The position numbers and the translations under genes are program-made. A stretch of DNA of 64,000 nt from a bacterium (GTDB lineage Bacteria > Zhuqueibacterota > Zhuqueibacteria > Residuimicrobiales > Krinioviventaceae): assembly GCA_963675755.2 (NCBI GenBank), contig CAXXMD010000002.1:352001-416000 (forward strand), read 5' to 3'. The first letter of the stretch is position 1, and every line of letters begins with the position of its first letter. Below the pieces are notes generated by a model that saw only the letters and a program-made list of their open reading frames with translations, was not told where the DNA came from and made no database searches. Of this stretch, positions 1 to 64,000 are shown piece after piece.

Positions 1-882
1 GATATTTCACCTTTTCTACAAAAGGGAAAAAATTGTATAGCAGTAGAAGCAACCAACCGACCCGGATTTGGTTGGATGTTATTTCAAGGACAAATTCTCT
101 TGAAAAATGGGTCAATCATTGAAATTCTTTCAGATTCTACATGGAAGGAATCAGACAAAGAGATGCCAGGATGGCACACTCTGGATTTTAATGATGCGGC
201 ATGGGGAAAACCCCTTGTGGCAAATGAATTGCAAATGTTAGAAATCTCAAAAATGCGGGATCCGCAAAAGTTGGTTCCTTCAACAGGCATTCTATGGTGG
301 CGAATGGGAATACCTCCCGGTGCAAAAGCCTGCCGGCTCTATGGTTTGTCAAAAAAAGCTGAATTGTTTGTTGATGGTAAAAAAATTAAAGCCAAAAATA
401 ATCTGGTTGCAATTCCCACTGATGCAAAGGTGCTGGTTGTTAAAAATTATATGGGTGAAAACGGTTTATCACAACCCGCTGTCTTTTATTGTGACAATTC
501 CAGTAACCGACAACTTTGTTCATGGATTGATATGGGTTTAAGAAGATTTACCGGTTTTGTTGATTATGAGACAAGTTTTAATGTTGCTGAAAAAGATTCA
601 ATATTGCAAATAGATCTGGGCAAAGTTTTGCATATGGCTGAAGTTTGGGTAAATGACGAAAAAGTTGGTGAACGCTTATGGCCGCCTTTTACATTTACAG
701 TGAAAACGCCCATTAAACAGGGTAAAAATACACTATGCATAAGAGTTGGAAATTTAATGGTTAACGAAATGGGTCTAAAAGACGATCTGGGAAAACTTCG
801 TACATGGGGATGGGTGGGCACACCGCCAGATTCCTGTTATGATGCCGGATTGTTCGGTCCTGTAAAATTGTATGTAGAATAA
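1..882 (+). CDS. 5'-truncated glycoside hydrolase C-terminal part (GH106/GH2-type jelly-roll sugar-binding domain)
   Basis: Frame 1 is open from base 1 (DISPFLQKGKNCIAVEATN...) into the 76..882 ORF. Motifs FTGFVDYETSF, IDLGKVLHMAEVWVN, GKNTLCIRVGN and GLFGPVKL are typical of GH106/GH2 C-terminal domains. Confidence 0.7.
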   Translation, partial: DISPFLQKGKNCIAVEATNRPGFGWMLFQGQILLKNGSIIEILSDSTWKESDKEMPGWHTLDFNDAAWGKPLVANELQMLEISKMRDPQKLVPSTGILWWRMGIPPGAKACRLYGLSKKAELFVDGKKIKAKNNLVAIPTDAKVLVVKNYMGENGLSQPAVFYCDNSSNRQLCSWIDMGLRRFTGFVDYETSFNVAEKDSILQIDLGKVLHMAEVWVNDEKVGERLWPPFTFTVKTPIKQGKNTLCIRVGNLMVNEMGLKDDLGKLRTWGWVGTPPDSCYDAGLFGPVKLYVE

Positions 883-888
883 TTTTTT

Positions 889-922
889 AAAACCCGGATT
901 CATTTCCGGGTTTTCTTTTTTT
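889..922 (+). terminator. Rho-independent terminator
   Basis: AAAACCCGGA-ttcatt-TCCGGGTTTT hairpin followed by a T-run, just after the stop at 882. Confidence 0.85.
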
Positions 923-976
923 AATATTATTATAACAGATTAAATTGTTAAAATTTTTACTGTATTGATTTTTTAT

Positions 977-1005
977 TTGACAGTATTGTTAAAATTGTAT
1001 ACATT
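977..1005 (+). promoter_or_regulatory. Putative sigma70 promoter
   Basis: TTGACA (977-982), 17-nt spacer, TACATT (1000-1005), upstream of the PEGA gene. Confidence 0.55.
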
Positions 1006-1268
1006 GTTTTATACTTTGGGGCGCATCCAATGCTGAAAATTCAATATGCTTATTATGACTGCTACTTCGACCAAAAGTAATTTGTTTTAATTTTGATAAT
1101 TCATTACAAATTTGCAGTATAATATAAATATTAATTCTATCAGTTAGATTTTTAAATTTATTACAATAAAACATAAATCATTATTTACGATTAACAGATA
1201 TTCTGTCATTGGGTTAATCTTGAATGATGTATAATCTTTTTCATTCAATTGTAAAATTTGAGGTGATC

Positions 1269-3005
1269 ATGAAAAAAATTATCATCTATTTGCTATTCCT
1301 TTTTGTTACCACATTTGCTCAAACAGCTATCAAACCTCAACTTTTGATAATGGATTTTGATTTAACTGATGTAAAGCAATCAGATTTTTCTAAAATTGAT
1401 GAGATTTTCATCACTGAATTGCAGAATACAGAACGCTTTGATGTTATGTCTGTTCACGATAGATCTAGTATTCTGCAACAAAATGGAATTAGTCCTTCAA
1501 CAATATGTAATGATACTGACTGTTTTGTAAATGTGGGCAAAATTGTTCAGGCAGAACGTGTAATTGGTGCAGCGATCAAAAAGGATAAAGAGAATTTTGA
1601 ACTCACTGTTAAAATGATAGATGTTGAAAATTCAAAAGTTATGATGAAAAGTTCTGTTGATTTTAATAATCCTGATAAATCTATGCTGGATTACGAATTG
1701 AAAAAAATTGCCAGAGAAATGGCAGGATTAACAGATTGGCAATTACCCACCGGAGGAGCTGTTGATACTGAAATTAAAGGCAAGGGAACATTGTATTTAA
1801 ATTCAAATCCATCTCAGGCCAGTATCTACATTGATGGTAAAGATACATCATTAAAAACCCCGGCTACTGTCAAAGATTTACAGGCAGGTGCACATTTTAT
1901 CCGCATTGAAAAAGAGTCTTTTTCCGCATCTATTCCCATTTACCTGCAAGCGGATGAATTTAAGAAAATTGGACTGCAACTGGATGAAATAAAACCCAGT
2001 TTGAAAATTCTTACCAAACCCGCAGAAGCAGAGGTGTTTATTGATAATGAAGACCATGATGTTTCTCCTCTTTTAGCCAGCAGGCTCGATGCCGGTGAGC
2101 ATTTGATAAGAATTCGTAAGCAAGGTTATGTTGATTATATCAGCACTGTGACCGTTTCCGGTGAATTTATTAATGATTTGATTATAGATTTGCAAAAGTG
2201 GAGTTCTTTTTCAGTATTGTCAGAACCCGCTGATGCGGATGTGTATATTGATGATCTTTATCTTGATAAATCACCTGTAAATGACAAATTGATTACTCCG
2301 GGAAAACATTTGATCACGATCAAAAAGAAAGGATTTAAAAGTTATTATCAATATATAAATGTAGAGCCCGGTAAATCAACACTGGTTAAATCAAAATTGG
2401 AAAGTATCTCTCAACCTGAAAAAAAAGTTGAAACAAGCTCTGCTGCACCTGCGCCCGAAAGGAAAACGCAGACAGTTGATTCTCAACGTTCAAAACAGCA
2501 AGATATGCCGTTAACAGATAACGCAACTGATTCAATACAATCTGTTTCTCCCAAAACAACCAAAGGTGCAGTCTTGCGCTCAACTTTAGTACCCGGATTG
2601 GGTCAACATTATTCAGGTTACAATAAACGGTCTATCATATATCCGGCTTTGGAACTTTTAATGATAGGGGGGATAGCGTGGGCCAATAGTCAATACAATA
2701 CAACAATTGATGATTATGATGTTATCAAGATAGATTATTTGAATTCAGTTTCAGATGAGCAAATTAATTTAAATCGAGATCTCATGTTGTCTACATTTGA
2801 TGATATAGAAAGTTATGAAAACCAGCGCAACTATTTTATCATTGCAGCAGTTGGAGTTTGGATTGTAAATATTCTGGATGCTGCTTTTTTTGAACCCAAG
2901 CCTGAAAGCAATACCTCAATGGGGATAATGAACAATTCTGAACCCCAAATATGTCTTTCGCTAAATAAAGAATATGCTCAAATTGGTTTTTCATTACATT
3001 TTTAA
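1269..3005 (+). CDS. Secreted PEGA-repeat protein (N-terminal CsgG/TolB-N-like domain, three PEGA repeats, C-terminal DUF5683-like region)
   Basis: Signal peptide MKKIIIYLLFLFVTTFAQ after SD GAGG. PEGA repeats (SNPSQASIYIDG, TKPAEAEVFID, SEPADADVYIDD...GKHLITIKKKGF). RSTLVPGLGQHY motif. Ends in F. Confidence 0.8.
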   Translation: MKKIIIYLLFLFVTTFAQTAIKPQLLIMDFDLTDVKQSDFSKIDEIFITELQNTERFDVMSVHDRSSILQQNGISPSTICNDTDCFVNVGKIVQAERVIGAAIKKDKENFELTVKMIDVENSKVMMKSSVDFNNPDKSMLDYELKKIAREMAGLTDWQLPTGGAVDTEIKGKGTLYLNSNPSQASIYIDGKDTSLKTPATVKDLQAGAHFIRIEKESFSASIPIYLQADEFKKIGLQLDEIKPSLKILTKPAEAEVFIDNEDHDVSPLLASRLDAGEHLIRIRKQGYVDYISTVTVSGEFINDLIIDLQKWSSFSVLSEPADADVYIDDLYLDKSPVNDKLITPGKHLITIKKKGFKSYYQYINVEPGKSTLVKSKLESISQPEKKVETSSAAPAPERKTQTVDSQRSKQQDMPLTDNATDSIQSVSPKTTKGAVLRSTLVPGLGQHYSGYNKRSIIYPALELLMIGGIAWANSQYNTTIDDYDVIKIDYLNSVSDEQINLNRDLMLSTFDDIESYENQRNYFIIAAVGVWIVNILDAAFFEPKPESNTSMGIMNNSEPQICLSLNKEYAQIGFSLHF

Positions 3006-3031
3006 TATGTTCAGATAAAAAGGGTGGAAAA

Positions 3032-4876
3032 ATGAATAGAAAAATTGTTGTTATACTATTTTCCTTTATTATCGTTTTTACGAGTTGCAAAGACAAACCC
3101 ACCGAACCGGATATGCTGAATCCCCTGGATACTCAAAATAAACAAACTGCTGGTGACCCATTCGGTCTTGCCGTTTCTATTGGTAATGGAGGCGTATTGC
3201 TGGTATGGGAAAAAGTAGACGTTAACATTATTACAAATTATAATATTTATCGATCTGCTGAATCCAATACTGGATATCTAAAAATAGGCCAAGTGACCTT
3301 TGAAAGTACAACGTTTACTGATACTACAGTTCAGAATGGTAACAGCTATTGGTATAGAGTTTCCGCTCTTGATGAGAATGAACAGGAAAGTAATTACACT
3401 AATGTTGCGTCTATCCGTATCAACACTGAGCCGGTAATTGATATCAATAATGGAAACAAATATATTACAACGGGTAATATGAATCTCACCATACTTGCCA
3501 TGAACGCGAAACAAATGTGGATTTCGAATAACAAGGATTTTTTAGATGGTGAATGGGAAGCGTATTCTACCCGGAAAAGCTGGTCTACTAGTGAATTTGA
3601 TGGTGAGAAAATTGTGTATTTAAAAGTGAGATATGATAATGATGAAATATCTACAACATCTTGTGATACGGTTTATTATGACACAACTCTACCCGTTGCT
3701 TCATTTACTATTTCTCCCGAGATGGGCGTCTATACTGAAACTCCATTTCAATTTGATGCTGCTCCAACCACAGATAACATTACCCTGGATGAGGATATGA
3801 ATTATCGTTGGGATTGGGACAATGATGGTGTTTTTGATACAGGTTGGACCCATGATGAAATAACCTATCATAATTTTGATATAGGTGGTGGATATACTAG
3901 TGTAAAATTACAAGTGATGGACGGTGCCGGCTGGCAGGCTGATTTTGTGGATTCAGTATATGTAAACACTGCACCGGTTGCCAAATTTGATTGGGATTAT
4001 GATAATGACAATGTTAAATTGGTTCATTTTGATGCTTCAAAATCCACCGATTTGGAGGACGGGGAAGAATTGCAATACCGTTGGGATTGGGAAGGGGATG
4101 GTATTTGGGATACAGAGTTTATATCTTTACCCGAAATTTCTCATGAATTTGGTGAATCCAATGATACGGTTTCGGTTGTACTGCAAGTTCAGGATTTGCA
4201 TCAAGGAACAAGCACTAGAGTAAATTATTTTGATTTTTTAAACGCAATTGTATTTGATACTGATGGAAATGTTTACAAAGTTGTTTGTATAGGCAACCAG
4301 TGGTGGACAGTTCAAAATCTTAGAACGACCCATTATCGAAATGGTGAGCCAATAGAAGAAGTGACTAATAATGCTGAATGGACAACCCTGACTCGCAGTG
4401 CGTTTTGCGCTTTTAGTAATTACCATCCTTTTGCAGAGGAATATGGTATGCTATATAACGCTTATGCCATTGAAGACAGTCGGAATCTGGCACCCGAGGG
4501 CTGGCATGTTGCTACAGATGAGGATTGGAAAGAGCTTGAAATGTTTGCCGGTATGAGTAAAGAAGATGCGGATTATTATGGGCCTGTACGCGGAACGACT
4601 GAAGGCGCAAAACTCAAAGAAGATGGCTGGGACCATTGGGAATCACCCAATACCAATGCTACCAATGAATTTGGCTTTACAGCGCTTCCTGCGGGATACC
4701 GTGATTATGAGTCTGGATTTTGTGTTTACATGTCAAGAAAAACCTATTTCTGGTGTGCCGAAAATTCAACGGAAACACATGCAATTATGCGAAAGATGAA
4801 TTATTATGCTACCTTTATTTATCGGAATTTGTATGATAAAAGATTTGGTGCTTCTGTAAGGCTGGTTAAAGATTGA
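3032..4876 (+). CDS. Lipoprotein with FN3, two PKD domains and a C-terminal FISUMP (Fibrobacter succinogenes major paralogous) domain
   Basis: Lipobox FTSC. FN3 (YNIYRS...YWYRVSA). PKD repeats YRWDWDNDG and YRWDWEGDG. FISUMP motifs DGNVYKVVCIGNQWWTVQNL, YGMLYN, LAPEGWHV, GFTALPAGYR, GASVRLVKD. Confidence 0.85.
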   Translation: MNRKIVVILFSFIIVFTSCKDKPTEPDMLNPLDTQNKQTAGDPFGLAVSIGNGGVLLVWEKVDVNIITNYNIYRSAESNTGYLKIGQVTFESTTFTDTTVQNGNSYWYRVSALDENEQESNYTNVASIRINTEPVIDINNGNKYITTGNMNLTILAMNAKQMWISNNKDFLDGEWEAYSTRKSWSTSEFDGEKIVYLKVRYDNDEISTTSCDTVYYDTTLPVASFTISPEMGVYTETPFQFDAAPTTDNITLDEDMNYRWDWDNDGVFDTGWTHDEITYHNFDIGGGYTSVKLQVMDGAGWQADFVDSVYVNTAPVAKFDWDYDNDNVKLVHFDASKSTDLEDGEELQYRWDWEGDGIWDTEFISLPEISHEFGESNDTVSVVLQVQDLHQGTSTRVNYFDFLNAIVFDTDGNVYKVVCIGNQWWTVQNLRTTHYRNGEPIEEVTNNAEWTTLTRSAFCAFSNYHPFAEEYGMLYNAYAIEDSRNLAPEGWHVATDEDWKELEMFAGMSKEDADYYGPVRGTTEGAKLKEDGWDHWESPNTNATNEFGFTALPAGYRDYESGFCVYMSRKTYFWCAENSTETHAIMRKMNYYATFIYRNLYDKRFGASVRLVKD

Positions 4877-4927
4877 TATATATCCCATGTATCGTCAAGC
4901 GTTAGTTGATGATACATGGGATTATTA

Positions 4928-7054
4928 TCATTTTTCAATGAGAATGAATTTTGCTTCGTTTGCGTCAAACCGCATTTTAATTTCTGATATATTTTCAGAT
5001 TTTTCAGTCGCTGATATTGTTTTTGTTACTCCACTTAAAATATTCAACTCTTTAATCGTTCCACTACCTTTTAAACTTGCCTGACAGGTAATGGATTTTT
5101 TCCCTTCATTAAAGAAAAAATACAACTCACCATCAGGAAACGTTCGGTGCATGTAAGAAAGTTCAGGTTTATTGCTGTCCAGTGATACGTCCGCATGAGG
5201 AAGTTTTTTTATTTGTTCCCGGGTAAATTCATGCGTCAGGTAATCTTGCATCCAGTTAGACGGGGCCGGTGCTGATGCCTGCATAAAGGATTTATCAATA
5301 ATTAATTCAGGTGTCTTGTTCAAAAAGATTAATGTACCTCCTGATTCCGCAAATACTTTTAATCGCTCAAACGATGTTTTGGAAATTGCAGTAACTCCGG
5401 GGATGATAAAAGTTGAATACGCTTGCCCGCTCGAGTTTATTAATTTTCCATCTTGCAAAGTTAATAACGAGCTTAATGCCTGATCATCAACAATATCATA
5501 GTCGCGCTGATTGCTTACGAGTTTGCGAGCAGTGTCCCACAATATATCGTTTGCACCCCAGTCTTCCAGCCAGTAACTCTGCGTGGGGAAATAAATCCCA
5601 ATGTTTGCCGTCGGTCGTCCTTGGGATAATAAATAGGATGCCGCGTTTGTGTATTGCATCACTTGCGGGAATTGTTCTTCTGCCATATAGCCCCGTATGT
5701 TAACCTGACCTTTTGAAGAGGCTCCATAAAACATGAATTCAAACAGATTTATCCCCCGAACCAGTTGATAGTTTACACCCCACAATACCTGGTCACAATT
5801 GGGACGGGGATTATATGCCGCGTAACTTTCGCTGAGTGCCCTGGGTCTGCCATACAAGTGAGAGGCAGAGGAAGCCAGCTTTACAAAATCTGCTACAGTG
5901 CCTGGCCATACCTGGTTCCAGATTGCATCTACACCCGGTATCTGTACCTTGCGCATGGGTCTGAAAAAATCACCCGTAGACCTAAACAGCTTGGGGAGAA
6001 CATGTTCATTGTTCAAATGGGTCATGTATTCTACATTATTACGGGCACACCAGTCCGCCTGCATCCCGAAAAAGTGATTTCCAAAAAGCTCTGACCATAC
6101 ATCCCAATAATCTGCTTTGGCGCGTTTTTCTTTTTCTGATTGGACTGGCGCAAAGAATGATGCCAGATAAGATTTTACATCGAATCCCTTTTTGTTTATA
6201 AATGTATCCAGCATACCTGTTGTCCAGGGAATGTAGCCAAAATCCGGTTCATCTCCTCTGAATCCCAGAACGGTTTCCCCAAACTCGTCGCCAATGAAAT
6301 TTTTATATCCTTCATGGGTCCAATTGATGAATTGAGATACTGCCTGGGGATCCAGTAAATTCCCCATCGAGTTTTTTCTTGTCTTGGCACCTGTAGAATC
6401 GTTCACGGCACGGGTAACCGGCGTTCTGAATTGGTGATCGATAATACGAATTTCCCACTGCCCGGATGGCGCCTGCCAGTGCAGTTTGTTGTTTTTGGTA
6501 TCCAGTATTATACTGGTTTCATTGTCAAGGTTCACTGCAACAGCACCCACTACATTGTCTGCCAGGTTTTTGTCTATACTCTGATTTCCGGTCAATTCGA
6601 ATTTTTCTGCAATCCCTAATCCCTGCATACGTAGATCCGGACGCTCCTGGCTGAATTTGCCACCCGCAAATCCGCTGGGATATTTGCCCTCATCAATGAT
6701 CCATACGCGCATATTCCGCTTTTTGGCTTCATCCACTGCATACCGTATCATTGCAAACCATTCATCAGACAGATAAGGCGCATTGTCCATGCGATACCCT
6801 GCTTCAATAGTTACGGTGCGGAATCCTCTTTTATAAAGCGCATCCAGATCTCGCTCAATAACCTTGTGAGACATGGGCCCATCCCAGCCCCAGGTTACGG
6901 TGGCGCAATATTCGGATGGAGGTCCCTGCGCTTGTTTTACAGCATCATTTAATTTAATATCTGACAAATGCTGCCAGGAACGATCAGCATTGCAGGAGAA
7001 AATTAACAGAGTGATTATCAATAATTGGAAGGATAGAATTATTCGGGGTTTCAT
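4928..7054 (-). CDS. GH106-family glycoside hydrolase (alpha-L-rhamnosidase-like), lipoprotein
   Basis: Lipobox IFSC. Motifs YLSDEWF, WIIDEGKYPSGFAGG, GFRGDEP, IPGVDAI, KLASSASHLYGR, LSESY and LYFFFNE. Confidence 0.75.
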   Translation of the reverse strand: MKPRIILSFQLLIITLLIFSCNADRSWQHLSDIKLNDAVKQAQGPPSEYCATVTWGWDGPMSHKVIERDLDALYKRGFRTVTIEAGYRMDNAPYLSDEWFAMIRYAVDEAKKRNMRVWIIDEGKYPSGFAGGKFSQERPDLRMQGLGIAEKFELTGNQSIDKNLADNVVGAVAVNLDNETSIILDTKNNKLHWQAPSGQWEIRIIDHQFRTPVTRAVNDSTGAKTRKNSMGNLLDPQAVSQFINWTHEGYKNFIGDEFGETVLGFRGDEPDFGYIPWTTGMLDTFINKKGFDVKSYLASFFAPVQSEKEKRAKADYWDVWSELFGNHFFGMQADWCARNNVEYMTHLNNEHVLPKLFRSTGDFFRPMRKVQIPGVDAIWNQVWPGTVADFVKLASSASHLYGRPRALSESYAAYNPRPNCDQVLWGVNYQLVRGINLFEFMFYGASSKGQVNIRGYMAEEQFPQVMQYTNAASYLLSQGRPTANIGIYFPTQSYWLEDWGANDILWDTARKLVSNQRDYDIVDDQALSSLLTLQDGKLINSSGQAYSTFIIPGVTAISKTSFERLKVFAESGGTLIFLNKTPELIIDKSFMQASAPAPSNWMQDYLTHEFTREQIKKLPHADVSLDSNKPELSYMHRTFPDGELYFFFNEGKKSITCQASLKGSGTIKELNILSGVTKTISATEKSENISEIKMRFDANEAKFILIEK

Positions 7055-7320
7055 TTTTACTCCTTGATTGTTACACTAATAATATCAAAATTATAAAATC
7101 AAAACAATGAAAATTTTAAACACATATATTACCTCGGAATTTGAATAGTTTCAATTCCATTCTTAAACTATATACAGAACATCAGAGTTTTCTTTGTAAT
7201 ACGATTACAGCCTGGCTATTCTTTAATTAAAATATGTTTGATTCCCAGGGGAATTCATATATATTCTAATACAAAAAAATCAAATATTTGTTTGTTCTCA
7301 AATCAGAAAGCTGGTATATC

Positions 7321-8246
7321 ATGATCGCGAATAACATTCTGGACGCAATTGGTAATACCCGACTCTTGAAATTACATCGGGTCGTTCCTCAAAATTGTGC
7401 GAATATATATGTCAAACTTGAATGGGAAAATCCCACCGGCAGTATGAAGGACCGGGCAGCTCTTGCTATGATTGAACGGGCCGAGGCCGATGGCAAATTA
7501 AAACCCGGTGATACTATATTGGAATATACAGGCGGCAGTACCGGTATTTCTCTTGCCATGGTTTGTGTGGCAAAGGGATATCCGTTGAAAATTGTTACTT
7601 CCGATGCTTTCAGCAGTGAGAAATTGAATCAGATGAAATCTTTTGGCGCTGAACTGACAATGGTGCCTAGTGAAGGCGGACTCACAACCAAAAAGTTGAT
7701 TCAGGATATGGTTGCAACTGCCAAACAGATGAGCATGAAACCCAATACGTATTGGACAAACCAGTTGGAAAATGTTGACAGTATTTCAGGTTATTATGCC
7801 CTTGCAGAAGAGATTTTACAGCAGACCTACCAAAACATTGACGCGTTTGTTCATAGTGTTGGAACGGGTGCTTCATTACGAGGAGTGGCAACAGTCTTGA
7901 AAAAGTATGCTCCCAACTCCCGGATAGTTGCTGTAGAACCCGCGGAATCCCCGGTATTGTCCGGCGGGCAGCCGGGGCCGCACAAAATAGAAGGCGTGGG
8001 AATTGGTTATACGCCGCCTCTCTGGAAACCTGATCTTGTGGATGAAATTGTACCTGTTGCCACGGATGATGCCAAAGCTTTGTGCAGACGTTTGGCAAAA
8101 GAGGAAGGAATCTATGCGGGACATCTTCCGGAGCAAATGTTGTCGCTGCCATAGAGATTGCAAAAACGCTTCCCCCGGATGCCAATGTTGTAACGCTGAT
8201 GGTTGATTCGGGATTGAAATATGCCAGTACGGATGTATTTAGATAG
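7321..8246 (+). pseudogene. cysK: Cysteine synthase (PLP-dependent) with a 1-nt frameshift near 8119-8121 (true pseudogene or sequencing error)
   Basis: KLEWENPTGSMKDR (PLP Lys), GSTG, SVGTGASL and HKIEGVG are present. The annotated frame degenerates after EEGIYAG. The shifted frame continues TSSGANVVAAIEIAKTLPPDANVVTLMVDSGLKYASTDVFR* to TAG at 8244-8246. Confidence 0.85.
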
Positions 8247-8301
8247 AAAAGTTATAAGATTGAATCAAGTAGATATATTTGAAAATTAAAAGCGAGTATT
8301 T

Positions 8302-8832
8302 ATGAGTACATATATAGCACTATTCAGAGGGATCAATATTGGTGGCAGGAATTTACTGCCCATGAAATCGCTTGTTCCATTACTTGCAGAACTGGGGTGC
8401 AGCGGCATTCAAACCTATATACAAAGCGGCAATGTTGTGCTGGACTGGGAGGGAGGATCTGCAGAATCTCTTGTCAGGGATATCGGTTCTGCTATACAAA
8501 AGCAATTTGGATTTGAACCCAGGGTCTTACTCCTTACCGCAGATGAGCTTGAACAAGCCATTGACAATAATCCCTTTCCAACCGATAACGGCAAGTTCAT
8601 AAGTTTCTTTTTTCTGGATGAAATCCCTGCTCATGCTGATTTTGAGAAAATGGACGAAATCAAAATCGAATCAGAAGCCTACAAGCTGCAAGACAAGGTA
8701 TTCTATTTTTACGCACCTGATGGATTTGGACGATCCAAACTCGCCGCAAAAGCGGAAAAGCTGCTGGGCGTACCGGCAACTGCCCGAAACTGGAATACGG
8801 TTAACAAGCTGAGAGAGATGGTGGGGGGATAA
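8302..8832 (+). CDS. DUF1697 family protein
   Basis: YIALFRGINIGG, TYIQSGNVV, NPF, GRSKL and TARNWNTV family motifs. Confidence 0.9.
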   Translation: MSTYIALFRGINIGGRNLLPMKSLVPLLAELGCSGIQTYIQSGNVVLDWEGGSAESLVRDIGSAIQKQFGFEPRVLLLTADELEQAIDNNPFPTDNGKFISFFFLDEIPAHADFEKMDEIKIESEAYKLQDKVFYFYAPDGFGRSKLAAKAEKLLGVPATARNWNTVNKLREMVGG

Positions 8833-8865
8833 ATTAAATATATATAGATAGAATATAGTAGATTG

Positions 8866-9243
8866 CTACAACTCTTCAATTTGACGCTTTTTAAATTCCA
8901 GTAATTCAATTTTGCGATTGGTGATCTTGTGGGCCCGGTTGATCTGTTCTTTTTCTTTCATGTCTATTTTTAATAACATTTCTGTTGCTGTGCTTCCGGT
9001 AATGTTTCTTTTCGCCAATTCTCTTTTGGCTTCAATGCGAGTATTTCTAAATCTCTGTTCTAGCTTTAAAAGATGTTCTTCTAAATCCTGTTTTACATGT
9101 TTAATTTTTATATCCATTTCTTCTGGTGTACTGAGTTTGAAATACTGCTCAATCTTTTTCATTTGGAGGGTTTGTCTGTACGCAAGGATTGCCAGGGTAA
9201 GTGAGCCAAGACTGATAAATAGTGCCAAAATGCCTAATATCAT
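8866..9243 (-). CDS. Hypothetical membrane-anchored coiled-coil protein
   Basis: N-terminal hydrophobic helix followed by a K/E/R-rich helical region. SD AGGAAG 5 nt upstream of the ATG and a perfect consensus promoter upstream. Confidence 0.7.
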   Translation of the reverse strand: MILGILALFISLGSLTLAILAYRQTLQMKKIEQYFKLSTPEEMDIKIKHVKQDLEEHLLKLEQRFRNTRIEAKRELAKRNITGSTATEMLLKIDMKEKEQINRAHKITNRKIELLEFKKRQIEEL

Positions 9244-9308
9244 ATTTCTTCCTGTTTACTGGGGGATCATTATTCTTTTAATAATACTGTTCAGGATAAA
9301 TGCTTAAT

Positions 9309-9337
9309 ATTATACAAATTGTAAGGTTATATGTCAA
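9309..9337 (-). promoter_or_regulatory. Consensus sigma70 promoter
   Basis: Minus strand TTGACA (9337-9332), 17-nt spacer, TATAAT (9314-9309). Confidence 0.8.
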
Positions 9338-9368
9338 GAACATTGATGCGATTTCGGGATGTATCTAA

Positions 9369-9398
9369 ACAAAAAAAGCCCGCTGTTTAAGCAGGCTC
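9369..9398 (-). terminator. Terminator after tRNA-Leu
   Basis: Minus strand AGCCTGC-ttaaaca-GCGGGCT followed by TTTTTT. Confidence 0.8.
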
Positions 9399-9485
9399 TG
9401 GTGCCGAGGGGGGGAATCGAACCCCCATGGGATTGCTCCCGCTGGATTTTGAATCCAGTGCGTCTACCAATTTCACCACCTCGGC
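9399..9485 (-). tRNA. tRNA-Leu (CAA)
   Basis: Reverse complement GCCGAGGTGGTGAAATTGGTAGACGCA-CTGGA-TTCAAAA-TCCAG, long variable arm, GGTTCGATTCC, then CTCGGC-A-CCA. CCA is encoded. Confidence 0.97.
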
Positions 9486-9503
9486 GTGAATTGAACGTCA
9501 AAT

Positions 9504-9532
9504 AATATAGCTAATCTTGAATTAAATGTCAA
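9504..9532 (-). promoter_or_regulatory. sigma70 promoter of tRNA-Leu
   Basis: Minus strand TTGACA (9532-9527), 17-nt spacer, TATATT (9509-9504). Confidence 0.7.
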
Positions 9533-9649
9533 GAAAAAGATATTAATTTGTGCATTTGTTTTTCATTGATTTTTAATCAGGAATGATTAAATTAATAGAT
9601 TCTTGTAAATTTGATGTTTTTTATATAACCCATATCTTCAGGAGATATA

Positions 9650-10876
9650 ATGAAAAAACAAACAATTGACGATCTTGCCTTAAAGGGCAAACGCGTTATG
9701 ATGCGCGTGGATTTTAATGTTCCGCTGACTAGTGATAAAACCGTTGCGGATGATAAACGAATTGTTGCTGCATTACCATCTATAAAAAAAGTTGTGGATG
9801 AAGGCGGTAAAGCTATTTTAATGTCTCACCTGGGTCGTCCCGGTGGCCAGGTTGCTCCCGAGTTTTCATTAAAACCCGTTGCTGATCATTTGGGTACCCT
9901 GTTGGGCAAACCCGTTGTATTTGCTCCCGATTGTGTTGGCGATGAAGTTGATGCACTGGTTGCCAAAATGAATGACGGCGATGTTCTCTTGCTTGAAAAC
10001 CTGCGTTTTCATCCTGAAGAAGAAGGCAAAAAAGATGGCGCAAAAATGACCCCCGAAGAACGCCAATGGTTCATTGATGGACTTGCTAAAAATGCTGACC
10101 TGTATGTGGACGATGCTTTTGGTACTGCGCATCGCGCGCACGCATCCATGTCAGGTGTACCTGAAAAACTGGGACAAGGTGCTGCCGGTTACCTGCTGCA
10201 AAAAGAACTTGAATACTTTGCCAAAGTGTTCGATGCACCTGAACGTCCGTTGCTGGCTATTCTGGGTGGTGCCAAAGTTAGCGACAAGATCCTTGTGATT
10301 GAAAACCTGCTTGAAAAAGTCGACAGTCTTATGATCGGTGGCGCAATGGCTTATACCTTTTTAAAAGCCAAAGGCATTGCTGTTGGTAATTCACGCGTTG
10401 AAGAAGATTTTGTAGAAAAAGCAAAAGAATATATTGAAAAAGCTAAAGCTAAAAACGTAACCTTGTTGTTGCCTGTTGATCATGTTGTAGCATCAGAATT
10501 TCCCGCAGACGGTGTTGATGTAACTCCCCAGGTAACTGAAGGTGAAGCAATTGCAGACGGCATGATGGGCCTGGATATTGGTCCTAAATCAGTTGAATTG
10601 TATGTCGCCGAAGTTAAAAAATCAAAGACCGTTATTTGGAACGGACCTATGGGTGTATTTGAAGTCAAAGGTTTTGATAATGGTACTTATACACTGGCAG
10701 AAGCTATTGCAGAAGGCGATTGTGTTTCTGTTGTTGGTGGTGGTGATTCAGCAAGCGCGGCTAAAAAATCCGGTCATGGCAGCAAGTTTAGCCATATCTC
10801 TACCGGTGGTGGTGCAAGTCTTGAATTGATGGAAGGCAAGCTGTTACCAGGTGTTGCCGCTCTGACTGCTAAATAA
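9650..10876 (+). CDS. pgk: Phosphoglycerate kinase
   Basis: [54 protein letters not shown] and [11 protein letters not shown] motifs. SD AGGAG. Confidence 0.99.
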
Positions 10877-10893
10877 AAAATATTGATTTTGTC

Positions 10894-10926
10894 AAGCCGG
10901 GTATGAAAATATCCGGCTTTTTTTTT
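10894..10926 (+). terminator. Rho-independent terminator
   Basis: AAGCCGGGTAT-gaaa-ATATCCGGCTT followed by a T-run. Confidence 0.85.
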
Positions 10927-10984
10927 GTAACATTCTACTCTTCTCCCCGTTTAAGGTGCTGTAAAAGGAATTTATGGAGGCATC

Positions 10985-11584
10985 ATGAAACGCATCATAT
11001 TAATCATATTTTTATTTTCAATTTCTGCTTTTTCCCAGGAAACACTCTTGCCCGAACATTTTGAGTCCGGTGGTTTTGGTGGCCCGGTTGTGAAATTTAC
11101 CCAGATACAGGGAGAAAATTCGGTCCTCATTGGAGGCAGGGGAGGCTGGATTATTGGTCATCAATTGATTCTGGGTGGCGGCGGTTATGGCCTTGCCAAC
11201 TCGATGGATATACCTGAATATCAAATCAATAACAAACCTGCAGAAATGCATTTTGGTTATGGTGGTCTGGAACTGGAATATATAATCCATCCGACCAATC
11301 TTGTGCATTCTTCGGTTTATTGTCTTTTTGGCGGTGGAGTAGTAGAGTATGCTGACAATGACGGCCTAAAATGGAGTGATTCGGGTGGTTATACTGCCAC
11401 AGCAATGGATGAAGTTTGGGTAATAGAACCGGCTGTGAATGCAACTGTAAATATTGCAACCTTTTTCAGGATCAGTACCGGAGTCTCGTATCGGATGGTT
11501 GGAGGAACAAAGCTTGCAGGTACCAGCAATTCTGATTTGTCCGGTGCTGCTGTAAATCTAACATTCCGGTTCGGCAAATTCTAA
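10985..11584 (+). CDS. Small outer-membrane beta-barrel protein (hypothetical)
   Basis: Signal peptide, Gly/aromatic alternating strands (GGRGGW, FGYGGLELEY, GVSYR), C-terminal FRFGKF, SD GGAGG. Confidence 0.7.
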   Translation: MKRIILIIFLFSISAFSQETLLPEHFESGGFGGPVVKFTQIQGENSVLIGGRGGWIIGHQLILGGGGYGLANSMDIPEYQINNKPAEMHFGYGGLELEYIIHPTNLVHSSVYCLFGGGVVEYADNDGLKWSDSGGYTATAMDEVWVIEPAVNATVNIATFFRISTGVSYRMVGGTKLAGTSNSDLSGAAVNLTFRFGKF

Positions 11585-11667
11585 TATATTCTTTATTACA
11601 TGAAATTGTTGGTTTTATATTTTTATAATTATGTTTATATTGTCCATTATAAAAGAGGAAATATATA

Positions 11668-12534
11668 ATGGACAATGTACTTTTAGATCAGATAAAAAGT
11701 TATCAAAAAAATGAAATAACAGAATATCATATTTATACCCGCCTATCCAAAATTGTAAAAAATAAAGAAAATTCAGAAATCCTTTTAAAAATTGGCAAAG
11801 AAGAGCTGGCTCATTATAAAAAATGGAAAGCCATTTCTGGCAAAGAAGTGAAACCCAATCGCTTAAAAATTCTTTTCTTTGTTTTTATAAGCCGCATATT
11901 TGGCTTTACCTTTGCAATCAAATTGATGGAGATGGGGGAAGAAGACGCGCAGGACAATTACGAGTTGATCATTCCGCATTACCCGGAAGCAGAACAAATC
12001 ATGCGGGAAGAGAATGAGCATGAAGAGCGTCTAATGGGGATGCTGAATGAAGAACGCTTGCATTATATCGGCTCAATTGTTTTAGGCCTTAACGATGCTC
12101 TGGTTGAATTAACAGGTGCATTGGCCGGTTTAACCCTTGCATTGCAGAATACCCGTCTTATTGCTCTAACCGGTTTAATTACCGGCATTGCTGCATCGCT
12201 TTCAATGGCTGCTTCTGAATATCTTTCCACAAAAACCGAAGAAACGGTACGCCATCCGGTCAAAGCATCTTTGTATACCGGTACGGCCTATGTTATTACT
12301 GTTACCTTGTTGATATTGCCTTATTTGTTTTTAACAAACTATTTTATTTGTCTGGCAACTACAATGCTTGTCGCAGTAATGATTATTGCATTATTTAATT
12401 ATTACGTTGCGGTAGTAGACGATGTATCTTTTAAGAAACGCTTTTTTGAAATGGCAGGACTCAGTTTTGGAGTTGCCGCATTTAGTTTTGTGATTGGTAT
12501 TCTGGTAAGACATTTTCTGGGAGTTGACATTTAA
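11668..12534 (+). CDS. Rubrerythrin/ferritin-like domain fused to a VIT1/CCC1 transporter (MbfA-like iron exporter)
   Basis: Diiron motifs EITE...EELAH and E...EENEH. VIT1 motifs VLGLNDALVE and ASLSMAASEYLS, followed by TM helices. Confidence 0.9.
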   Translation: MDNVLLDQIKSYQKNEITEYHIYTRLSKIVKNKENSEILLKIGKEELAHYKKWKAISGKEVKPNRLKILFFVFISRIFGFTFAIKLMEMGEEDAQDNYELIIPHYPEAEQIMREENEHEERLMGMLNEERLHYIGSIVLGLNDALVELTGALAGLTLALQNTRLIALTGLITGIAASLSMAASEYLSTKTEETVRHPVKASLYTGTAYVITVTLLILPYLFLTNYFICLATTMLVAVMIIALFNYYVAVVDDVSFKKRFFEMAGLSFGVAAFSFVIGILVRHFLGVDI

Positions 12535-12561
12535 GATATTTTTGTGAGCTTATTTATTTTC

Positions 12562-12590
12562 TTGCTATTCCTACCGGATTTGTATACATT
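12562..12590 (+). promoter_or_regulatory. Putative sigma70 promoter
   Basis: TTGCTA, 17-nt spacer, TACATT. It shares the TTGTATACATT -10 context with the promoter at 977-1005. Confidence 0.5.
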
Positions 12591-12631
12591 TTAATATCCA
12601 TTTTTTCATTGTTTAATAAAGGGGCACTTCA

Positions 12632-15600
12632 ATGAAAAACCTAAAATGTTTTTTTATCATTTTATTACTCACTGTCAATGTTTTTTCATTCGAACAGATT
12701 GCGCACTGGCCGGGTGGTCCCTGTCAAAGTGTTGCCATAAATGACAATTATGCTTTTATGTCAAGCGGTGGATTTCTGAGAGTTGTTGATCTGAAATCCC
12801 TGACATTGATATCCAATACAGAAGCTGCTGACCAAATTGTCTCAATGGTTGCTAACGGTAATCACCTGTATATTGCTACTGTGAGCACTGGTGTGGTGAT
12901 TTATGATGTAACTGATGGAACTGAACCCCAACAAGCAGCAATTATACCTGTATATGCTATGGACTGCTCAATCTATGGCGACAGGTTATATATTGCTTCT
13001 TCAACATACGGTCTCAGTATTTATGATATTACTGATCCTGCAAATCCGCTTTTAGTAGGAAGTGGAAATGCCTGGGGATATACCCGAGGGGTGGCCGTAA
13101 AAGGAGATTATGCGTATATCCCGCAGAGTAGCATGGGGCTAAAGGCTGTAAATATATCAGATCCTTCAGATATCTCACAGTTCTCCGAGGTTCCCATAAC
13201 AAACCGCACCGCTACTATTGTTAAAGTTTATGGTGATTATCTCTATGTAGGATCCTGGGGAGAAGATGGCTTCGAGATTTTTGATGTCTCTGATCCTGGT
13301 AATCCAGTATCCGTAAAATATGTGGATGTTAGCAGCTCTTATAAATTCGAGTTTATTGACAATTACCTGTTCCTTGCTGCAGTTGGTGATCATTTGAAAA
13401 TATATGATATAACCAATCCTGTTGAAATCACAGAGCTAATGGAATTTGATGATGTAGCTCCTTATGATGTGGCTGTAGTTAAGGATTACGTTTGTATGGC
13501 TGATCATGAAGACGGAATGTATGTACTGCCATTGGATGATGAAATGACCCCAAAGCGTATAAAATCATTTGATCTTTCATTTTCCACCTTGAAAATGTAC
13601 GCTAATGGACCACTATTATTTTTTCCAATAGGGCATGATGGATTAAGAATTTTGGATGTATCTGATCCGTTGAATATTGTTGACTATGAGCAATTTGATA
13701 TTCAGGTTTCATCTGTAGCTTTTTATAATAATCTGGCTTTTGTTACTTATAATGATAATATTCGTATTGTAGATATGTCTGATCCTTCTAATCCCCAGGA
13801 ATTATCAACCATTAAAACAACGGACAGAGGTTTGGGTGTTCTGGTCCAATATCCCTACATATTTATTTATTGTACCCAAACAGTGATCGATTCTTATCAT
13901 CTGGAAGTTTATAATATTTCTGATCCTGCTAATCCCGTCAAGTTGAGTACGTTATCCGGTGCATCTTCATATTTCACTGCAGAATATTATAACAATTATT
14001 TGTTATTGGCTTGTAATGACAATAAAGTCCATTGTGTGAATGTAGCTGATCCTGAGAATATGGAATTTGTTTCCAAATCTGTTTTTTCTGATTCTGTGTT
14101 TTATTTCTGGATGAAAGATAATTATTTGTATATGACAGATTCAAATCAGATCACAAAAACCTATGATATGACTGATCCGCTTGCGCCAGAATTTATTAGT
14201 TCCACACCAAATAGCTCACTTTATTCCAGACCTCTGTTTTATAATAACCTGGCTTACGCGAATGGTTTTATGGGCACAGACATTTATGATTTTTCCGATC
14301 CAGCTTACCCTGTGTTAAAGGGATTTATTAGTCATGGTGGATACATTGGCAGCAAGGCCATTGCAAACGGCAGGTTGTTTGTACAAAAGGTGATAATGGA
14401 AGACAAGCTGCAGATCTTTGACTTGTCACAGCCTCTTAATCCGGGTGAACTTGGACTGTTTACCGCAATAGACGGGAGCAAAGCTGTTATCGCCAAAGAT
14501 GGTATAGCTTTTATCGCAGCAAATAGTGGTGGCTTGCGGATTTTTGATTTTTCTCAAACCGATGATCCTCAAATCGCTCAAATTAAATTCTCCGGCAAGG
14601 TAGTGGATTTGGCCATGCAAAACGATTATTTATTCCTTGCCGAATCTGAATACGGAATGCATGTAGTAAATGTTTCTGATCCTGCTCATCCTGTTGTTGT
14701 TGGGGAATATCATCCCAATACCAATAGTGCCGTTGGGGATATCATCATAAATGGACAGTATGCTTATCTGACTGGCGGACCTTATAATGATGTGCTTGAT
14801 ATCAGCGATCCTGAAAATCCTGAATATGTTGCGGATATGCCAACAGCCGGTAACAATTCCCAGGGTCAGGTTTTAAACAATTATTTATATCTGGCTGATC
14901 AATATAATGGATTAAAAGTACTGGATGTTAGTGATCCGCAGAATGTCACTTTGTTAAAGACAGTTGAAACAGATGGTTATTTTATGGATGTCTGTATACA
15001 TAATAATTATGCTTATATCGCCGATATAAATAATCATTTATTGCGGGTATTTGATTTAACTGATCCCTTGAATCCAACTCAGGTTTCCTCTCTGGAATTT
15101 CCATATGCCCCGGTTAGTGATATATGTATATATGATCATTATGCTCTGGTTGCCTGTGATTACAGCGGTATTTATATTGTAGATATAGAGGACCCACTGA
15201 ATCCTGTGAATGTCGGACGTTTTTACATTTATAATGCTGAATTTACAGATGTAACGGTTGAAAATGGTTATATCTATGCAACGGATGCAGTAACTGGTGT
15301 TTACAAACTGGGTGATGAATTGATCACAGCCATTGAAGAAGCATCAGCTGCACCCCTTAGTTTTCGGTTATTCGATAATTATCCCAATCCATTTAATCCG
15401 GTAACCACCATAACCTATACATTGCCCGAACATGCTTCTGTGAAAATCGATATATTCAATATTAACGGACAGCTTGTGAAAACTTGTGTAGACATGAAGC
15501 AAGGTCCCGGAGTTCAAATTACCCAATGGGATGGTAAAACCGGGCAGGGAGTGCCTGTTTCATCAGGACTCTATTTTTACAGGATACATGCTGGTATGTA

Positions 15601-15634
15601 TACAGAAACTAAAAAGATGATGCTAATACGATAA
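12632..15634 (+). CDS. LVIVD-repeat beta-propeller protein with T9SS type A / FlgD-Ig C-terminal sorting domain
   Basis: About 20 repeats of type YAY(I/L)A...GL.I.D(V/I)SDP.NP. C-terminus NYPNPFNPVTTI...GQLVKT...SSGLYFYRI...KKMMLIR. Confidence 0.9.
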   Translation: MKNLKCFFIILLLTVNVFSFEQIAHWPGGPCQSVAINDNYAFMSSGGFLRVVDLKSLTLISNTEAADQIVSMVANGNHLYIATVSTGVVIYDVTDGTEPQQAAIIPVYAMDCSIYGDRLYIASSTYGLSIYDITDPANPLLVGSGNAWGYTRGVAVKGDYAYIPQSSMGLKAVNISDPSDISQFSEVPITNRTATIVKVYGDYLYVGSWGEDGFEIFDVSDPGNPVSVKYVDVSSSYKFEFIDNYLFLAAVGDHLKIYDITNPVEITELMEFDDVAPYDVAVVKDYVCMADHEDGMYVLPLDDEMTPKRIKSFDLSFSTLKMYANGPLLFFPIGHDGLRILDVSDPLNIVDYEQFDIQVSSVAFYNNLAFVTYNDNIRIVDMSDPSNPQELSTIKTTDRGLGVLVQYPYIFIYCTQTVIDSYHLEVYNISDPANPVKLSTLSGASSYFTAEYYNNYLLLACNDNKVHCVNVADPENMEFVSKSVFSDSVFYFWMKDNYLYMTDSNQITKTYDMTDPLAPEFISSTPNSSLYSRPLFYNNLAYANGFMGTDIYDFSDPAYPVLKGFISHGGYIGSKAIANGRLFVQKVIMEDKLQIFDLSQPLNPGELGLFTAIDGSKAVIAKDGIAFIAANSGGLRIFDFSQTDDPQIAQIKFSGKVVDLAMQNDYLFLAESEYGMHVVNVSDPAHPVVVGEYHPNTNSAVGDIIINGQYAYLTGGPYNDVLDISDPENPEYVADMPTAGNNSQGQVLNNYLYLADQYNGLKVLDVSDPQNVTLLKTVETDGYFMDVCIHNNYAYIADINNHLLRVFDLTDPLNPTQVSSLEFPYAPVSDICIYDHYALVACDYSGIYIVDIEDPLNPVNVGRFYIYNAEFTDVTVENGYIYATDAVTGVYKLGDELITAIEEASAAPLSFRLFDNYPNPFNPVTTITYTLPEHASVKIDIFNINGQLVKTCVDMKQGPGVQITQWDGKTGQGVPVSSGLYFYRIHAGMYTETKKMMLIR

Positions 15635-15642
15635 GGAATAAC

Positions 15643-16374
15643 ATGAGAACTCGTTTTTATTTGATGGTTTTATTAATAGGATTATTACTGTCATGTACTA
15701 CAGAAAAATCACCCTTTGCAGTCAATACCGATGAAACAGATGCTGAAATTGATGACCAGGCTTTAACGGCTAATACGATTTGCAGAACTGTGAATGGCCA
15801 GGAATGTGTTGTTTATTATCAGGAATATAATCTAAACAATAAAGAGGTTATTGCTCCGGATTCTGTAATATCCAGAGCTTTTACTCATATTGTAGATAAG
15901 GTTGGAAAAGAATATGCAGAACAGTATTTTACCTTGCATTCTGCAAGCCATACAGCCTATCCACGCATATGGATGACGAGTGATTCGTGCTATTATTTTT
16001 ATTATGAATACAAGGTAACTATTAATGATTATACTACAATACTACCAGTAAGGTTTTCAACAGATCTAGAAGGTGACTTGTTATCCGGTTCAAGTTTACC
16101 TGAGCGAATAGCTAATCCTAAATTGGGAATGCCCATTGCTATTAGTGATTCAGTGGCAGTTTTGTTGGCGCAGAATGATGGACTACCAGGTAGTATTGAT
16201 CCTTTTGAGATTACCTTTACTATATTAAAAAACAATAATAATGAATACACATATTGTTGGTATATTAAGAGTTTTGTATGGGGTAGAACCAGTGGACAAT
16301 ATATTAAGATTGATGCCGCAAATGGAGATTTGCTTGATAGCGGAGGCTTTATTGTTGCAACGCCTGTAGGATGA
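15643..16374 (+). CDS. Hypothetical lipoprotein (possible PepSY-like C-terminus)
   Basis: Lipobox LLSC, SD AAGGA, and C-terminal YCWYI...IKIDAANGDLL. Confidence 0.65.
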   Translation: MRTRFYLMVLLIGLLLSCTTEKSPFAVNTDETDAEIDDQALTANTICRTVNGQECVVYYQEYNLNNKEVIAPDSVISRAFTHIVDKVGKEYAEQYFTLHSASHTAYPRIWMTSDSCYYFYYEYKVTINDYTTILPVRFSTDLEGDLLSGSSLPERIANPKLGMPIAISDSVAVLLAQNDGLPGSIDPFEITFTILKNNNNEYTYCWYIKSFVWGRTSGQYIKIDAANGDLLDSGGFIVATPVG

Positions 16375-16512
16375 TTTTTTTAGTCAGTGTTTTTTGGGGA
16401 TTAATGGGATAATAGTTACACCAGGATGCTTGCCTCTCTATGTATAGGGTAGCTCGGGTGGTATTGATTCAATATTTCCGTTCTATTTATCTCGCCAATC
16501 ACATAAAAAAAG

Positions 16513-16607
16513 CGGGAATGTGTGGGAATCGAACCCACCCAGGACGGGGACACCGCCCCACAACGGGTTTGAAGCCCGCGGGCACCACCAGGTCACCTTT
16601 CATTCCC
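16513..16607 (-). tRNA. selC: tRNA-Sec (UCA anticodon)
   Basis: Reverse complement GGGAATGA...GCGGG-CTTCAAA-CCCGT, long variable arm, GTGGG-TTCGATT-CCCAC, then ACATTCCC-G. About 95 nt, discriminator G, CCA not encoded. Confidence 0.93.
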
Positions 16608-16674
16608 GTGTTTTTAATATAACAATTTTAGCAATATTTCAAATAGAATTGTTACTGATCTGTTTTAAATTTAA

Positions 16675-19965
<3,291 letters not shown>

Positions 19966-19970
19966 AATGT

Positions 19971-20005
19971 ACCCCTGCTGGTTTGATCGATCAGCAGGGG
20001 TTTTT
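19971..20005 (+). terminator. Rho-independent terminator
   Basis: ACCCCTGCTG...CAGCAGGGGT followed by TTTT. Confidence 0.85.
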
Positions 20006-20255
20006 ACTTTTAGCCAATAATTACTTAATTAGCTGCAAAATTTTAAAAATAATAAAAATATTATTTGATCTTTACAATCTAAACAACTATAATGAAATGT
20101 AAATTAATGTAACTTATAGTCTCGCCGTAATCAATACAAGCTCTTTCATTTTTTATTTAATCCGTTTGCAGTATAGTAATTTTTTACATAATTGAATCGG
20201 TTAAATGAAACTTCTTTTCATAAAAAATCACATCTAATCAAACTTGGACAGTACT

Positions 20256-23246
20256 ATGCAAAAAAACTTTTTTTTATTGTACTGCTGTATAATGTTTTTG
20301 ATTTTTCAGATTTTTGTACTTCCATCAAACGCTGCTGTAACCGGCAAAATCAGGGGGCAAGTAGTAGATTCAGCATCAGGCATGGCACTTCCCGGTGTAA
20401 ATGTTGTAATATCACATGTGTGGATAAATGGCCAGGAGGAAGTGTATGATGGAGGCTTGGGGGCAGCCACTAGTATTGATGGTGAATATTTTATTCTCAA
20501 AGTTCCGCCTGGTGTTTATTCTATTTCATCATCAATGATTGGTTACAATACCATAACCAAGCAACAAGTTCAAGTCAGTATTGACCGTACATCAGTAGTC
20601 GATTTTCAGATGGATGAGGCTACTCTGCAAGGCGAAGAAGTAGTTGTTACCGCAGGACGTGACCAAATCCAGGTTGATGTTGCTGCGACTGAAAATTATG
20701 TTACTGCGGAAGAATATCAAAATACACCTTTTGCAAACCGAGTTGAAAATGTTATAGGGCTACAATCCGGAGTGAGTGGCAATATTGTTGAGGGCCAAAT
20801 ATCTATTCGTGCTGGTGATACCCGTGAAGTTGGTCTTTTTGTAGATGGTATGTCGTTGGTGGACAAGAAATTTAATCGTCCTGTTTTCTCTGTTCAACCC
20901 GGTGTAGTGCAGGAGATCAAGGTAATGCGGAACGGGTTTAACGCCGAATACGGGCAGTCCCGCTCGGGAATTATTAATGTAATTACCAAAAATCCAGATG
21001 ATAAATACAGATTTTCAATGGACTATCAATTTACTCCCGCTCACAAACCCCATTATGGTAGAGATAAATTTGATAAAGACTATCGATGGGAATGGAGATT
21101 ACTTGACGGCCCAAACGCATTTGTTGGAGATACATTATACCTACCAGATGGAATACATCAGGATATGAAAATTTGGATGGGATGGAATAAATATGCTGAA
21201 GAATTATTATCAGATGATAATCCGGATAATGACCTGACTGCTGAAGAAGCATATGAATTATGGAAATGGCGACATCGTCCCATGGAATATGGTAATCTTG
21301 ATGGACATAATGTTGACCTCTCATTTTCGGGACCAGTACCTTTGATGCCGTGGAAAACCAATTTTCTTGCCGGTGCGAAATATCAATTCAAACCTTTGGA
21401 CTATCCTCAGTCGACTGACCATTATGATGAAAAAATGGGCTCCCTAAAAATAATATCAAATCCTTCGCCCAATATAAAGCTGACATTTAATGGTATGTAT
21501 TCTTCAGTTACCTCTGCAGCTGGCGGTAGGTTGGATGCAACCTGGGCAACAGAGACATTGATTGATTATGATGGTGTAACCCTGAGAGATTATTATCCCT
21601 ATTATTATCCTGTTATTAATCGTGAAACCAGTTTGATAGGTGCCAAGTTGGTACATACCTTGTCACCAACACTGTATTATGAAACTTTTATCAATTATTT
21701 TAATATTGGTTGGAACTTGTCCCGGGCAGATCAATCCAGTGCTGCGGATGGACGCTATTTCCATGGAAGATTATATTATGATCCGCAATCCGGTTATATA
21801 CCACGTTCCTTAGGCGTTGATGATGATGCATCAGATTTTCGAATGGCGGGTATTGATCAAACCTGGGATGATTCCTGGAATAAGCGGTTTGTTTTTAATT
21901 TTGCACTTACAAACCAGTTTCATCCCGCCCATGAACTAAAATTTGGTGTAAATGGAAACTATGATATCCTGCGTGAAGATAGAGTCTATTGGCCTAATGA
22001 AGATCCTGATAAAGAATTTATTCGTCGATACAAAGTTAAACCTTACGAGTTTGCTTCTTATATTCAGGACAAGATCGAATTTCAGGGCATGGTTGCCAAT
22101 ATTGGTTTACGTTTTGATTATTTCAATACCAACACAGACCGGCCGGATGTAACTGCAATACTCGATTATGCCAAAGACCGTGACATGTGGGAAGCAGTCA
22201 AGAATAATGAATATCCAATGATGCGGGCAAAACCTAAATATTATGTCAGTCCTCGTGTTGGTATTTCTCATCCCTTGTCTGACAAAAGTAAAGTGTATTT
22301 TAATTATGGTCATTTTGTTCAAACACCTCCCAGCCGCGATCTTTATATCCTAACATTGGATGGCGAGCGACCTGGTATTCAAATGATGGGCAATCCTGAA
22401 CTCGATTTTGAAAAAACCATTGCCTATGAGCTTGGTTTTGATATGAGTGTTAAAAGTGACTTGCAATTCCACGTAGGTGCATTTTATAAAAAGAACAGCA
22501 ATGTAGCCAATCGAATGACTTCTGCGCATCTTGATCAAAGTGTGGTTGTGGATTGGTTTGATGATATAGGTTACGCAGAAATACGTGGTCTGGAATTAGA
22601 GTTACGCAAGTCAACAGGACAGTTTTTTACCGGTTGGATAAATTATAATTATATCAAAAAAAGTAATTCTGATCTGGGTGTTCCCGGTTTGTCGGATAAT
22701 CCCATTATTACCGATGATCCATCAGTCGGCAGAAATGGTACAATCTGGGGAGTCCCAACTTCAGAGATCCGTGATATAAGCCCCAATGCCCGTGGTGTTT
22801 TATCATTACATGCACCCAGCGATTGGGGGCCAAAACTTAAAGGTTTCCCACTAGTCAGCCAAACCAGTATCAGTTTGCAAATGCATTATCAAGGTGGTGC
22901 TTTAAAAGAACATCCCAAAACGAGTTTTCAGGACATGTACCCTAATATTCGTTTTCGTGAGCTGAGTAAATTCTGGGCTGATTTACGAGTGTCTCGCATG
23001 TTCAGAGTTGCTTTTGTTAATATGGAATTATATATGGATATAAGTAATATTTTTCACTCTACTTTTCGAAATCCACCAACAGGTACAAGTGGAGAAGATT
23101 ATTATGATGATCTGTGGGAAGCAGGACGTTTAGACCATGTGGGAACAGACGAGTTGACGAATCCCATGATCCTGTTAACTGAAAATGATGATGTATATTG
23201 GGGCAGGGTCAAAGTTTTTAATTTTGGATTACGTATTAATTTATAG
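20256..23246 (+). CDS. TonB-dependent receptor with N-terminal carboxypeptidase-regulatory-like domain (module 1)
   Basis: TGKIRGQVVD...LPGVNV, plug IRAG...VDG and GFNAEYGQSRSGIINVITK, barrel motifs YIQDKIEF, GLRFDYF, SPRVGISHP, YFNYGHFVQ and GNPELDFEKTIAYELG. Confidence 0.9.
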   Translation: MQKNFFLLYCCIMFLIFQIFVLPSNAAVTGKIRGQVVDSASGMALPGVNVVISHVWINGQEEVYDGGLGAATSIDGEYFILKVPPGVYSISSSMIGYNTITKQQVQVSIDRTSVVDFQMDEATLQGEEVVVTAGRDQIQVDVAATENYVTAEEYQNTPFANRVENVIGLQSGVSGNIVEGQISIRAGDTREVGLFVDGMSLVDKKFNRPVFSVQPGVVQEIKVMRNGFNAEYGQSRSGIINVITKNPDDKYRFSMDYQFTPAHKPHYGRDKFDKDYRWEWRLLDGPNAFVGDTLYLPDGIHQDMKIWMGWNKYAEELLSDDNPDNDLTAEEAYELWKWRHRPMEYGNLDGHNVDLSFSGPVPLMPWKTNFLAGAKYQFKPLDYPQSTDHYDEKMGSLKIISNPSPNIKLTFNGMYSSVTSAAGGRLDATWATETLIDYDGVTLRDYYPYYYPVINRETSLIGAKLVHTLSPTLYYETFINYFNIGWNLSRADQSSAADGRYFHGRLYYDPQSGYIPRSLGVDDDASDFRMAGIDQTWDDSWNKRFVFNFALTNQFHPAHELKFGVNGNYDILREDRVYWPNEDPDKEFIRRYKVKPYEFASYIQDKIEFQGMVANIGLRFDYFNTNTDRPDVTAILDYAKDRDMWEAVKNNEYPMMRAKPKYYVSPRVGISHPLSDKSKVYFNYGHFVQTPPSRDLYILTLDGERPGIQMMGNPELDFEKTIAYELGFDMSVKSDLQFHVGAFYKKNSNVANRMTSAHLDQSVVVDWFDDIGYAEIRGLELELRKSTGQFFTGWINYNYIKKSNSDLGVPGLSDNPIITDDPSVGRNGTIWGVPTSEIRDISPNARGVLSLHAPSDWGPKLKGFPLVSQTSISLQMHYQGGALKEHPKTSFQDMYPNIRFRELSKFWADLRVSRMFRVAFVNMELYMDISNIFHSTFRNPPTGTSGEDYYDDLWEAGRLDHVGTDELTNPMILLTENDDVYWGRVKVFNFGLRINL

Positions 23247-23260
23247 CAGAAAGGTCACGA

Positions 23261-25348
23261 ATGAAAACCAGAATTATTGGATTGGTTATATTATTTATAT
23301 GTTTATCTGCTGTCAATTCATACAGTCAAATGAAACACCATCAGATAGGGCGCTTGTGGCAAACCATGTTTGAGGTGGGTACCCGGCCAAATTATTCTCC
23401 CTTGTATACGGCAATGAATTATCCCGGTGGAGATTTTTATCTGGGTACTCGAAAAAATATGGACCGTACCGGCCTTTGGATTGGTGTAAAAGAATGGACT
23501 AATAAATTCAACGAATATCAGCCCTATTATGTATCAGAGGGCGGGTATATGAATAATGAAGCTACTGGAGTGGTTTTTCCCATTTATAATAGAAAGTATG
23601 TGCGTCAGCGTCTGCCGCTTGTATCAATTAATGGAACCGCTGAAAAACGATATTCGGATTCACGAGACAGCAGCACCAGACGAACTTCACTGGATTCAGA
23701 TGAGCAAATAATTACAAAATGGGCTACTGATGTAGGGATTGAAGTCACACGTACCAGTTATGCTTTTGCTAATCCGAGACATGACAGTTATATCATTCAG
23801 GAATATGTATTTAAAAATACCGGCAATGCTGATAAAGAGGAAAATACAATTGAATTACCTGATCAGGTTTTAAAGGATGTATATTTTGGATTTTGGAGAA
23901 CATTTATTCCATCTTTAGATGTAGGGCATTCTCAAATGGGTAGCAAACATGATGAATGGTGCCATTATTATGGAAACCAACCTGGTGATTCGCTGCGTGG
24001 ATTCTGGTATGTATATGATGGCGATAATGAATACAAATTATTTGATGATACAGGTGATCCATCCGAATTAAATGGAGAGTTCCTTTCCCCTCAATATCCT
24101 GCATTTGGAGTGCTGCACGCGGATACAGATTATCTGTCAGAAATTGATGATCCTGAACAACCGGCCACTGTTAATTACTGGCCTTATAGCCAGGTCAATT
24201 CTCATGTGAATGGTGATCCGGATGCATCTCTTTATACAGATCTCAGCAGTGGTACACAAAGCCAGGGATCAGATACAGGAGAATATGGCAGTCCTATTGA
24301 TCCACAGATTCAACAACCCCAATTACTCATGTCATTTGGGCCTTATGAAATTCCATTTGGACAAGATGTTCGCATTGTTCTGTTTGAAGCTGTTGGTAGT
24401 GTGTCACGAAAACAGGCAATGCAAAAAGGACGTGATTGGTTCGCTGGTAATTTAGAGTGGAATGATCTGACAGGTGATGAAGCAAAAAACGCATTTGTTG
24501 CTACAGGTAAAGATTCGCTGCACGAGATAGCCAGGCGTGCGGAATGGACATGGCAAAATGGTATTGAAGCTGTTCCAGATGGTCCGGAATCTCCCAGTTT
24601 GAATATTGCAGCCGGCCCGGCAAAAGTAGAGCTGGAATGGTATTATAACACCAATGACTCTTTACCCCCTAATCCTGATGTAGACACCGGTGAATATGAT
24701 TTTGCCGGATATCGTCTATACCGGGCTTCGGATAATTATAATAATGAATATTATAAAATTTGGGAATGTGGGGGAAACACGGGTATTGAAATTACAAACA
24801 AATATACAGACCGTGATGTTGAGCGCGGACAAAGCTATTATTATTATGTAACTGCTTATGATGATGGTACACAAAATCAGGGTGGATTGTTCCCGGGTAC
24901 ACCTGTAGAATCCAGTCATTTCAGTAATCGAAATTTTATTTACGCAGGAGTGCCTTATGCCGGGGCCAGACCTCAGCTTGATTCTGTTTTTGTAGTCCCC
25001 AATCCATTCCATTTTCAGGGACTTGCTTATGGTGGTACCTGGGCAAATGATTATAATTTTGATCCCAATACGGGTGGTCGTCCTGAAGACAAGCTGTTAT
25101 TTGTTGGATTGCCGGCTAAAGCAACCATTAGAATTTTTACAGGCAGTGGTAATTTGATTAAAACGCTTGAACACCCGAATCCTTATAACGCCCAATCTGT
25201 TTCTGAATCTGCTGATGAAATGTGGCTACAGATAACTGATGAATGGCAAACGATCAAGAGTGGTGTTTACTTTTTTCACGTTGAAGGATGGGATCTGCAG
25301 GGCAATTATATTGGTGAAACCATGGGCAAGTTTATCATTATACGCTAA
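23261..25348 (+). CDS. Large secreted receptor-partner protein with FN3-like domain and variant T9SS-like C-terminal domain (module 1)
   Basis: Sec signal with no lipobox. FN3-like PESPSL...VELEW...DFAGYRLYR...YYYYVTAYD. Tail VFVVPNPF...LPAKATIRIFTGSGNLIKTL...SGVYFFHVE...GKFIIIR. Confidence 0.75.
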   Translation: MKTRIIGLVILFICLSAVNSYSQMKHHQIGRLWQTMFEVGTRPNYSPLYTAMNYPGGDFYLGTRKNMDRTGLWIGVKEWTNKFNEYQPYYVSEGGYMNNEATGVVFPIYNRKYVRQRLPLVSINGTAEKRYSDSRDSSTRRTSLDSDEQIITKWATDVGIEVTRTSYAFANPRHDSYIIQEYVFKNTGNADKEENTIELPDQVLKDVYFGFWRTFIPSLDVGHSQMGSKHDEWCHYYGNQPGDSLRGFWYVYDGDNEYKLFDDTGDPSELNGEFLSPQYPAFGVLHADTDYLSEIDDPEQPATVNYWPYSQVNSHVNGDPDASLYTDLSSGTQSQGSDTGEYGSPIDPQIQQPQLLMSFGPYEIPFGQDVRIVLFEAVGSVSRKQAMQKGRDWFAGNLEWNDLTGDEAKNAFVATGKDSLHEIARRAEWTWQNGIEAVPDGPESPSLNIAAGPAKVELEWYYNTNDSLPPNPDVDTGEYDFAGYRLYRASDNYNNEYYKIWECGGNTGIEITNKYTDRDVERGQSYYYYVTAYDDGTQNQGGLFPGTPVESSHFSNRNFIYAGVPYAGARPQLDSVFVVPNPFHFQGLAYGGTWANDYNFDPNTGGRPEDKLLFVGLPAKATIRIFTGSGNLIKTLEHPNPYNAQSVSESADEMWLQITDEWQTIKSGVYFFHVEGWDLQGNYIGETMGKFIIIR

Positions 25349-25360
25349 CTGGAGTGTTAT

Positions 25361-26398
25361 ATGAAAACCGGTTTTAAAATTGTTTTTATTCTATACATTT
25401 TGTTAAATGCGATAACCTGTTTGTATGCCGGGCAAAAAAACGTTGGACAAAGTGGAATGACATATTTAGCAATCAGTATGTGTTCCAGAGAAAATGCAAT
25501 GGGAGATGCCGGTACAGCAAGTGTTAAAGGAATTAACGGGTTGTGGCATAATCCTTCCGTTATTGCTGATATTGACAATTTTGCTGTTTCTCTCAATCAG
25601 GTCGATTGGTTAATAGATACTTATGTTTCGGGTATTGCGGCAGCTTATGGAATGGGCAACTGGGGTACCATTGCTCTGGATGTAACTTATATGGACTGGG
25701 GAGACATTATTGGTACAAAGCCAGTTGACAGATCTGTTGATCCCAGAGGATTTCAGATCACCGGCAATATTGAAGTCGAAGATTATGCACTGGGAGTTGC
25801 TTATGCAAGACGTATCAATGACAAGTTCGCCATGGGTGTTAAAATTAAACGTGTACATGAAAATCTTGGAAATGCATTATATGTTACAAGTGAAATAGGT
25901 GAAAATGAAGATGGTGATATAGAATATGAACGTAGCTCAAAAGAGTGGGAATTGGATAACTGGGGTTTTGATTTTGGGACTATATATGATACGGGCTGGA
26001 AGGGGCTCTTGTTTGCTATGACTTTGCAGAATTTTTCACGTGATATGAAATATTATTATGATGAATTTCAGTTGCCTATGACGTTAAAAATGGGACTCGC
26101 AATGAAGATTTCTGAAATCTTTTTTCCTGATAGTAAACAATTTTATTTGAACGCTGCCATAGATGCCAGTACGCCAAATGATTATTCTGAAAGAGTCAAT
26201 ATCGGTTCCGAATTGGTTTACCTTGATCGTTTTGCTTTACGTGGTGGGTACAAGTTTAATAATGATGTCGAATCTATGACGCTAGGATTTGGTTTCAATT
26301 TTGATTTTTCAGGAGTAAATGCCAGTATTGATTATGCTTATTCAAGTGCTACCTATTTTCAGGATATTAACAGGTTTTCGCTCAATTTTAATTTTTAA
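25361..26398 (+). CDS. PorV/PorQ-family outer-membrane barrel (module 1)
   Basis: YLAISMCSRENAMGDA...LWHNPS, DYALGVAYAR, DFGTIY, QLPMTLKMG, LRGGY, IDYAY and terminal FSLNFNF. Confidence 0.85.
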   Translation: MKTGFKIVFILYILLNAITCLYAGQKNVGQSGMTYLAISMCSRENAMGDAGTASVKGINGLWHNPSVIADIDNFAVSLNQVDWLIDTYVSGIAAAYGMGNWGTIALDVTYMDWGDIIGTKPVDRSVDPRGFQITGNIEVEDYALGVAYARRINDKFAMGVKIKRVHENLGNALYVTSEIGENEDGDIEYERSSKEWELDNWGFDFGTIYDTGWKGLLFAMTLQNFSRDMKYYYDEFQLPMTLKMGLAMKISEIFFPDSKQFYLNAAIDASTPNDYSERVNIGSELVYLDRFALRGGYKFNNDVESMTLGFGFNFDFSGVNASIDYAYSSATYFQDINRFSLNFNF

Positions 26399-26409
26399 TA
26401 TTGGTATTC

Positions 26410-28011
26410 ATGATGTTGATAATAGTAAGAAATTTTATTTTTAAAATACTTTTGCTCTTCTTTTTTTCTCTATTAGTTTTTTGCACATCTCGAACTGTAA
26501 ATAATTTTATATCAATTCAGGGTGATCGATTTATTGATGACAGGGGGAACCAGATAATTCTCCATGGAGTCAATCTGGTGAACAAGGATAAATCAGTCAA
26601 CTATTTAGGTTCTGAAAATGAGAATGATTTCAAACTCATGAGATCCTGGGGTATGAATTGTATAAGGCTGGGAATAATTTGGGATGGCCTGGAACCACAA
26701 CCGGGTGTGTATGATGATGATTATCTTGAAGGAATTGACAAGCGCATTGAATGGGCAAAACAAAATGGCCTATATGTCATTTTAGATATGCACCAGGATT
26801 TGTTCAGCGTAAAATTTTCAGATGGCGCCCCTGAATGGGCTACTTTAACAGATGATAAAGAACACATTCATAATAGTCCTGTATGGAGCGATGCCTATAA
26901 CACCAGTCCTGCCATACAAACCGCGTTCGATAATTTTTGGAATAATAAACCCGCATCTGATGGCATGGGGATTCAGGACCATTATGCAAAGGCCTGGCAA
27001 TATGTTGCCACTCGGTATGCAAATGAACCCACCATAGTTGGTTATGATATTATGAATGAACCGTTTATCGGTTCAAAAATTACTGAGATACAGCCGCTGC
27101 TGTTTTTTGAAGGAGCAAAGATTTTTGCTGAACAAGATTCTACTGAGCATGCTTCTGTAGAAGAACTTTTACAAATGTGGATGACAGAGGAGGGACGTTA
27201 TCAAATTTTGCAGCGTTTGGCTAATCCCTATGTTTATGCGCGTGTAATAGCTCCCACTGAACCCGGTTATCAGGAATTTGAGAAACATACACTAACATCC
27301 ATGTATCAGCGGGTTGCCAATGATATACGCAAAGTAGATCAGAATCATATTTTGTTTCTAGAGACTACTATTGCATCGAATATGGGTGTTCGGTCTGGTC
27401 TTGAACCCCTTGTAGATTCTTTGGGAAATCGTGATCCATTACAAGCTTATGCGCCACATGGTTATGATCTGGTAACTGATACAAAGGATGTTGCACTGGC
27501 AAGTAACGAAAGATTGGATTTAATTTTTTCCCGACATGAAGAAACATCAAAACGTCTGCTTATGCCCATGCTAGTAGGAGAGTGGGGCGCGTATTATATG
27601 AATGCAAATGCAAAAACTACAGCAATGCATGTTTCTGCTTTATTTGAAAAAATGATGTGTGGTGACACCTATTGGAGTTATAATAATAATTTACCTCAGG
27701 CTGACTTTTTTGAAGCAATCAGCAGGATTTATCCCGCTCATGTTCCGGGAGAATTATTGTTTTATTCAAGTGATACGGAAACAAATATATTTCATTGCCG
27801 CTGGCTAAACAATCCCGAAATTAACGGATCGCTCAAGATATACATCCCATCACGATATATGGTTTCACTGGATCAAATTGAATGCATACCTGGCAATATG
27901 AATATCAGGTTAGAGATAGAAGAGGGCAGTGAAAGCAATTACATCATTGCAAAACCTGCCCGGGATTATTCGGATATTTGTACTATTACATTTCGGCTTT
28001 ATACTAAATAA
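26410..28011 (+). CDS. GH5 glycoside hydrolase, endoglycoceramidase-like
   Basis: LHGVNLVNK, IRLGIIWDGLEP, LDMHQDLFS, DGAPEWA, GYDIMNEP (acid/base), APHGYD and LVGEWG (nucleophile), plus a C-terminal beta-sandwich. Start is uncertain (26401-26413). Confidence 0.85.
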   Translation: MMLIIVRNFIFKILLLFFFSLLVFCTSRTVNNFISIQGDRFIDDRGNQIILHGVNLVNKDKSVNYLGSENENDFKLMRSWGMNCIRLGIIWDGLEPQPGVYDDDYLEGIDKRIEWAKQNGLYVILDMHQDLFSVKFSDGAPEWATLTDDKEHIHNSPVWSDAYNTSPAIQTAFDNFWNNKPASDGMGIQDHYAKAWQYVATRYANEPTIVGYDIMNEPFIGSKITEIQPLLFFEGAKIFAEQDSTEHASVEELLQMWMTEEGRYQILQRLANPYVYARVIAPTEPGYQEFEKHTLTSMYQRVANDIRKVDQNHILFLETTIASNMGVRSGLEPLVDSLGNRDPLQAYAPHGYDLVTDTKDVALASNERLDLIFSRHEETSKRLLMPMLVGEWGAYYMNANAKTTAMHVSALFEKMMCGDTYWSYNNNLPQADFFEAISRIYPAHVPGELLFYSSDTETNIFHCRWLNNPEINGSLKIYIPSRYMVSLDQIECIPGNMNIRLEIEEGSESNYIIAKPARDYSDICTITFRLYTK

Positions 28012-28018
28012 TCTTTGT

Positions 28019-28822
28019 TTATTGATTTTTCAAAAACTTGATCAAGCCTTCAGGATCGTCTGTCTGAATACCATCCGTACCCCAATCCAATGCTTGCTGC
28101 CAGCATGAGGAATCACTTTCATCAACTAAAACAATAGCACCAGCATTGTGACACGCATCCAGGAATGTTTTTGAATAATGTTTCCATACCGATGCAACCA
28201 CATGCGGTTTAAATTCAGTAAGCAGTGTATTCAGGTTCTTTTCAGGGCCCGGGTCTGGCATAATAATGCATTCAGGACATAATTGTTCGACCTCTTTTAG
28301 CTCTTGAGGATCAGCATACCATACAATATCCTTTTCCATGTCCCATTTTTTAATTACAGATAGAGTTTGATTAATATCTGCGTTTTTAAAATCCAGGTAA
28401 ATCCCGATTTTACCTTTGCACAATTCCAGTATCTCATCAAAAGTAGGAATTCTCTCATTCTTCCATTTTGCATCAATACGACTCCCAATATCCATAGCTT
28501 TTAATTCAGCAAGCGTGAATTCCGATACAGAACCTGTAGTGCCATCAGTAACGTATGCATCGATTTTACTGTTATGAACACTAACCAGCGCACTATCGCG
28601 GGTTGTTCTAAGATCTATTTCAACAAAGTCAGCACCAAGATCAATAGCTTTTTGGTAGGCTGCAAGCGTATTTTCCGGAATTCCTATATGTGCACCCCGA
28701 TGTGCAACCACATATATGTTACCGTTTTTTGGTGGAATCAGAACCGTATCTGATTGGTTTTTACATCCCATTGCTCCCAATGTTGCAACTAGTATTAAAA
28801 GAAATTTTATCCGGTTCATCAT
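28019..28822 (-). CDS. Glycerophosphodiester phosphodiesterase (GDPD) lipoprotein
   Basis: Lipobox AMGC. Motifs AHRGA, PENTLAAY, VEIDLRTT, RIPTFDE and DGIQTD. Confidence 0.92.
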   Translation of the reverse strand: MMNRIKFLLILVATLGAMGCKNQSDTVLIPPKNGNIYVVAHRGAHIGIPENTLAAYQKAIDLGADFVEIDLRTTRDSALVSVHNSKIDAYVTDGTTGSVSEFTLAELKAMDIGSRIDAKWKNERIPTFDEILELCKGKIGIYLDFKNADINQTLSVIKKWDMEKDIVWYADPQELKEVEQLCPECIIMPDPGPEKNLNTLLTEFKPHVVASVWKHYSKTFLDACHNAGAIVLVDESDSSCWQQALDWGTDGIQTDDPEGLIKFLKNQ

Positions 28823-28823
28823 T

Positions 28824-30803
28824 TTAATCCTCAAATTGATAAGAGTTAAATGGGATCATTGTCCAGTTTCCGTTTTTAAATTTATACCATAATCTTAGAC
28901 GTTCATTACCTATTGCATTCATGTATTCAAATTTTATCTTGTGAACTCCCTTTTGTAACCCCATAAAGCTTAAATTACTATCCGAATTTTTAGGGAGGTC
29001 ATCATCAATAACCAGTTCATCATCAATGTAAACTTTGACGGCGTCATCACCTCTGGAACGGAATTGATATAATCCATCTTGAGGTATCTCAAAAAAACCG
29101 TCATAGACTATGCCGAAATTTTCTTCACGCCATTGGGGGCCATCGGTCCAGAACAGATCTGTTTTCCAGAAATCTTTGACAATACCGGATGATTTTGGAG
29201 CGAGTTTGTTAAAATTGGGTAACTTTTTCCATTCTCCCTCATAATATTTGTATCGTAGACCCTGTTTTAAATTTTTGTTTTCCAGACTGTTTTTTATATC
29301 AACTTTAATAAAATCAACAGGAATCAGGGTAGCAAATTGATCATTATTATTATAAACTCTGGCATTAACTGTTAAACTTTTCTTAACAACCAATGAATCT
29401 TTATGTTTTGAATTGATATCAGGAATTGAACCATCCATTGAAAATCTGGATTTCAGATTGTTAAATGGTATGTCCAAATGTATTGTACAAGAATCAACGA
29501 ATGCATATAATTCGGGTTTCAGGTAATCCGGTTTTATTGTAGGACTTATGGGAATGTCGAATTGCCCATCAAGTCCAAAATCTTGATTATTGCTGTAACT
29601 TAATTCCCAGTCAAATTGCAACAGATCAAGATCCTTGTATGCAGTCATTTGATGTGCATGGATTTTGGATTGAATAATTGTATCTTCCTGTGCGGGTAGA
29701 ATGAGATTGATTTGAGAATTCGTTATATCCACCTGATGATGATGATAGAATTTTATATCAATTTTTAAATTTTCATTTCCTTCATTCTTTAAATATAGAT
29801 ATAAACTGCCATCTGAAAATTTGTCTCCTTTATTGCATAATACTAAATTTACAAATGTTGTATTTTCAAGTAATGAGGCTGCCAGTTTGCGAGTCTGTTC
29901 TTTACTAACATCGTGTGGATGAATTCCATCGAGCTCCAGATTGGCAAGCACAGGTCCATCATCAGTTACGGTAACCCATGCAATATGGTCGAATTCACCA
30001 AATTGAGGGCCACGTAAGCGACTACTGCCACCAGTAGTCGCTAATATATAATAATTGTTTTTATTTCTTTCATTATATAAATACCGATGTTCATGACCGG
30101 CAAAAACCGTGTATTGCCGATCATGCAAAACATCTTCAATATCCTGAAAGCGGTTTTGAGTATCATATTTCCAGACAGGGTGGTGCATGAATAAAAATGT
30201 CCACCGTACGTTTTGGTTTTCCTTTAATGTTTCAATCACGAATTCTTTTTGTTTATCTGTTATTGAGTGGTCTTTATCATCATTGCTATCCAGAGTGATA
30301 AACAATACGTCTTTGTATACAAAAGAATAGTATCTTTTACCATACCGTTTTTCCCATTCTTTTTGCATTACTTTATTGGTAATATCATGATTGCCTGGTA
30401 AATAAAAGAACGGGACCTTGAGATTATCAACAATTGAATTGAACTCTTTCCATTCTTTGTCAATAAGTAAAGAATCCTGTGTATAACCGGGAATTAAATC
30501 ACCCACACTCATTACAAATTCAGGCATGAGCATATTAATTTTATCTACAGCTTTGGGGAAAATCCCCTTTCTTAAACCACCGGTGCGATCACTGACAATA
30601 ACAAATTGAAAATTCTGAGGATCGTTATAGAATTTTAAATCCGTCCAGGGTTTTGCCTCTGAATCAACTTTACTTTTAAAAACATCATTCTTTTGACAAA
30701 AAGCATATTCAGCTGCAAATAAATAAATCACAATTATCCATATTACTGATAGACGATTATATTTATTTTTCAATCTTGAATTCATCCTTAATATCTCCGG
30801 CAA
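28824..30803 (-). CDS. Calcineurin-like metallophosphoesterase with C-terminal PA14 domain
   Basis: SDRTGG, SVGDL, PGNHD, FMHHP and AGHEH motifs. PA14 GLRYKYYEGEW...GLYQFRSRGDDAVKVYID. The true start may be ATG 30785 or TTG 30773. Confidence 0.85.
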   Translation of the reverse strand: MPEILRMNSRLKNKYNRLSVIWIIVIYLFAAEYAFCQKNDVFKSKVDSEAKPWTDLKFYNDPQNFQFVIVSDRTGGLRKGIFPKAVDKINMLMPEFVMSVGDLIPGYTQDSLLIDKEWKEFNSIVDNLKVPFFYLPGNHDITNKVMQKEWEKRYGKRYYSFVYKDVLFITLDSNDDKDHSITDKQKEFVIETLKENQNVRWTFLFMHHPVWKYDTQNRFQDIEDVLHDRQYTVFAGHEHRYLYNERNKNNYYILATTGGSSRLRGPQFGEFDHIAWVTVTDDGPVLANLELDGIHPHDVSKEQTRKLAASLLENTTFVNLVLCNKGDKFSDGSLYLYLKNEGNENLKIDIKFYHHHQVDITNSQINLILPAQEDTIIQSKIHAHQMTAYKDLDLLQFDWELSYSNNQDFGLDGQFDIPISPTIKPDYLKPELYAFVDSCTIHLDIPFNNLKSRFSMDGSIPDINSKHKDSLVVKKSLTVNARVYNNNDQFATLIPVDFIKVDIKNSLENKNLKQGLRYKYYEGEWKKLPNFNKLAPKSSGIVKDFWKTDLFWTDGPQWREENFGIVYDGFFEIPQDGLYQFRSRGDDAVKVYIDDELVIDDDLPKNSDSNLSFMGLQKGVHKIKFEYMNAIGNERLRLWYKFKNGNWTMIPFNSYQFED

Positions 30804-32526
30804 GATTGTATGTTTTATACTCTAGTGTGTTCTTGTTGATATCAATCGTTAAATATAAAGGTTCACCACCAAATCGTACATCTACAAAATCTCTGGAGGG
30901 CATTTCACGGTCCCCGTTCGGAACAGATATTGATATTACATAAATAGTACCATCAGCAGGAGATTTAACTGGTTTTTGGTTATACATGGGTTTTGACCGC
31001 ATATAATAATGAACGTGACCTGAGAATACCATATCTACATGATATTTGTCAAATAAATCTCCCCATTGTTTGCGAATCACCGGATAATCCTCTTCATAGC
31101 TGTAGGGAGGAAAATGGAAAAACGCAAATTTCCAGGTTTTATCAGAATTCGCCAATGTGTTTTCCAGCCATTTTGTTTGATCTTTTATAGGGGCTGTTGC
31201 ATCCAGCATTATAAAAAGAGCGTTGCTGTATTCAAAACTGTATACTCTTTCTTTTTCAAGAAAATCCGGGCCATTTTTAGGGTATTCAAATAAATCAAGA
31301 TACAATTGTGCTCCCAGACCATCCTGATTGTCATGATTACCAAGGGTTGTCATCATGGGACGTTGTTTTAAAACATCCTGGCCATATTCAAACCAGTGGT
31401 CCCAATCATCTCTATAAAGTCCTGTACTGACTACATCTCCACCGATTGTAAAAAAGGAGGTTGCTGGATGCTGTTTAAATGCTGCATTGATCAATTGTCC
31501 CCAATGCGGAGATCTGTGTGTATCTCCAAAATATACAAAGGAAAAAGGTTTGCTGTCTTGAGGGCCAGTAACAAATTCCGATGTATCGCTCCAGGTTTGA
31601 TCATAACCCACAGTATATTTATATGTTGTATTGGGCTCAAGCTCGACCAGTTTTGCATGAAAACGGTGTGTGTACCTGTCATTTTTTAGTAATCTGTTTT
31701 CAATTAACATTTCTTCAGCATCAGTTGTTTTCACATCCTGATTATTTGTCCAATAATGAACCTGTCCCTGGTTAATTTTGGAATTGGTTCGCCATTGTAT
31801 GTTCATAGTAGTAGATGGATCATCGCTCCAGGTCAGGGAGATCTGATCAGGATTTTCGGAAGAAGGGAAGGGAGTATTTCTGAATGCATTGATGAGGTGG
31901 GCTTCTCTTGCTCTTCCGCGTATTGTGGTAAGCAATTGATTGCCAATTAAGGATTCGGGTACCTGTGTTAAAACCAATTCATCCCAATCATGATATGTGA
32001 ATGCTCCCAGTTGCATGATTTCAATATGTTGGTTTGTTGGATAGAAATTACTTAGCTCAAGCTTGTCAGCTTTATTTTTGGGTCCTATTGAAACAAAATA
32101 AACCGGACGGTGTTTGTCGAATCCATTTATCCCCAATTCAACACGACCTGCGTTAAATTCTTTTTGCCATACTGAATATGTATATTCTTCATTTTTAACA
32201 ATCATATTCGTCTTGCTGAAACCGGATGGCTCAAGCCAGAAAGGAGGCTGCTGCTGATCCTGGTGCTGCATCACTGAAACAATAACAGGGACATTTACAT
32301 CAAAATACCAGTATTTTTTTGACAAGATATCTTTTTCTTTATCAGATAAATTGTTCATAATATAATCATGAGTGATTGATTCAAGTTCATGATCTGATAA
32401 ATTTGCATACAAACGGGTAACAATATTATCCATTGTAGATTTAACCGTTTGTGTAGACTGTGATACACATCCCAGAAAAATTAAGAAAATTATACCAACA
32501 AATATGATACTTTTTTGATTTTTCAT
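30763..32526 (-). CDS. Purple acid phosphatase-like FN3 + metallophosphoesterase lipoprotein
   Basis: Lipobox FLGC. PAP N-domain PDQISLTW...LEPNTTYKYTVG. Catalytic motifs GDTH, GGDVV, GNHD, HFPPY and SGHVHYY. Confidence 0.88.
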   Translation of the reverse strand: MKNQKSIIFVGIIFLIFLGCVSQSTQTVKSTMDNIVTRLYANLSDHELESITHDYIMNNLSDKEKDILSKKYWYFDVNVPVIVSVMQHQDQQQPPFWLEPSGFSKTNMIVKNEEYTYSVWQKEFNAGRVELGINGFDKHRPVYFVSIGPKNKADKLELSNFYPTNQHIEIMQLGAFTYHDWDELVLTQVPESLIGNQLLTTIRGRAREAHLINAFRNTPFPSSENPDQISLTWSDDPSTTMNIQWRTNSKINQGQVHYWTNNQDVKTTDAEEMLIENRLLKNDRYTHRFHAKLVELEPNTTYKYTVGYDQTWSDTSEFVTGPQDSKPFSFVYFGDTHRSPHWGQLINAAFKQHPATSFFTIGGDVVSTGLYRDDWDHWFEYGQDVLKQRPMMTTLGNHDNQDGLGAQLYLDLFEYPKNGPDFLEKERVYSFEYSNALFIMLDATAPIKDQTKWLENTLANSDKTWKFAFFHFPPYSYEEDYPVIRKQWGDLFDKYHVDMVFSGHVHYYMRSKPMYNQKPVKSPADGTIYVISISVPNGDREMPSRDFVDVRFGGEPLYLTIDINKNTLEYKTYNLAGDIKDEFKIEK

Positions 32527-32716
32527 CAGAACTCCATATATAATTCATAAAATTAAAGTATTTTGATTAACACTCTTTTACAATTAAAAATTCAATGAAT
32601 AGAAAAAGTTTGTAAATTTAATGGAAAAATGAACAATTTGCAGTTTCTTGCAAAAAAAAATGCAACTTTGGTCATTTTTTCCTTTGAATTGTTTAAAAAT
32701 GGAATATATTTATAAG

Positions 32717-32730
32717 AACAAACGTTTGCC
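32717..32730. promoter_or_regulatory. LacI-family operator (site 1)
   Basis: aaCAAACGTTTGcc: a perfect 10-bp palindrome with central CG, lying between the divergent phosphatase operon and the LacI gene. Confidence 0.7.
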
Positions 32731-32917
32731 TTTTTAAGTCAGACAATTGTAAAAAAATGTAAATTCTAGATTTATTTATTTTTTAAAATACAAAAATTAG
32801 CTTAAAAAATAAATAAAAAAACTGGTTTTGGTTTGAATTGCTGTTCATTTATATGAATTATATTTAAATTCTGCTTAATAATTTCTTAATCATGCATGTT
32901 TACATTTAATTTTCAAA

Positions 32918-32931
32918 TGCAAACGATTGCC
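32918..32931. promoter_or_regulatory. LacI-family operator (site 2)
   Basis: tGCAAACGATTGCc immediately upstream of the LacI gene SD. It is near-identical to site 1. Confidence 0.7.
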
Positions 32932-32945
32932 CCTTAAGGAACCTT

Positions 32946-33959
32946 ATGGCAACACTTAAAGATGTAGCAAAATTAGCCAAAGTTCATCCGTCAACAGTCT
33001 CCCGTGTATTACGTGATATTGATAGTTTATCAATAACTACCAAAACACGAGAGCGCATCCTTAATGCAGTAGAAGAATTAAAGTATCGTCCTGATCAGAT
33101 GGCCCGGGCATTAAAGATGGGAAAAAGTTTTTCAATAGGTCTGATCATTCCAGATATATCAAATCCATTTTTTGCAGAACTAGTCAAGATAATAGAAAAT
33201 GAATGTACCAAAGCTGGTTTTATTCTTCTAGTATCAATATCTAATGAAGATCAGGAAAAAGAGATTCAGCATGTTAACAATTTGTTAGGCAGAGGTATAG
33301 ATGGATTGATTTTAGCTCCTGTGCAGAATAGTTATAATCATATTTTAGAATTAAAAAGTAAAAATTTCCCCTTTTTGTTGATAGATCGTTATTTTGAAAC
33401 ATTTGAGACCAATGCAATAATCAGTGATAATGAGGAATCAGCATTCAAGGCGGTTCAATATCTTGTCAAGCTTGGTCACAATCGTATTGGTTTTATCAGT
33501 GGTAGACCAGAAATTTATACAATACGGAAAAGGTTGGAAGGTTATAAAAAGGCTCTTAAAGAATTCAATTTGGAAGATAATGCAGATTTGATGTGGGGAG
33601 CAGGCCATACTTTTCAGAATGGATATGAAGCAACGCAAAATTTACTAGCTTTAGAAAAACCACCAACAGCGTTATTAATATCTGGAAACCTCATAACTTT
33701 AGGCGCTTACAAAGCATTGTTGGAAAAAGGATTGCATATTCCGAATGATATGTCTATAATAGCTTTTTCCGATAATGTTATTTCTCAATACTTGTCTACA
33801 CCTTTAACAACAATATCTCACCCACTTGAAGAAATGGGTAAGCGTGCTTTTCAATTGTTGTTTCAGAATATCAATACAGAAGTCAGAAATTCTTATACTA
33901 AAATTACAGTTTGCACTAATTTTATAATTAGAGAATCGACAGGTAAAAGAACAAGTTGA
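32946..33959 (+). CDS. LacI-family transcriptional regulator
   Basis: ATLKDVAKLAKVHPSTVSRVL HTH, IGLIIPDISNPFF, GHNRIG and PLTTI motifs. Confidence 0.97.
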   Translation: MATLKDVAKLAKVHPSTVSRVLRDIDSLSITTKTRERILNAVEELKYRPDQMARALKMGKSFSIGLIIPDISNPFFAELVKIIENECTKAGFILLVSISNEDQEKEIQHVNNLLGRGIDGLILAPVQNSYNHILELKSKNFPFLLIDRYFETFETNAIISDNEESAFKAVQYLVKLGHNRIGFISGRPEIYTIRKRLEGYKKALKEFNLEDNADLMWGAGHTFQNGYEATQNLLALEKPPTALLISGNLITLGAYKALLEKGLHIPNDMSIIAFSDNVISQYLSTPLTTISHPLEEMGKRAFQLLFQNINTEVRNSYTKITVCTNFIIRESTGKRTS

Positions 33960-34038
33960 AATTTTAATATGGTAATTAATAGGTTTAAATAATAATATAT
34001 AATCAAATGAGATGTATTTCTTGCTCTTGGAGAAAATT

Positions 34039-36969
34039 ATGACAAAAATTCCTAAAAATTGGTTGTATTTATTCATCATCTTGGTTTTGCTGGTAACGCA
34101 AAGCGGTTTTACTGCTGTTACTGGTAAAATTAGCGGAAAGGTAGTTGACGGTGAATCAGGTGACCCGTTACCTGGCGCAAATGTGCTGATAGACGGCACT
34201 ACACGTGGTGCCGCTACTGATGTTGAAGGTAACTTTTTAATAATTAATCTTGCCCCTGGTACTTATACTCTTAGGGTAAATATGATTGGTTATAATACGG
34301 TACAGATTCAAGATGTTCGTGTTTACACTGACCGTATAACCAAACAAAATTGTGAATTGACCATGGGTGTTCTTGAAGGGCAGGAAGTTGTTATTGTTGC
34401 CGGTAGAGAGCCCATCGAATTTGATAGAACAAATACCGCAGCTTATGTGAACCAGGAGGAGATTGAAGCTTTGCCGGTAACAACTTTTAGCGAAGTTATT
34501 GCTTTGCAATCTGGTGTTGTTGCTGATGCTGGCGGCAGTCTTCACTTTCGTGGTGGTCGTTCCCGCGAAGTTGCATATATGATTGATGGTATTCCAGTTA
34601 CTAATAACTTTAGTCAGGGTGGTGGTTCAAACGTTGCTATAGAAAATAACTTTATTAAAGAGCTTCAGGTTATTACCGGAACCTTTAATGCAGAATATGG
34701 TTCTGCCCAATCTGGTATCATTAATGTTGTGACCAAAGTTCCTGAAGACAAGTTTGATTTTAGTTTAGATGCCATGACTGGTGGATATTATTCTCCTAAT
34801 AAACCTCAATATATTGGCCTTGATTCATATGACCTGTTAAATACACAGGAATACAAATTTTCGGTTTCCGGACCGCTACCTTTTCCTAAAAAACTGGGTA
34901 AGCTTGGCTTTTTTGTAAATGGTCGTATTGTTAATGATGATGGCTATTTAAATGGTGAAAGACGTTATTCACCTGAAGATGGTTGGGAAATTGAAGTTTT
35001 TCGTGAATGGTACAATGCAACTTATGATCCCAAGGATCCACTTTTGATTCCAATTCCAGATTCATTGCATACCGGTGACGGATCAATTGTTTCTATTGAT
35101 TGGGAAAAGAAATATAGCATTAATACCAAGCTTGTTTATCAACCATTGCCATCTATGACTTTGTCATATAATTTGTTTACAAGTGATGGTGAAGGTAAAT
35201 CTTATTCTCATTCCTGGCGTTATACCCCAGATGCATTACCGTTCTGGTATGATGATAAAGTAACCCATATGTTGGTTTTTACTCATTCACCATTTGAAAA
35301 TCTTTACTATAATTTGCGTTATTCAATGCAAAAAAGTGAAACAAAAGCTTATACATATGAAGATCCTAATGATCCCAGATACCAATTGACCTCAATCAAT
35401 GCCTGGGATCCGGGTTCCATCACTGGTTATGACTTTGGTGGTATCTATAGCTGGGATCGTAATTTCCAGGAACGTACTATGAATTTGATTAATGGTGATG
35501 TTACCTGGCAGCTTAATAAAGTAATGGAAATTAAAACAGGTTTTGAATATAAAGACCATGATCTTCATTATCGCAATGCTCCAATGAAAGCTAAATTTGG
35601 TTATGAAACACAACAGTTCCCCTTTACCAGAAGTGAGATCGCAGGTCTTGAATTGCCATATGAATTCTTTCGCGATTCTACCAGAGCCTACGATTACGGA
35701 ACTATAAAACTCCGTCAGGCAAGTCCTGATAGCTCATTGGATGATCTTTACTATGTTGATTATAACCGGTATCCTATTGAAGCAGCAACTTTTGCCCAGA
35801 CCACTCTTCACATGGGTGAAATTATTTTAAATGCCGGTTTAAGATATGATTATTTTGCACCTGAAGATCGTTGGGCACCCAATTATTCAATTATTTACCC
35901 CGAGCTTGTTGGTAAAGATTATATTGAAACTGAAGATGGTGAAAGAATACAATACTATGAGCAAGCCGAAGCCAAGTGGCAATTGAGTCCACGTTTTGGT
36001 TTGTCGTTCCCCATTTCAGAAAAAGGTGCTATGCGTCTTTCTTATGGACATTTTTTCCAGACACCTAGTTTTGAAAAAATGTACCAAAATCCAGTTTTGC
36101 CGGATTACAATGAATTTAGTATTATGGGAACCAGTATTGGTAACCCAAATCTTAAACCAGAAAAAACTATCCAATATGAATTGGGTTTACAACAAGAGTT
36201 AACACCTGGATTGTCAATGGAATTGACAGTTTTCTATAAAGATTTCCGTGATCTTTTGGGTATTGAGATTTTGACTCTGAGTAATGCAACAACATTCTAT
36301 CGCTATATTAATAAAGAATATGGTGATTCAAAAGGTGTGTCATTTGCATTGAATTATAGCTCTATGGATAACAAGGTTGTTGCCGGTGTTGACTATTCAT
36401 ATATGACAGCAAAAGGTACTTCTTCAAGTCCTGAAGCTGCCCGTGATGTCGCGATTTTATCCGGTTCTTCCAAAGGCGCATATTCTCTTGCATCACGTAG
36501 AATCGATTACCTGAACTGGGACCAAACTCACAGTTTGAATGCAACAATTAGTGTTCAACCTGTTAAAAAACTTTACCTCAGCGTAGTTGGCCAATTGGGT
36601 TCTGGTTTACCATATTCACCTTCTACACTTGATCCTAACATTGAGATCCCCAGTGGTTGGTGGGACAATGCTGACCGCAAACCTGTAAGATGGGCTGTTG
36701 ATTTCAAGATCAACAAGACTGTTACTTTGATGAATTATAATTTCTCAGTTTACATGAATGTTTATAATATCTTTAATCACTTGAATGAAAACTCTGTCAA
36801 TAGCATAACCGGTCGTGCGGGCCCAGATGCATACCTGCCAGAAATCGCTCGTAAACGTTATTACAGACTTGAACAATTGGGTGAATTCACTCAGGAGGAA
36901 GCAGACTATAATCCTACTGAATATTCACGTCCACGCTTAATTCAATTTGGACTTTCATTTGCATTATAG
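34039..36969 (+). CDS. TonB-dependent receptor with N-terminal carboxypeptidase-regulatory-like domain (module 2)
   Basis: SD GGAG before MTKIPK. Motifs TGKISGKVVD...LPGANV, HFRGGRSREVAYMIDG, GTFNAEYGSAQSGIINVVTK, GLRYDYF, SPRFGLSFP, SYGHFFQ and GNPNLKPEKTIQYELG. Confidence 0.92.
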   Translation: MTKIPKNWLYLFIILVLLVTQSGFTAVTGKISGKVVDGESGDPLPGANVLIDGTTRGAATDVEGNFLIINLAPGTYTLRVNMIGYNTVQIQDVRVYTDRITKQNCELTMGVLEGQEVVIVAGREPIEFDRTNTAAYVNQEEIEALPVTTFSEVIALQSGVVADAGGSLHFRGGRSREVAYMIDGIPVTNNFSQGGGSNVAIENNFIKELQVITGTFNAEYGSAQSGIINVVTKVPEDKFDFSLDAMTGGYYSPNKPQYIGLDSYDLLNTQEYKFSVSGPLPFPKKLGKLGFFVNGRIVNDDGYLNGERRYSPEDGWEIEVFREWYNATYDPKDPLLIPIPDSLHTGDGSIVSIDWEKKYSINTKLVYQPLPSMTLSYNLFTSDGEGKSYSHSWRYTPDALPFWYDDKVTHMLVFTHSPFENLYYNLRYSMQKSETKAYTYEDPNDPRYQLTSINAWDPGSITGYDFGGIYSWDRNFQERTMNLINGDVTWQLNKVMEIKTGFEYKDHDLHYRNAPMKAKFGYETQQFPFTRSEIAGLELPYEFFRDSTRAYDYGTIKLRQASPDSSLDDLYYVDYNRYPIEAATFAQTTLHMGEIILNAGLRYDYFAPEDRWAPNYSIIYPELVGKDYIETEDGERIQYYEQAEAKWQLSPRFGLSFPISEKGAMRLSYGHFFQTPSFEKMYQNPVLPDYNEFSIMGTSIGNPNLKPEKTIQYELGLQQELTPGLSMELTVFYKDFRDLLGIEILTLSNATTFYRYINKEYGDSKGVSFALNYSSMDNKVVAGVDYSYMTAKGTSSSPEAARDVAILSGSSKGAYSLASRRIDYLNWDQTHSLNATISVQPVKKLYLSVVGQLGSGLPYSPSTLDPNIEIPSGWWDNADRKPVRWAVDFKINKTVTLMNYNFSVYMNVYNIFNHLNENSVNSITGRAGPDAYLPEIARKRYYRLEQLGEFTQEEADYNPTEYSRPRLIQFGLSFAL

Positions 36970-36989
36970 AAAAATGGGTATATAAGATT

Positions 36990-38057
36990 ATGAAAAAAAT
37001 ACATTTATTATTCAGCTTTATTGTAATCTTTTACTGTAGCCAGTCTGTATTTTCTCAAATTGATTTGAGTGATGCCCAATACAGTTCTGATATAAGTAGA
37101 AGTGGAACATCTGCAGGTGCAATGCTTGAAATTGGTATTGGCGCCCGTGCAGAAGCTATGGGAGGAGCATTCGTTGGTGTTGCTGATGATCCTTCTGCTC
37201 TTTACTGGAACCCTGCAGGAATTATTAAAGTAAATACAATTTCTGTTCAGGCGACAAAAACCGAATGGTTTGTAGGTACAACTTTTAATTCACTTGATTT
37301 GGTCGTACCCGTTAAAATGGTCAACTCTGCACTTGGCGTTCATATTGCCATGTTAGATTATGGCTCTAATCCGGTGCGTACAATTTTCCGTCCGGAAGGA
37401 AATGGAGAAACATATTCGGCTTCCGATCTTGTTGCTGGACTCTATTGGGCTTTGGGCATTACAGACCGTGTAAACGTTGGCTTGGGTTTGAAATATTTTC
37501 AACAGAATATCTGGCATGTTACCGGTACCAACGTTGCTGTTGATTTGTCAATTTTGTTCGATACACCAGTAAAAGGTTTGACACTTGGTGGTGCATTGAG
37601 CAATCTTGGACCAGAGTTCTCACTTGATGGTCGAGATCTGACAAGAGTTTATGATATTGATGGCCGTAAAGATACATATTACAATAATGATAATGTCGCA
37701 ATCCAGCTTGCCACTGAAGCTTATCCTTTACCACTTTTATTTAGATTTGGTATGGCTTACACATGGCAACTTACTGCAAGAAATTCTTTGCTAATTGCGT
37801 CAAACGTCAACCATCCTAGCAATAATGTTGAAACTGTGGATGTAGGCGCAGAATTGAATTTGCTTGATCTTGGTTTTTTGAGAGCTGGATATCAATCTTT
37901 GTTTGATGATAAATCTGTTTCTGGGCTTTCTCTGGGAGCAGGTTTGAAATACAGAGTACTTGGTTCAGCTACTTTGACTTTTGATTATGCATGGACAGAC
38001 TGGACTGTTCTTGCGTCAACCAACAGATTTACTGTTGGTATCAGTACAGCTTATTAA
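36990..38057 (+). CDS. PorV/PorQ-family outer-membrane barrel (module 2)
   Basis: LEIGIGARAEAMGGAFVGVADDPSALYWNPAG, SNLGP, YPLPLLFRFG, LRAGY and FDYAW motifs. Confidence 0.9.
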   Translation: MKKIHLLFSFIVIFYCSQSVFSQIDLSDAQYSSDISRSGTSAGAMLEIGIGARAEAMGGAFVGVADDPSALYWNPAGIIKVNTISVQATKTEWFVGTTFNSLDLVVPVKMVNSALGVHIAMLDYGSNPVRTIFRPEGNGETYSASDLVAGLYWALGITDRVNVGLGLKYFQQNIWHVTGTNVAVDLSILFDTPVKGLTLGGALSNLGPEFSLDGRDLTRVYDIDGRKDTYYNNDNVAIQLATEAYPLPLLFRFGMAYTWQLTARNSLLIASNVNHPSNNVETVDVGAELNLLDLGFLRAGYQSLFDDKSVSGLSLGAGLKYRVLGSATLTFDYAWTDWTVLASTNRFTVGISTAY

Positions 38058-38096
38058 TTAAGGTTTTGTTTCTAAAATTTAGTTAAAGGATGATTT

Positions 38097-41000
38097 ATGA
38101 AAAAGCTTGTTAATATATGTGCATTGATCATTTTATCAGCAAGTTCGCTTTTTGCGCAGGCTGCAGGATCACAATTTGATCTGCATCCTATGCACTGGGC
38201 CCGTTTTTGGGCAAGGGGACTTTTTGATCGTAACTTGATTTATTGCCCTGTTTGGAATATTGGTAATGTTACAGATTCTGGCGTTGACCCGGGTGATGAT
38301 ATGCAATGGCCCGGTAGTGAAGGTCTGGCATTTGTTGATGCTGCTGTTTTTTATATTGGTGCATTGGTTTATGACATGTCTGCTTATGAAGGAAAACAAG
38401 TTCCTGAAACCTGGGATGGTAGTGATATTTATATTGTAAGTGATGCTTATAATACTCATGTTTCTCAAGCAGTACCATGGGCCCAGTTATCTAAAGATAA
38501 AACTCACCAGCAGAAATGGGCACCAATTCCTGGATTTTTTAATGATGGTGCTTATGGCTATATTTATGGAATAAATGAAGATACTAATGGTGATGGTGAA
38601 TTAGCACCTGCTGAAGATGTTAATTTGAATGGTATTTTAGATTATAATCTTGAACCCCCGGAAAGTATTTTGAAAAGTATGGCTATCAGTACTGATAAAC
38701 GTACCTGGCCTGAATACTGGCCCGGTGGTACTTATGTTGGTGATGATCGTGAATTTTTTGGAAGACCGCCAAGAACTATTGAACCTGGTGAACGACAAGG
38801 TTTGTGGAATGGTGAATTTAAAGCGGGTACCATTTCTGATCAGGAAACATTGTATTGGATGGATGATCATGAAAATGACCATTGGAATGATTATAAAGTA
38901 GGTCGTTACTGGCCAATGAAAAATTCTGATGGTACTCCGGATACAACACCCTGGGCAGATGGTGGTATTGCCGGTGCTGGTGTTGAAGTTGAAGCCAGAA
39001 CTTATGCATGGTTTCACCCATTAGCTGAAGATTTGCTGGTTTCTGTTTATCGTGTGCGTAACTATAGTGATTATACTCTGAACCGAGTTGTTACGGGTAT
39101 GTGGGCAAATGCCAATATCGCTGGAAAAGGTGATTATAACCTTGCCAGTTATATTATTGCAGATTTTGATTATGAAGGCTCTGGTGGTCGTCTTGATTTC
39201 GATATTTTGTATCAATGGCACCAATTCCCGGATCAGCTTTCTACATATAAAAAAGTTGGTACCTTTGGATTTGCATTTCTTGAAAGTCCTGGTATCCCTT
39301 ATAACGGTTTAGATGATGATGCTGATGGTCTTGTAGATGAAGCCATGGATGATGGTATTGATAATGATGGTGACTGGTTACCTTATGCTGATATAGGTAT
39401 CGATAAAAAAGGACCTGGTGATGAAGGTTATGTGGGTCCCGATGGTGATGGAACTGAAAATAATGGAAGATGGGATACTGAAGATTCAAACTTGAATGGA
39501 GCTTTGGATCCCGGTGAAGATACTAATAAAAATGATAAACTTGATTTTGAACCTATTCGTAACGACCGTGGAACTGATGGTATTGGTCCTGATGAAAATG
39601 GCTGGCCAGGTCCTGATCCTGATGGTACTGAAGCCAATGGCGCTATGGATATTGGCGAACCGAATTTTGACAAAACTGATATCGATGAAGCTGACCAAGC
39701 TGGTTTGAAACATGTTTATGTTTATGAAAACAATAAAGATCTTAAAGATGATAAAGCCTTTTGGGAAAAATATCTTGCCAAAGATGATGTAGATATTGAA
39801 GAAACTGATGAAGATATCGTTTTTACTTTTGGCGCTCGTAATGTAAAATTAGATATTGATGTTTGGAGACGCTTTACAATTGCAATGATTATGGGTGAAG
39901 ATGAAGCTGATGCAATTCGTAACAAAGCAACCATGCAGAATATCTATGATGAGAATTATCAGTTCCTGACTCCTCCATTACAACCTACTTTGGTATCCAA
40001 TACTACAGATAGAAAAGTTCAATTGTATTGGGATACAGATGCTGAAACTTCTAAAGATCCATTCTTTGGTGAAGATTTTAATGGTTATCGCCTTTACAAG
40101 AGTACCGATCCTAAATTTCTGGATGTTAAAACCATTACTGATGCTTTTGGTAACATACTCTTATTTGAACCTTTGGAAATTTGGGATAGGGATGACGGTT
40201 TGATGGGTGTTCACCCAATTCCATTCCCCAACTTGGGTGTACATTATGATATGGGTAATGATAGTGGTTTGAAACATGCTTATGTTGATACGGTTGTTGA
40301 GAATGGTAGAACTTATTATTATGCGTTAACTGCGATTGATGCAGGTAATGATGATGACTTTTATGAAAGAAAACTCGTTACTGAAGATTATCCAATGCAG
40401 GCTATGCCTAGTGAATCACCGTTTAATATTACAGTAAACAAACTGGGTGAAGTTGTGTATAGAGACAGGAACACAGCAGTTGTAATTCCTACTGAACCTG
40501 CTGCCGGTTTTACAGAGCCACATATCGACTCAACTCTGATTAAACACAATTCAGGTTGGGCTCGTGGTGGAAAAATGAATATTGAAGTTTTCAATAAAAA
40601 TCATGCAAATCTGGGTAATGTTTATGAACTCCAGTTTGAAGATGATCACTGGCTTGACAGCCTCACGAACAAGTTTGAGTGGGGTGGAACAACAGGTATA
40701 CGTTGTTTGAACATTACAACCGGTGATACCATGTTTGATTTTCAATATGATACACCATATTATTTCAAAGAAGAAGCTTATAAGGAAATTGAGCAAGGCT
40801 TTTTTGAAGGTGTTCACTATGATCTGAGTTTTCCGATTGATACGGATGTAAGATATCATGGTATTGATATTGTTAAAACAAATGAAGATGGTCGCAAAAC
40901 CAATGAATGGAAACGTTGGGCAACTGATACAGAATCTAATCTTCGTGTTGAAGAAATTGATCTTGATAATTCAGATGCTACCATTGCATTACCTTTTGAT

Positions 41001-41735
41001 TTTGAAATTAGAGTAGAAGAGGAAATGGGTGCTGATACTTCAATTGCTATTCCACCATTGATTAAAGCATATCCTCTTAATTTTACAACTTGGAATGTTA
41101 CAGATCCAAATAATCCTATCCAGATGGACGTTGTTGTTCGTTACGATAAGGACTCTCGACTGGAATTACCCGATGAAATGTTTGGTCAACTTTGGGACAG
41201 CACACGTGTAATTTTAAAGCTTCCTAATAAAAAAGAAACGGGATGGTTGTCTTCTTGGACAGTTGAATTTTATAAAAACCGTTTTGATTCTTTAAAACCT
41301 GTTATTGCTCCTGCTCCTGGTGACATTTATAGGTTTAAAACGACCCGTAATCCATCTCGTCATGACCGTTTTCAATTTACAATTGATGGTGGTACATGGG
41401 ATGAAGATAAAGCAAAAATTGAAATGCGTGATATCTATGTAGTACCTGATCCTTATGTAGTATCAAGTAGTTACGAATCTATATATGAACTTGCAGGATA
41501 CTCGCAAAGACGTGTTGATTTTGTAAATTTACCGCCACAATGTACTATTAAAATATTTACAGCCAGTGGTAAACTTGTAAGAACTCTGGATCACAATGAG
41601 GCAAATGACTTTGGACGCCATTCCTGGGATCTAACTACTGAAGATGGACCCGAAGTTGCCTTTGGAATGTACTTTTTTGTAGTTGAATCAAAAGCACTTG
41701 GAACAACACGTGGTAAATTTGCGATTATCAAGTAA
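38097..41735 (+). CDS. Large secreted receptor-partner protein with Asp/Gly Ca-binding repeats, FN3-like domain and variant T9SS-like C-terminal domain (module 2)
   Basis: Sec signal. DxN/DxDG repeats. FN3-like PLQPTL...VQLYWD...DFNGYRLYKS...ENGRTYYYALTAID. Tail IYVVPDPY...FVNLPPQCTIKIFTASGKLVRTL...GMYFFVVE...GKFAIIK. Confidence 0.78.
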   Translation: MKKLVNICALIILSASSLFAQAAGSQFDLHPMHWARFWARGLFDRNLIYCPVWNIGNVTDSGVDPGDDMQWPGSEGLAFVDAAVFYIGALVYDMSAYEGKQVPETWDGSDIYIVSDAYNTHVSQAVPWAQLSKDKTHQQKWAPIPGFFNDGAYGYIYGINEDTNGDGELAPAEDVNLNGILDYNLEPPESILKSMAISTDKRTWPEYWPGGTYVGDDREFFGRPPRTIEPGERQGLWNGEFKAGTISDQETLYWMDDHENDHWNDYKVGRYWPMKNSDGTPDTTPWADGGIAGAGVEVEARTYAWFHPLAEDLLVSVYRVRNYSDYTLNRVVTGMWANANIAGKGDYNLASYIIADFDYEGSGGRLDFDILYQWHQFPDQLSTYKKVGTFGFAFLESPGIPYNGLDDDADGLVDEAMDDGIDNDGDWLPYADIGIDKKGPGDEGYVGPDGDGTENNGRWDTEDSNLNGALDPGEDTNKNDKLDFEPIRNDRGTDGIGPDENGWPGPDPDGTEANGAMDIGEPNFDKTDIDEADQAGLKHVYVYENNKDLKDDKAFWEKYLAKDDVDIEETDEDIVFTFGARNVKLDIDVWRRFTIAMIMGEDEADAIRNKATMQNIYDENYQFLTPPLQPTLVSNTTDRKVQLYWDTDAETSKDPFFGEDFNGYRLYKSTDPKFLDVKTITDAFGNILLFEPLEIWDRDDGLMGVHPIPFPNLGVHYDMGNDSGLKHAYVDTVVENGRTYYYALTAIDAGNDDDFYERKLVTEDYPMQAMPSESPFNITVNKLGEVVYRDRNTAVVIPTEPAAGFTEPHIDSTLIKHNSGWARGGKMNIEVFNKNHANLGNVYELQFEDDHWLDSLTNKFEWGGTTGIRCLNITTGDTMFDFQYDTPYYFKEEAYKEIEQGFFEGVHYDLSFPIDTDVRYHGIDIVKTNEDGRKTNEWKRWATDTESNLRVEEIDLDNSDATIALPFDFEIRVEEEMGADTSIAIPPLIKAYPLNFTTWNVTDPNNPIQMDVVVRYDKDSRLELPDEMFGQLWDSTRVILKLPNKKETGWLSSWTVEFYKNRFDSLKPVIAPAPGDIYRFKTTRNPSRHDRFQFTIDGGTWDEDKAKIEMRDIYVVPDPYVVSSSYESIYELAGYSQRRVDFVNLPPQCTIKIFTASGKLVRTLDHNEANDFGRHSWDLTTEDGPEVAFGMYFFVVESKALGTTRGKFAIIK

Positions 41736-43290
41736 TACATTTTTTGTTCTGATTTTATTTGGGACATTGATCTTTTTAGCTTGTTCGAAACCTGAAATTG
41801 ACAATGTCCCAATGGATCAGATTGTAGCTCAAGTTGGAGATCAATACATAACTGTTGATCAGTTTCGAATCAGTTATGAACAAAGTTTTCCGATCATGCG
41901 GCAAGGTGAAAAAAAGCCCCGATATGTTTACCTGGACCACATGATCAATGAATTGTTACTGGCTTCAAATGGTTTTGATGAAGGTTATGATAAATCGTCA
42001 TATGTAACCAGTCGAATGAATAGAAGGCAATACCAAGATTTGTTAGAATCTTTTTATACTAAATATGTTTATAGTCGGGTTAAAATACCTGAAGATGAGT
42101 TGCAGGAAGCAACTCAAAAGGGAAGTGTTAAATTTAGGCTAATGTTTTGGCCTACTCCATCTTTGGATGAAGCTAAAAAAGCATATGAGCAAGCAGTAAA
42201 AAGTGATTTGGAAAATTTTATTGATAATGAACTTGCAAAACAGGAAACAAAACTTCAGTTTAAAGAATTTTTTCAAACCGATTGGATTGATTTTTTAGAA
42301 TTACCTCCTAGAATTTTTGATCAATTGGCAGATTTGGAAATTGGTGTTCCTTCTCAACCTATACCCCTTGGTAACGGCTATGCATTGTTTCAGGTTATGG
42401 ATGTTAACTATGAAGGATTGACAACTGAAGAAGTGAAACACGGTATTAAACGTAAAAGAATGGAAAAACGTTTAAAAAATATTGAAACAGATCGTATTGC
42501 ACATGCAGTTATGGATTCAGTGTTAACTCCAATGGACATTCGTGTTAGGGGCCCAGTAGTTAATCAAATTGCCCCATTACTATATCAATGGTTTCAAGAT
42601 GGTTTGCCCAAAAGTAAATCGTTGCTTGAGCATGTTACTACTCCTGACGATACAGCAAAACAATATATTTTTGATTTAAAAGAATTATTGGATGAAGCTT
42701 TGGTAACTACAAAATCTGGAATTAAAACTGTTTCTGATCTTTTGGATTATACAAATTATTACCGAAGTTCACTAAACCGTCCAATGGAATATGATTTATT
42801 CAGAGAGATGTTAATTACTCAAATTGGAACAATGGTAAAAAATGATGCATTTGTCAATATTGCAAAAAATGAAGGTTATCTTGATTCAATAAATGTTCAT
42901 CAGGATTTGAGAATTTGGCGTGACAAATGGACATTTGATATTTCACGTTATGAAATAATTAAAAATTATAATGTTACAGATGAAGAAATGAAAGAATATT
43001 TTAAAAACCGTTATACTGAATTGGGAATTGCAGATGTTGATACTACTCGGTTTTATAAATATGAAAATGAAATATATAATCGAATTTTGCATGAAAAGCA
43101 TTTAGCGGAAATAAATGACAAACTTGTAAAGTTTAAAAAACAATATCCTATAGTAATTCATTATAATGTTTTAGACACATTAAACCTGAATGAAGGGAAA
43201 AAAGAAAAATTTCCATTTTTCCTAAGAAATAATTTTTCAGGTGAAGCTGTTGCACCTACAGTTGATTTAAAATGGTTATACTATAATTAG
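41683..43290 (+). CDS. SurA/PrsA-like foldase lipoprotein with degenerate parvulin domain
   Basis: Lipobox FLAC. VAQVGDQYITVDQF...YLDHMINELLL chaperone domain and degenerate rotamase LEIGVPSQPI...GYALFQV. The start is uncertain (GTG/TTG near 41710-41719, overlapping the upstream stop). Confidence 0.65.
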   Translation: MNQKHLEQHVVNLRLSSNTFFVLILFGTLIFLACSKPEIDNVPMDQIVAQVGDQYITVDQFRISYEQSFPIMRQGEKKPRYVYLDHMINELLLASNGFDEGYDKSSYVTSRMNRRQYQDLLESFYTKYVYSRVKIPEDELQEATQKGSVKFRLMFWPTPSLDEAKKAYEQAVKSDLENFIDNELAKQETKLQFKEFFQTDWIDFLELPPRIFDQLADLEIGVPSQPIPLGNGYALFQVMDVNYEGLTTEEVKHGIKRKRMEKRLKNIETDRIAHAVMDSVLTPMDIRVRGPVVNQIAPLLYQWFQDGLPKSKSLLEHVTTPDDTAKQYIFDLKELLDEALVTTKSGIKTVSDLLDYTNYYRSSLNRPMEYDLFREMLITQIGTMVKNDAFVNIAKNEGYLDSINVHQDLRIWRDKWTFDISRYEIIKNYNVTDEEMKEYFKNRYTELGIADVDTTRFYKYENEIYNRILHEKHLAEINDKLVKFKKQYPIVIHYNVLDTLNLNEGKKEKFPFFLRNNFSGEAVAPTVDLKWLYYN

Positions 43291-43342
43291 AGTTACCACC
43301 TAATAAATAAACCAGTCACAATCACTTAATTAAGGAGGAACC

Positions 43343-45433
43343 ATGATGAAACACTTGGCTATTGTTCTTGTACTGTTGAGCATGTGTGCATTCAGTACAG
43401 CAGTTTTCGCCGATTATATGATTATGGATGGCGATAGCTCAGATTGGGCTATGGATCCAATTCAAATCGTTGGTGAAGACAATGTTGACGGCTTGTTCCC
43501 GGCAGAAGTCGGTGCAGCAATTACGGACAATGTTGATGTTAAACATGTTCGTGCAAAAATCGTTGACAACGTTGCTTACACTTTTATTCGTTTTCAAGGC
43601 GGCCCAGCTTGGCCAAATGAAGCTGACAAAGGCGAATATGAAGGTGTTCCAGTGCAACGTTCACGTGGTTATTATCATCTGATGTTGGACCTTGATAATG
43701 ATCCTTCAACCGGTTGGAATTCCGGTTACTATGAAGCTCATTATACCCCGGTTGGTTATCTTGAAAGCCAGGGCGTTGAAGGCCAGGAACATATTGGTGC
43801 TGAAGCTGTAATTGGTACAGGTTTCTATACATACCGCAGTGCTCCACATCCGGACAGTGCTGGTATTAAAAACTCTGGTATCAAATCTGTAAGTTATTTT
43901 GCAGCTGATGTTTCTGAATATGATGCTGTTTCAGATGGTGGTACTGATTATGAAATTTTCGATACTGAAATCAATGACCCCGACTCTGCTAAATCATTTC
44001 AGTGGAGTGGTGCATTACAGATCGGAAGTAGTGATCTTGAAGGTCTTGCAGAAGACAAATACTACCATATGGCCCATGCTTGGGGCGAAGACTGGATCGA
44101 GTTTGCAATGGAATTGACTCCATTGAAACAATGGTTTGCAAGCAAAGGCATGAGTTATTTCCAGGAAGGTGATGTTATTGGTATCACTGCAATGATTGAA
44201 ACTCCTGCTGATGATTGGGGTACTGATATCCCGACACGTGGCGAAATGGTTTGTCCTGCAATGCCTATGCGTCCAAATGCTATCACTTTTGATGGTGATG
44301 ATTCTGATTGGGCTGGTATGGAGCCAATTATTACTGCTATTGACAATGTTGATGGTCTGTATCCTGCAGAAGTTGGTGCAGCTGTTACTGATAATGTTGA
44401 TATCAAAGAAGTTAAAGCTTTTTACCAGACTGACACTGAAGTATTGTATTGGAATCTGAAAATGTGGGGCGGTCCTGTATGGCCCAACGAAGCTGATAAA
44501 GGCGAATACGAAGGTGTTCCAGTTCAGCGTTCACGTGGTTATTACCATGTATTGTTAGATTTTGATAACGATCCTACTACTGGTTGGAATTCTCATTACT
44601 ATGAAGGTCACTATACTCCGGTTGGTTACCTTGCAAGCCAGGGTGCTGAAGATACAGATCCTATCGGTTCAGAACTTTGGGTAGAATTTGGTGCACGTAC
44701 TTATAAATCTGCTCCTCACCCAGACAGTGCTGGTATCAAAAATTCAGGTGTTGCTGCTGTTAACTGGTGGTTAGCTGATTGGTCACAATATGTTGGTGAA
44801 AATGATGGTGGTACCACCTGGGAATTCACTGATGCTGATGTTACTGATCCTGATTCTGCTGCTGCAATGAAATACGATGGCTACCTTGCAAATGGTGGTG
44901 ATTTTGAAACAGGTAAAGTATTCTGGAATGCACATGCTTGGGGCGACGACTTTATTGAAGTTGGTACAAGTATGAGTATTGCTAAAATGTGGTGGATGGA
45001 ACAATATAGCCAGGAAGTATTGAAACCTGGTGATGTTGTTGGTATTGCTGGTTTTAATGAAACTCCTGCTGATGACTGGGGTTGTGATATGACTGCACGT
45101 GGCGAAATTGTAATTGCTGAAGCTACTGGCATTGCCGATGGTGCAGCTGTTGTTGAAGGTTACAAATTGAGTGACAACTATCCAAACCCATTCAACCCAA
45201 CTACTTCTATTAGCTATACTGTTCCACAATCTGCTGACGTAAGTATTGAAATTTTCAATACTTTGGGTCAAAAAATCCGTACTTTGGTTGATGGCAAAAT
45301 GGCTGCTGGCGAACATACTGTTTCTTGGAATGGTATGAACGATGCTGGTCAATCTGTATCCAGTGGTATCTATTTTTACCGCATGGTTTCAGATCAAATG
45401 ACTGTTACCAAAAATATGGTTCTCTTGAAATAA
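43343..45433 (+). CDS. Secreted protein with two tandem DOMON/CBM9-like domains and a T9SS type A / FlgD-Ig tail
   Basis: SD AAGGAGG and signal peptide. Two repeats of about 288 aa (DGD.SDW...LD.DNDP.TG...ETPADDWG). Tail NYPNPFNPTTSI...SSGIYFYRM...KNMVLLK. Confidence 0.8.
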   Translation: MMKHLAIVLVLLSMCAFSTAVFADYMIMDGDSSDWAMDPIQIVGEDNVDGLFPAEVGAAITDNVDVKHVRAKIVDNVAYTFIRFQGGPAWPNEADKGEYEGVPVQRSRGYYHLMLDLDNDPSTGWNSGYYEAHYTPVGYLESQGVEGQEHIGAEAVIGTGFYTYRSAPHPDSAGIKNSGIKSVSYFAADVSEYDAVSDGGTDYEIFDTEINDPDSAKSFQWSGALQIGSSDLEGLAEDKYYHMAHAWGEDWIEFAMELTPLKQWFASKGMSYFQEGDVIGITAMIETPADDWGTDIPTRGEMVCPAMPMRPNAITFDGDDSDWAGMEPIITAIDNVDGLYPAEVGAAVTDNVDIKEVKAFYQTDTEVLYWNLKMWGGPVWPNEADKGEYEGVPVQRSRGYYHVLLDFDNDPTTGWNSHYYEGHYTPVGYLASQGAEDTDPIGSELWVEFGARTYKSAPHPDSAGIKNSGVAAVNWWLADWSQYVGENDGGTTWEFTDADVTDPDSAAAMKYDGYLANGGDFETGKVFWNAHAWGDDFIEVGTSMSIAKMWWMEQYSQEVLKPGDVVGIAGFNETPADDWGCDMTARGEIVIAEATGIADGAAVVEGYKLSDNYPNPFNPTTSISYTVPQSADVSIEIFNTLGQKIRTLVDGKMAAGEHTVSWNGMNDAGQSVSSGIYFYRMVSDQMTVTKNMVLLK
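43421..45110 (+). repeat. Intragenic tandem duplication, period about 864 nt
   Basis: The DGD.SDW motif codons start at 43427 and 44291. Identical peptides WPNEADKGEYEGVPVQRSRGYYH, HYTPVGYL, SAPHPDSAGIKNSG and ETPADDWG occur in both copies. Confidence 0.95.
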
Positions 45434-45453
45434 TCATTATTTCTGATTATATT

Positions 45454-45491
45454 AGATGGGATTGTCATTCCGACAGTCCCATCTTTTTTTT
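45454..45491 (+). terminator. Rho-independent terminator
   Basis: AGATGGGATTGTC-attcc-GACAGTCCCATCT followed by a T-run. Confidence 0.9.
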
Positions 45492-45512
45492 ATGTTAAAC
45501 AGGATAGGTGAA

Positions 45513-46922
45513 ATGCTCAAATTGAAACTCTTTTTATTGTTGTCTTTTTCTATTTTAATCTTTTCTTGTTCTGAAAATTCCAATACCAATATAGCAGTCT
45601 ATGAAGGTGGTTCAATTACAATTGATGATTACGTAAATCACTTTCTTGAAAGCACCCGTTATAAACCCACTTTTATTCCTGATGAACAAAATCTTGAGGA
45701 TATTGTTCACAAATTGGCTGTTACCAAATTATCAGTAGTAGAAGGTTTTGCTACCCAAATAGATTCTGATACTGCTTTTATTGATCTTTACAATAAAAAC
45801 AATAGCAGAATATTATTTCATAAATATATGAGAAAAATGATCATCGATTCTGTTATTACAGATAGTCTCATTCAAAAATACTATGCAGAATTTTCACCAC
45901 AATACCATATGTATTATATAATGCGTCCTGTACCTAAAACATCTACTCATGAGTTTGACCAATCTCAAAAAAAAGTGATTGAACAAGTTTATTCCAAGCT
46001 TGAAAAAGGTGAGGATTTCCATAAACTTGCTGAAACTTTTTCTCAGGATATAACAACCAATAAAAAGGGTGGAGATCTAGGTTGGATTATCCGTGAATCA
46101 CTAGGTGATAAAGTTTTGCGTTCAGTTATGGATACATTAAAACAGGGAAATTATTCTGCTCCTATCAAAGGTTATGAAGGTTGGTATGTTGTATTAAAAG
46201 GTGAAATGCGTAATGTACCGGTTCCATCATTTCAAGATGCAGAAAGTAAAATTTGGAAAAGTTTATATAATACACGTAAACATATAATGCAGGAAATTCT
46301 TGATGAAAAGTTTAACAGTGTAAAAGATAAATACCAGCTTGAAATAAATTATGATAATATCAATAAAATTGTAAAATCAACAGGTTCAGATACAACAACT
46401 CCCTATAAATTTATGGACTTTTCTAATTTCCCACCTGAAAATTTTGAGATTATTTTAGCTACATTTACCGGTGGAAAAATTGTTGCTGGTGAAGTAATAC
46501 GAAGTATTAAAAAATCACCTGATAATTATAAAGATTTTCAAAAACGTTTTAAATCTTTATGTGAACAATATATAATGGCAGAATTCTCCAAAACTTTGGG
46601 TTTTGAACAAGATCCCGAAGTTGTTCAAGAGAATGAAAATTATAAACAATTAGTGATGAAAAATTTAGTATACCAAAAAAATGTTCGTGATAAAGCCATT
46701 GCCAAAGTTGATGAATTAAAGGCAGAGCTTGAAAAAACGACAAATCCTGCAGATTTATCCAAAGTGCTTAGTGCGCATCAGGTCCGTTTTGAAAATGAAT
46801 TGAATAAAGAATTTGAAGAACATTTATTTAATAAATATAATCTACAAATAGTTAAAAGTAATATTCCACGTGCTTTAAAAATTGCTGAAAAAATGAAAAA
46901 GGAACAAGAAGAGAAAAAGTGA
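45513..46922 (+). CDS. Parvulin-type peptidyl-prolyl isomerase (PrsA/SurA-like) lipoprotein
   Basis: Start re-assigned to 45513 (SD AGGTG; the ORF-track start lies inside the terminator). Lipobox IFSC. GEDFHKLAETFSQD...GGDLGWI and YSAPIKGYEGWYVV motifs. Confidence 0.85.
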   Translation: MLKLKLFLLLSFSILIFSCSENSNTNIAVYEGGSITIDDYVNHFLESTRYKPTFIPDEQNLEDIVHKLAVTKLSVVEGFATQIDSDTAFIDLYNKNNSRILFHKYMRKMIIDSVITDSLIQKYYAEFSPQYHMYYIMRPVPKTSTHEFDQSQKKVIEQVYSKLEKGEDFHKLAETFSQDITTNKKGGDLGWIIRESLGDKVLRSVMDTLKQGNYSAPIKGYEGWYVVLKGEMRNVPVPSFQDAESKIWKSLYNTRKHIMQEILDEKFNSVKDKYQLEINYDNINKIVKSTGSDTTTPYKFMDFSNFPPENFEIILATFTGGKIVAGEVIRSIKKSPDNYKDFQKRFKSLCEQYIMAEFSKTLGFEQDPEVVQENENYKQLVMKNLVYQKNVRDKAIAKVDELKAELEKTTNPADLSKVLSAHQVRFENELNKEFEEHLFNKYNLQIVKSNIPRALKIAEKMKKEQEEKK

Positions 46923-46963
46923 TTGATGTTTAAAAAAGTATATTAAATCATATTGGGGGCTTT

Positions 46964-49900
46964 ATGAAAAAGTTAATTGCTTTTGTTATTATATATTTAA
47001 TATCAAGTTTATCTCTGGCTTTGGGAAAGCCAGAGATTCAATTTTCAGCGCAAAATTTTCTAGATAAAACATTACTTTCAAATAATTTTCAACATAATAA
47101 TTTTGATATAAAATCAATTGAAACCTCAACAGATTTTAAATTCCCGGTTTACATTGTACATTTGTATCCGCAGGGATTTCTGCTATTTGTGGAGGGTCAA
47201 AACCTTGACAAACCTGTCGCGTATTCTGTGAATTCAAACTGGGACCCGGATTCTAATAATCCATTTATATCCTTTTTGAAAAATGATCTCCAGTATTTTA
47301 ATTCATACTCTAACCAATTTTCAATCTCAACATTACTTGAAAATAATAATCATGTGAATGATCTTGAATCCTGGCCACCTGTGGGTTCTACATCCACTGG
47401 AGGATGGATGGAGACCACCTGGCACCAAAAAAATCCATATAATCAATTTTGTCCTATGGATACTTTTACAAATAAAAGATCCATTACAGGGTGTGTGGCA
47501 ACTGCAATGGCGCAGATTGTTCAATATCATCGTTTTATTGGAGATTTTCAACTTTCTCCGAATGATCGATATATTACCGGTTATAGAAAAATGCGTATTG
47601 ATCAGGATAGTGAAGTTCTGGATTTTAAAGATTTTTCAACATTAAATACCTTTCTTATTGACATCCATTCCTGTTATGAATCAGGTACTGATTTAACTAC
47701 TGATCAAATTGCTGCTTTGAATTTTGTTTGTGGAATACTGGTCAAAATGGATTTTACTTCAGATGTATCTGGTGCTGCACTTGCAGATGTTGATTCTGTT
47801 TTAACTTTTAAATTTGGTTATTCTTCTGCCAATTTCTCCAGCTATTCTGATGTGAGATTTTATGACCAGTTAATTGAACACATGATGAATGCATTACCTG
47901 TACCCATAAGTTTGGGGGCTCATATTGCAGTTGTTGATGGATATAATACGGATGGATTTTTTCATATGAATTTTGGATGGGGTTCGGGTACGCCTGCGCA
48001 AATCCAAGAATGCTGGTATCTGTTACCAGAAGGTATGCCATATCAATATGATAAAATTTATTCTGCTGTATTTAATATTAAACCATCATTTGCAGTAAAT
48101 TCTACATTATCAGTTAGTGACAGTCTCTTGTATTTTGATTCAACTTTGTTAAATACTGAATCAAAAATAATGAATTTTAATATTATTAATTCAGGTGATG
48201 AAGCAGTTAAAATTGATAAAATTACTGTTTCTGATTATTTTCAGATCAGTTTAGATGCTAAAACATTTTCTTCTCAAATTAGCGAGTTTTCAATTCCTCC
48301 TTTACATAATATAGAATTAAATGTACGCTGTATACCTGATAGCTTTGGTCTTTTTGAGGGGAAAATTGAAATATTATCAACTGAAAATAATTTAAAGCGA
48401 TATAAAACTGTTGATCTTGCTTGTTATGGAGTCCCCGACAATAGAAATGTAATTTTTGCTGGTAATATTAATGGTGTTTGGGAAAAGGACTCTCATCAAT
48501 ATATTATTGGAGATCTTGATATAATCACCGGAGATTCATTGATTATTGAACCGGGAGTTAAAGTTGAATTTCAAGGTCCATATAATATAAATGTTGGTTC
48601 TAATGCAAAGCTCATTGCCAGAGGTGCCGCATTGGATACCATTAAATTTTTCTCAGAGAATGTACAAATAGGATGGAAGGGGATAAATTTACTTTCTTCT
48701 GCTGATGATGATAGTTTTTTCTATTGTGATTTTCAATTCTCAAAGAATACAGGTGAAAATGGTGGTGCGTTTCAACTTGATTCTACCGATGCTTTTTTCA
48801 GCAATTGTAATTTTAAAAATAATACTGCTGAAAATGGTGGTGCAGTTTATTGCAGTTATTCTAAACCTGAATTTTATCAATGTTCATTCATTAATAATAC
48901 AGCCAGATTAGGTGGCGCGCTTTATTCAGTGGTTTCAAATATTAAAATTCAACAAACATTAATTTGTAATAATTCAGTTACAATTAATGGAGGTGGTATC
49001 TTTTCTTATGACTCGGATTTATCTTTAATAAATGTTACCATTTCTCACAATAATGCAATTCAAAGAGGTGGGGGATTAACTATAGATGGTGGAGAAAAAA
49101 TATTTATAAATAATACTATTTTATATAGTAACAATGCCTCAAATTTGGGGCACAATCTTTATCTCCTCGATAATCATTGGAATAGCACTGTTATTGAATT
49201 TGCTTTTTGCAATATTGACCGGCATTCTGAATCTTCATTTTATGATTTTACCTATTCTAATAATATGATTATGAAATGGAATTATGGTAATATTGATGTT
49301 GATCCGTTATTTGTAAACCCGGATAATCATGATTATCATTTACAACCAATTTCTAAATGTATAGATGCCGGTAATCCTTCAATTGATGTAGGATTTGAGC
49401 CCTTTCCACACGGTTATTGTACGAATCTTGGTGCTTATGGGAGAACAGATCAGGCAGCAACAACTGATTCGCCTAGACTTGCCGTTGATCCTTTTCCCAT
49501 CTTGTTTGATAATGTTAATGTTGATTCATTGAATTCTTTAAAAGTTTATTTAAAAAATGGATGTAATGAAAATCTTGTTATAAATAATATTTCAAACAAT
49601 AATACAGATATTTATTCACTTTCACTACCTCAGGAATATAATGATAATGGTAAATTAACAATTCAATCAGGAAGCATTGATAGTTTGATTTTGATATTGG
49701 ATTTATCTGATTCTACTTTAACATCAGTTGATGATTCTGTTTTTGTTCAGCTTGAAAATGCGCCAGATATATCTATCCCCGTAATCTGCAATTCTTTTCT
49801 AGCTACAACAATTGATAGTGGTGATGTATCCGGTGTATGGACTCTAGAAAACAGCCCCTATATTATTAACGATTACATATTTGTTAAACAAAATGATTCT

Positions 49901-52522
49901 TTAAAAATTGAACCTGGAGTAACTGTATATTTTTCCAGCAATGCTTCTTTAAATGTTTTCGAAAATTCTAAATTAATTGCAAATGGGACAACCGGCTTGC
50001 CCATTACTTTTACTGCTATAGATAGTTCATTAGGTTGGGACGGTTTCGCTTTCCGTAATAGTGGTAATGATGATAGTCTGACATTTTGTAATATTTCTAA
50101 TATAAGATGGGATTATACCGGTCATTCTATGCTTTATTTTAAATATGGAGCAATTTCTTTTCGCAACTCTAAACCCTTTATTTCTCATTGTAATTTTTTT
50201 AAAATTAATTCAGATTATTTGGGCGTTTTTTACAACAATCAGGATTCATTATCATTAAATTATTGTAGTATTTATGAAAATTTTTCTACCGGGCAGTTAT
50301 TTGACAACAAGTATTCTCAATTGATTTGTAATCATGTTTTAATATACAAGAATTCTGTTCAAACGGTTTTTTATAATCATACAGGTGATCTGCTGTTAAA
50401 TAATTGTGTAATTTCAAATAATATTGGTGAAGGAGCATATAACGATTTCTCACAAACATTGAATTATAATTCAATTGATATCAAAAATTCTATCATTTGG
50501 AATAATTTTGAATTACCTATTATTAATCCGGGTAATCGTGATACTGTTTTAGTAGAATATTCGTGTGTTGATACCAGTTTCTCTGAATGGATTCTTATAC
50601 CTGTTCAATATCAACCAAAAAGCAGAAACATAGTTTGGGGAAAGGGGAATGTTTTCACAAATCCTTTATTTGTTGATTCTGAATATAACGACTTTCGCTT
50701 AATGCCTGATTCTCCTTGTATAGATGGTGGAGATCCTGCAGATAATCACGGTAATGAACCTTTTCCTCATGGTTACAGAATAAATATGGGATTTTGGGGT
50801 GGGACCGAATATGCAATCAAAACTCAAGGTCCTTTACTCACTGCCGCTCCTGACCCAATACATTTTAATCGAGTTGATCCTTCTTGTGAACACCAAAAAA
50901 ATCTATATTTGAAAAATGGCAGCGAGTATGATATACAAATCACTGATCTGGCACTTTTAGATACAACTTTTTTTCAATTAACTGATGACTTGGGCAGTAG
51001 TGATTTTTCAACAAATTTCACTTTACATTCCGGTGATATTGATAGTTTTTCAATATTGTTTAATTCTATGGATGAATCTGAATTTAGTTGTTCAAGTGAA
51101 ATTTACCTTAGTTCAGTTGAATGTGGTAATGATACAATAGACCTTTTAGCCGAAACTTTGATTGGTAGTAAAATATCAAATAAATATGTTTCTGGTATAT
51201 GGACGCAGGAAAATTCTCCTTACAATATATTAACTGATATTGAAATACCTGACAGCTTGAAATTGGTAATAGAACCTGGAGTAATTATCAAATTTTTGGG
51301 ACCAATTTCACTGATAATTAATAAAGATTCTCAATTTTTAGCCAAAGGTAAACCTGATAATAATATAATCTTTTTGCAGACTGATTCATTGATTCAAAAA
51401 AATTGCTTTAAATTTTTAAACAGTGGTGTTGATGATACACTTGAATATTGTACTTTTAAAAATTTTGCATATAATGCTCCACAATACAATGCTCTTTTTT
51501 ATTTATATCAAACTGGTGCCGTTTTTAAAAATGTTGATTTTTACAACAATTACAGTAATACATCAACAGGTTTAATTTGTTGTGATAAATCTGATGCCAT
51601 CTTTTTGAATTGCAAGTTTATTGATAATAAATCAGAACTCAAAGGTATTATCTATGCCAATAGTGCTAATATTTTGCTGAAAAATACTCTATTTAATAAT
51701 AATTATTCCTATGAAACCGGTGGAGTAGCCTATTCAAACAATTCTAATTTTGATTTTATAAATTGTACAATATATAAAAATGGCGCCAAAGGGTTGGGTG
51801 GAGTTGTACATTGTAATTTAAAGAATAGTTTAAATTTCCAAAATTCAATTATTTGGGGTAATTTTGCTGCAAAAGGTTCATTTATCTATTCCAATGCCAC
51901 GACAGAAATAAATACAAATTTTTGTTGTATCGATTCAAGTGCAAAACTTGTAGACGCAATAGGTAGCAGTTTAGGGCAATTGAATTGGGGAGAGGGTAAT
52001 ATATATGGTGATCCACTATTTACCAATACAGAAAATAATGACTTTACATTATCTGAAAATTCTCCATGTATTGATGTTGGTGATCCCGATCTGTTGAGTA
52101 ATGATATAGAGGATCCATCTACTCCGGGGATGGCACTTAAACCAGCCATGGGAACCATTCGCAACGATATGGGAATGTATGGAGGAGATCCTAAAGCATA
52201 TATAGCAACAGGTGTAGATAAAGATGTTTCTTCTGTTCCTGAGAAATTTGCTTTAATGCAAAACTATCCCAATCCATTCAATGGGCATACAGTTATTGAA
52301 TTTCATTTACCCAAATCCGTTAACCTGCGTGTCGAAATCTTTAATACGCTTGGTCAAAAAGTTACCACATTGGCAGATACCCGTTATGATATTGGTAAAC
52401 ACAAATTGATCTGGGATGGTTCGAATGATAACGGTGTTATGGTTTCGTCAGGTATATATCTATACAGGGTAGTACTGGATGATAGTCAATCCATTATAAA
52501 ACGATTGGTGTTTTTAAAATAG
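46964..52522 (+). CDS. Peptidase C10 (streptopain-like) fused to three right-handed beta-helix/Ig modules and a T9SS type A / FlgD-Ig tail
   Basis: WHQKNPYN, ITGCVATAMAQI (catalytic Cys) and GAHIAVVDGY...HMNFGWG (catalytic His). Three GxW...PY.I...IEPGV...DPLF...CID.G.P modules. NYPNPFNG tail. Confidence 0.9.
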   Translation: MKKLIAFVIIYLISSLSLALGKPEIQFSAQNFLDKTLLSNNFQHNNFDIKSIETSTDFKFPVYIVHLYPQGFLLFVEGQNLDKPVAYSVNSNWDPDSNNPFISFLKNDLQYFNSYSNQFSISTLLENNNHVNDLESWPPVGSTSTGGWMETTWHQKNPYNQFCPMDTFTNKRSITGCVATAMAQIVQYHRFIGDFQLSPNDRYITGYRKMRIDQDSEVLDFKDFSTLNTFLIDIHSCYESGTDLTTDQIAALNFVCGILVKMDFTSDVSGAALADVDSVLTFKFGYSSANFSSYSDVRFYDQLIEHMMNALPVPISLGAHIAVVDGYNTDGFFHMNFGWGSGTPAQIQECWYLLPEGMPYQYDKIYSAVFNIKPSFAVNSTLSVSDSLLYFDSTLLNTESKIMNFNIINSGDEAVKIDKITVSDYFQISLDAKTFSSQISEFSIPPLHNIELNVRCIPDSFGLFEGKIEILSTENNLKRYKTVDLACYGVPDNRNVIFAGNINGVWEKDSHQYIIGDLDIITGDSLIIEPGVKVEFQGPYNINVGSNAKLIARGAALDTIKFFSENVQIGWKGINLLSSADDDSFFYCDFQFSKNTGENGGAFQLDSTDAFFSNCNFKNNTAENGGAVYCSYSKPEFYQCSFINNTARLGGALYSVVSNIKIQQTLICNNSVTINGGGIFSYDSDLSLINVTISHNNAIQRGGGLTIDGGEKIFINNTILYSNNASNLGHNLYLLDNHWNSTVIEFAFCNIDRHSESSFYDFTYSNNMIMKWNYGNIDVDPLFVNPDNHDYHLQPISKCIDAGNPSIDVGFEPFPHGYCTNLGAYGRTDQAATTDSPRLAVDPFPILFDNVNVDSLNSLKVYLKNGCNENLVINNISNNNTDIYSLSLPQEYNDNGKLTIQSGSIDSLILILDLSDSTLTSVDDSVFVQLENAPDISIPVICNSFLATTIDSGDVSGVWTLENSPYIINDYIFVKQNDSLKIEPGVTVYFSSNASLNVFENSKLIANGTTGLPITFTAIDSSLGWDGFAFRNSGNDDSLTFCNISNIRWDYTGHSMLYFKYGAISFRNSKPFISHCNFFKINSDYLGVFYNNQDSLSLNYCSIYENFSTGQLFDNKYSQLICNHVLIYKNSVQTVFYNHTGDLLLNNCVISNNIGEGAYNDFSQTLNYNSIDIKNSIIWNNFELPIINPGNRDTVLVEYSCVDTSFSEWILIPVQYQPKSRNIVWGKGNVFTNPLFVDSEYNDFRLMPDSPCIDGGDPADNHGNEPFPHGYRINMGFWGGTEYAIKTQGPLLTAAPDPIHFNRVDPSCEHQKNLYLKNGSEYDIQITDLALLDTTFFQLTDDLGSSDFSTNFTLHSGDIDSFSILFNSMDESEFSCSSEIYLSSVECGNDTIDLLAETLIGSKISNKYVSGIWTQENSPYNILTDIEIPDSLKLVIEPGVIIKFLGPISLIINKDSQFLAKGKPDNNIIFLQTDSLIQKNCFKFLNSGVDDTLEYCTFKNFAYNAPQYNALFYLYQTGAVFKNVDFYNNYSNTSTGLICCDKSDAIFLNCKFIDNKSELKGIIYANSANILLKNTLFNNNYSYETGGVAYSNNSNFDFINCTIYKNGAKGLGGVVHCNLKNSLNFQNSIIWGNFAAKGSFIYSNATTEINTNFCCIDSSAKLVDAIGSSLGQLNWGEGNIYGDPLFTNTENNDFTLSENSPCIDVGDPDLLSNDIEDPSTPGMALKPAMGTIRNDMGMYGGDPKAYIATGVDKDVSSVPEKFALMQNYPNPFNGHTVIEFHLPKSVNLRVEIFNTLGQKVTTLADTRYDIGKHKLIWDGSNDNGVMVSSGIYLYRVVLDDSQSIIKRLVFLK

Positions 52523-52642
52523 GTTGATAATTATAAATATTTTAACTAATTTATAAAAATAATAATCAATATTTGGGGTGTAATTCCAGTTTTAATTCGG
52601 AATTATTCACTCTTGCAATTCAAATTCTAATACTCAAGGGGA

Positions 52643-55558
52643 GTGATTATGCTTAAAAAAGAATTGTATAGAGTTGTATTTTTTACAATTTTATTAATTA
52701 CTTACAGCTTTTCTCAAAGCGCAAGTGTTTTGCCATCAAGCACTAATAATTCAAAAGGAATTCAATCATTTAATTTTAATGGCTACAGTCTTGATGATGG
52801 TGGAACTGTTGTCAATGACAGCGAAATATGTGGGGTCTGGACAAAAGATAATTCACCCTATTATATAACAAACAATATTTCTATTAAAGAAGATTCTAGC
52901 CTGATAATAGAGGCAGGTGTTACTGTTTTATTTGATGGACCATATACATTACTTGTTGATAAAAATTGTCAATTATTGGCAAAAGGAATAGAGTCTGATA
53001 CAATAAAATTTGTTTCTGTAAATCAAACAGATGAATGGGCCGGTATAAAATTCTTTTATAGCAGTAACGATGATTCACTTTTATTCTGTAAATTTTCGGA
53101 TTTTAAAAATGATATTGCTGCAGGTGGAGTTTTTTTTATCAGTAATAGCTCTACATTTTTTAAAAACTGTTTGTTTGAAAATAATCATGCACAATTAGGA
53201 GGTGCTGTTTATTTTACACAAAGTTCACCAGAGTTCAGACAGGCACAGTTTATAAATAATACCGCAATTCATGGTGGAGCTGTATATTCACATAATTCTA
53301 CTTCTGATTTTTTCCAGTCTTTATTTGTTTATAATGTTGCAACAAAAGATGGAGCGGCTATTTTTGCCAAAATTTCAAATCTTAATTTAAATAATGTAAC
53401 TGTTAGTGATAATTTAACTGATGAAAAAGCAGGGGCATTACATTTTATTGGTCTTGGAAAAGCAATTGTACAAAATTCAATTTTTTCTTCAAATTTTGAT
53501 GATCGGGGTAACGGACCATATCATATTTCATTACAGGATCGCTATGCAGAGGGGAAAAGTACAGTTGAATTAATATTTAATTGTTTTGATTCTATAGATG
53601 ATGATGCGATTTATCCTGGTTATTATCTTACAGGTCAACCAGAGAATTATGTGATCTGGGGAAACGGAAATGTTGCTACTGACCCTTTGTTTGTGGATCC
53701 TGATCAAAATGATTTTCATTTGCAATCAGAATCACCATGTATAGATGCTGGTGACCCGGATACTAAATTCCTTGACGAGCCTTTCCCGCATGGCTTTTGT
53801 ATCAATTTGGGTGCATATGGTGGAACAAAAGAAGCAACTGAACAGCATCATCCTAGATTAATGTCTTTTCCTAATAAAATATCAAAAACATTATTGTCAA
53901 ATTCATATAGAAATAAAATGAAGATTGAAATTGTGAACGGTAGTGACAAACTCGTCAAAGTAACTGATATAGCATTATCGGACAGTACTTTTCTAAAGAT
54001 CATGGGGCTGAATGAACAATTTTTACAGAATGCAGAATATGTCTTGTCTCCGGGAGTTACAGATGCTTTTAATCTGGTGATTGATTTTGGTCAAATTGAA
54101 TTATTGGAATTGCACGAATCCATAAAAATTACGGTTGAAAATGGAGAGGATCTGATTATCCCTATTGATATTCAGTCAATTGCCGGAACAGGTATAGATA
54201 CTCCATTTGTAAGTGGTGTTTGGAGCCGTGAAAATAGTCCATATATAATCTATAATGATATTCAAATTTCTGAAAATGAGACATTAAAAATTGAGCCTGG
54301 TGTATCTGTTGTTTTTAATGGCGATTTTAATCTGACAATACCAGAAAATACACAACTGGTAGCTAACGGAACAGAATCAGATTCCATACGTTTTGTTGCA
54401 AAAAATGATGATTCCGGATGGCAGGGACTGTATTTTTCAAAAACCAGTAACAATGATACATTAAAATATTGTCATATTTCCGGTATTCAAATTCTTAAAA
54501 ACAGTTATTCCTATCAAATTGGTGCAATAACAATAAAACAATCTAGTCCTGTTATTAATCATTGTTTGATAACCAATAATGATATCATGAAAAATGCTGA
54601 TTTAATAAATATCAGCAACAGTAACGCATTAATAAAATATACAACTATAACATCCAATTCTAATATTGAAAATGTATTTGCGCTAATCAATTCCAGTCAT
54701 GTTATTCTTGATCATATTCTTTTATTTCAAAATTCTTGTAAATCCATTTTCAATACTGATGAAGCTGATTTTGAATTGATCAATTCAGTAGTATATGGCA
54801 ATTCATTGGTTGGCAGTTTGACAAATAACCAGAAACAATTCCGTTATTATAAATCGAATACCATTTTAAATTCAATTATTTATAATAATCCTGATGTGTT
54901 TGTTTTCAATACTCAATATCTTGATACTTTGACAGTAAATTATTCTGCTCTGGATCTGGATGCAACGAGTTTGAAATACCAGGGAAATCAATCCGGAATG
55001 ATTAGAAATATAGTAGATTGGGGGATTGGTAATTTAAATTCTGACCCAAAATTTGTTAACCCCAATAATGGTAACTTTATTCTAAATCCTGCCTCCCCCT
55101 GTGTTGACGCTGGTGATCCTGCTATTGAATATCAGGATATTAATGATCCTGCAAATCATGGTAAAGCTTGTTTACCTGCCAAAGGAACAGCACGTAATGA
55201 TATGGGATATTATGGTGGAAATCCTGAATTTGATTTTACAACTGCAATTGATGATGCAGATCAATTAACAATACCTGAACAATTCGCTTTAATGCAAAAT
55301 TATCCCAATCCCTTTAATGGAAACACATTAATAGAATTTCATTTACCGGTTTCAGGAAACGTTAAAATTTCTGTTTATAATATTCAGGGGCAAAAAGTAA
55401 AAACGATTACTGAATCACGTTATTCCAGTGGAGTCCATACATTACTTTGGGATGGGACCAGCGATAACAGTACCCTGGTTTCGTCGGGTATATATTTATA
55501 CCGGATATTGCTTGATGATCATCAATCCATCACAAAGCGGTTGGTGTTTTTAAAATAA
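52643..55558 (+). CDS. Right-handed beta-helix repeat protein with T9SS type A / FlgD-Ig tail; protease-less paralog of the upstream gene
   Basis: Two modules of the same type with GGAVY/FxNN repeats and EPFPHG. The 3' end is visibly similar at DNA level to 52250-52522. Confidence 0.85.
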   Translation: MIMLKKELYRVVFFTILLITYSFSQSASVLPSSTNNSKGIQSFNFNGYSLDDGGTVVNDSEICGVWTKDNSPYYITNNISIKEDSSLIIEAGVTVLFDGPYTLLVDKNCQLLAKGIESDTIKFVSVNQTDEWAGIKFFYSSNDDSLLFCKFSDFKNDIAAGGVFFISNSSTFFKNCLFENNHAQLGGAVYFTQSSPEFRQAQFINNTAIHGGAVYSHNSTSDFFQSLFVYNVATKDGAAIFAKISNLNLNNVTVSDNLTDEKAGALHFIGLGKAIVQNSIFSSNFDDRGNGPYHISLQDRYAEGKSTVELIFNCFDSIDDDAIYPGYYLTGQPENYVIWGNGNVATDPLFVDPDQNDFHLQSESPCIDAGDPDTKFLDEPFPHGFCINLGAYGGTKEATEQHHPRLMSFPNKISKTLLSNSYRNKMKIEIVNGSDKLVKVTDIALSDSTFLKIMGLNEQFLQNAEYVLSPGVTDAFNLVIDFGQIELLELHESIKITVENGEDLIIPIDIQSIAGTGIDTPFVSGVWSRENSPYIIYNDIQISENETLKIEPGVSVVFNGDFNLTIPENTQLVANGTESDSIRFVAKNDDSGWQGLYFSKTSNNDTLKYCHISGIQILKNSYSYQIGAITIKQSSPVINHCLITNNDIMKNADLINISNSNALIKYTTITSNSNIENVFALINSSHVILDHILLFQNSCKSIFNTDEADFELINSVVYGNSLVGSLTNNQKQFRYYKSNTILNSIIYNNPDVFVFNTQYLDTLTVNYSALDLDATSLKYQGNQSGMIRNIVDWGIGNLNSDPKFVNPNNGNFILNPASPCVDAGDPAIEYQDINDPANHGKACLPAKGTARNDMGYYGGNPEFDFTTAIDDADQLTIPEQFALMQNYPNPFNGNTLIEFHLPVSGNVKISVYNIQGQKVKTITESRYSSGVHTLLWDGTSDNSTLVSSGIYLYRILLDDHQSITKRLVFLK

Positions 55559-55593
55559 ATGCTTACACTCTGGAGTCAATTTGAGAGGAAGAG

Positions 55594-56880
55594 ATGAAAG
55601 CCCTAAAATATATTATTCTATTTTTAGTTATTCTATCTACTCAAGGTATTTCCAATACCCTAAAAGCGGGAACTGCTTCTGAAAAATTGACTCCACCTCT
55701 GGAAATGCAATTTGCCCTTGGTGGTTATGGAGCCCGGATGAGCAATCCAGCCGAAGCAGTACATGATGACATTTGGGTAAAATCATTAGTCATTAGTGAA
55801 GAGGATAAAGAATTTGCGCTCGTAACATTGGATATTCTTGCCTTGCCTCCAAATGTTAAATCTCAGGTCATAGATGCTTTGGGTTCATCCCGTTGGTCAA
55901 TGGAAAATGTTTTGCTGCTGCCCAGCCATTCTCATACAAGCCTGGATATGACCGCGTTGAATGATAAAAATATTCTCAACAGTCCACAAATTGGTATTTA
56001 TCAACCAGAACTATTAAAATTTGTTACTGATGTTATCGTAAATTGTATCAAAAGTGCCGGTAGTGAATTGCAACCTGTCAAGGTTGGTACGGGGAGGGTG
56101 CAACTGGATGGTTTGAATCGAAACCGACGCCATGATGAAATGATTGACCATGATCTGACTGTTACACGTATCGACCTGTTAAATGGTAATCCTCTTGCGG
56201 TGCTGGTAAACTGGACTGCTCATCCCACATTTATGGATGAGAATGATATGTGGGTATCAGCCGGATGGCCTGGTTATTTGCAGCGTGAACTGGAAGCATG
56301 GATAGGACAGGGTGTTACAGCAATGTATTACAATGGCGCCCAGGGTGATTTGTCTCCTGTTGAAAAATTTGGATCAAGTCATTATGAAAAGGCTGAACGA
56401 TATGGAAGAACCATTGCAAAGCATGCTTTTCAATTACATCAATCCATTGATACACGTGCAGATATCATTTTTGATTATAATGCTCAAACGCTCTTGCTGC
56501 CTGAACGTATTGCCCATCCCAAGTTTGCTCAAACAGGAGGGGAAGAATATGCTATTGATGATCAGGTTATGAAAATCATATTGGATATCATGAGTCCTGA
56601 AAAAGTGGTTATCAATTCTTTACGTCTTGGGGATTTAATTATTGCAGGTACACCTGGTGAATTAATTTGTGAAATGGGTTTAAAAGTAAAATCCAAATTA
56701 CAGAATAAAGTCAAATATCCTGTTATTGGTGGTTTGGCAAATGAATGGATTAGCTACATTCTAAGCGAAACGGAATATCATCAGGCCGGTTATGAAACCA
56801 GTGTAAGTTTTTATGGACCTTTTCTTGGTGATATTATTGTCAATGCAATGATCAAAAGTTCTCTTCAATTAACAAAATGA
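55594..56880 (+). CDS. Neutral/alkaline ceramidase N-terminal-domain family protein, secreted
   Basis: LGGYGAR, HDDIWVK, SHSHTS, NWTAHPT, NGAQGD, PGE, GLANEWISY and GYE motifs, plus a signal peptide. Confidence 0.8.
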   Translation: MKALKYIILFLVILSTQGISNTLKAGTASEKLTPPLEMQFALGGYGARMSNPAEAVHDDIWVKSLVISEEDKEFALVTLDILALPPNVKSQVIDALGSSRWSMENVLLLPSHSHTSLDMTALNDKNILNSPQIGIYQPELLKFVTDVIVNCIKSAGSELQPVKVGTGRVQLDGLNRNRRHDEMIDHDLTVTRIDLLNGNPLAVLVNWTAHPTFMDENDMWVSAGWPGYLQRELEAWIGQGVTAMYYNGAQGDLSPVEKFGSSHYEKAERYGRTIAKHAFQLHQSIDTRADIIFDYNAQTLLLPERIAHPKFAQTGGEEYAIDDQVMKIILDIMSPEKVVINSLRLGDLIIAGTPGELICEMGLKVKSKLQNKVKYPVIGGLANEWISYILSETEYHQAGYETSVSFYGPFLGDIIVNAMIKSSLQLTK

Positions 56881-57080
56881 GATAATTTGCTGAAATTGAT
56901 CTTATTTTTAACTTGCTTTTTAAGATTGTAGCAATTATTTTTTATTTACATACCTTTGAAATAGATTATGACTCTGCCTGCTGAATTCTTTTCCGGACCG
57001 ACTTGATCCTTACTATAGATACCGATTATAAATTTACATCATGATTTTTGAAATTTGTTATTTAAAATATAAATAATGAT

Positions 57081-59129
57081 GTGATCATGAATCCGGTTCC
57101 CGTAGTTACGACCATAGAACACAAGTGTAAGCGCTGTTATTCATGCGTGCGGAATTGCCCTGCCAAAGCTATCAAAGTTGAAAACGGTCAAGCCAAGGTT
57201 ATGGCTGAACGATGTATAGCTTGTGGATATTGTGTTCGTGTTTGTTCACAAAATGCAAAAAAGATTCGGGATGATCTAACACCTACCTTAGAATTTTTGA
57301 ATCAAGATACACCAGTAGTTGCCATTTTGGCACCTTCTTTTCCTGCGGCTTTTCCTGATAATAATCCGGATACTATTATTGCTGCATTAGCTAAAGCAGG
57401 CTTTTCAAAAATTTTTCCTGTCGCATTGGGGGCAGACATTGTAAGCTATGAATATCAATTACTATATCAATCCCAAATAATGCCAGTTATTATTTCGTCA
57501 CCTTGTCCTGCAATTGTGAATTATATAGAGAAATATGACCCTGCATTGACGTTATGCTTAGCTCCAATTGTATCTCCCATGATTGCTACCGGTCGATTTT
57601 TAAAACAAGCCATGGGAGAGTCAATACGTATTGTATTTATCGGTCCATGTATAGCCAAGAAAAAGGAAATGACAGACAAGAATGTGTCCGGAGTAATTGA
57701 TGCAGTATTGACATTTGAAGAAGTGAAAAAAATGTTCGAATATAAACATATTGAACCTGAAAAATTATCCTCTCGAGATTTTGATGGACCTGATGTGAAT
57801 TGGGGAAGACTGTTTCCTGTTTCAGGTGGATTGCTTAAAAGTGCAGATCTACAATTTGATATTATGGATAATGATGTTATCATTACAGAAGGCCGGGACA
57901 GGGTTATGGAAATACTTCAAAAATCATCCAATGGCGAAATTGAAGCCAAATTCCTTGACCTTTTATTTTGTGAAGGATGTATAAACGGGCCCAAGATTGA
58001 TTCTCCACTTTCCGTATTTGTAAAAAAAGACAAGATTGTAAATTATATCAAAACAAGGGAGAATAAAAAGAGTTTTAAAAATTTCACTTATCCCATTGAC
58101 TGTAAACGCAGGTTCAGTAACGATTATCAGCAAATGCCTGCACCTACTCAAAAAGAAATTCAAAATATTTTATATTTCACAGGAAAACGAACGTCAAATG
58201 ATGAATTAAACTGTGGAGCATGTGGATATAATTCATGTCGTGAAAAAGCAATTGCCGTTTTTCAGGGACTTGCAGAAGCTGAAATGTGTTTGCCATTTCT
58301 TGTAGAAAAACTTGAAACGATACAGCGAAAGCTGGAAACCAATAACAAAGAACTCAATTCATCCATTGAAGCACTAAAACGTACTCAGGAGCAGCTTGTG
58401 CAATCTGAAAAGATGGCCTCTGTAGGACAACTTGCAGCGGGAGTAGCTCATGAATTGAACAATCCACTGGGTGGCATTATGGTTTTTGCAAACTTGTTGC
58501 TTGAGCAAAAAGACCAAAATGATCCCGATCGTTCTGATTTGGCTAGAATTATTCATGAAGCTGAGCGATGTAAAGCAATTATCTATGGATTGCTTGATTT
58601 TTCACGACAATCACATTTGCAAGCTGCTATTGTAAATTTGAATAAAATTATTCTCAGTACGTTAGATTTGGTAAAACACCAATCATTATTTCAAAAGATA
58701 GATATAAAGATAGAACTTGAACCCACAATAGGACAAATTTTTGCTGATGTGGGACTTTTGCAGCAAATATTTTTAAACATTATCTTTAATGCAGCAGAGG
58801 CAATGGAAGGGGAAGGGTGTTTCCTGGTTTCATCATGTATGAGTAATGATCATAAATACGTAATTGCAGAATTCTCTGACACGGGTCCAGGAATGTCTAA
58901 CGATATTGTTAAACGAATTTTTGATCCCTTTTTTACCACAAAACCCCCCGGCCAGGGAACCGGTTTGGGATTATCCATGTGCTATAGTATTATAAAGCGT
59001 CATAAAGGGGAAATCAAAGTGTCCAGCAAAGTGGGAGAGGGCACAACAATTACTATTCAATTACCCAATTCAATAGAAATTGAAAAAGATATTACAGAAT
59101 TATATCCTCACAAAATTTATTCTCTTTAA
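57081..59129 (+). CDS. Sensory [FeFe]-hydrogenase-like domain fused to a histidine kinase (group C-type)
   Basis: 2x[4Fe-4S] (CKRCYSCVRNCP, CIACGYCVRVC). H-cluster-like motifs SSPCP, GPCIAKKKE and DLLFCEGCINGP. FeS motif CGACGYNSC-x16-C. HisKA AHELNNP and HATPase DTGPGM / FTTKPPGQGTGLGLS. Confidence 0.92.
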   Translation: MIMNPVPVVTTIEHKCKRCYSCVRNCPAKAIKVENGQAKVMAERCIACGYCVRVCSQNAKKIRDDLTPTLEFLNQDTPVVAILAPSFPAAFPDNNPDTIIAALAKAGFSKIFPVALGADIVSYEYQLLYQSQIMPVIISSPCPAIVNYIEKYDPALTLCLAPIVSPMIATGRFLKQAMGESIRIVFIGPCIAKKKEMTDKNVSGVIDAVLTFEEVKKMFEYKHIEPEKLSSRDFDGPDVNWGRLFPVSGGLLKSADLQFDIMDNDVIITEGRDRVMEILQKSSNGEIEAKFLDLLFCEGCINGPKIDSPLSVFVKKDKIVNYIKTRENKKSFKNFTYPIDCKRRFSNDYQQMPAPTQKEIQNILYFTGKRTSNDELNCGACGYNSCREKAIAVFQGLAEAEMCLPFLVEKLETIQRKLETNNKELNSSIEALKRTQEQLVQSEKMASVGQLAAGVAHELNNPLGGIMVFANLLLEQKDQNDPDRSDLARIIHEAERCKAIIYGLLDFSRQSHLQAAIVNLNKIILSTLDLVKHQSLFQKIDIKIELEPTIGQIFADVGLLQQIFLNIIFNAAEAMEGEGCFLVSSCMSNDHKYVIAEFSDTGPGMSNDIVKRIFDPFFTTKPPGQGTGLGLSMCYSIIKRHKGEIKVSSKVGEGTTITIQLPNSIEIEKDITELYPHKIYSL

Positions 59130-59181
59130 TACATCTTTAAATACACTTTTATGTCTTTAAATTTCAATATTTTGAATTTAT

Positions 59182-59199
59182 CTGTGAAAAAAATCACAA
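59182..59199. promoter_or_regulatory. Rex-like (or CRP/FNR-like) operator 1
   Basis: cTGTGAAAAAAaTCACAA has 2 mismatches to the Rex consensus TTGTGAANNNNTTCACAA and contains an exact TGTGA-N6-TCACA. Confidence 0.7.
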
Positions 59200-59215
59200 A
59201 TTTTGCAAAAAAAAC

Positions 59216-59244
59216 TTGCTTTTTTAATATTGATTTCTTATTAT
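59216..59244 (+). promoter_or_regulatory. sigma70 promoter of the hydrogenase operon
   Basis: TTGCTT (59216-59221), 17-nt spacer, TATTAT (59239-59244), lying between the two operators. Confidence 0.6.
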
Positions 59245-59253
59245 TTATTAGAG

Positions 59254-59271
59254 TTGTGAAAAAAGTTACAA
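59254..59271. promoter_or_regulatory. Rex-like operator 2
   Basis: TTGTGAAAAAAgTtACAA has 2 mismatches to the Rex consensus and sits at the predicted transcription start. Confidence 0.65.
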
Positions 59272-59655
59272 CTTGTCCTTTCTTATTCTAACACTCTACT
59301 ATTACTTTTGGGGCCACGGTCAACCATCCTCAAGTTTTGGCCCATTCCAATACTTTTGACTTGTGTTTATTGCTAAAGCACAGAATGGATATCTATTGTT
59401 GGAACGGATCTGATCGGTATTTAAAAAAATCACTACTATGATTTTGATTATTGTATTTCGATCTTGAGCCACTATTATGCTTTGAGGATTGTTGATGCGA
59501 TTTAATTTGAATTCTATTCGGGAAAATAGTTTTACAACACACCGGTTGAAATTGATTCCGGTTTTCTGGGTTTCTCACATTCAGTACTTTTTAAATCTTT
59601 TTCGTGATTTAATTTTGAGGTCTTTAGCCTTTGTAATTTTATTGGAGGCAATAAA

Positions 59656-60723
59656 ATGATTGTAAATGCTGATGATTTTGTCAGGTTTTTAAAAACTTGT
59701 CAGAAATCAAAAACGTTAGGTTACGAACAGGTTATTGTACCTGTTGTATCTGCTAATCCTAAAAACAAAGAACTTGTATTCTCTCCTGTCGATACTGAAC
59801 GCACTATTGAACTCGATACAACCCGAACTATCGATCCTTTAAAAAATTTGTTTTATGTCCCTCGTGAAAAAATTTATCCGACTGATTTCAAAAATTCTAA
59901 ACGTATTATCGCTGGTGTCAAAGCATGCGATTTAAAAGCCTTATCTATACTCGATAAAGCATTATTGTTAGATAATTTTGTTGATCCTTCTTTTGAACAT
60001 TGGCGCAATAATACATTGATTATTTCTACTGATTGTACAGAACCCTCACCTGCATGTCATTGTACTTTGATGGATGGTTCTCCATATCCTAACGCAGGTT
60101 TTGATATAAATCTGTCAAGGGTTTTGGGGAATTATCATATCAGTATTGGTACTGAAAAAGGTAAACAATTCGTAGAACATATGGCTATGGAAGTAGAGAT
60201 TGTTGATGCTATACCTGATGTTAAAGATCAGGTTGAAGCAAATCGAAATAAAATGGAAAGATTAATTGACCAGCTTAACCAGGATTTTGTACGAACTACT
60301 GATTATGAAGAAATCCAACATGACAGTATTAATGTTTGGCAGCAAAGATCAAAGGCCTGTGTTGGTTGTGGTGCATGTACCAATATCTGTCCTACCTGTT
60401 ATTGTCTTATATTAAATGACGAGTCAAAAGCTGAGCAGTTTATCAAAGTCAGATCACAGGATTCTTGTCAGCTTAATGGTTATGCTCGTGTCGCAGGAGG
60501 AGGGACTCCACGTCCTCAAATGTTTTCAAGATTCAGAAATCGATATCTGTGCAAGCTGTTATTTATGAAATCAAATTTTGGTGAAATTGGCTGTACCGGT
60601 TGTGGACGATGTACTGAAGCTTGCCCTGCTCAGATTGATTATCGTGAAGTTGTCGAAAATATTGGCCATGAAAGAGAATTTGAAAAAATCGTTCAGGATA
60701 AATCAGAGGGAGATGAATTATGA
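59656..60723 (+). CDS. 4Fe-4S dicluster protein, AsrA / sulfhydrogenase beta (HydB)-like
   Basis: GVKACDL, CVGCGACTNICPTCYC, DSC, RFRNR and CTGCGRCTEACP motifs. SD GGAGG. Confidence 0.9.
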   Translation: MIVNADDFVRFLKTCQKSKTLGYEQVIVPVVSANPKNKELVFSPVDTERTIELDTTRTIDPLKNLFYVPREKIYPTDFKNSKRIIAGVKACDLKALSILDKALLLDNFVDPSFEHWRNNTLIISTDCTEPSPACHCTLMDGSPYPNAGFDINLSRVLGNYHISIGTEKGKQFVEHMAMEVEIVDAIPDVKDQVEANRNKMERLIDQLNQDFVRTTDYEEIQHDSINVWQQRSKACVGCGACTNICPTCYCLILNDESKAEQFIKVRSQDSCQLNGYARVAGGGTPRPQMFSRFRNRYLCKLLFMKSNFGEIGCTGCGRCTEACPAQIDYREVVENIGHEREFEKIVQDKSEGDEL

Positions 60724-61541
60724 GTAATCCGTATGAGGTTATCCCGGCTGTTGTCTATGATGTGATACAAGAGTCTCCACTCATTCGGACATTAAGGGTA
60801 AAACCTGAAAAAGCAATCCCTTTTAAAACCGGTCAATTTATTGAATTGTCCATTCCTGGTATTGGTGAGGGGCCCTTTACACCATCTTCATCACATTATA
60901 TTGATAAAGAAATGGACATTACAATAATGAAAACCGGCTTTGTTACTGAATATGTACATCAGGCCCAGATAGGAGATCGTGTAGGTTTACGGGGGCCATA
61001 TGGTTCCAGCTATCCGTTAGATAAATTTGAAAACAAAGATCTGCTCATTCTGGGTGGTGGTTGTGGTTTAGCACCTTTACGATCTCTTTTTCTTACATTA
61101 CTGCATGACGTTGAACGATACAAGAGTATTACATTTTTTGCAGGAGCCAAAACCCCACAGGACTGCATTTACAAAGATTCTGTAACTGAATGGAACAAAT
61201 ATGATAATGTTCGATTTGTTCGTTCGGTTGATGTTGTGCCGGATGGAGAGGACTGGGACGAAAATGTAGGTTTGGTTACTACTTTGTTAGAACAACTCGA
61301 TTTAACACCGGATGGAAATCCTGCAGTTGTGTGTGGACCTCCAATTATGATGCGTTTTGGTACAATGGATTTATTGAATTATGGCTTTAAAGAAGAAAAT
61401 ATCTATTTATCGATGGAAAAGAAAATGTATTGTGGTTTTGGACAGTGTCGTCATTGTGTAATGGGTGGTTATTATGCCTGCAAAGATGGCCCTGTATTTT
61501 CTTATGCTGATATAAAGAATGAGGAGGATATTTGGGAATGA
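60720..61541 (+). CDS. FAD/NAD(P)-binding 2Fe-2S protein, AsrB / sulfhydrogenase gamma (HydG)-like
   Basis: GQF, GEGPFTPSS, RGPYG, GGGCGLAPLRS, VCGPPIMM and CGFGQCRHC...CKDGPVF motifs. ATGA overlap with the upstream gene. Confidence 0.92.
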   Translation: MSNPYEVIPAVVYDVIQESPLIRTLRVKPEKAIPFKTGQFIELSIPGIGEGPFTPSSSHYIDKEMDITIMKTGFVTEYVHQAQIGDRVGLRGPYGSSYPLDKFENKDLLILGGGCGLAPLRSLFLTLLHDVERYKSITFFAGAKTPQDCIYKDSVTEWNKYDNVRFVRSVDVVPDGEDWDENVGLVTTLLEQLDLTPDGNPAVVCGPPIMMRFGTMDLLNYGFKEENIYLSMEKKMYCGFGQCRHCVMGGYYACKDGPVFSYADIKNEEDIWE

Positions 61542-62041
61542 AACGTCTGTTTATTGATGTGCCCGGCCTGTTGGATGCCAATGTCCCGGCAGAGTCTATT
61601 GATTGTGAATACATGTTTCATCGCTATAATCATGGTGCATTTTCATTACTGGAAGTTGCTGAATTTGCATCTTATTGCCGGCAATGTACCGAATCATTTT
61701 GTGTGAATGCTTGTCCTGTTGAAGCACTTGAACGCCAACCCGCAGGAACAATAAAACGTTTCAATATGAGATGCGTTGGCTGTAAAAGTTGCATTCTGGC
61801 ATGTCCTTTTGGTACTATATTCCCCGAAGTTATTAATTACATAAAAGCAAGATGTGATTACTGTTTAAACCAGTTAGAGGCTGATCCCAATTATCAACCG
61901 GCATGTGTCAAGTCAGCTCCACATGATACTTTTGTAATGAAAGAGATTGAAAAAGAAAATCCAAAAGAACATGTCTATCTATACGGAGATCATCTGGCTG
62001 TTAAAAGTCCTAGCTGGCGCCACAAGGAGGGATTGGTATGA
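61538..62041 (+). CDS. HycB/DmsB-like 4Fe-4S electron-transfer subunit
   Basis: CRQCTESFCVNACP, CVGCKSCILACPFG and CDYC...PACV motifs. ATG 61538 overlaps the upstream TGA. Confidence 0.85.
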   Translation: MKRLFIDVPGLLDANVPAESIDCEYMFHRYNHGAFSLLEVAEFASYCRQCTESFCVNACPVEALERQPAGTIKRFNMRCVGCKSCILACPFGTIFPEVINYIKARCDYCLNQLEADPNYQPACVKSAPHDTFVMKEIEKENPKEHVYLYGDHLAVKSPSWRHKEGLV

Positions 62042-62967
62042 ATCTGGAATTGATTTTCTTTTTGTTGATTTTCCCCGGCTTTTTATTTACCAGTATTCTG
62101 GGTATGACAGTCGGTTGGGTTGATCGCAAAGTCTCTGCTCGTTTTCAATATCGTGTAGGGCCACCGTTTTTACAAAACTTTAATGATTTTTTCAAATTGC
62201 TGGGCAAGGAAACCATTATTGTTAAAGACAGTGTGCATTCTCTTTTCATTTCAGCACCGTTTATTGCTTTTGCAGTTTTGGTGTTATTGTCAACCATGAT
62301 TGGAGTTGTTTTATTTTTTGGTCAGGGCTTTGGTGGTGATTTATTTGTTGTCATGTATCTCTTGATGGTATTTTCTGTAATGGTCGTATTAGGAGGTTCT
62401 GCAACCGGTAACGTCTATTCAAGTATTGGTGCAGGCAGAGAGATAAAATTGTTACTTGCCGATGAACTTGTTTTCATCCTGATCTGTTTGGTACCTGTTA
62501 TTAAATCCGGTTATCAACTTGATCTCCTGGGAATACTTACCGCCCAAGCACAAAGTGGAGTTTTTATCAATTCATTTTCCGGTGCAATTGCCTTTGTATT
62601 GGGTCTATTATGCATACAAGCCAAAATGACTCTGCCGCCATTTCATATACCCGAAGCTGAAACTGAAATAGTTGAAGGACCCTTTATGGAATACAGCGGC
62701 CCACCACTTGCTTTCTGGAAATTGAACCATTTTCTCATGTGGGTGATTTTACCATTTTTACTCATTCTGTTGTTTATGGGTGGTTTTCATCTGCAAGGAT
62801 TGGGTATTCTTTGGGCTGTCCTTAAATATCTCCTGATAGTAGTATTGATGATTATCATTAAAAATACAAATCCCCGTATCAAAATAGACACAGCATTAAA
62901 TTTTTTCTGGAAATATGCTACACCCTTGGGACTCGTTGCAATCATTTTAGCCGTGTTAGGAGTGTAA
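62038..62967 (+). CDS. NuoH/HycD/MbhM-like membrane subunit
   Basis: DRKVSARFQYRVGPP, DFFKLLGKE and PFHIPEAETEIVEGPFMEYSG motifs, with multiple TM helices. Confidence 0.93.
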   Translation: MNLELIFFLLIFPGFLFTSILGMTVGWVDRKVSARFQYRVGPPFLQNFNDFFKLLGKETIIVKDSVHSLFISAPFIAFAVLVLLSTMIGVVLFFGQGFGGDLFVVMYLLMVFSVMVVLGGSATGNVYSSIGAGREIKLLLADELVFILICLVPVIKSGYQLDLLGILTAQAQSGVFINSFSGAIAFVLGLLCIQAKMTLPPFHIPEAETEIVEGPFMEYSGPPLAFWKLNHFLMWVILPFLLILLFMGGFHLQGLGILWAVLKYLLIVVLMIIIKNTNPRIKIDTALNFFWKYATPLGLVAIILAVLGV

Positions 62968-62969
62968 AT

Positions 62970-63389
62970 ATGGGATGGTATAATAAACGTCTTGCCAAAT
63001 CGATCTGGGTGTTCCATGTGAGCGCATCACCCTGTAATAATTGTGATATAGAAGTATTGGATCTGTTAACACCCAAATATGATCTTGAAAGATTGGGAAT
63101 CAAGCTGGTTGGCTCTGTAAGGCATGCAGATGTTTTGTTGTTGAGTGGTATTATCAATCAAAAAGTTGCGCCACGGGTAAAGCAACTCTATGATCAGGCC
63201 CCCAAACCCGTGTTTGTTGTAGGGGTAGGTACTTGTCCATCCGGAGGGAGTTGTTTTAATAACAGCTATAATAAAGTCATGTCGCGTGAAGATGTAATTC
63301 CTATTGATCTCTATATCCCCGGATGTCCTCCCAAACCGGAGGCTATGATTGAAGGTGTTGCAAAGCTTTTGGAGGTGCTGAATGCCTGA
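62970..63389 (+). CDS. Group 4 [NiFe]-hydrogenase small subunit (NuoB/HycG/MbhJ-like)
   Basis: CNNCDIE, YDLERLG, RHADVLL, VGTC and YIPGCPPKPE motifs. Confidence 0.93.
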   Translation: MGWYNKRLAKSIWVFHVSASPCNNCDIEVLDLLTPKYDLERLGIKLVGSVRHADVLLLSGIINQKVAPRVKQLYDQAPKPVFVVGVGTCPSGGSCFNNSYNKVMSREDVIPIDLYIPGCPPKPEAMIEGVAKLLEVLNA

Positions 63390-63813
63390 TGTGAAATCTT
63401 TTATCGACAAAATGGGTGATCGAATAACCAATACGGTTGAAAAACCGTTGCGACTTTATTTTGAGGTTCCTGCTGAACATGTAAAAGAAGTAACCGGTTA
63501 TCTGTTTAATGAACTGGGGTGCAGGTTATCAACAGCAACTGCTACCGAAGTCTATCGGGGTATTGAAGTTTTATACCATTTTTCTGATGATAACAGCGGT
63601 CAGTATTATTGTCCCCGCATCGTTATGACAGATAAAGAGAATCCAACAATGCCATCCATTACACCCATTGTTCAAGGGGCTGAATGGATTGAAAGAGAAA
63701 TGAACGAGTTTTGGGGCGTAACCTTTACTGATCATCCCAAGCCCGAACGCCTTTTGTCAAAAGATCATCCCGAAAATCTGGATAAACCCTTACGCTTCAG
63801 GAGGCTGTCATGA
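63382..63813 (+). CDS. NuoC/MbhK-like subunit
   Basis: EVLYHF, PSITP and AEWIEREMNEFWGVTFTDHP motifs. Confidence 0.9.
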   Translation: MPDVKSFIDKMGDRITNTVEKPLRLYFEVPAEHVKEVTGYLFNELGCRLSTATATEVYRGIEVLYHFSDDNSGQYYCPRIVMTDKENPTMPSITPIVQGAEWIEREMNEFWGVTFTDHPKPERLLSKDHPENLDKPLRFRRLS

Positions 63814-64000
63814 ATGTTAATGGAACCACCAATACTGTTCCTGTAGGGCCTTTTCATCCGCTTTTGGAAGAAGCTGAATATTTTAACATCGTTGTTGATG
63901 GTGAAACCATTGTAGATATTGATATTGATATTGGTTGGATGCACAGAGGCCATGAGTATCTTTCTGAACAACGTACTTTTACCCAGTCTATATATCTGGT
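63810..64000 (+). CDS. Group 4 [NiFe]-hydrogenase large subunit / NuoD-like, 3'-truncated
   Basis: Not in the ORF track. ATG at 63810 (SD AGGAGG, ATGA overlap) reads MNVNGTTNTVPVGPFHPLLEEAEYFNIVVDGETIVDIDIDIGWMHRGHEYLSEQRTFTQSIYL, open to the window end. Confidence 0.9.
   Translation, partial: MNVNGTTNTVPVGPFHPLLEEAEYFNIVVDGETIVDIDIDIGWMHRGHEYLSEQRTFTQSIYL

Follow-up and report, generated by a model that had tools for sequence, protein, structure and literature searches.

Repeated gene trios encoding a TonB-dependent receptor, a PorV-family barrel and a putative surface partner in a genome of the phylum Zhuqueibacterota

Introduction

What do a TonB-dependent receptor, a small PorV-like barrel and a large secreted protein do together when their genes stand side by side twice in one stretch of bacterial DNA? 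The window analyzed here comprises 64,000 nucleotides of contig CAXXMD010000002.1 (assembly GCA_963675755.2). The original prediction, made from the sequence, was that each trio encodes its own PorV paralog, which holds a cognate partner on the cell surface as a substrate-capturing lid of the receptor, in a module that does without SusD. We report here a computational analysis of this prediction. A literature search found no description of such a module.

Gene organization

Both trios are present, tightly packed, with the same three protein types in different order: receptor-partner-barrel in trio A and receptor-barrel-partner in trio B (Table 1). The surroundings are also as described, with GH2, GH5, GDPD, two metallophosphoesterases and LacI identified by Pfam. 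The intergenic gaps of trio A are 14 nt (receptor to partner) and 12 nt (partner to barrel). The GH5 gene starts 2 nt after barrel A and probably belongs to the same operon; a scan of positions 20001 to 28011 for terminator-like sites found no strong one. A hairpin that matches the terminator consensus is the predicted upstream limit of the trio A unit, and the GH2 gene before it is probably transcribed separately. Of the two genes 3′ of trio B, one encodes a SurA-like PPIase whose signal is lipobox-like and the other a 696-residue protein with an ordinary T9SS tail; both probably share the transcript of the trio.

Table 1. Features of the two trios and their flanks, in window coordinates.
Feature	Position	Strand	Basis or remark
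GH2 beta-galactosidase gene, trio A context	16702..19965	+	Pfam Glyco_hydro_2_C, 333 bits
Terminator-like hairpin (13 pairs, 7 GC, T-run)	19971-20001	+	Match to consensus only
Receptor A, TonB-dependent, 1000 aa	20244..23246	+	Probable start 20256
Partner A, 695 aa	23261..25348	+	No Pfam or NCBIfam match; AF2 model
Barrel A, PorV/PorQ family, 345 aa, predicted holder of partner A tail	25361..26398	+	NF033709
GH5 glycoside hydrolase	26401..28011	+	Pfam Cellulase, 117 bits
LacI-family regulator, directly 5′ of trio B	32946..33959	+	Pfam LacI and Peripla_BP
Receptor B, TonB-dependent, 985 aa	34012..36969	+	Probable start 34039
Barrel B, PorV/PorQ family, 355 aa	36990..38057	+	NF033709
Partner B, 1212 aa	38097..41735	+	No Pfam or NCBIfam match; AF2 model
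Two genes 3′ of trio B	41683..45433	+	Pfam Rotamase_2; Por_Secre_tail, 30.6 bits
Terminator-like hairpin 3′ of trio B unit	45454-45484		

Receptors and barrels

Both receptors contain CarboxypepD_reg and Plug domains (Pfam), and TonB_dep_Rec_b-barrel is among the listed matches for receptor B only. Receptor A is laid out as an N-terminal CarboxypepD_reg domain, a TonB-box-like stretch, the Plug and a large barrel. The two are paralogous (E 1e-48), and both fail the SusC/RagA model TIGR04056, with 51.6 bits for A and 90.1 for B against a cut-off of 368.

By profile score, the small barrels fall in the PorV/PorQ family and not with FadL channels. NF033709 gives 169.7 bits for barrel A and 162.7 for barrel B (cut-off 90), and PF19572 (PorV) is above its cut-off in 6 of the 10 other trio barrels. 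Toluene_X/FadL gives 18.9 bits for barrel A (cut-off 29.7) and no match for barrel B; one of the ten others lies just above the cut-off (30.4 bits). Scores of 41 to 84 bits on the PorV and PorQ equivalog models (cut-offs 220 to 250) make the barrels orthologs of neither, and the PorP/SprF model TIGR03519 gives 19.3 bits against 90.55. Barrels A and B share 22% identity (E 9e-17). In a tree, all 12 trio barrels of the genome group in a single clade with support 95/99, to which neither canonical PorV nor the other paralogs belong; barrel B falls in the trio B clade. Seven more PorV-family paralogs directly adjoin other tail-bearing proteins, two of them PorU-like, a pattern consistent with barrels generally being encoded beside the proteins that they hold.

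Partner proteins

Partner A consists of a signal peptide, a beta-supersandwich (residues ~25 to 435), an FN3 domain (~446 to 560) and an atypical T9SS tail (~577 to 695). Partner B has the same order, with an extra beta region before its atypical tail (~1106 to 1212) and a supersandwich broken by an acidic Asp/Gly-rich repeat region (~400 to 560). The AF2 model of partner A is good (pLDDT 87.4, pTM 0.84) and that of partner B poor (pLDDT 60.6). Residues ~20 to 495 of partner A resemble the non-catalytic N-domains of GH15, GH94, GH65 and GH116 enzymes (Z 19.3 to 15, 240 to 295 residues aligned), the best match being a glucoamylase N-domain (Z 19.3), and the poor model of partner B has the same top matches. 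Both partners are modeled with a galactose-mutarotase-like beta-supersandwich, as in the GH15/GH65/GH94 N-domains. Neither matched any Pfam or NCBIfam family, SusD and enzyme families included, and the family and fold comparisons gave no catalytic-domain match. The partner could be an enzyme; fold likeness by itself gives no function. Sec signals without a lipobox had been claimed for both, and inspection by eye agrees: each signal region has a Cys, preceded by Ile at −1, which we take not to fit the lipobox pattern.

The partners share their C-terminal ~110 to 125 residues (29% identity by BLASTP, E 1e-12; hhalign probability 99.8). By profile comparison, these tails are a class apart from the ~200 ordinary T9SS tails of the genome. 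An HMM trained on 100 of the ordinary tails gives 12.1 to 33.4 bits for the partner tails versus a median of 127.7 bits for 103 held-out ordinary tails. Conversely, leave-one-out HMMs of partner tails give 86.6 to 129.7 bits for the held-out partner. On the partner HMM, ordinary tails score a median of 25.4 bits; the highest-scoring outsider is C2:2141039-2145235 (69.8 bits), followed by the PorZ ortholog (47.0 bits). The tail of partner B also superposes on the solved PorZ structure (Z 11.6, rmsd 2.5 over 92 residues, 24% identity). Pfam Por_Secre_tail is reached by none of the 12 partners, and CHU_C stays below its cut-off.

A complex of barrel A with residues 436 to 695 of partner A was predicted with a score of 0.92 in three of three runs, versus 0.01 for the best of three controls, so an interface of the kind proposed is predicted for this cognate pair. 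The runs shared at least 96% of contacts, partner pLDDT was at least 70, and the predicted interface involves only tail residues 577 to 695. In calibration, 116 of 157 solved complexes attained this mark, as did 2 of 215 mismatched pairs, counts that are approximate because our own alignments were used.

Conservation

The genome holds 12 trios. Related loci were surveyed where there was room on both sides of the partner gene (44 loci, labeled KSB1, Calditrichota, Latescibacterota, Neomarinimicrobiota, WOR-3, Ignavibacteriae and others). In 38 of these, the partner gene has both a receptor and a barrel gene no more than three genes away on its own strand; the order receptor-partner-barrel occurs in 33. 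The trio therefore persists in other genomes, as the original prediction requires, and with the 12 local copies its linkage exceeds chance. Exceptions among the related loci have neither receptor nor barrel near the partner (L031, L043, L044), no receptor (L054), no barrel (L055, L068) or four tandem partner genes by themselves (L008). The partner family comprises 1085 clusters at 50% identity (E ≤ 1e-3); of 121 genomes sampled from the phylum, 114 carry it, one of them unpublished (G088).

Mantel tests across the 12 trios gave r = 0.86, 0.79 and 0.63 for the three gene pairs (p ≤ 2e-4). Most of the signal stems from the split between types A and B and from two pairs of recent duplicates; when the five type-B trios are taken alone, significance remains for receptor-barrel only (r 0.63, p 0.03). 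The three genes co-diverge, and shared inheritance does not equal binding.

SusD models PF07980 and PF14322 have no match in the genome (completeness 98%), so the module is SusD-less in its own genome. The description does not extend to the phylum: SusD homologs occur alongside the partner family in 47 of 121 sampled genomes, so organisms that have SusD can carry the module too. Components of the T9SS were found (SprA, two PorU and PorZ, with PorV near cut-off); GldK, GldL, GldM and GldN gave no match in searches in which the controls likewise gave none.

Proposed mechanism and alternatives

The analysis directly establishes how the genes are arranged, repeated and conserved, which families they belong to, and that the partner tails form a class, and the trio barrels a clade, of their own. 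On balance, we think it probable that T9SS exports the partner, that its own barrel retains it as PorQ does PorZ, and that the partner assists the receptor by binding glycans or as its lid. The partner would pass through Sec and then the T9SS translocon by way of its C-terminal tail. The tail is predicted to stay uncleaved and to remain bound among the extracellular loops of the PorV/PorQ-type barrel encoded at the same locus. By analogy with PorQ for PorZ and PorP/SprF for type-B cargo, the barrel, rather than a lipid, would anchor the partner to the membrane. PorZ keeps its tail, which binds PorQ, and PorV-like barrels may shield the tails of their cognate proteins from cleavage (PMC10202324); anchorage of type-B cargo by PorP/SprF is described in PMC9143113 and PMC12618676. 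The claim of a private barrel for each partner gains in silico support from tail class, barrel clade, co-divergence and the predicted complex, the score of which may reflect likeness to solved PorV-CTD complexes (PMC10994853). Gene linkage, the carbohydrate-domain-like fold and the sugar-catabolic neighbors further suggest that the beta-supersandwich and FN3 domains bind a locus-specific glycan and hand it to the adjacent receptor, with the partner as lid or nearby surface glycan-binding protein. The receptor, judging from its family, would take in oligosaccharides with TonB energy. Neighbors of other trios include LacI with a GH13 amylase and SSF symporters; GH28 with a pectate lyase; two GH28 with GH43 and a regulator; and a hybrid two-component sensor. 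Three to five of the 12 have no obvious sugar genes nearby (L081, L089 and L091; arguably L080 and L082).

The three products may instead be co-regulated and unassembled, which we consider unlikely. The partner would then be ordinary T9SS cargo, an enzyme or a binding protein, which the barrel only shuttles from the translocon; it would be released or attached to LPS by PorU, and the receptor would import products without touching it. Canonical PorV is a transient shuttle, with tail affinity thought to drop after SprA exit (PMC10994853), the genome encodes two PorU sortases, many GH enzymes carry this fold family beside their catalytic domains, and barrel or receptor is missing at some related loci. 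However, the ~200 ordinary tails need no private barrel, the partner tails are a separate class for which PorZ's retained tail ranks second among outsiders, the trio barrels are a separate clade, the partner lacks a catalytic-domain match, and the linkage is tight across phyla.

Oar-like export, which could make up for the GldKLMN motor (not detected, in searches whose controls gave no match either), seems very unlikely. It would suit the strict one-to-one pairing of receptor and partner and the Oar architecture of the receptors (CarboxypepD_reg NTE, Plug and barrel), but SusC importers have the identical architecture (both per PMC6434023), none of the ~200 other tail-bearing proteins has a receptor of its own, and SprA is present. 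The loci of several trios also include glycosidases, sugar regulators and sugar symporters of the inner membrane, a gene content that follows a logic of import.

The alternative that the small barrels conduct hydrophobic compounds as FadL-type channels and have nothing to do with the partner is already disfavored and scarcely credible: PorV is a FadL homolog and weak Toluene_X matches occur, but barrels A and B pass NF033709, 6 of the 10 others pass PF19572, the barrels consistently adjoin a tail-bearing protein, and barrel A has a predicted interface with the tail of partner A.

Relation to known systems

As in the SusC/SusD (RagA/RagB) pairs and utilisomes of Bacteroidota polysaccharide utilization loci, the gene of a CarboxypepD_reg TonB-dependent transporter adjoins that of a surface partner, in loci of glycosidases and sugar regulators, many per genome. 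Unlike SusD, which has a TPR-like, helical fold, the partner is a modeled all-beta supersandwich with a T9SS tail, matching neither SusD model and lacking a lipobox by eye; the third gene encodes a PorV-like barrel, and the receptors differ from SusC in their TIGR04056 scores.

PorQ-PorZ and PorV-PorU of the T9SS attachment complex likewise join a PorV/PorQ-family barrel to a surface protein held by an uncleaved T9SS tail, as predicted here; the PorZ tail ranks second among the non-partner tails on the partner-tail model and is matched in structure by the tail of partner B. The trio partner, unlike PorZ and PorU, lies outside the secretion machinery and pairs one-to-one with a TonB-dependent receptor, and the barrel-partner pair is present 12 times. 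PorP/SprF systems (SprF-SprB, PorP-PG1035 and the "specialized shuttles" of Flavobacterium johnsoniae) also link cargo genetically to a dedicated barrel that is needed for, or provides, surface anchorage, with a tail that is probably uncleaved. Barrel family and tail class differ, and the known cargo are adhesins, none linked to a TonB receptor.

Price et al. advance the idea that, in Bacteroides, non-SusC TonB-dependent transporters are paired with non-SusD surface partners encoded beside them (bioRxiv 10.1101/2023.03.17.533168); those lids, unlike the trio partners, are lipoproteins, and PorV, T9SS, type IX and FadL do not occur in that text. BamG-BamH of the Bacteroides BAM pairs a FadL/PorV-homologous barrel with a surface protein bound by extracellular loops (PMC12578637), but is BAM machinery with neither T9SS tail nor TonB receptor. 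The module appears to be a so far undescribed equivalent of SusC/SusD, the nutrient-capture pair of Bacteroides.

Results

Both trios of the original prediction were found by ORF listing and translation of the window, tightly packed on the plus strand. In trio A, 14 nt separate the receptor from the partner and 12 nt the partner from the barrel; GH5 begins 2 nt beyond barrel A. The neighbours are as had been described (GH2, GH5, GDPD, two metallophosphoesterases and LacI), with GH2, GH5 and LacI providing the glycan-enzyme and sugar-regulator setting by which SusC/SusD PULs are recognized. Two terminator-like hairpins, identified by consensus match only, delimit these units: a strong one parts GH2 from trio A, and another marks the end of the probable transcript of trio B, in which genes for a SurA-like PPIase and for an ordinary T9SS cargo protein are probably included.

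Positions of the trio genes and other features in the window
Feature	Position	Strand	Remarks
Fib_succ_major protein	3032-4876
LVIVD-repeat protein	12632-15634		1000 aa
Terminator-like hairpin	19971-20001		between GH2 and trio A
Receptor A	20244-23246	+	1000 aa; Met at 20256 yields a normal signal peptide
Partner A	23261-25348	+	695 aa
Barrel A	25361-26398	+	345 aa
Receptor B	34012-36969	+	985 aa; probable start 34039
Barrel B	36990-38057	+	355 aa
Partner B	38097-41735	+	1212 aa
SurA-like PPIase	41683-43290		downstream of partner B
Terminator-like hairpin	45454-45484		after trio B
Second PPIase	45456-46922		after the SurA-like PPIase
C10 peptidase-domain protein	46964-52522		1852 aa; just downstream of the trio B unit
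Hydrogenase-like/kinase fusion	57081-59129

Elsewhere in the window, one protein carries a Fibrobacter succinogenes major paralogous domain (149 bits), another is a beta-propeller with a T9SS tail, and a third, whose T9SS tail is of the ordinary kind, combines a C10 cysteine-peptidase domain with DUF5123 or a right-handed beta-helix. A Fe-only-hydrogenase large-subunit-like domain with 4Fe-4S motifs is fused to a histidine kinase (HisKA and HATPase_c) and may form a hydrogenase-like sensor kinase; it adjoins a cluster of NADH-dehydrogenase and ferredoxin-type genes.

Receptors A and B are paralogous (E 1e-48). Both contain CarboxypepD_reg and Plug domains (Pfam, NCBIfam), and TonB_dep_Rec_b-barrel is listed for receptor B only. 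Between CarboxypepD_reg and Plug lies an EVVVTA/EVVIVA stretch that, by eye, resembles a TonB box. The SusC/RagA model TIGR04056, whose cut-off is 368.25 bits, gives receptor A 51.6 and receptor B 90.1 bits, the match being confined to the N-terminal part. Comparison of receptor B with solved structures returned NTE and plug fragments only and no close solved relative. Elsewhere in this genome (where coordinates carry the prefixes C1 to C3), C3:799635-806319 holds a thirteenth trio-class receptor (829 aa), followed by four ORFs of ~335-355 aa without a match to the PorV queries.

The barrels belong to the PorV family, as had been proposed: A and B score 169.7 and 162.7 bits on the PorV/PorQ family model NF033709 (cut-off 90), and on FadL/Toluene_X (PF03349) barrel A reaches 18.9 bits against 29.7 and barrel B has no match. 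They stay below the cut-offs for PorV proper (NF033710; 73.1 and 41.2 bits vs 250) and PorQ proper (NF033711; 83.6 and 71.6 bits vs 220), and both fail the PorV2 and PorP/SprF models. The two are distant paralogs (22% identity, E 9e-17). This genome has 32 NF033709 matches, 21 of them over the cut-off, and a PorV-like gene elsewhere (C2:903673-904749) scores 240.2 bits against a cut-off of 250. A maximum-likelihood tree was built from 24 PorV-family ORFs, with long proteins trimmed to the first 400 residues and the weakest family matches omitted (for example C2_1392079, C3_289326 and C3_1896459-like short hits, which fell under the phmmer threshold). The 12 trio barrels of the genome form one clade in it (95/99) with two branches, type A at 100/98 and type B at 80/66, and are separate from the canonical PorV-like gene and cargo-adjacent paralogs. 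Seven non-trio paralogs directly adjoin other tail-bearing proteins, without a receptor, and two of those proteins are PorU-like. The PorU-like proteins, of ~1610 aa (C3:1891631-1897526 and C2:2179288-2185148), reach 260 and 181 bits with the PorU model, which is under its cut-off; each directly adjoins its PorV-family paralog, an arrangement that echoes the known PorU-PorV pairing.

SprA and PorU, for which the original prediction had proposed a search, are both encoded in the genome (SprA at C3:1879556-1885587, 518 bits; two PorU at C3:1311408-1318919, 884 and 877 bits), as is PorZ (C1:247458-249611; NF052228, 272.6 bits vs 260). GldK gave a best score of 110 bits against 350, from an FGE-sulfatase-like part only, and GldL, GldM, GldN and PF12081 gave 0 matches with TIGRFAM/Pfam models; no control genome was over the cut-off for any of these either.

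Neither partner has a significant Pfam or NCBIfam family; the last 60 residues of partner B score 19.5 bits on FlgD_ig and 17.9 on CHU_C, both below 27. An identity as SusD or a known enzyme was rejected on these blank results, and the earlier statement that neither trio has a SusD-like lipoprotein stands, with 0 matches to SusD (PF07980, PF14322) in the 98% complete genome. No Cys in a lipobox context was seen by eye in the partner signals, in line with the original prediction. The signal of the SurA-like PPIase does fit the lipobox pattern, with an FLAC motif. Named homologues of the partners are all "hypothetical" or "FN3 domain-containing," and some homologues bear the labels Caldithrix and Melioribacteraceae.

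By sequence, partners A and B match over the C-terminal ~110-125 residues (BLASTP 29% identity, E 1e-12; hhalign probability 99.8 over 109 columns) and in a weak FN3-like piece (E 2e-4). Alignment of the two partner alignments with hhalign paired the tail alone, and the kinship of the N-terminal domains is visible only at the fold level. The model of partner A is good (pLDDT 87.4, pTM 0.84). With VIA-align, its residues ~20-495 resemble the noncatalytic N-terminal beta-supersandwich of GH15 glucoamylase (1lf6; Z 19.3, rmsd 3.3, 241 aligned), a galactose-mutarotase-like fold, and they also match the N-domains of GH94, GH116, GH65 and related enzymes. The model of partner B is poor (pLDDT 60.6), and only its best-supported matches were used; these give the same fold list (1lf6; Z 18.5, rmsd 2.9, 231 aligned). 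Fold comparison yielded no catalytic-domain match for either partner, and the common fold of the models does not show what the partners do. A Foldseek search of the PDB with partner A gave TM-scores of 0.10-0.26 and FN3-dominated matches and was set aside for VIA-align.

The partner tails form a class of their own. Por_Secre_tail (PF18962) matches 0 of the 12 partners at E<=0.01, though many neighbouring cargo proteins match it, and TIGR04183, scanned for the window's two partners, matches neither. In a noncircular test, an HMM was built from 100 random ordinary tails of this genome and 103 further ordinary tails were held out; the latter scored a median of 127.7 bits and the 12 partner tails 12.1-33.4 bits. 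Leave-one-out partner HMMs gave the held-out partner 86.6-129.7 bits, and ordinary tails scored a median of 25.4 bits on the partner HMM. The best outsiders on the partner HMM were C2:2141039-2145235 (69.8 bits) and then the PorZ orthologue (47.0 bits). Partner tails run 97-118 residues from a VVPNP/VVPDP motif to the end, compared with about 80 for an ordinary tail of the window, and are related to ordinary tails through common motifs seen by eye and the weak scores of ordinary tails on the partner-tail HMM. The tail of partner B superimposes on solved PorZ (5m11) with Z 11.6, rmsd 2.5, 92 aligned residues and 24% identity. The protein at C2:2141039-2145235 has 1398 aa and no adjacent receptor, with a PorV paralog ~5 kb off (C2:2135498-2136421).

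A complex of barrel A (residues 25-345, alignment of 30) with partner A (residues 436-695, alignment of 46) was predicted at 0.92 in three of three runs, the best of three controls reaching 0.01. Among solved complexes 116 of 157 attain this mark, and among mismatched pairs 2 of 215; the counts hold roughly, since the alignments were our own. At least 96% of the contacts are common to the runs, and partner pLDDT is at least 70. The predicted interface involves tail residues 577-695 only, including part of a partner-specific insertion, and on the barrel the N-terminal segment 25-38 and loops. Because PorV-tail complexes have been solved (PMC10994853), the result indicates likeness to them and may reproduce memorized structures; it does not bear on permanence or specificity.

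ORF calling and phmmer identified 12 receptor, partner and barrel sets in the genome. Seven are of type A, with ~700-aa partners, and include trio A; five are of type B, with 750-1280-aa partners, and include trio B. In one type B set the receptor and barrel are found three genes downstream of their partner. The three genes co-diverge over the 12 trios (Mantel r 0.86 for receptor-barrel, 0.79 for receptor-tail and 0.63 for barrel-tail; p <= 2e-4). Two recent duplicate pairs and the A/B split account for much of this signal, which shows that the genes were inherited together and not that their products touch.

CAZymes, sulfatases or sugar regulators are encoded close to about 7 of the 12 trios. 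The trio loci include L086 (LacI, GH13 amylase, two SSF symporters and a sugar kinase), L084 (GH28 and pectate lyase), L085 (two GH28, GH43, an MGH1-like GH and a regulator), L088 (LacI and a hybrid two-component sensor), L082 (sulfatase) and L083 (GH2 and Cthe_2159); L080, L081, L089 and L091 show no clear sugar genes.

Grouped at 50% identity, the partner family comprises 1085 clusters at E<=1e-3 and 128 at E<=1e-30. With one genome per species, 79 related loci were collected, of which 76 yielded a partner ORF by ORF calling and HMM search; L019 and L020 appear to be one sequence filed twice. The trio is conserved among these loci: of the 44 with at least 3.3 kb upstream and at least 1.3 kb downstream, 38 have both a receptor and a barrel no more than three genes from the partner and on its strand, 33 of these in the order receptor-partner-barrel. 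The six exceptions have neither gene (L031, L043, L044), no receptor (L054) or no barrel (L055, L068). The loci were picked by partner likeness and many are kin, so the counts serve as a description of linkage rather than as an independent statistic. A KSB1 MAG contig (L008, 1-9690) carries four partner-type genes, and its 9.7 kb contain neither receptor nor barrel; three of the four are directly adjacent, with a ~2.6-kb gap between the second and third.

In a sample of 121 genomes of the phylum, including one unpublished genome (G088), the partner family occurs in 114 and SusD_RagB in 47. SusD is found in 1 of 12 genomes of the window's own family and 0 of 14 in two sister families. Part of the phylum thus has both SusD and the module.

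Discussion

The account that we find fairly probable is an uptake route in four steps. The partner is predicted to be exported by Sec and then the T9SS, and its PorZ-like tail to stay uncleaved in the private barrel; its supersandwich/FN3 part would bind the glycan of the locus, and the partner would feed the TonB-dependent receptor as a lid or a nearby binding protein. The proposed module would work like SusC/SusD but lacks SusD, its receptors score far under the SusC cut-off, and its partner does not look like a lipoprotein; its predicted anchoring resembles PorQ-PorZ. Retention of the tail has been described for PorZ-PorQ and PorU-PorV (PMC10202324) and for type-B cargo with PorP/SprF (PMC9143113, PMC12618676). 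Non-SusD lids are known in Bacteroides, as lipoproteins (bioRxiv 10.1101/2023.03.17.533168).

The partner might instead be merely co-regulated cargo, shuttled by the barrel and then released, which we regard as unlikely. A long shot is that the TonB-powered receptor, PorV-like barrel and PorZ-like tail form one machine in which TonB energy acts on the partner, for Oar-like extraction or secretion or for lid opening; if true, the Ton system would be connected with protein handling of the type IX kind in phyla without a detected GldKLMN motor. An Oar-like export role for the receptor finds a precedent in the Oar-type TonB-dependent transporters treated in PMC6434023, and receptors A and B have the Oar-type architecture (CarboxypepD_reg NTE, Plug and barrel); since the same source gives SusC importers this architecture, it cannot tell import from export. 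We hold the export role to be quite improbable. That the barrel is a FadL-type channel is very improbable and was rejected on the NF033709 scores of the window barrels; on PF03349, 1 of 10 other trio barrels reaches 30.4 bits against a cut-off of 29.7.

Full-text literature searches, outside subscription journals and supplements, found no account in which a TonB receptor is linked to both a PorV-like barrel and a tailed partner. In the Caldithrix genome paper the terms SusC, SusD and "secretion system" do not occur, and the passages on TonB-dependent receptors concern vitamin uptake. New here are the 12-fold expansion and two subtypes within one genome, the held-out test that sets the tails apart as a class and ranks PorZ's tail second outside it, the barrel clade, the common partner fold, and the presence of SusD alongside the module in part of the phylum.

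If the four-step uptake account is true, many little-studied FCB phyla (KSB1, Calditrichota, Latescibacterota, Marinimicrobia, Ignavibacteria and others) would capture glycans by a transporter-partner system in which type IX secretion and a private barrel replace lipidation and SusD. This would give a function to more than 1000 clusters of "hypothetical" proteins, define a third class of T9SS tail and assign PorV-like barrels a new job as permanent protein anchors in nutrient uptake. PUL-like loci would also become recognizable outside Bacteroidota, which matters for carbon turnover as read from sediment and water-column metagenomes.
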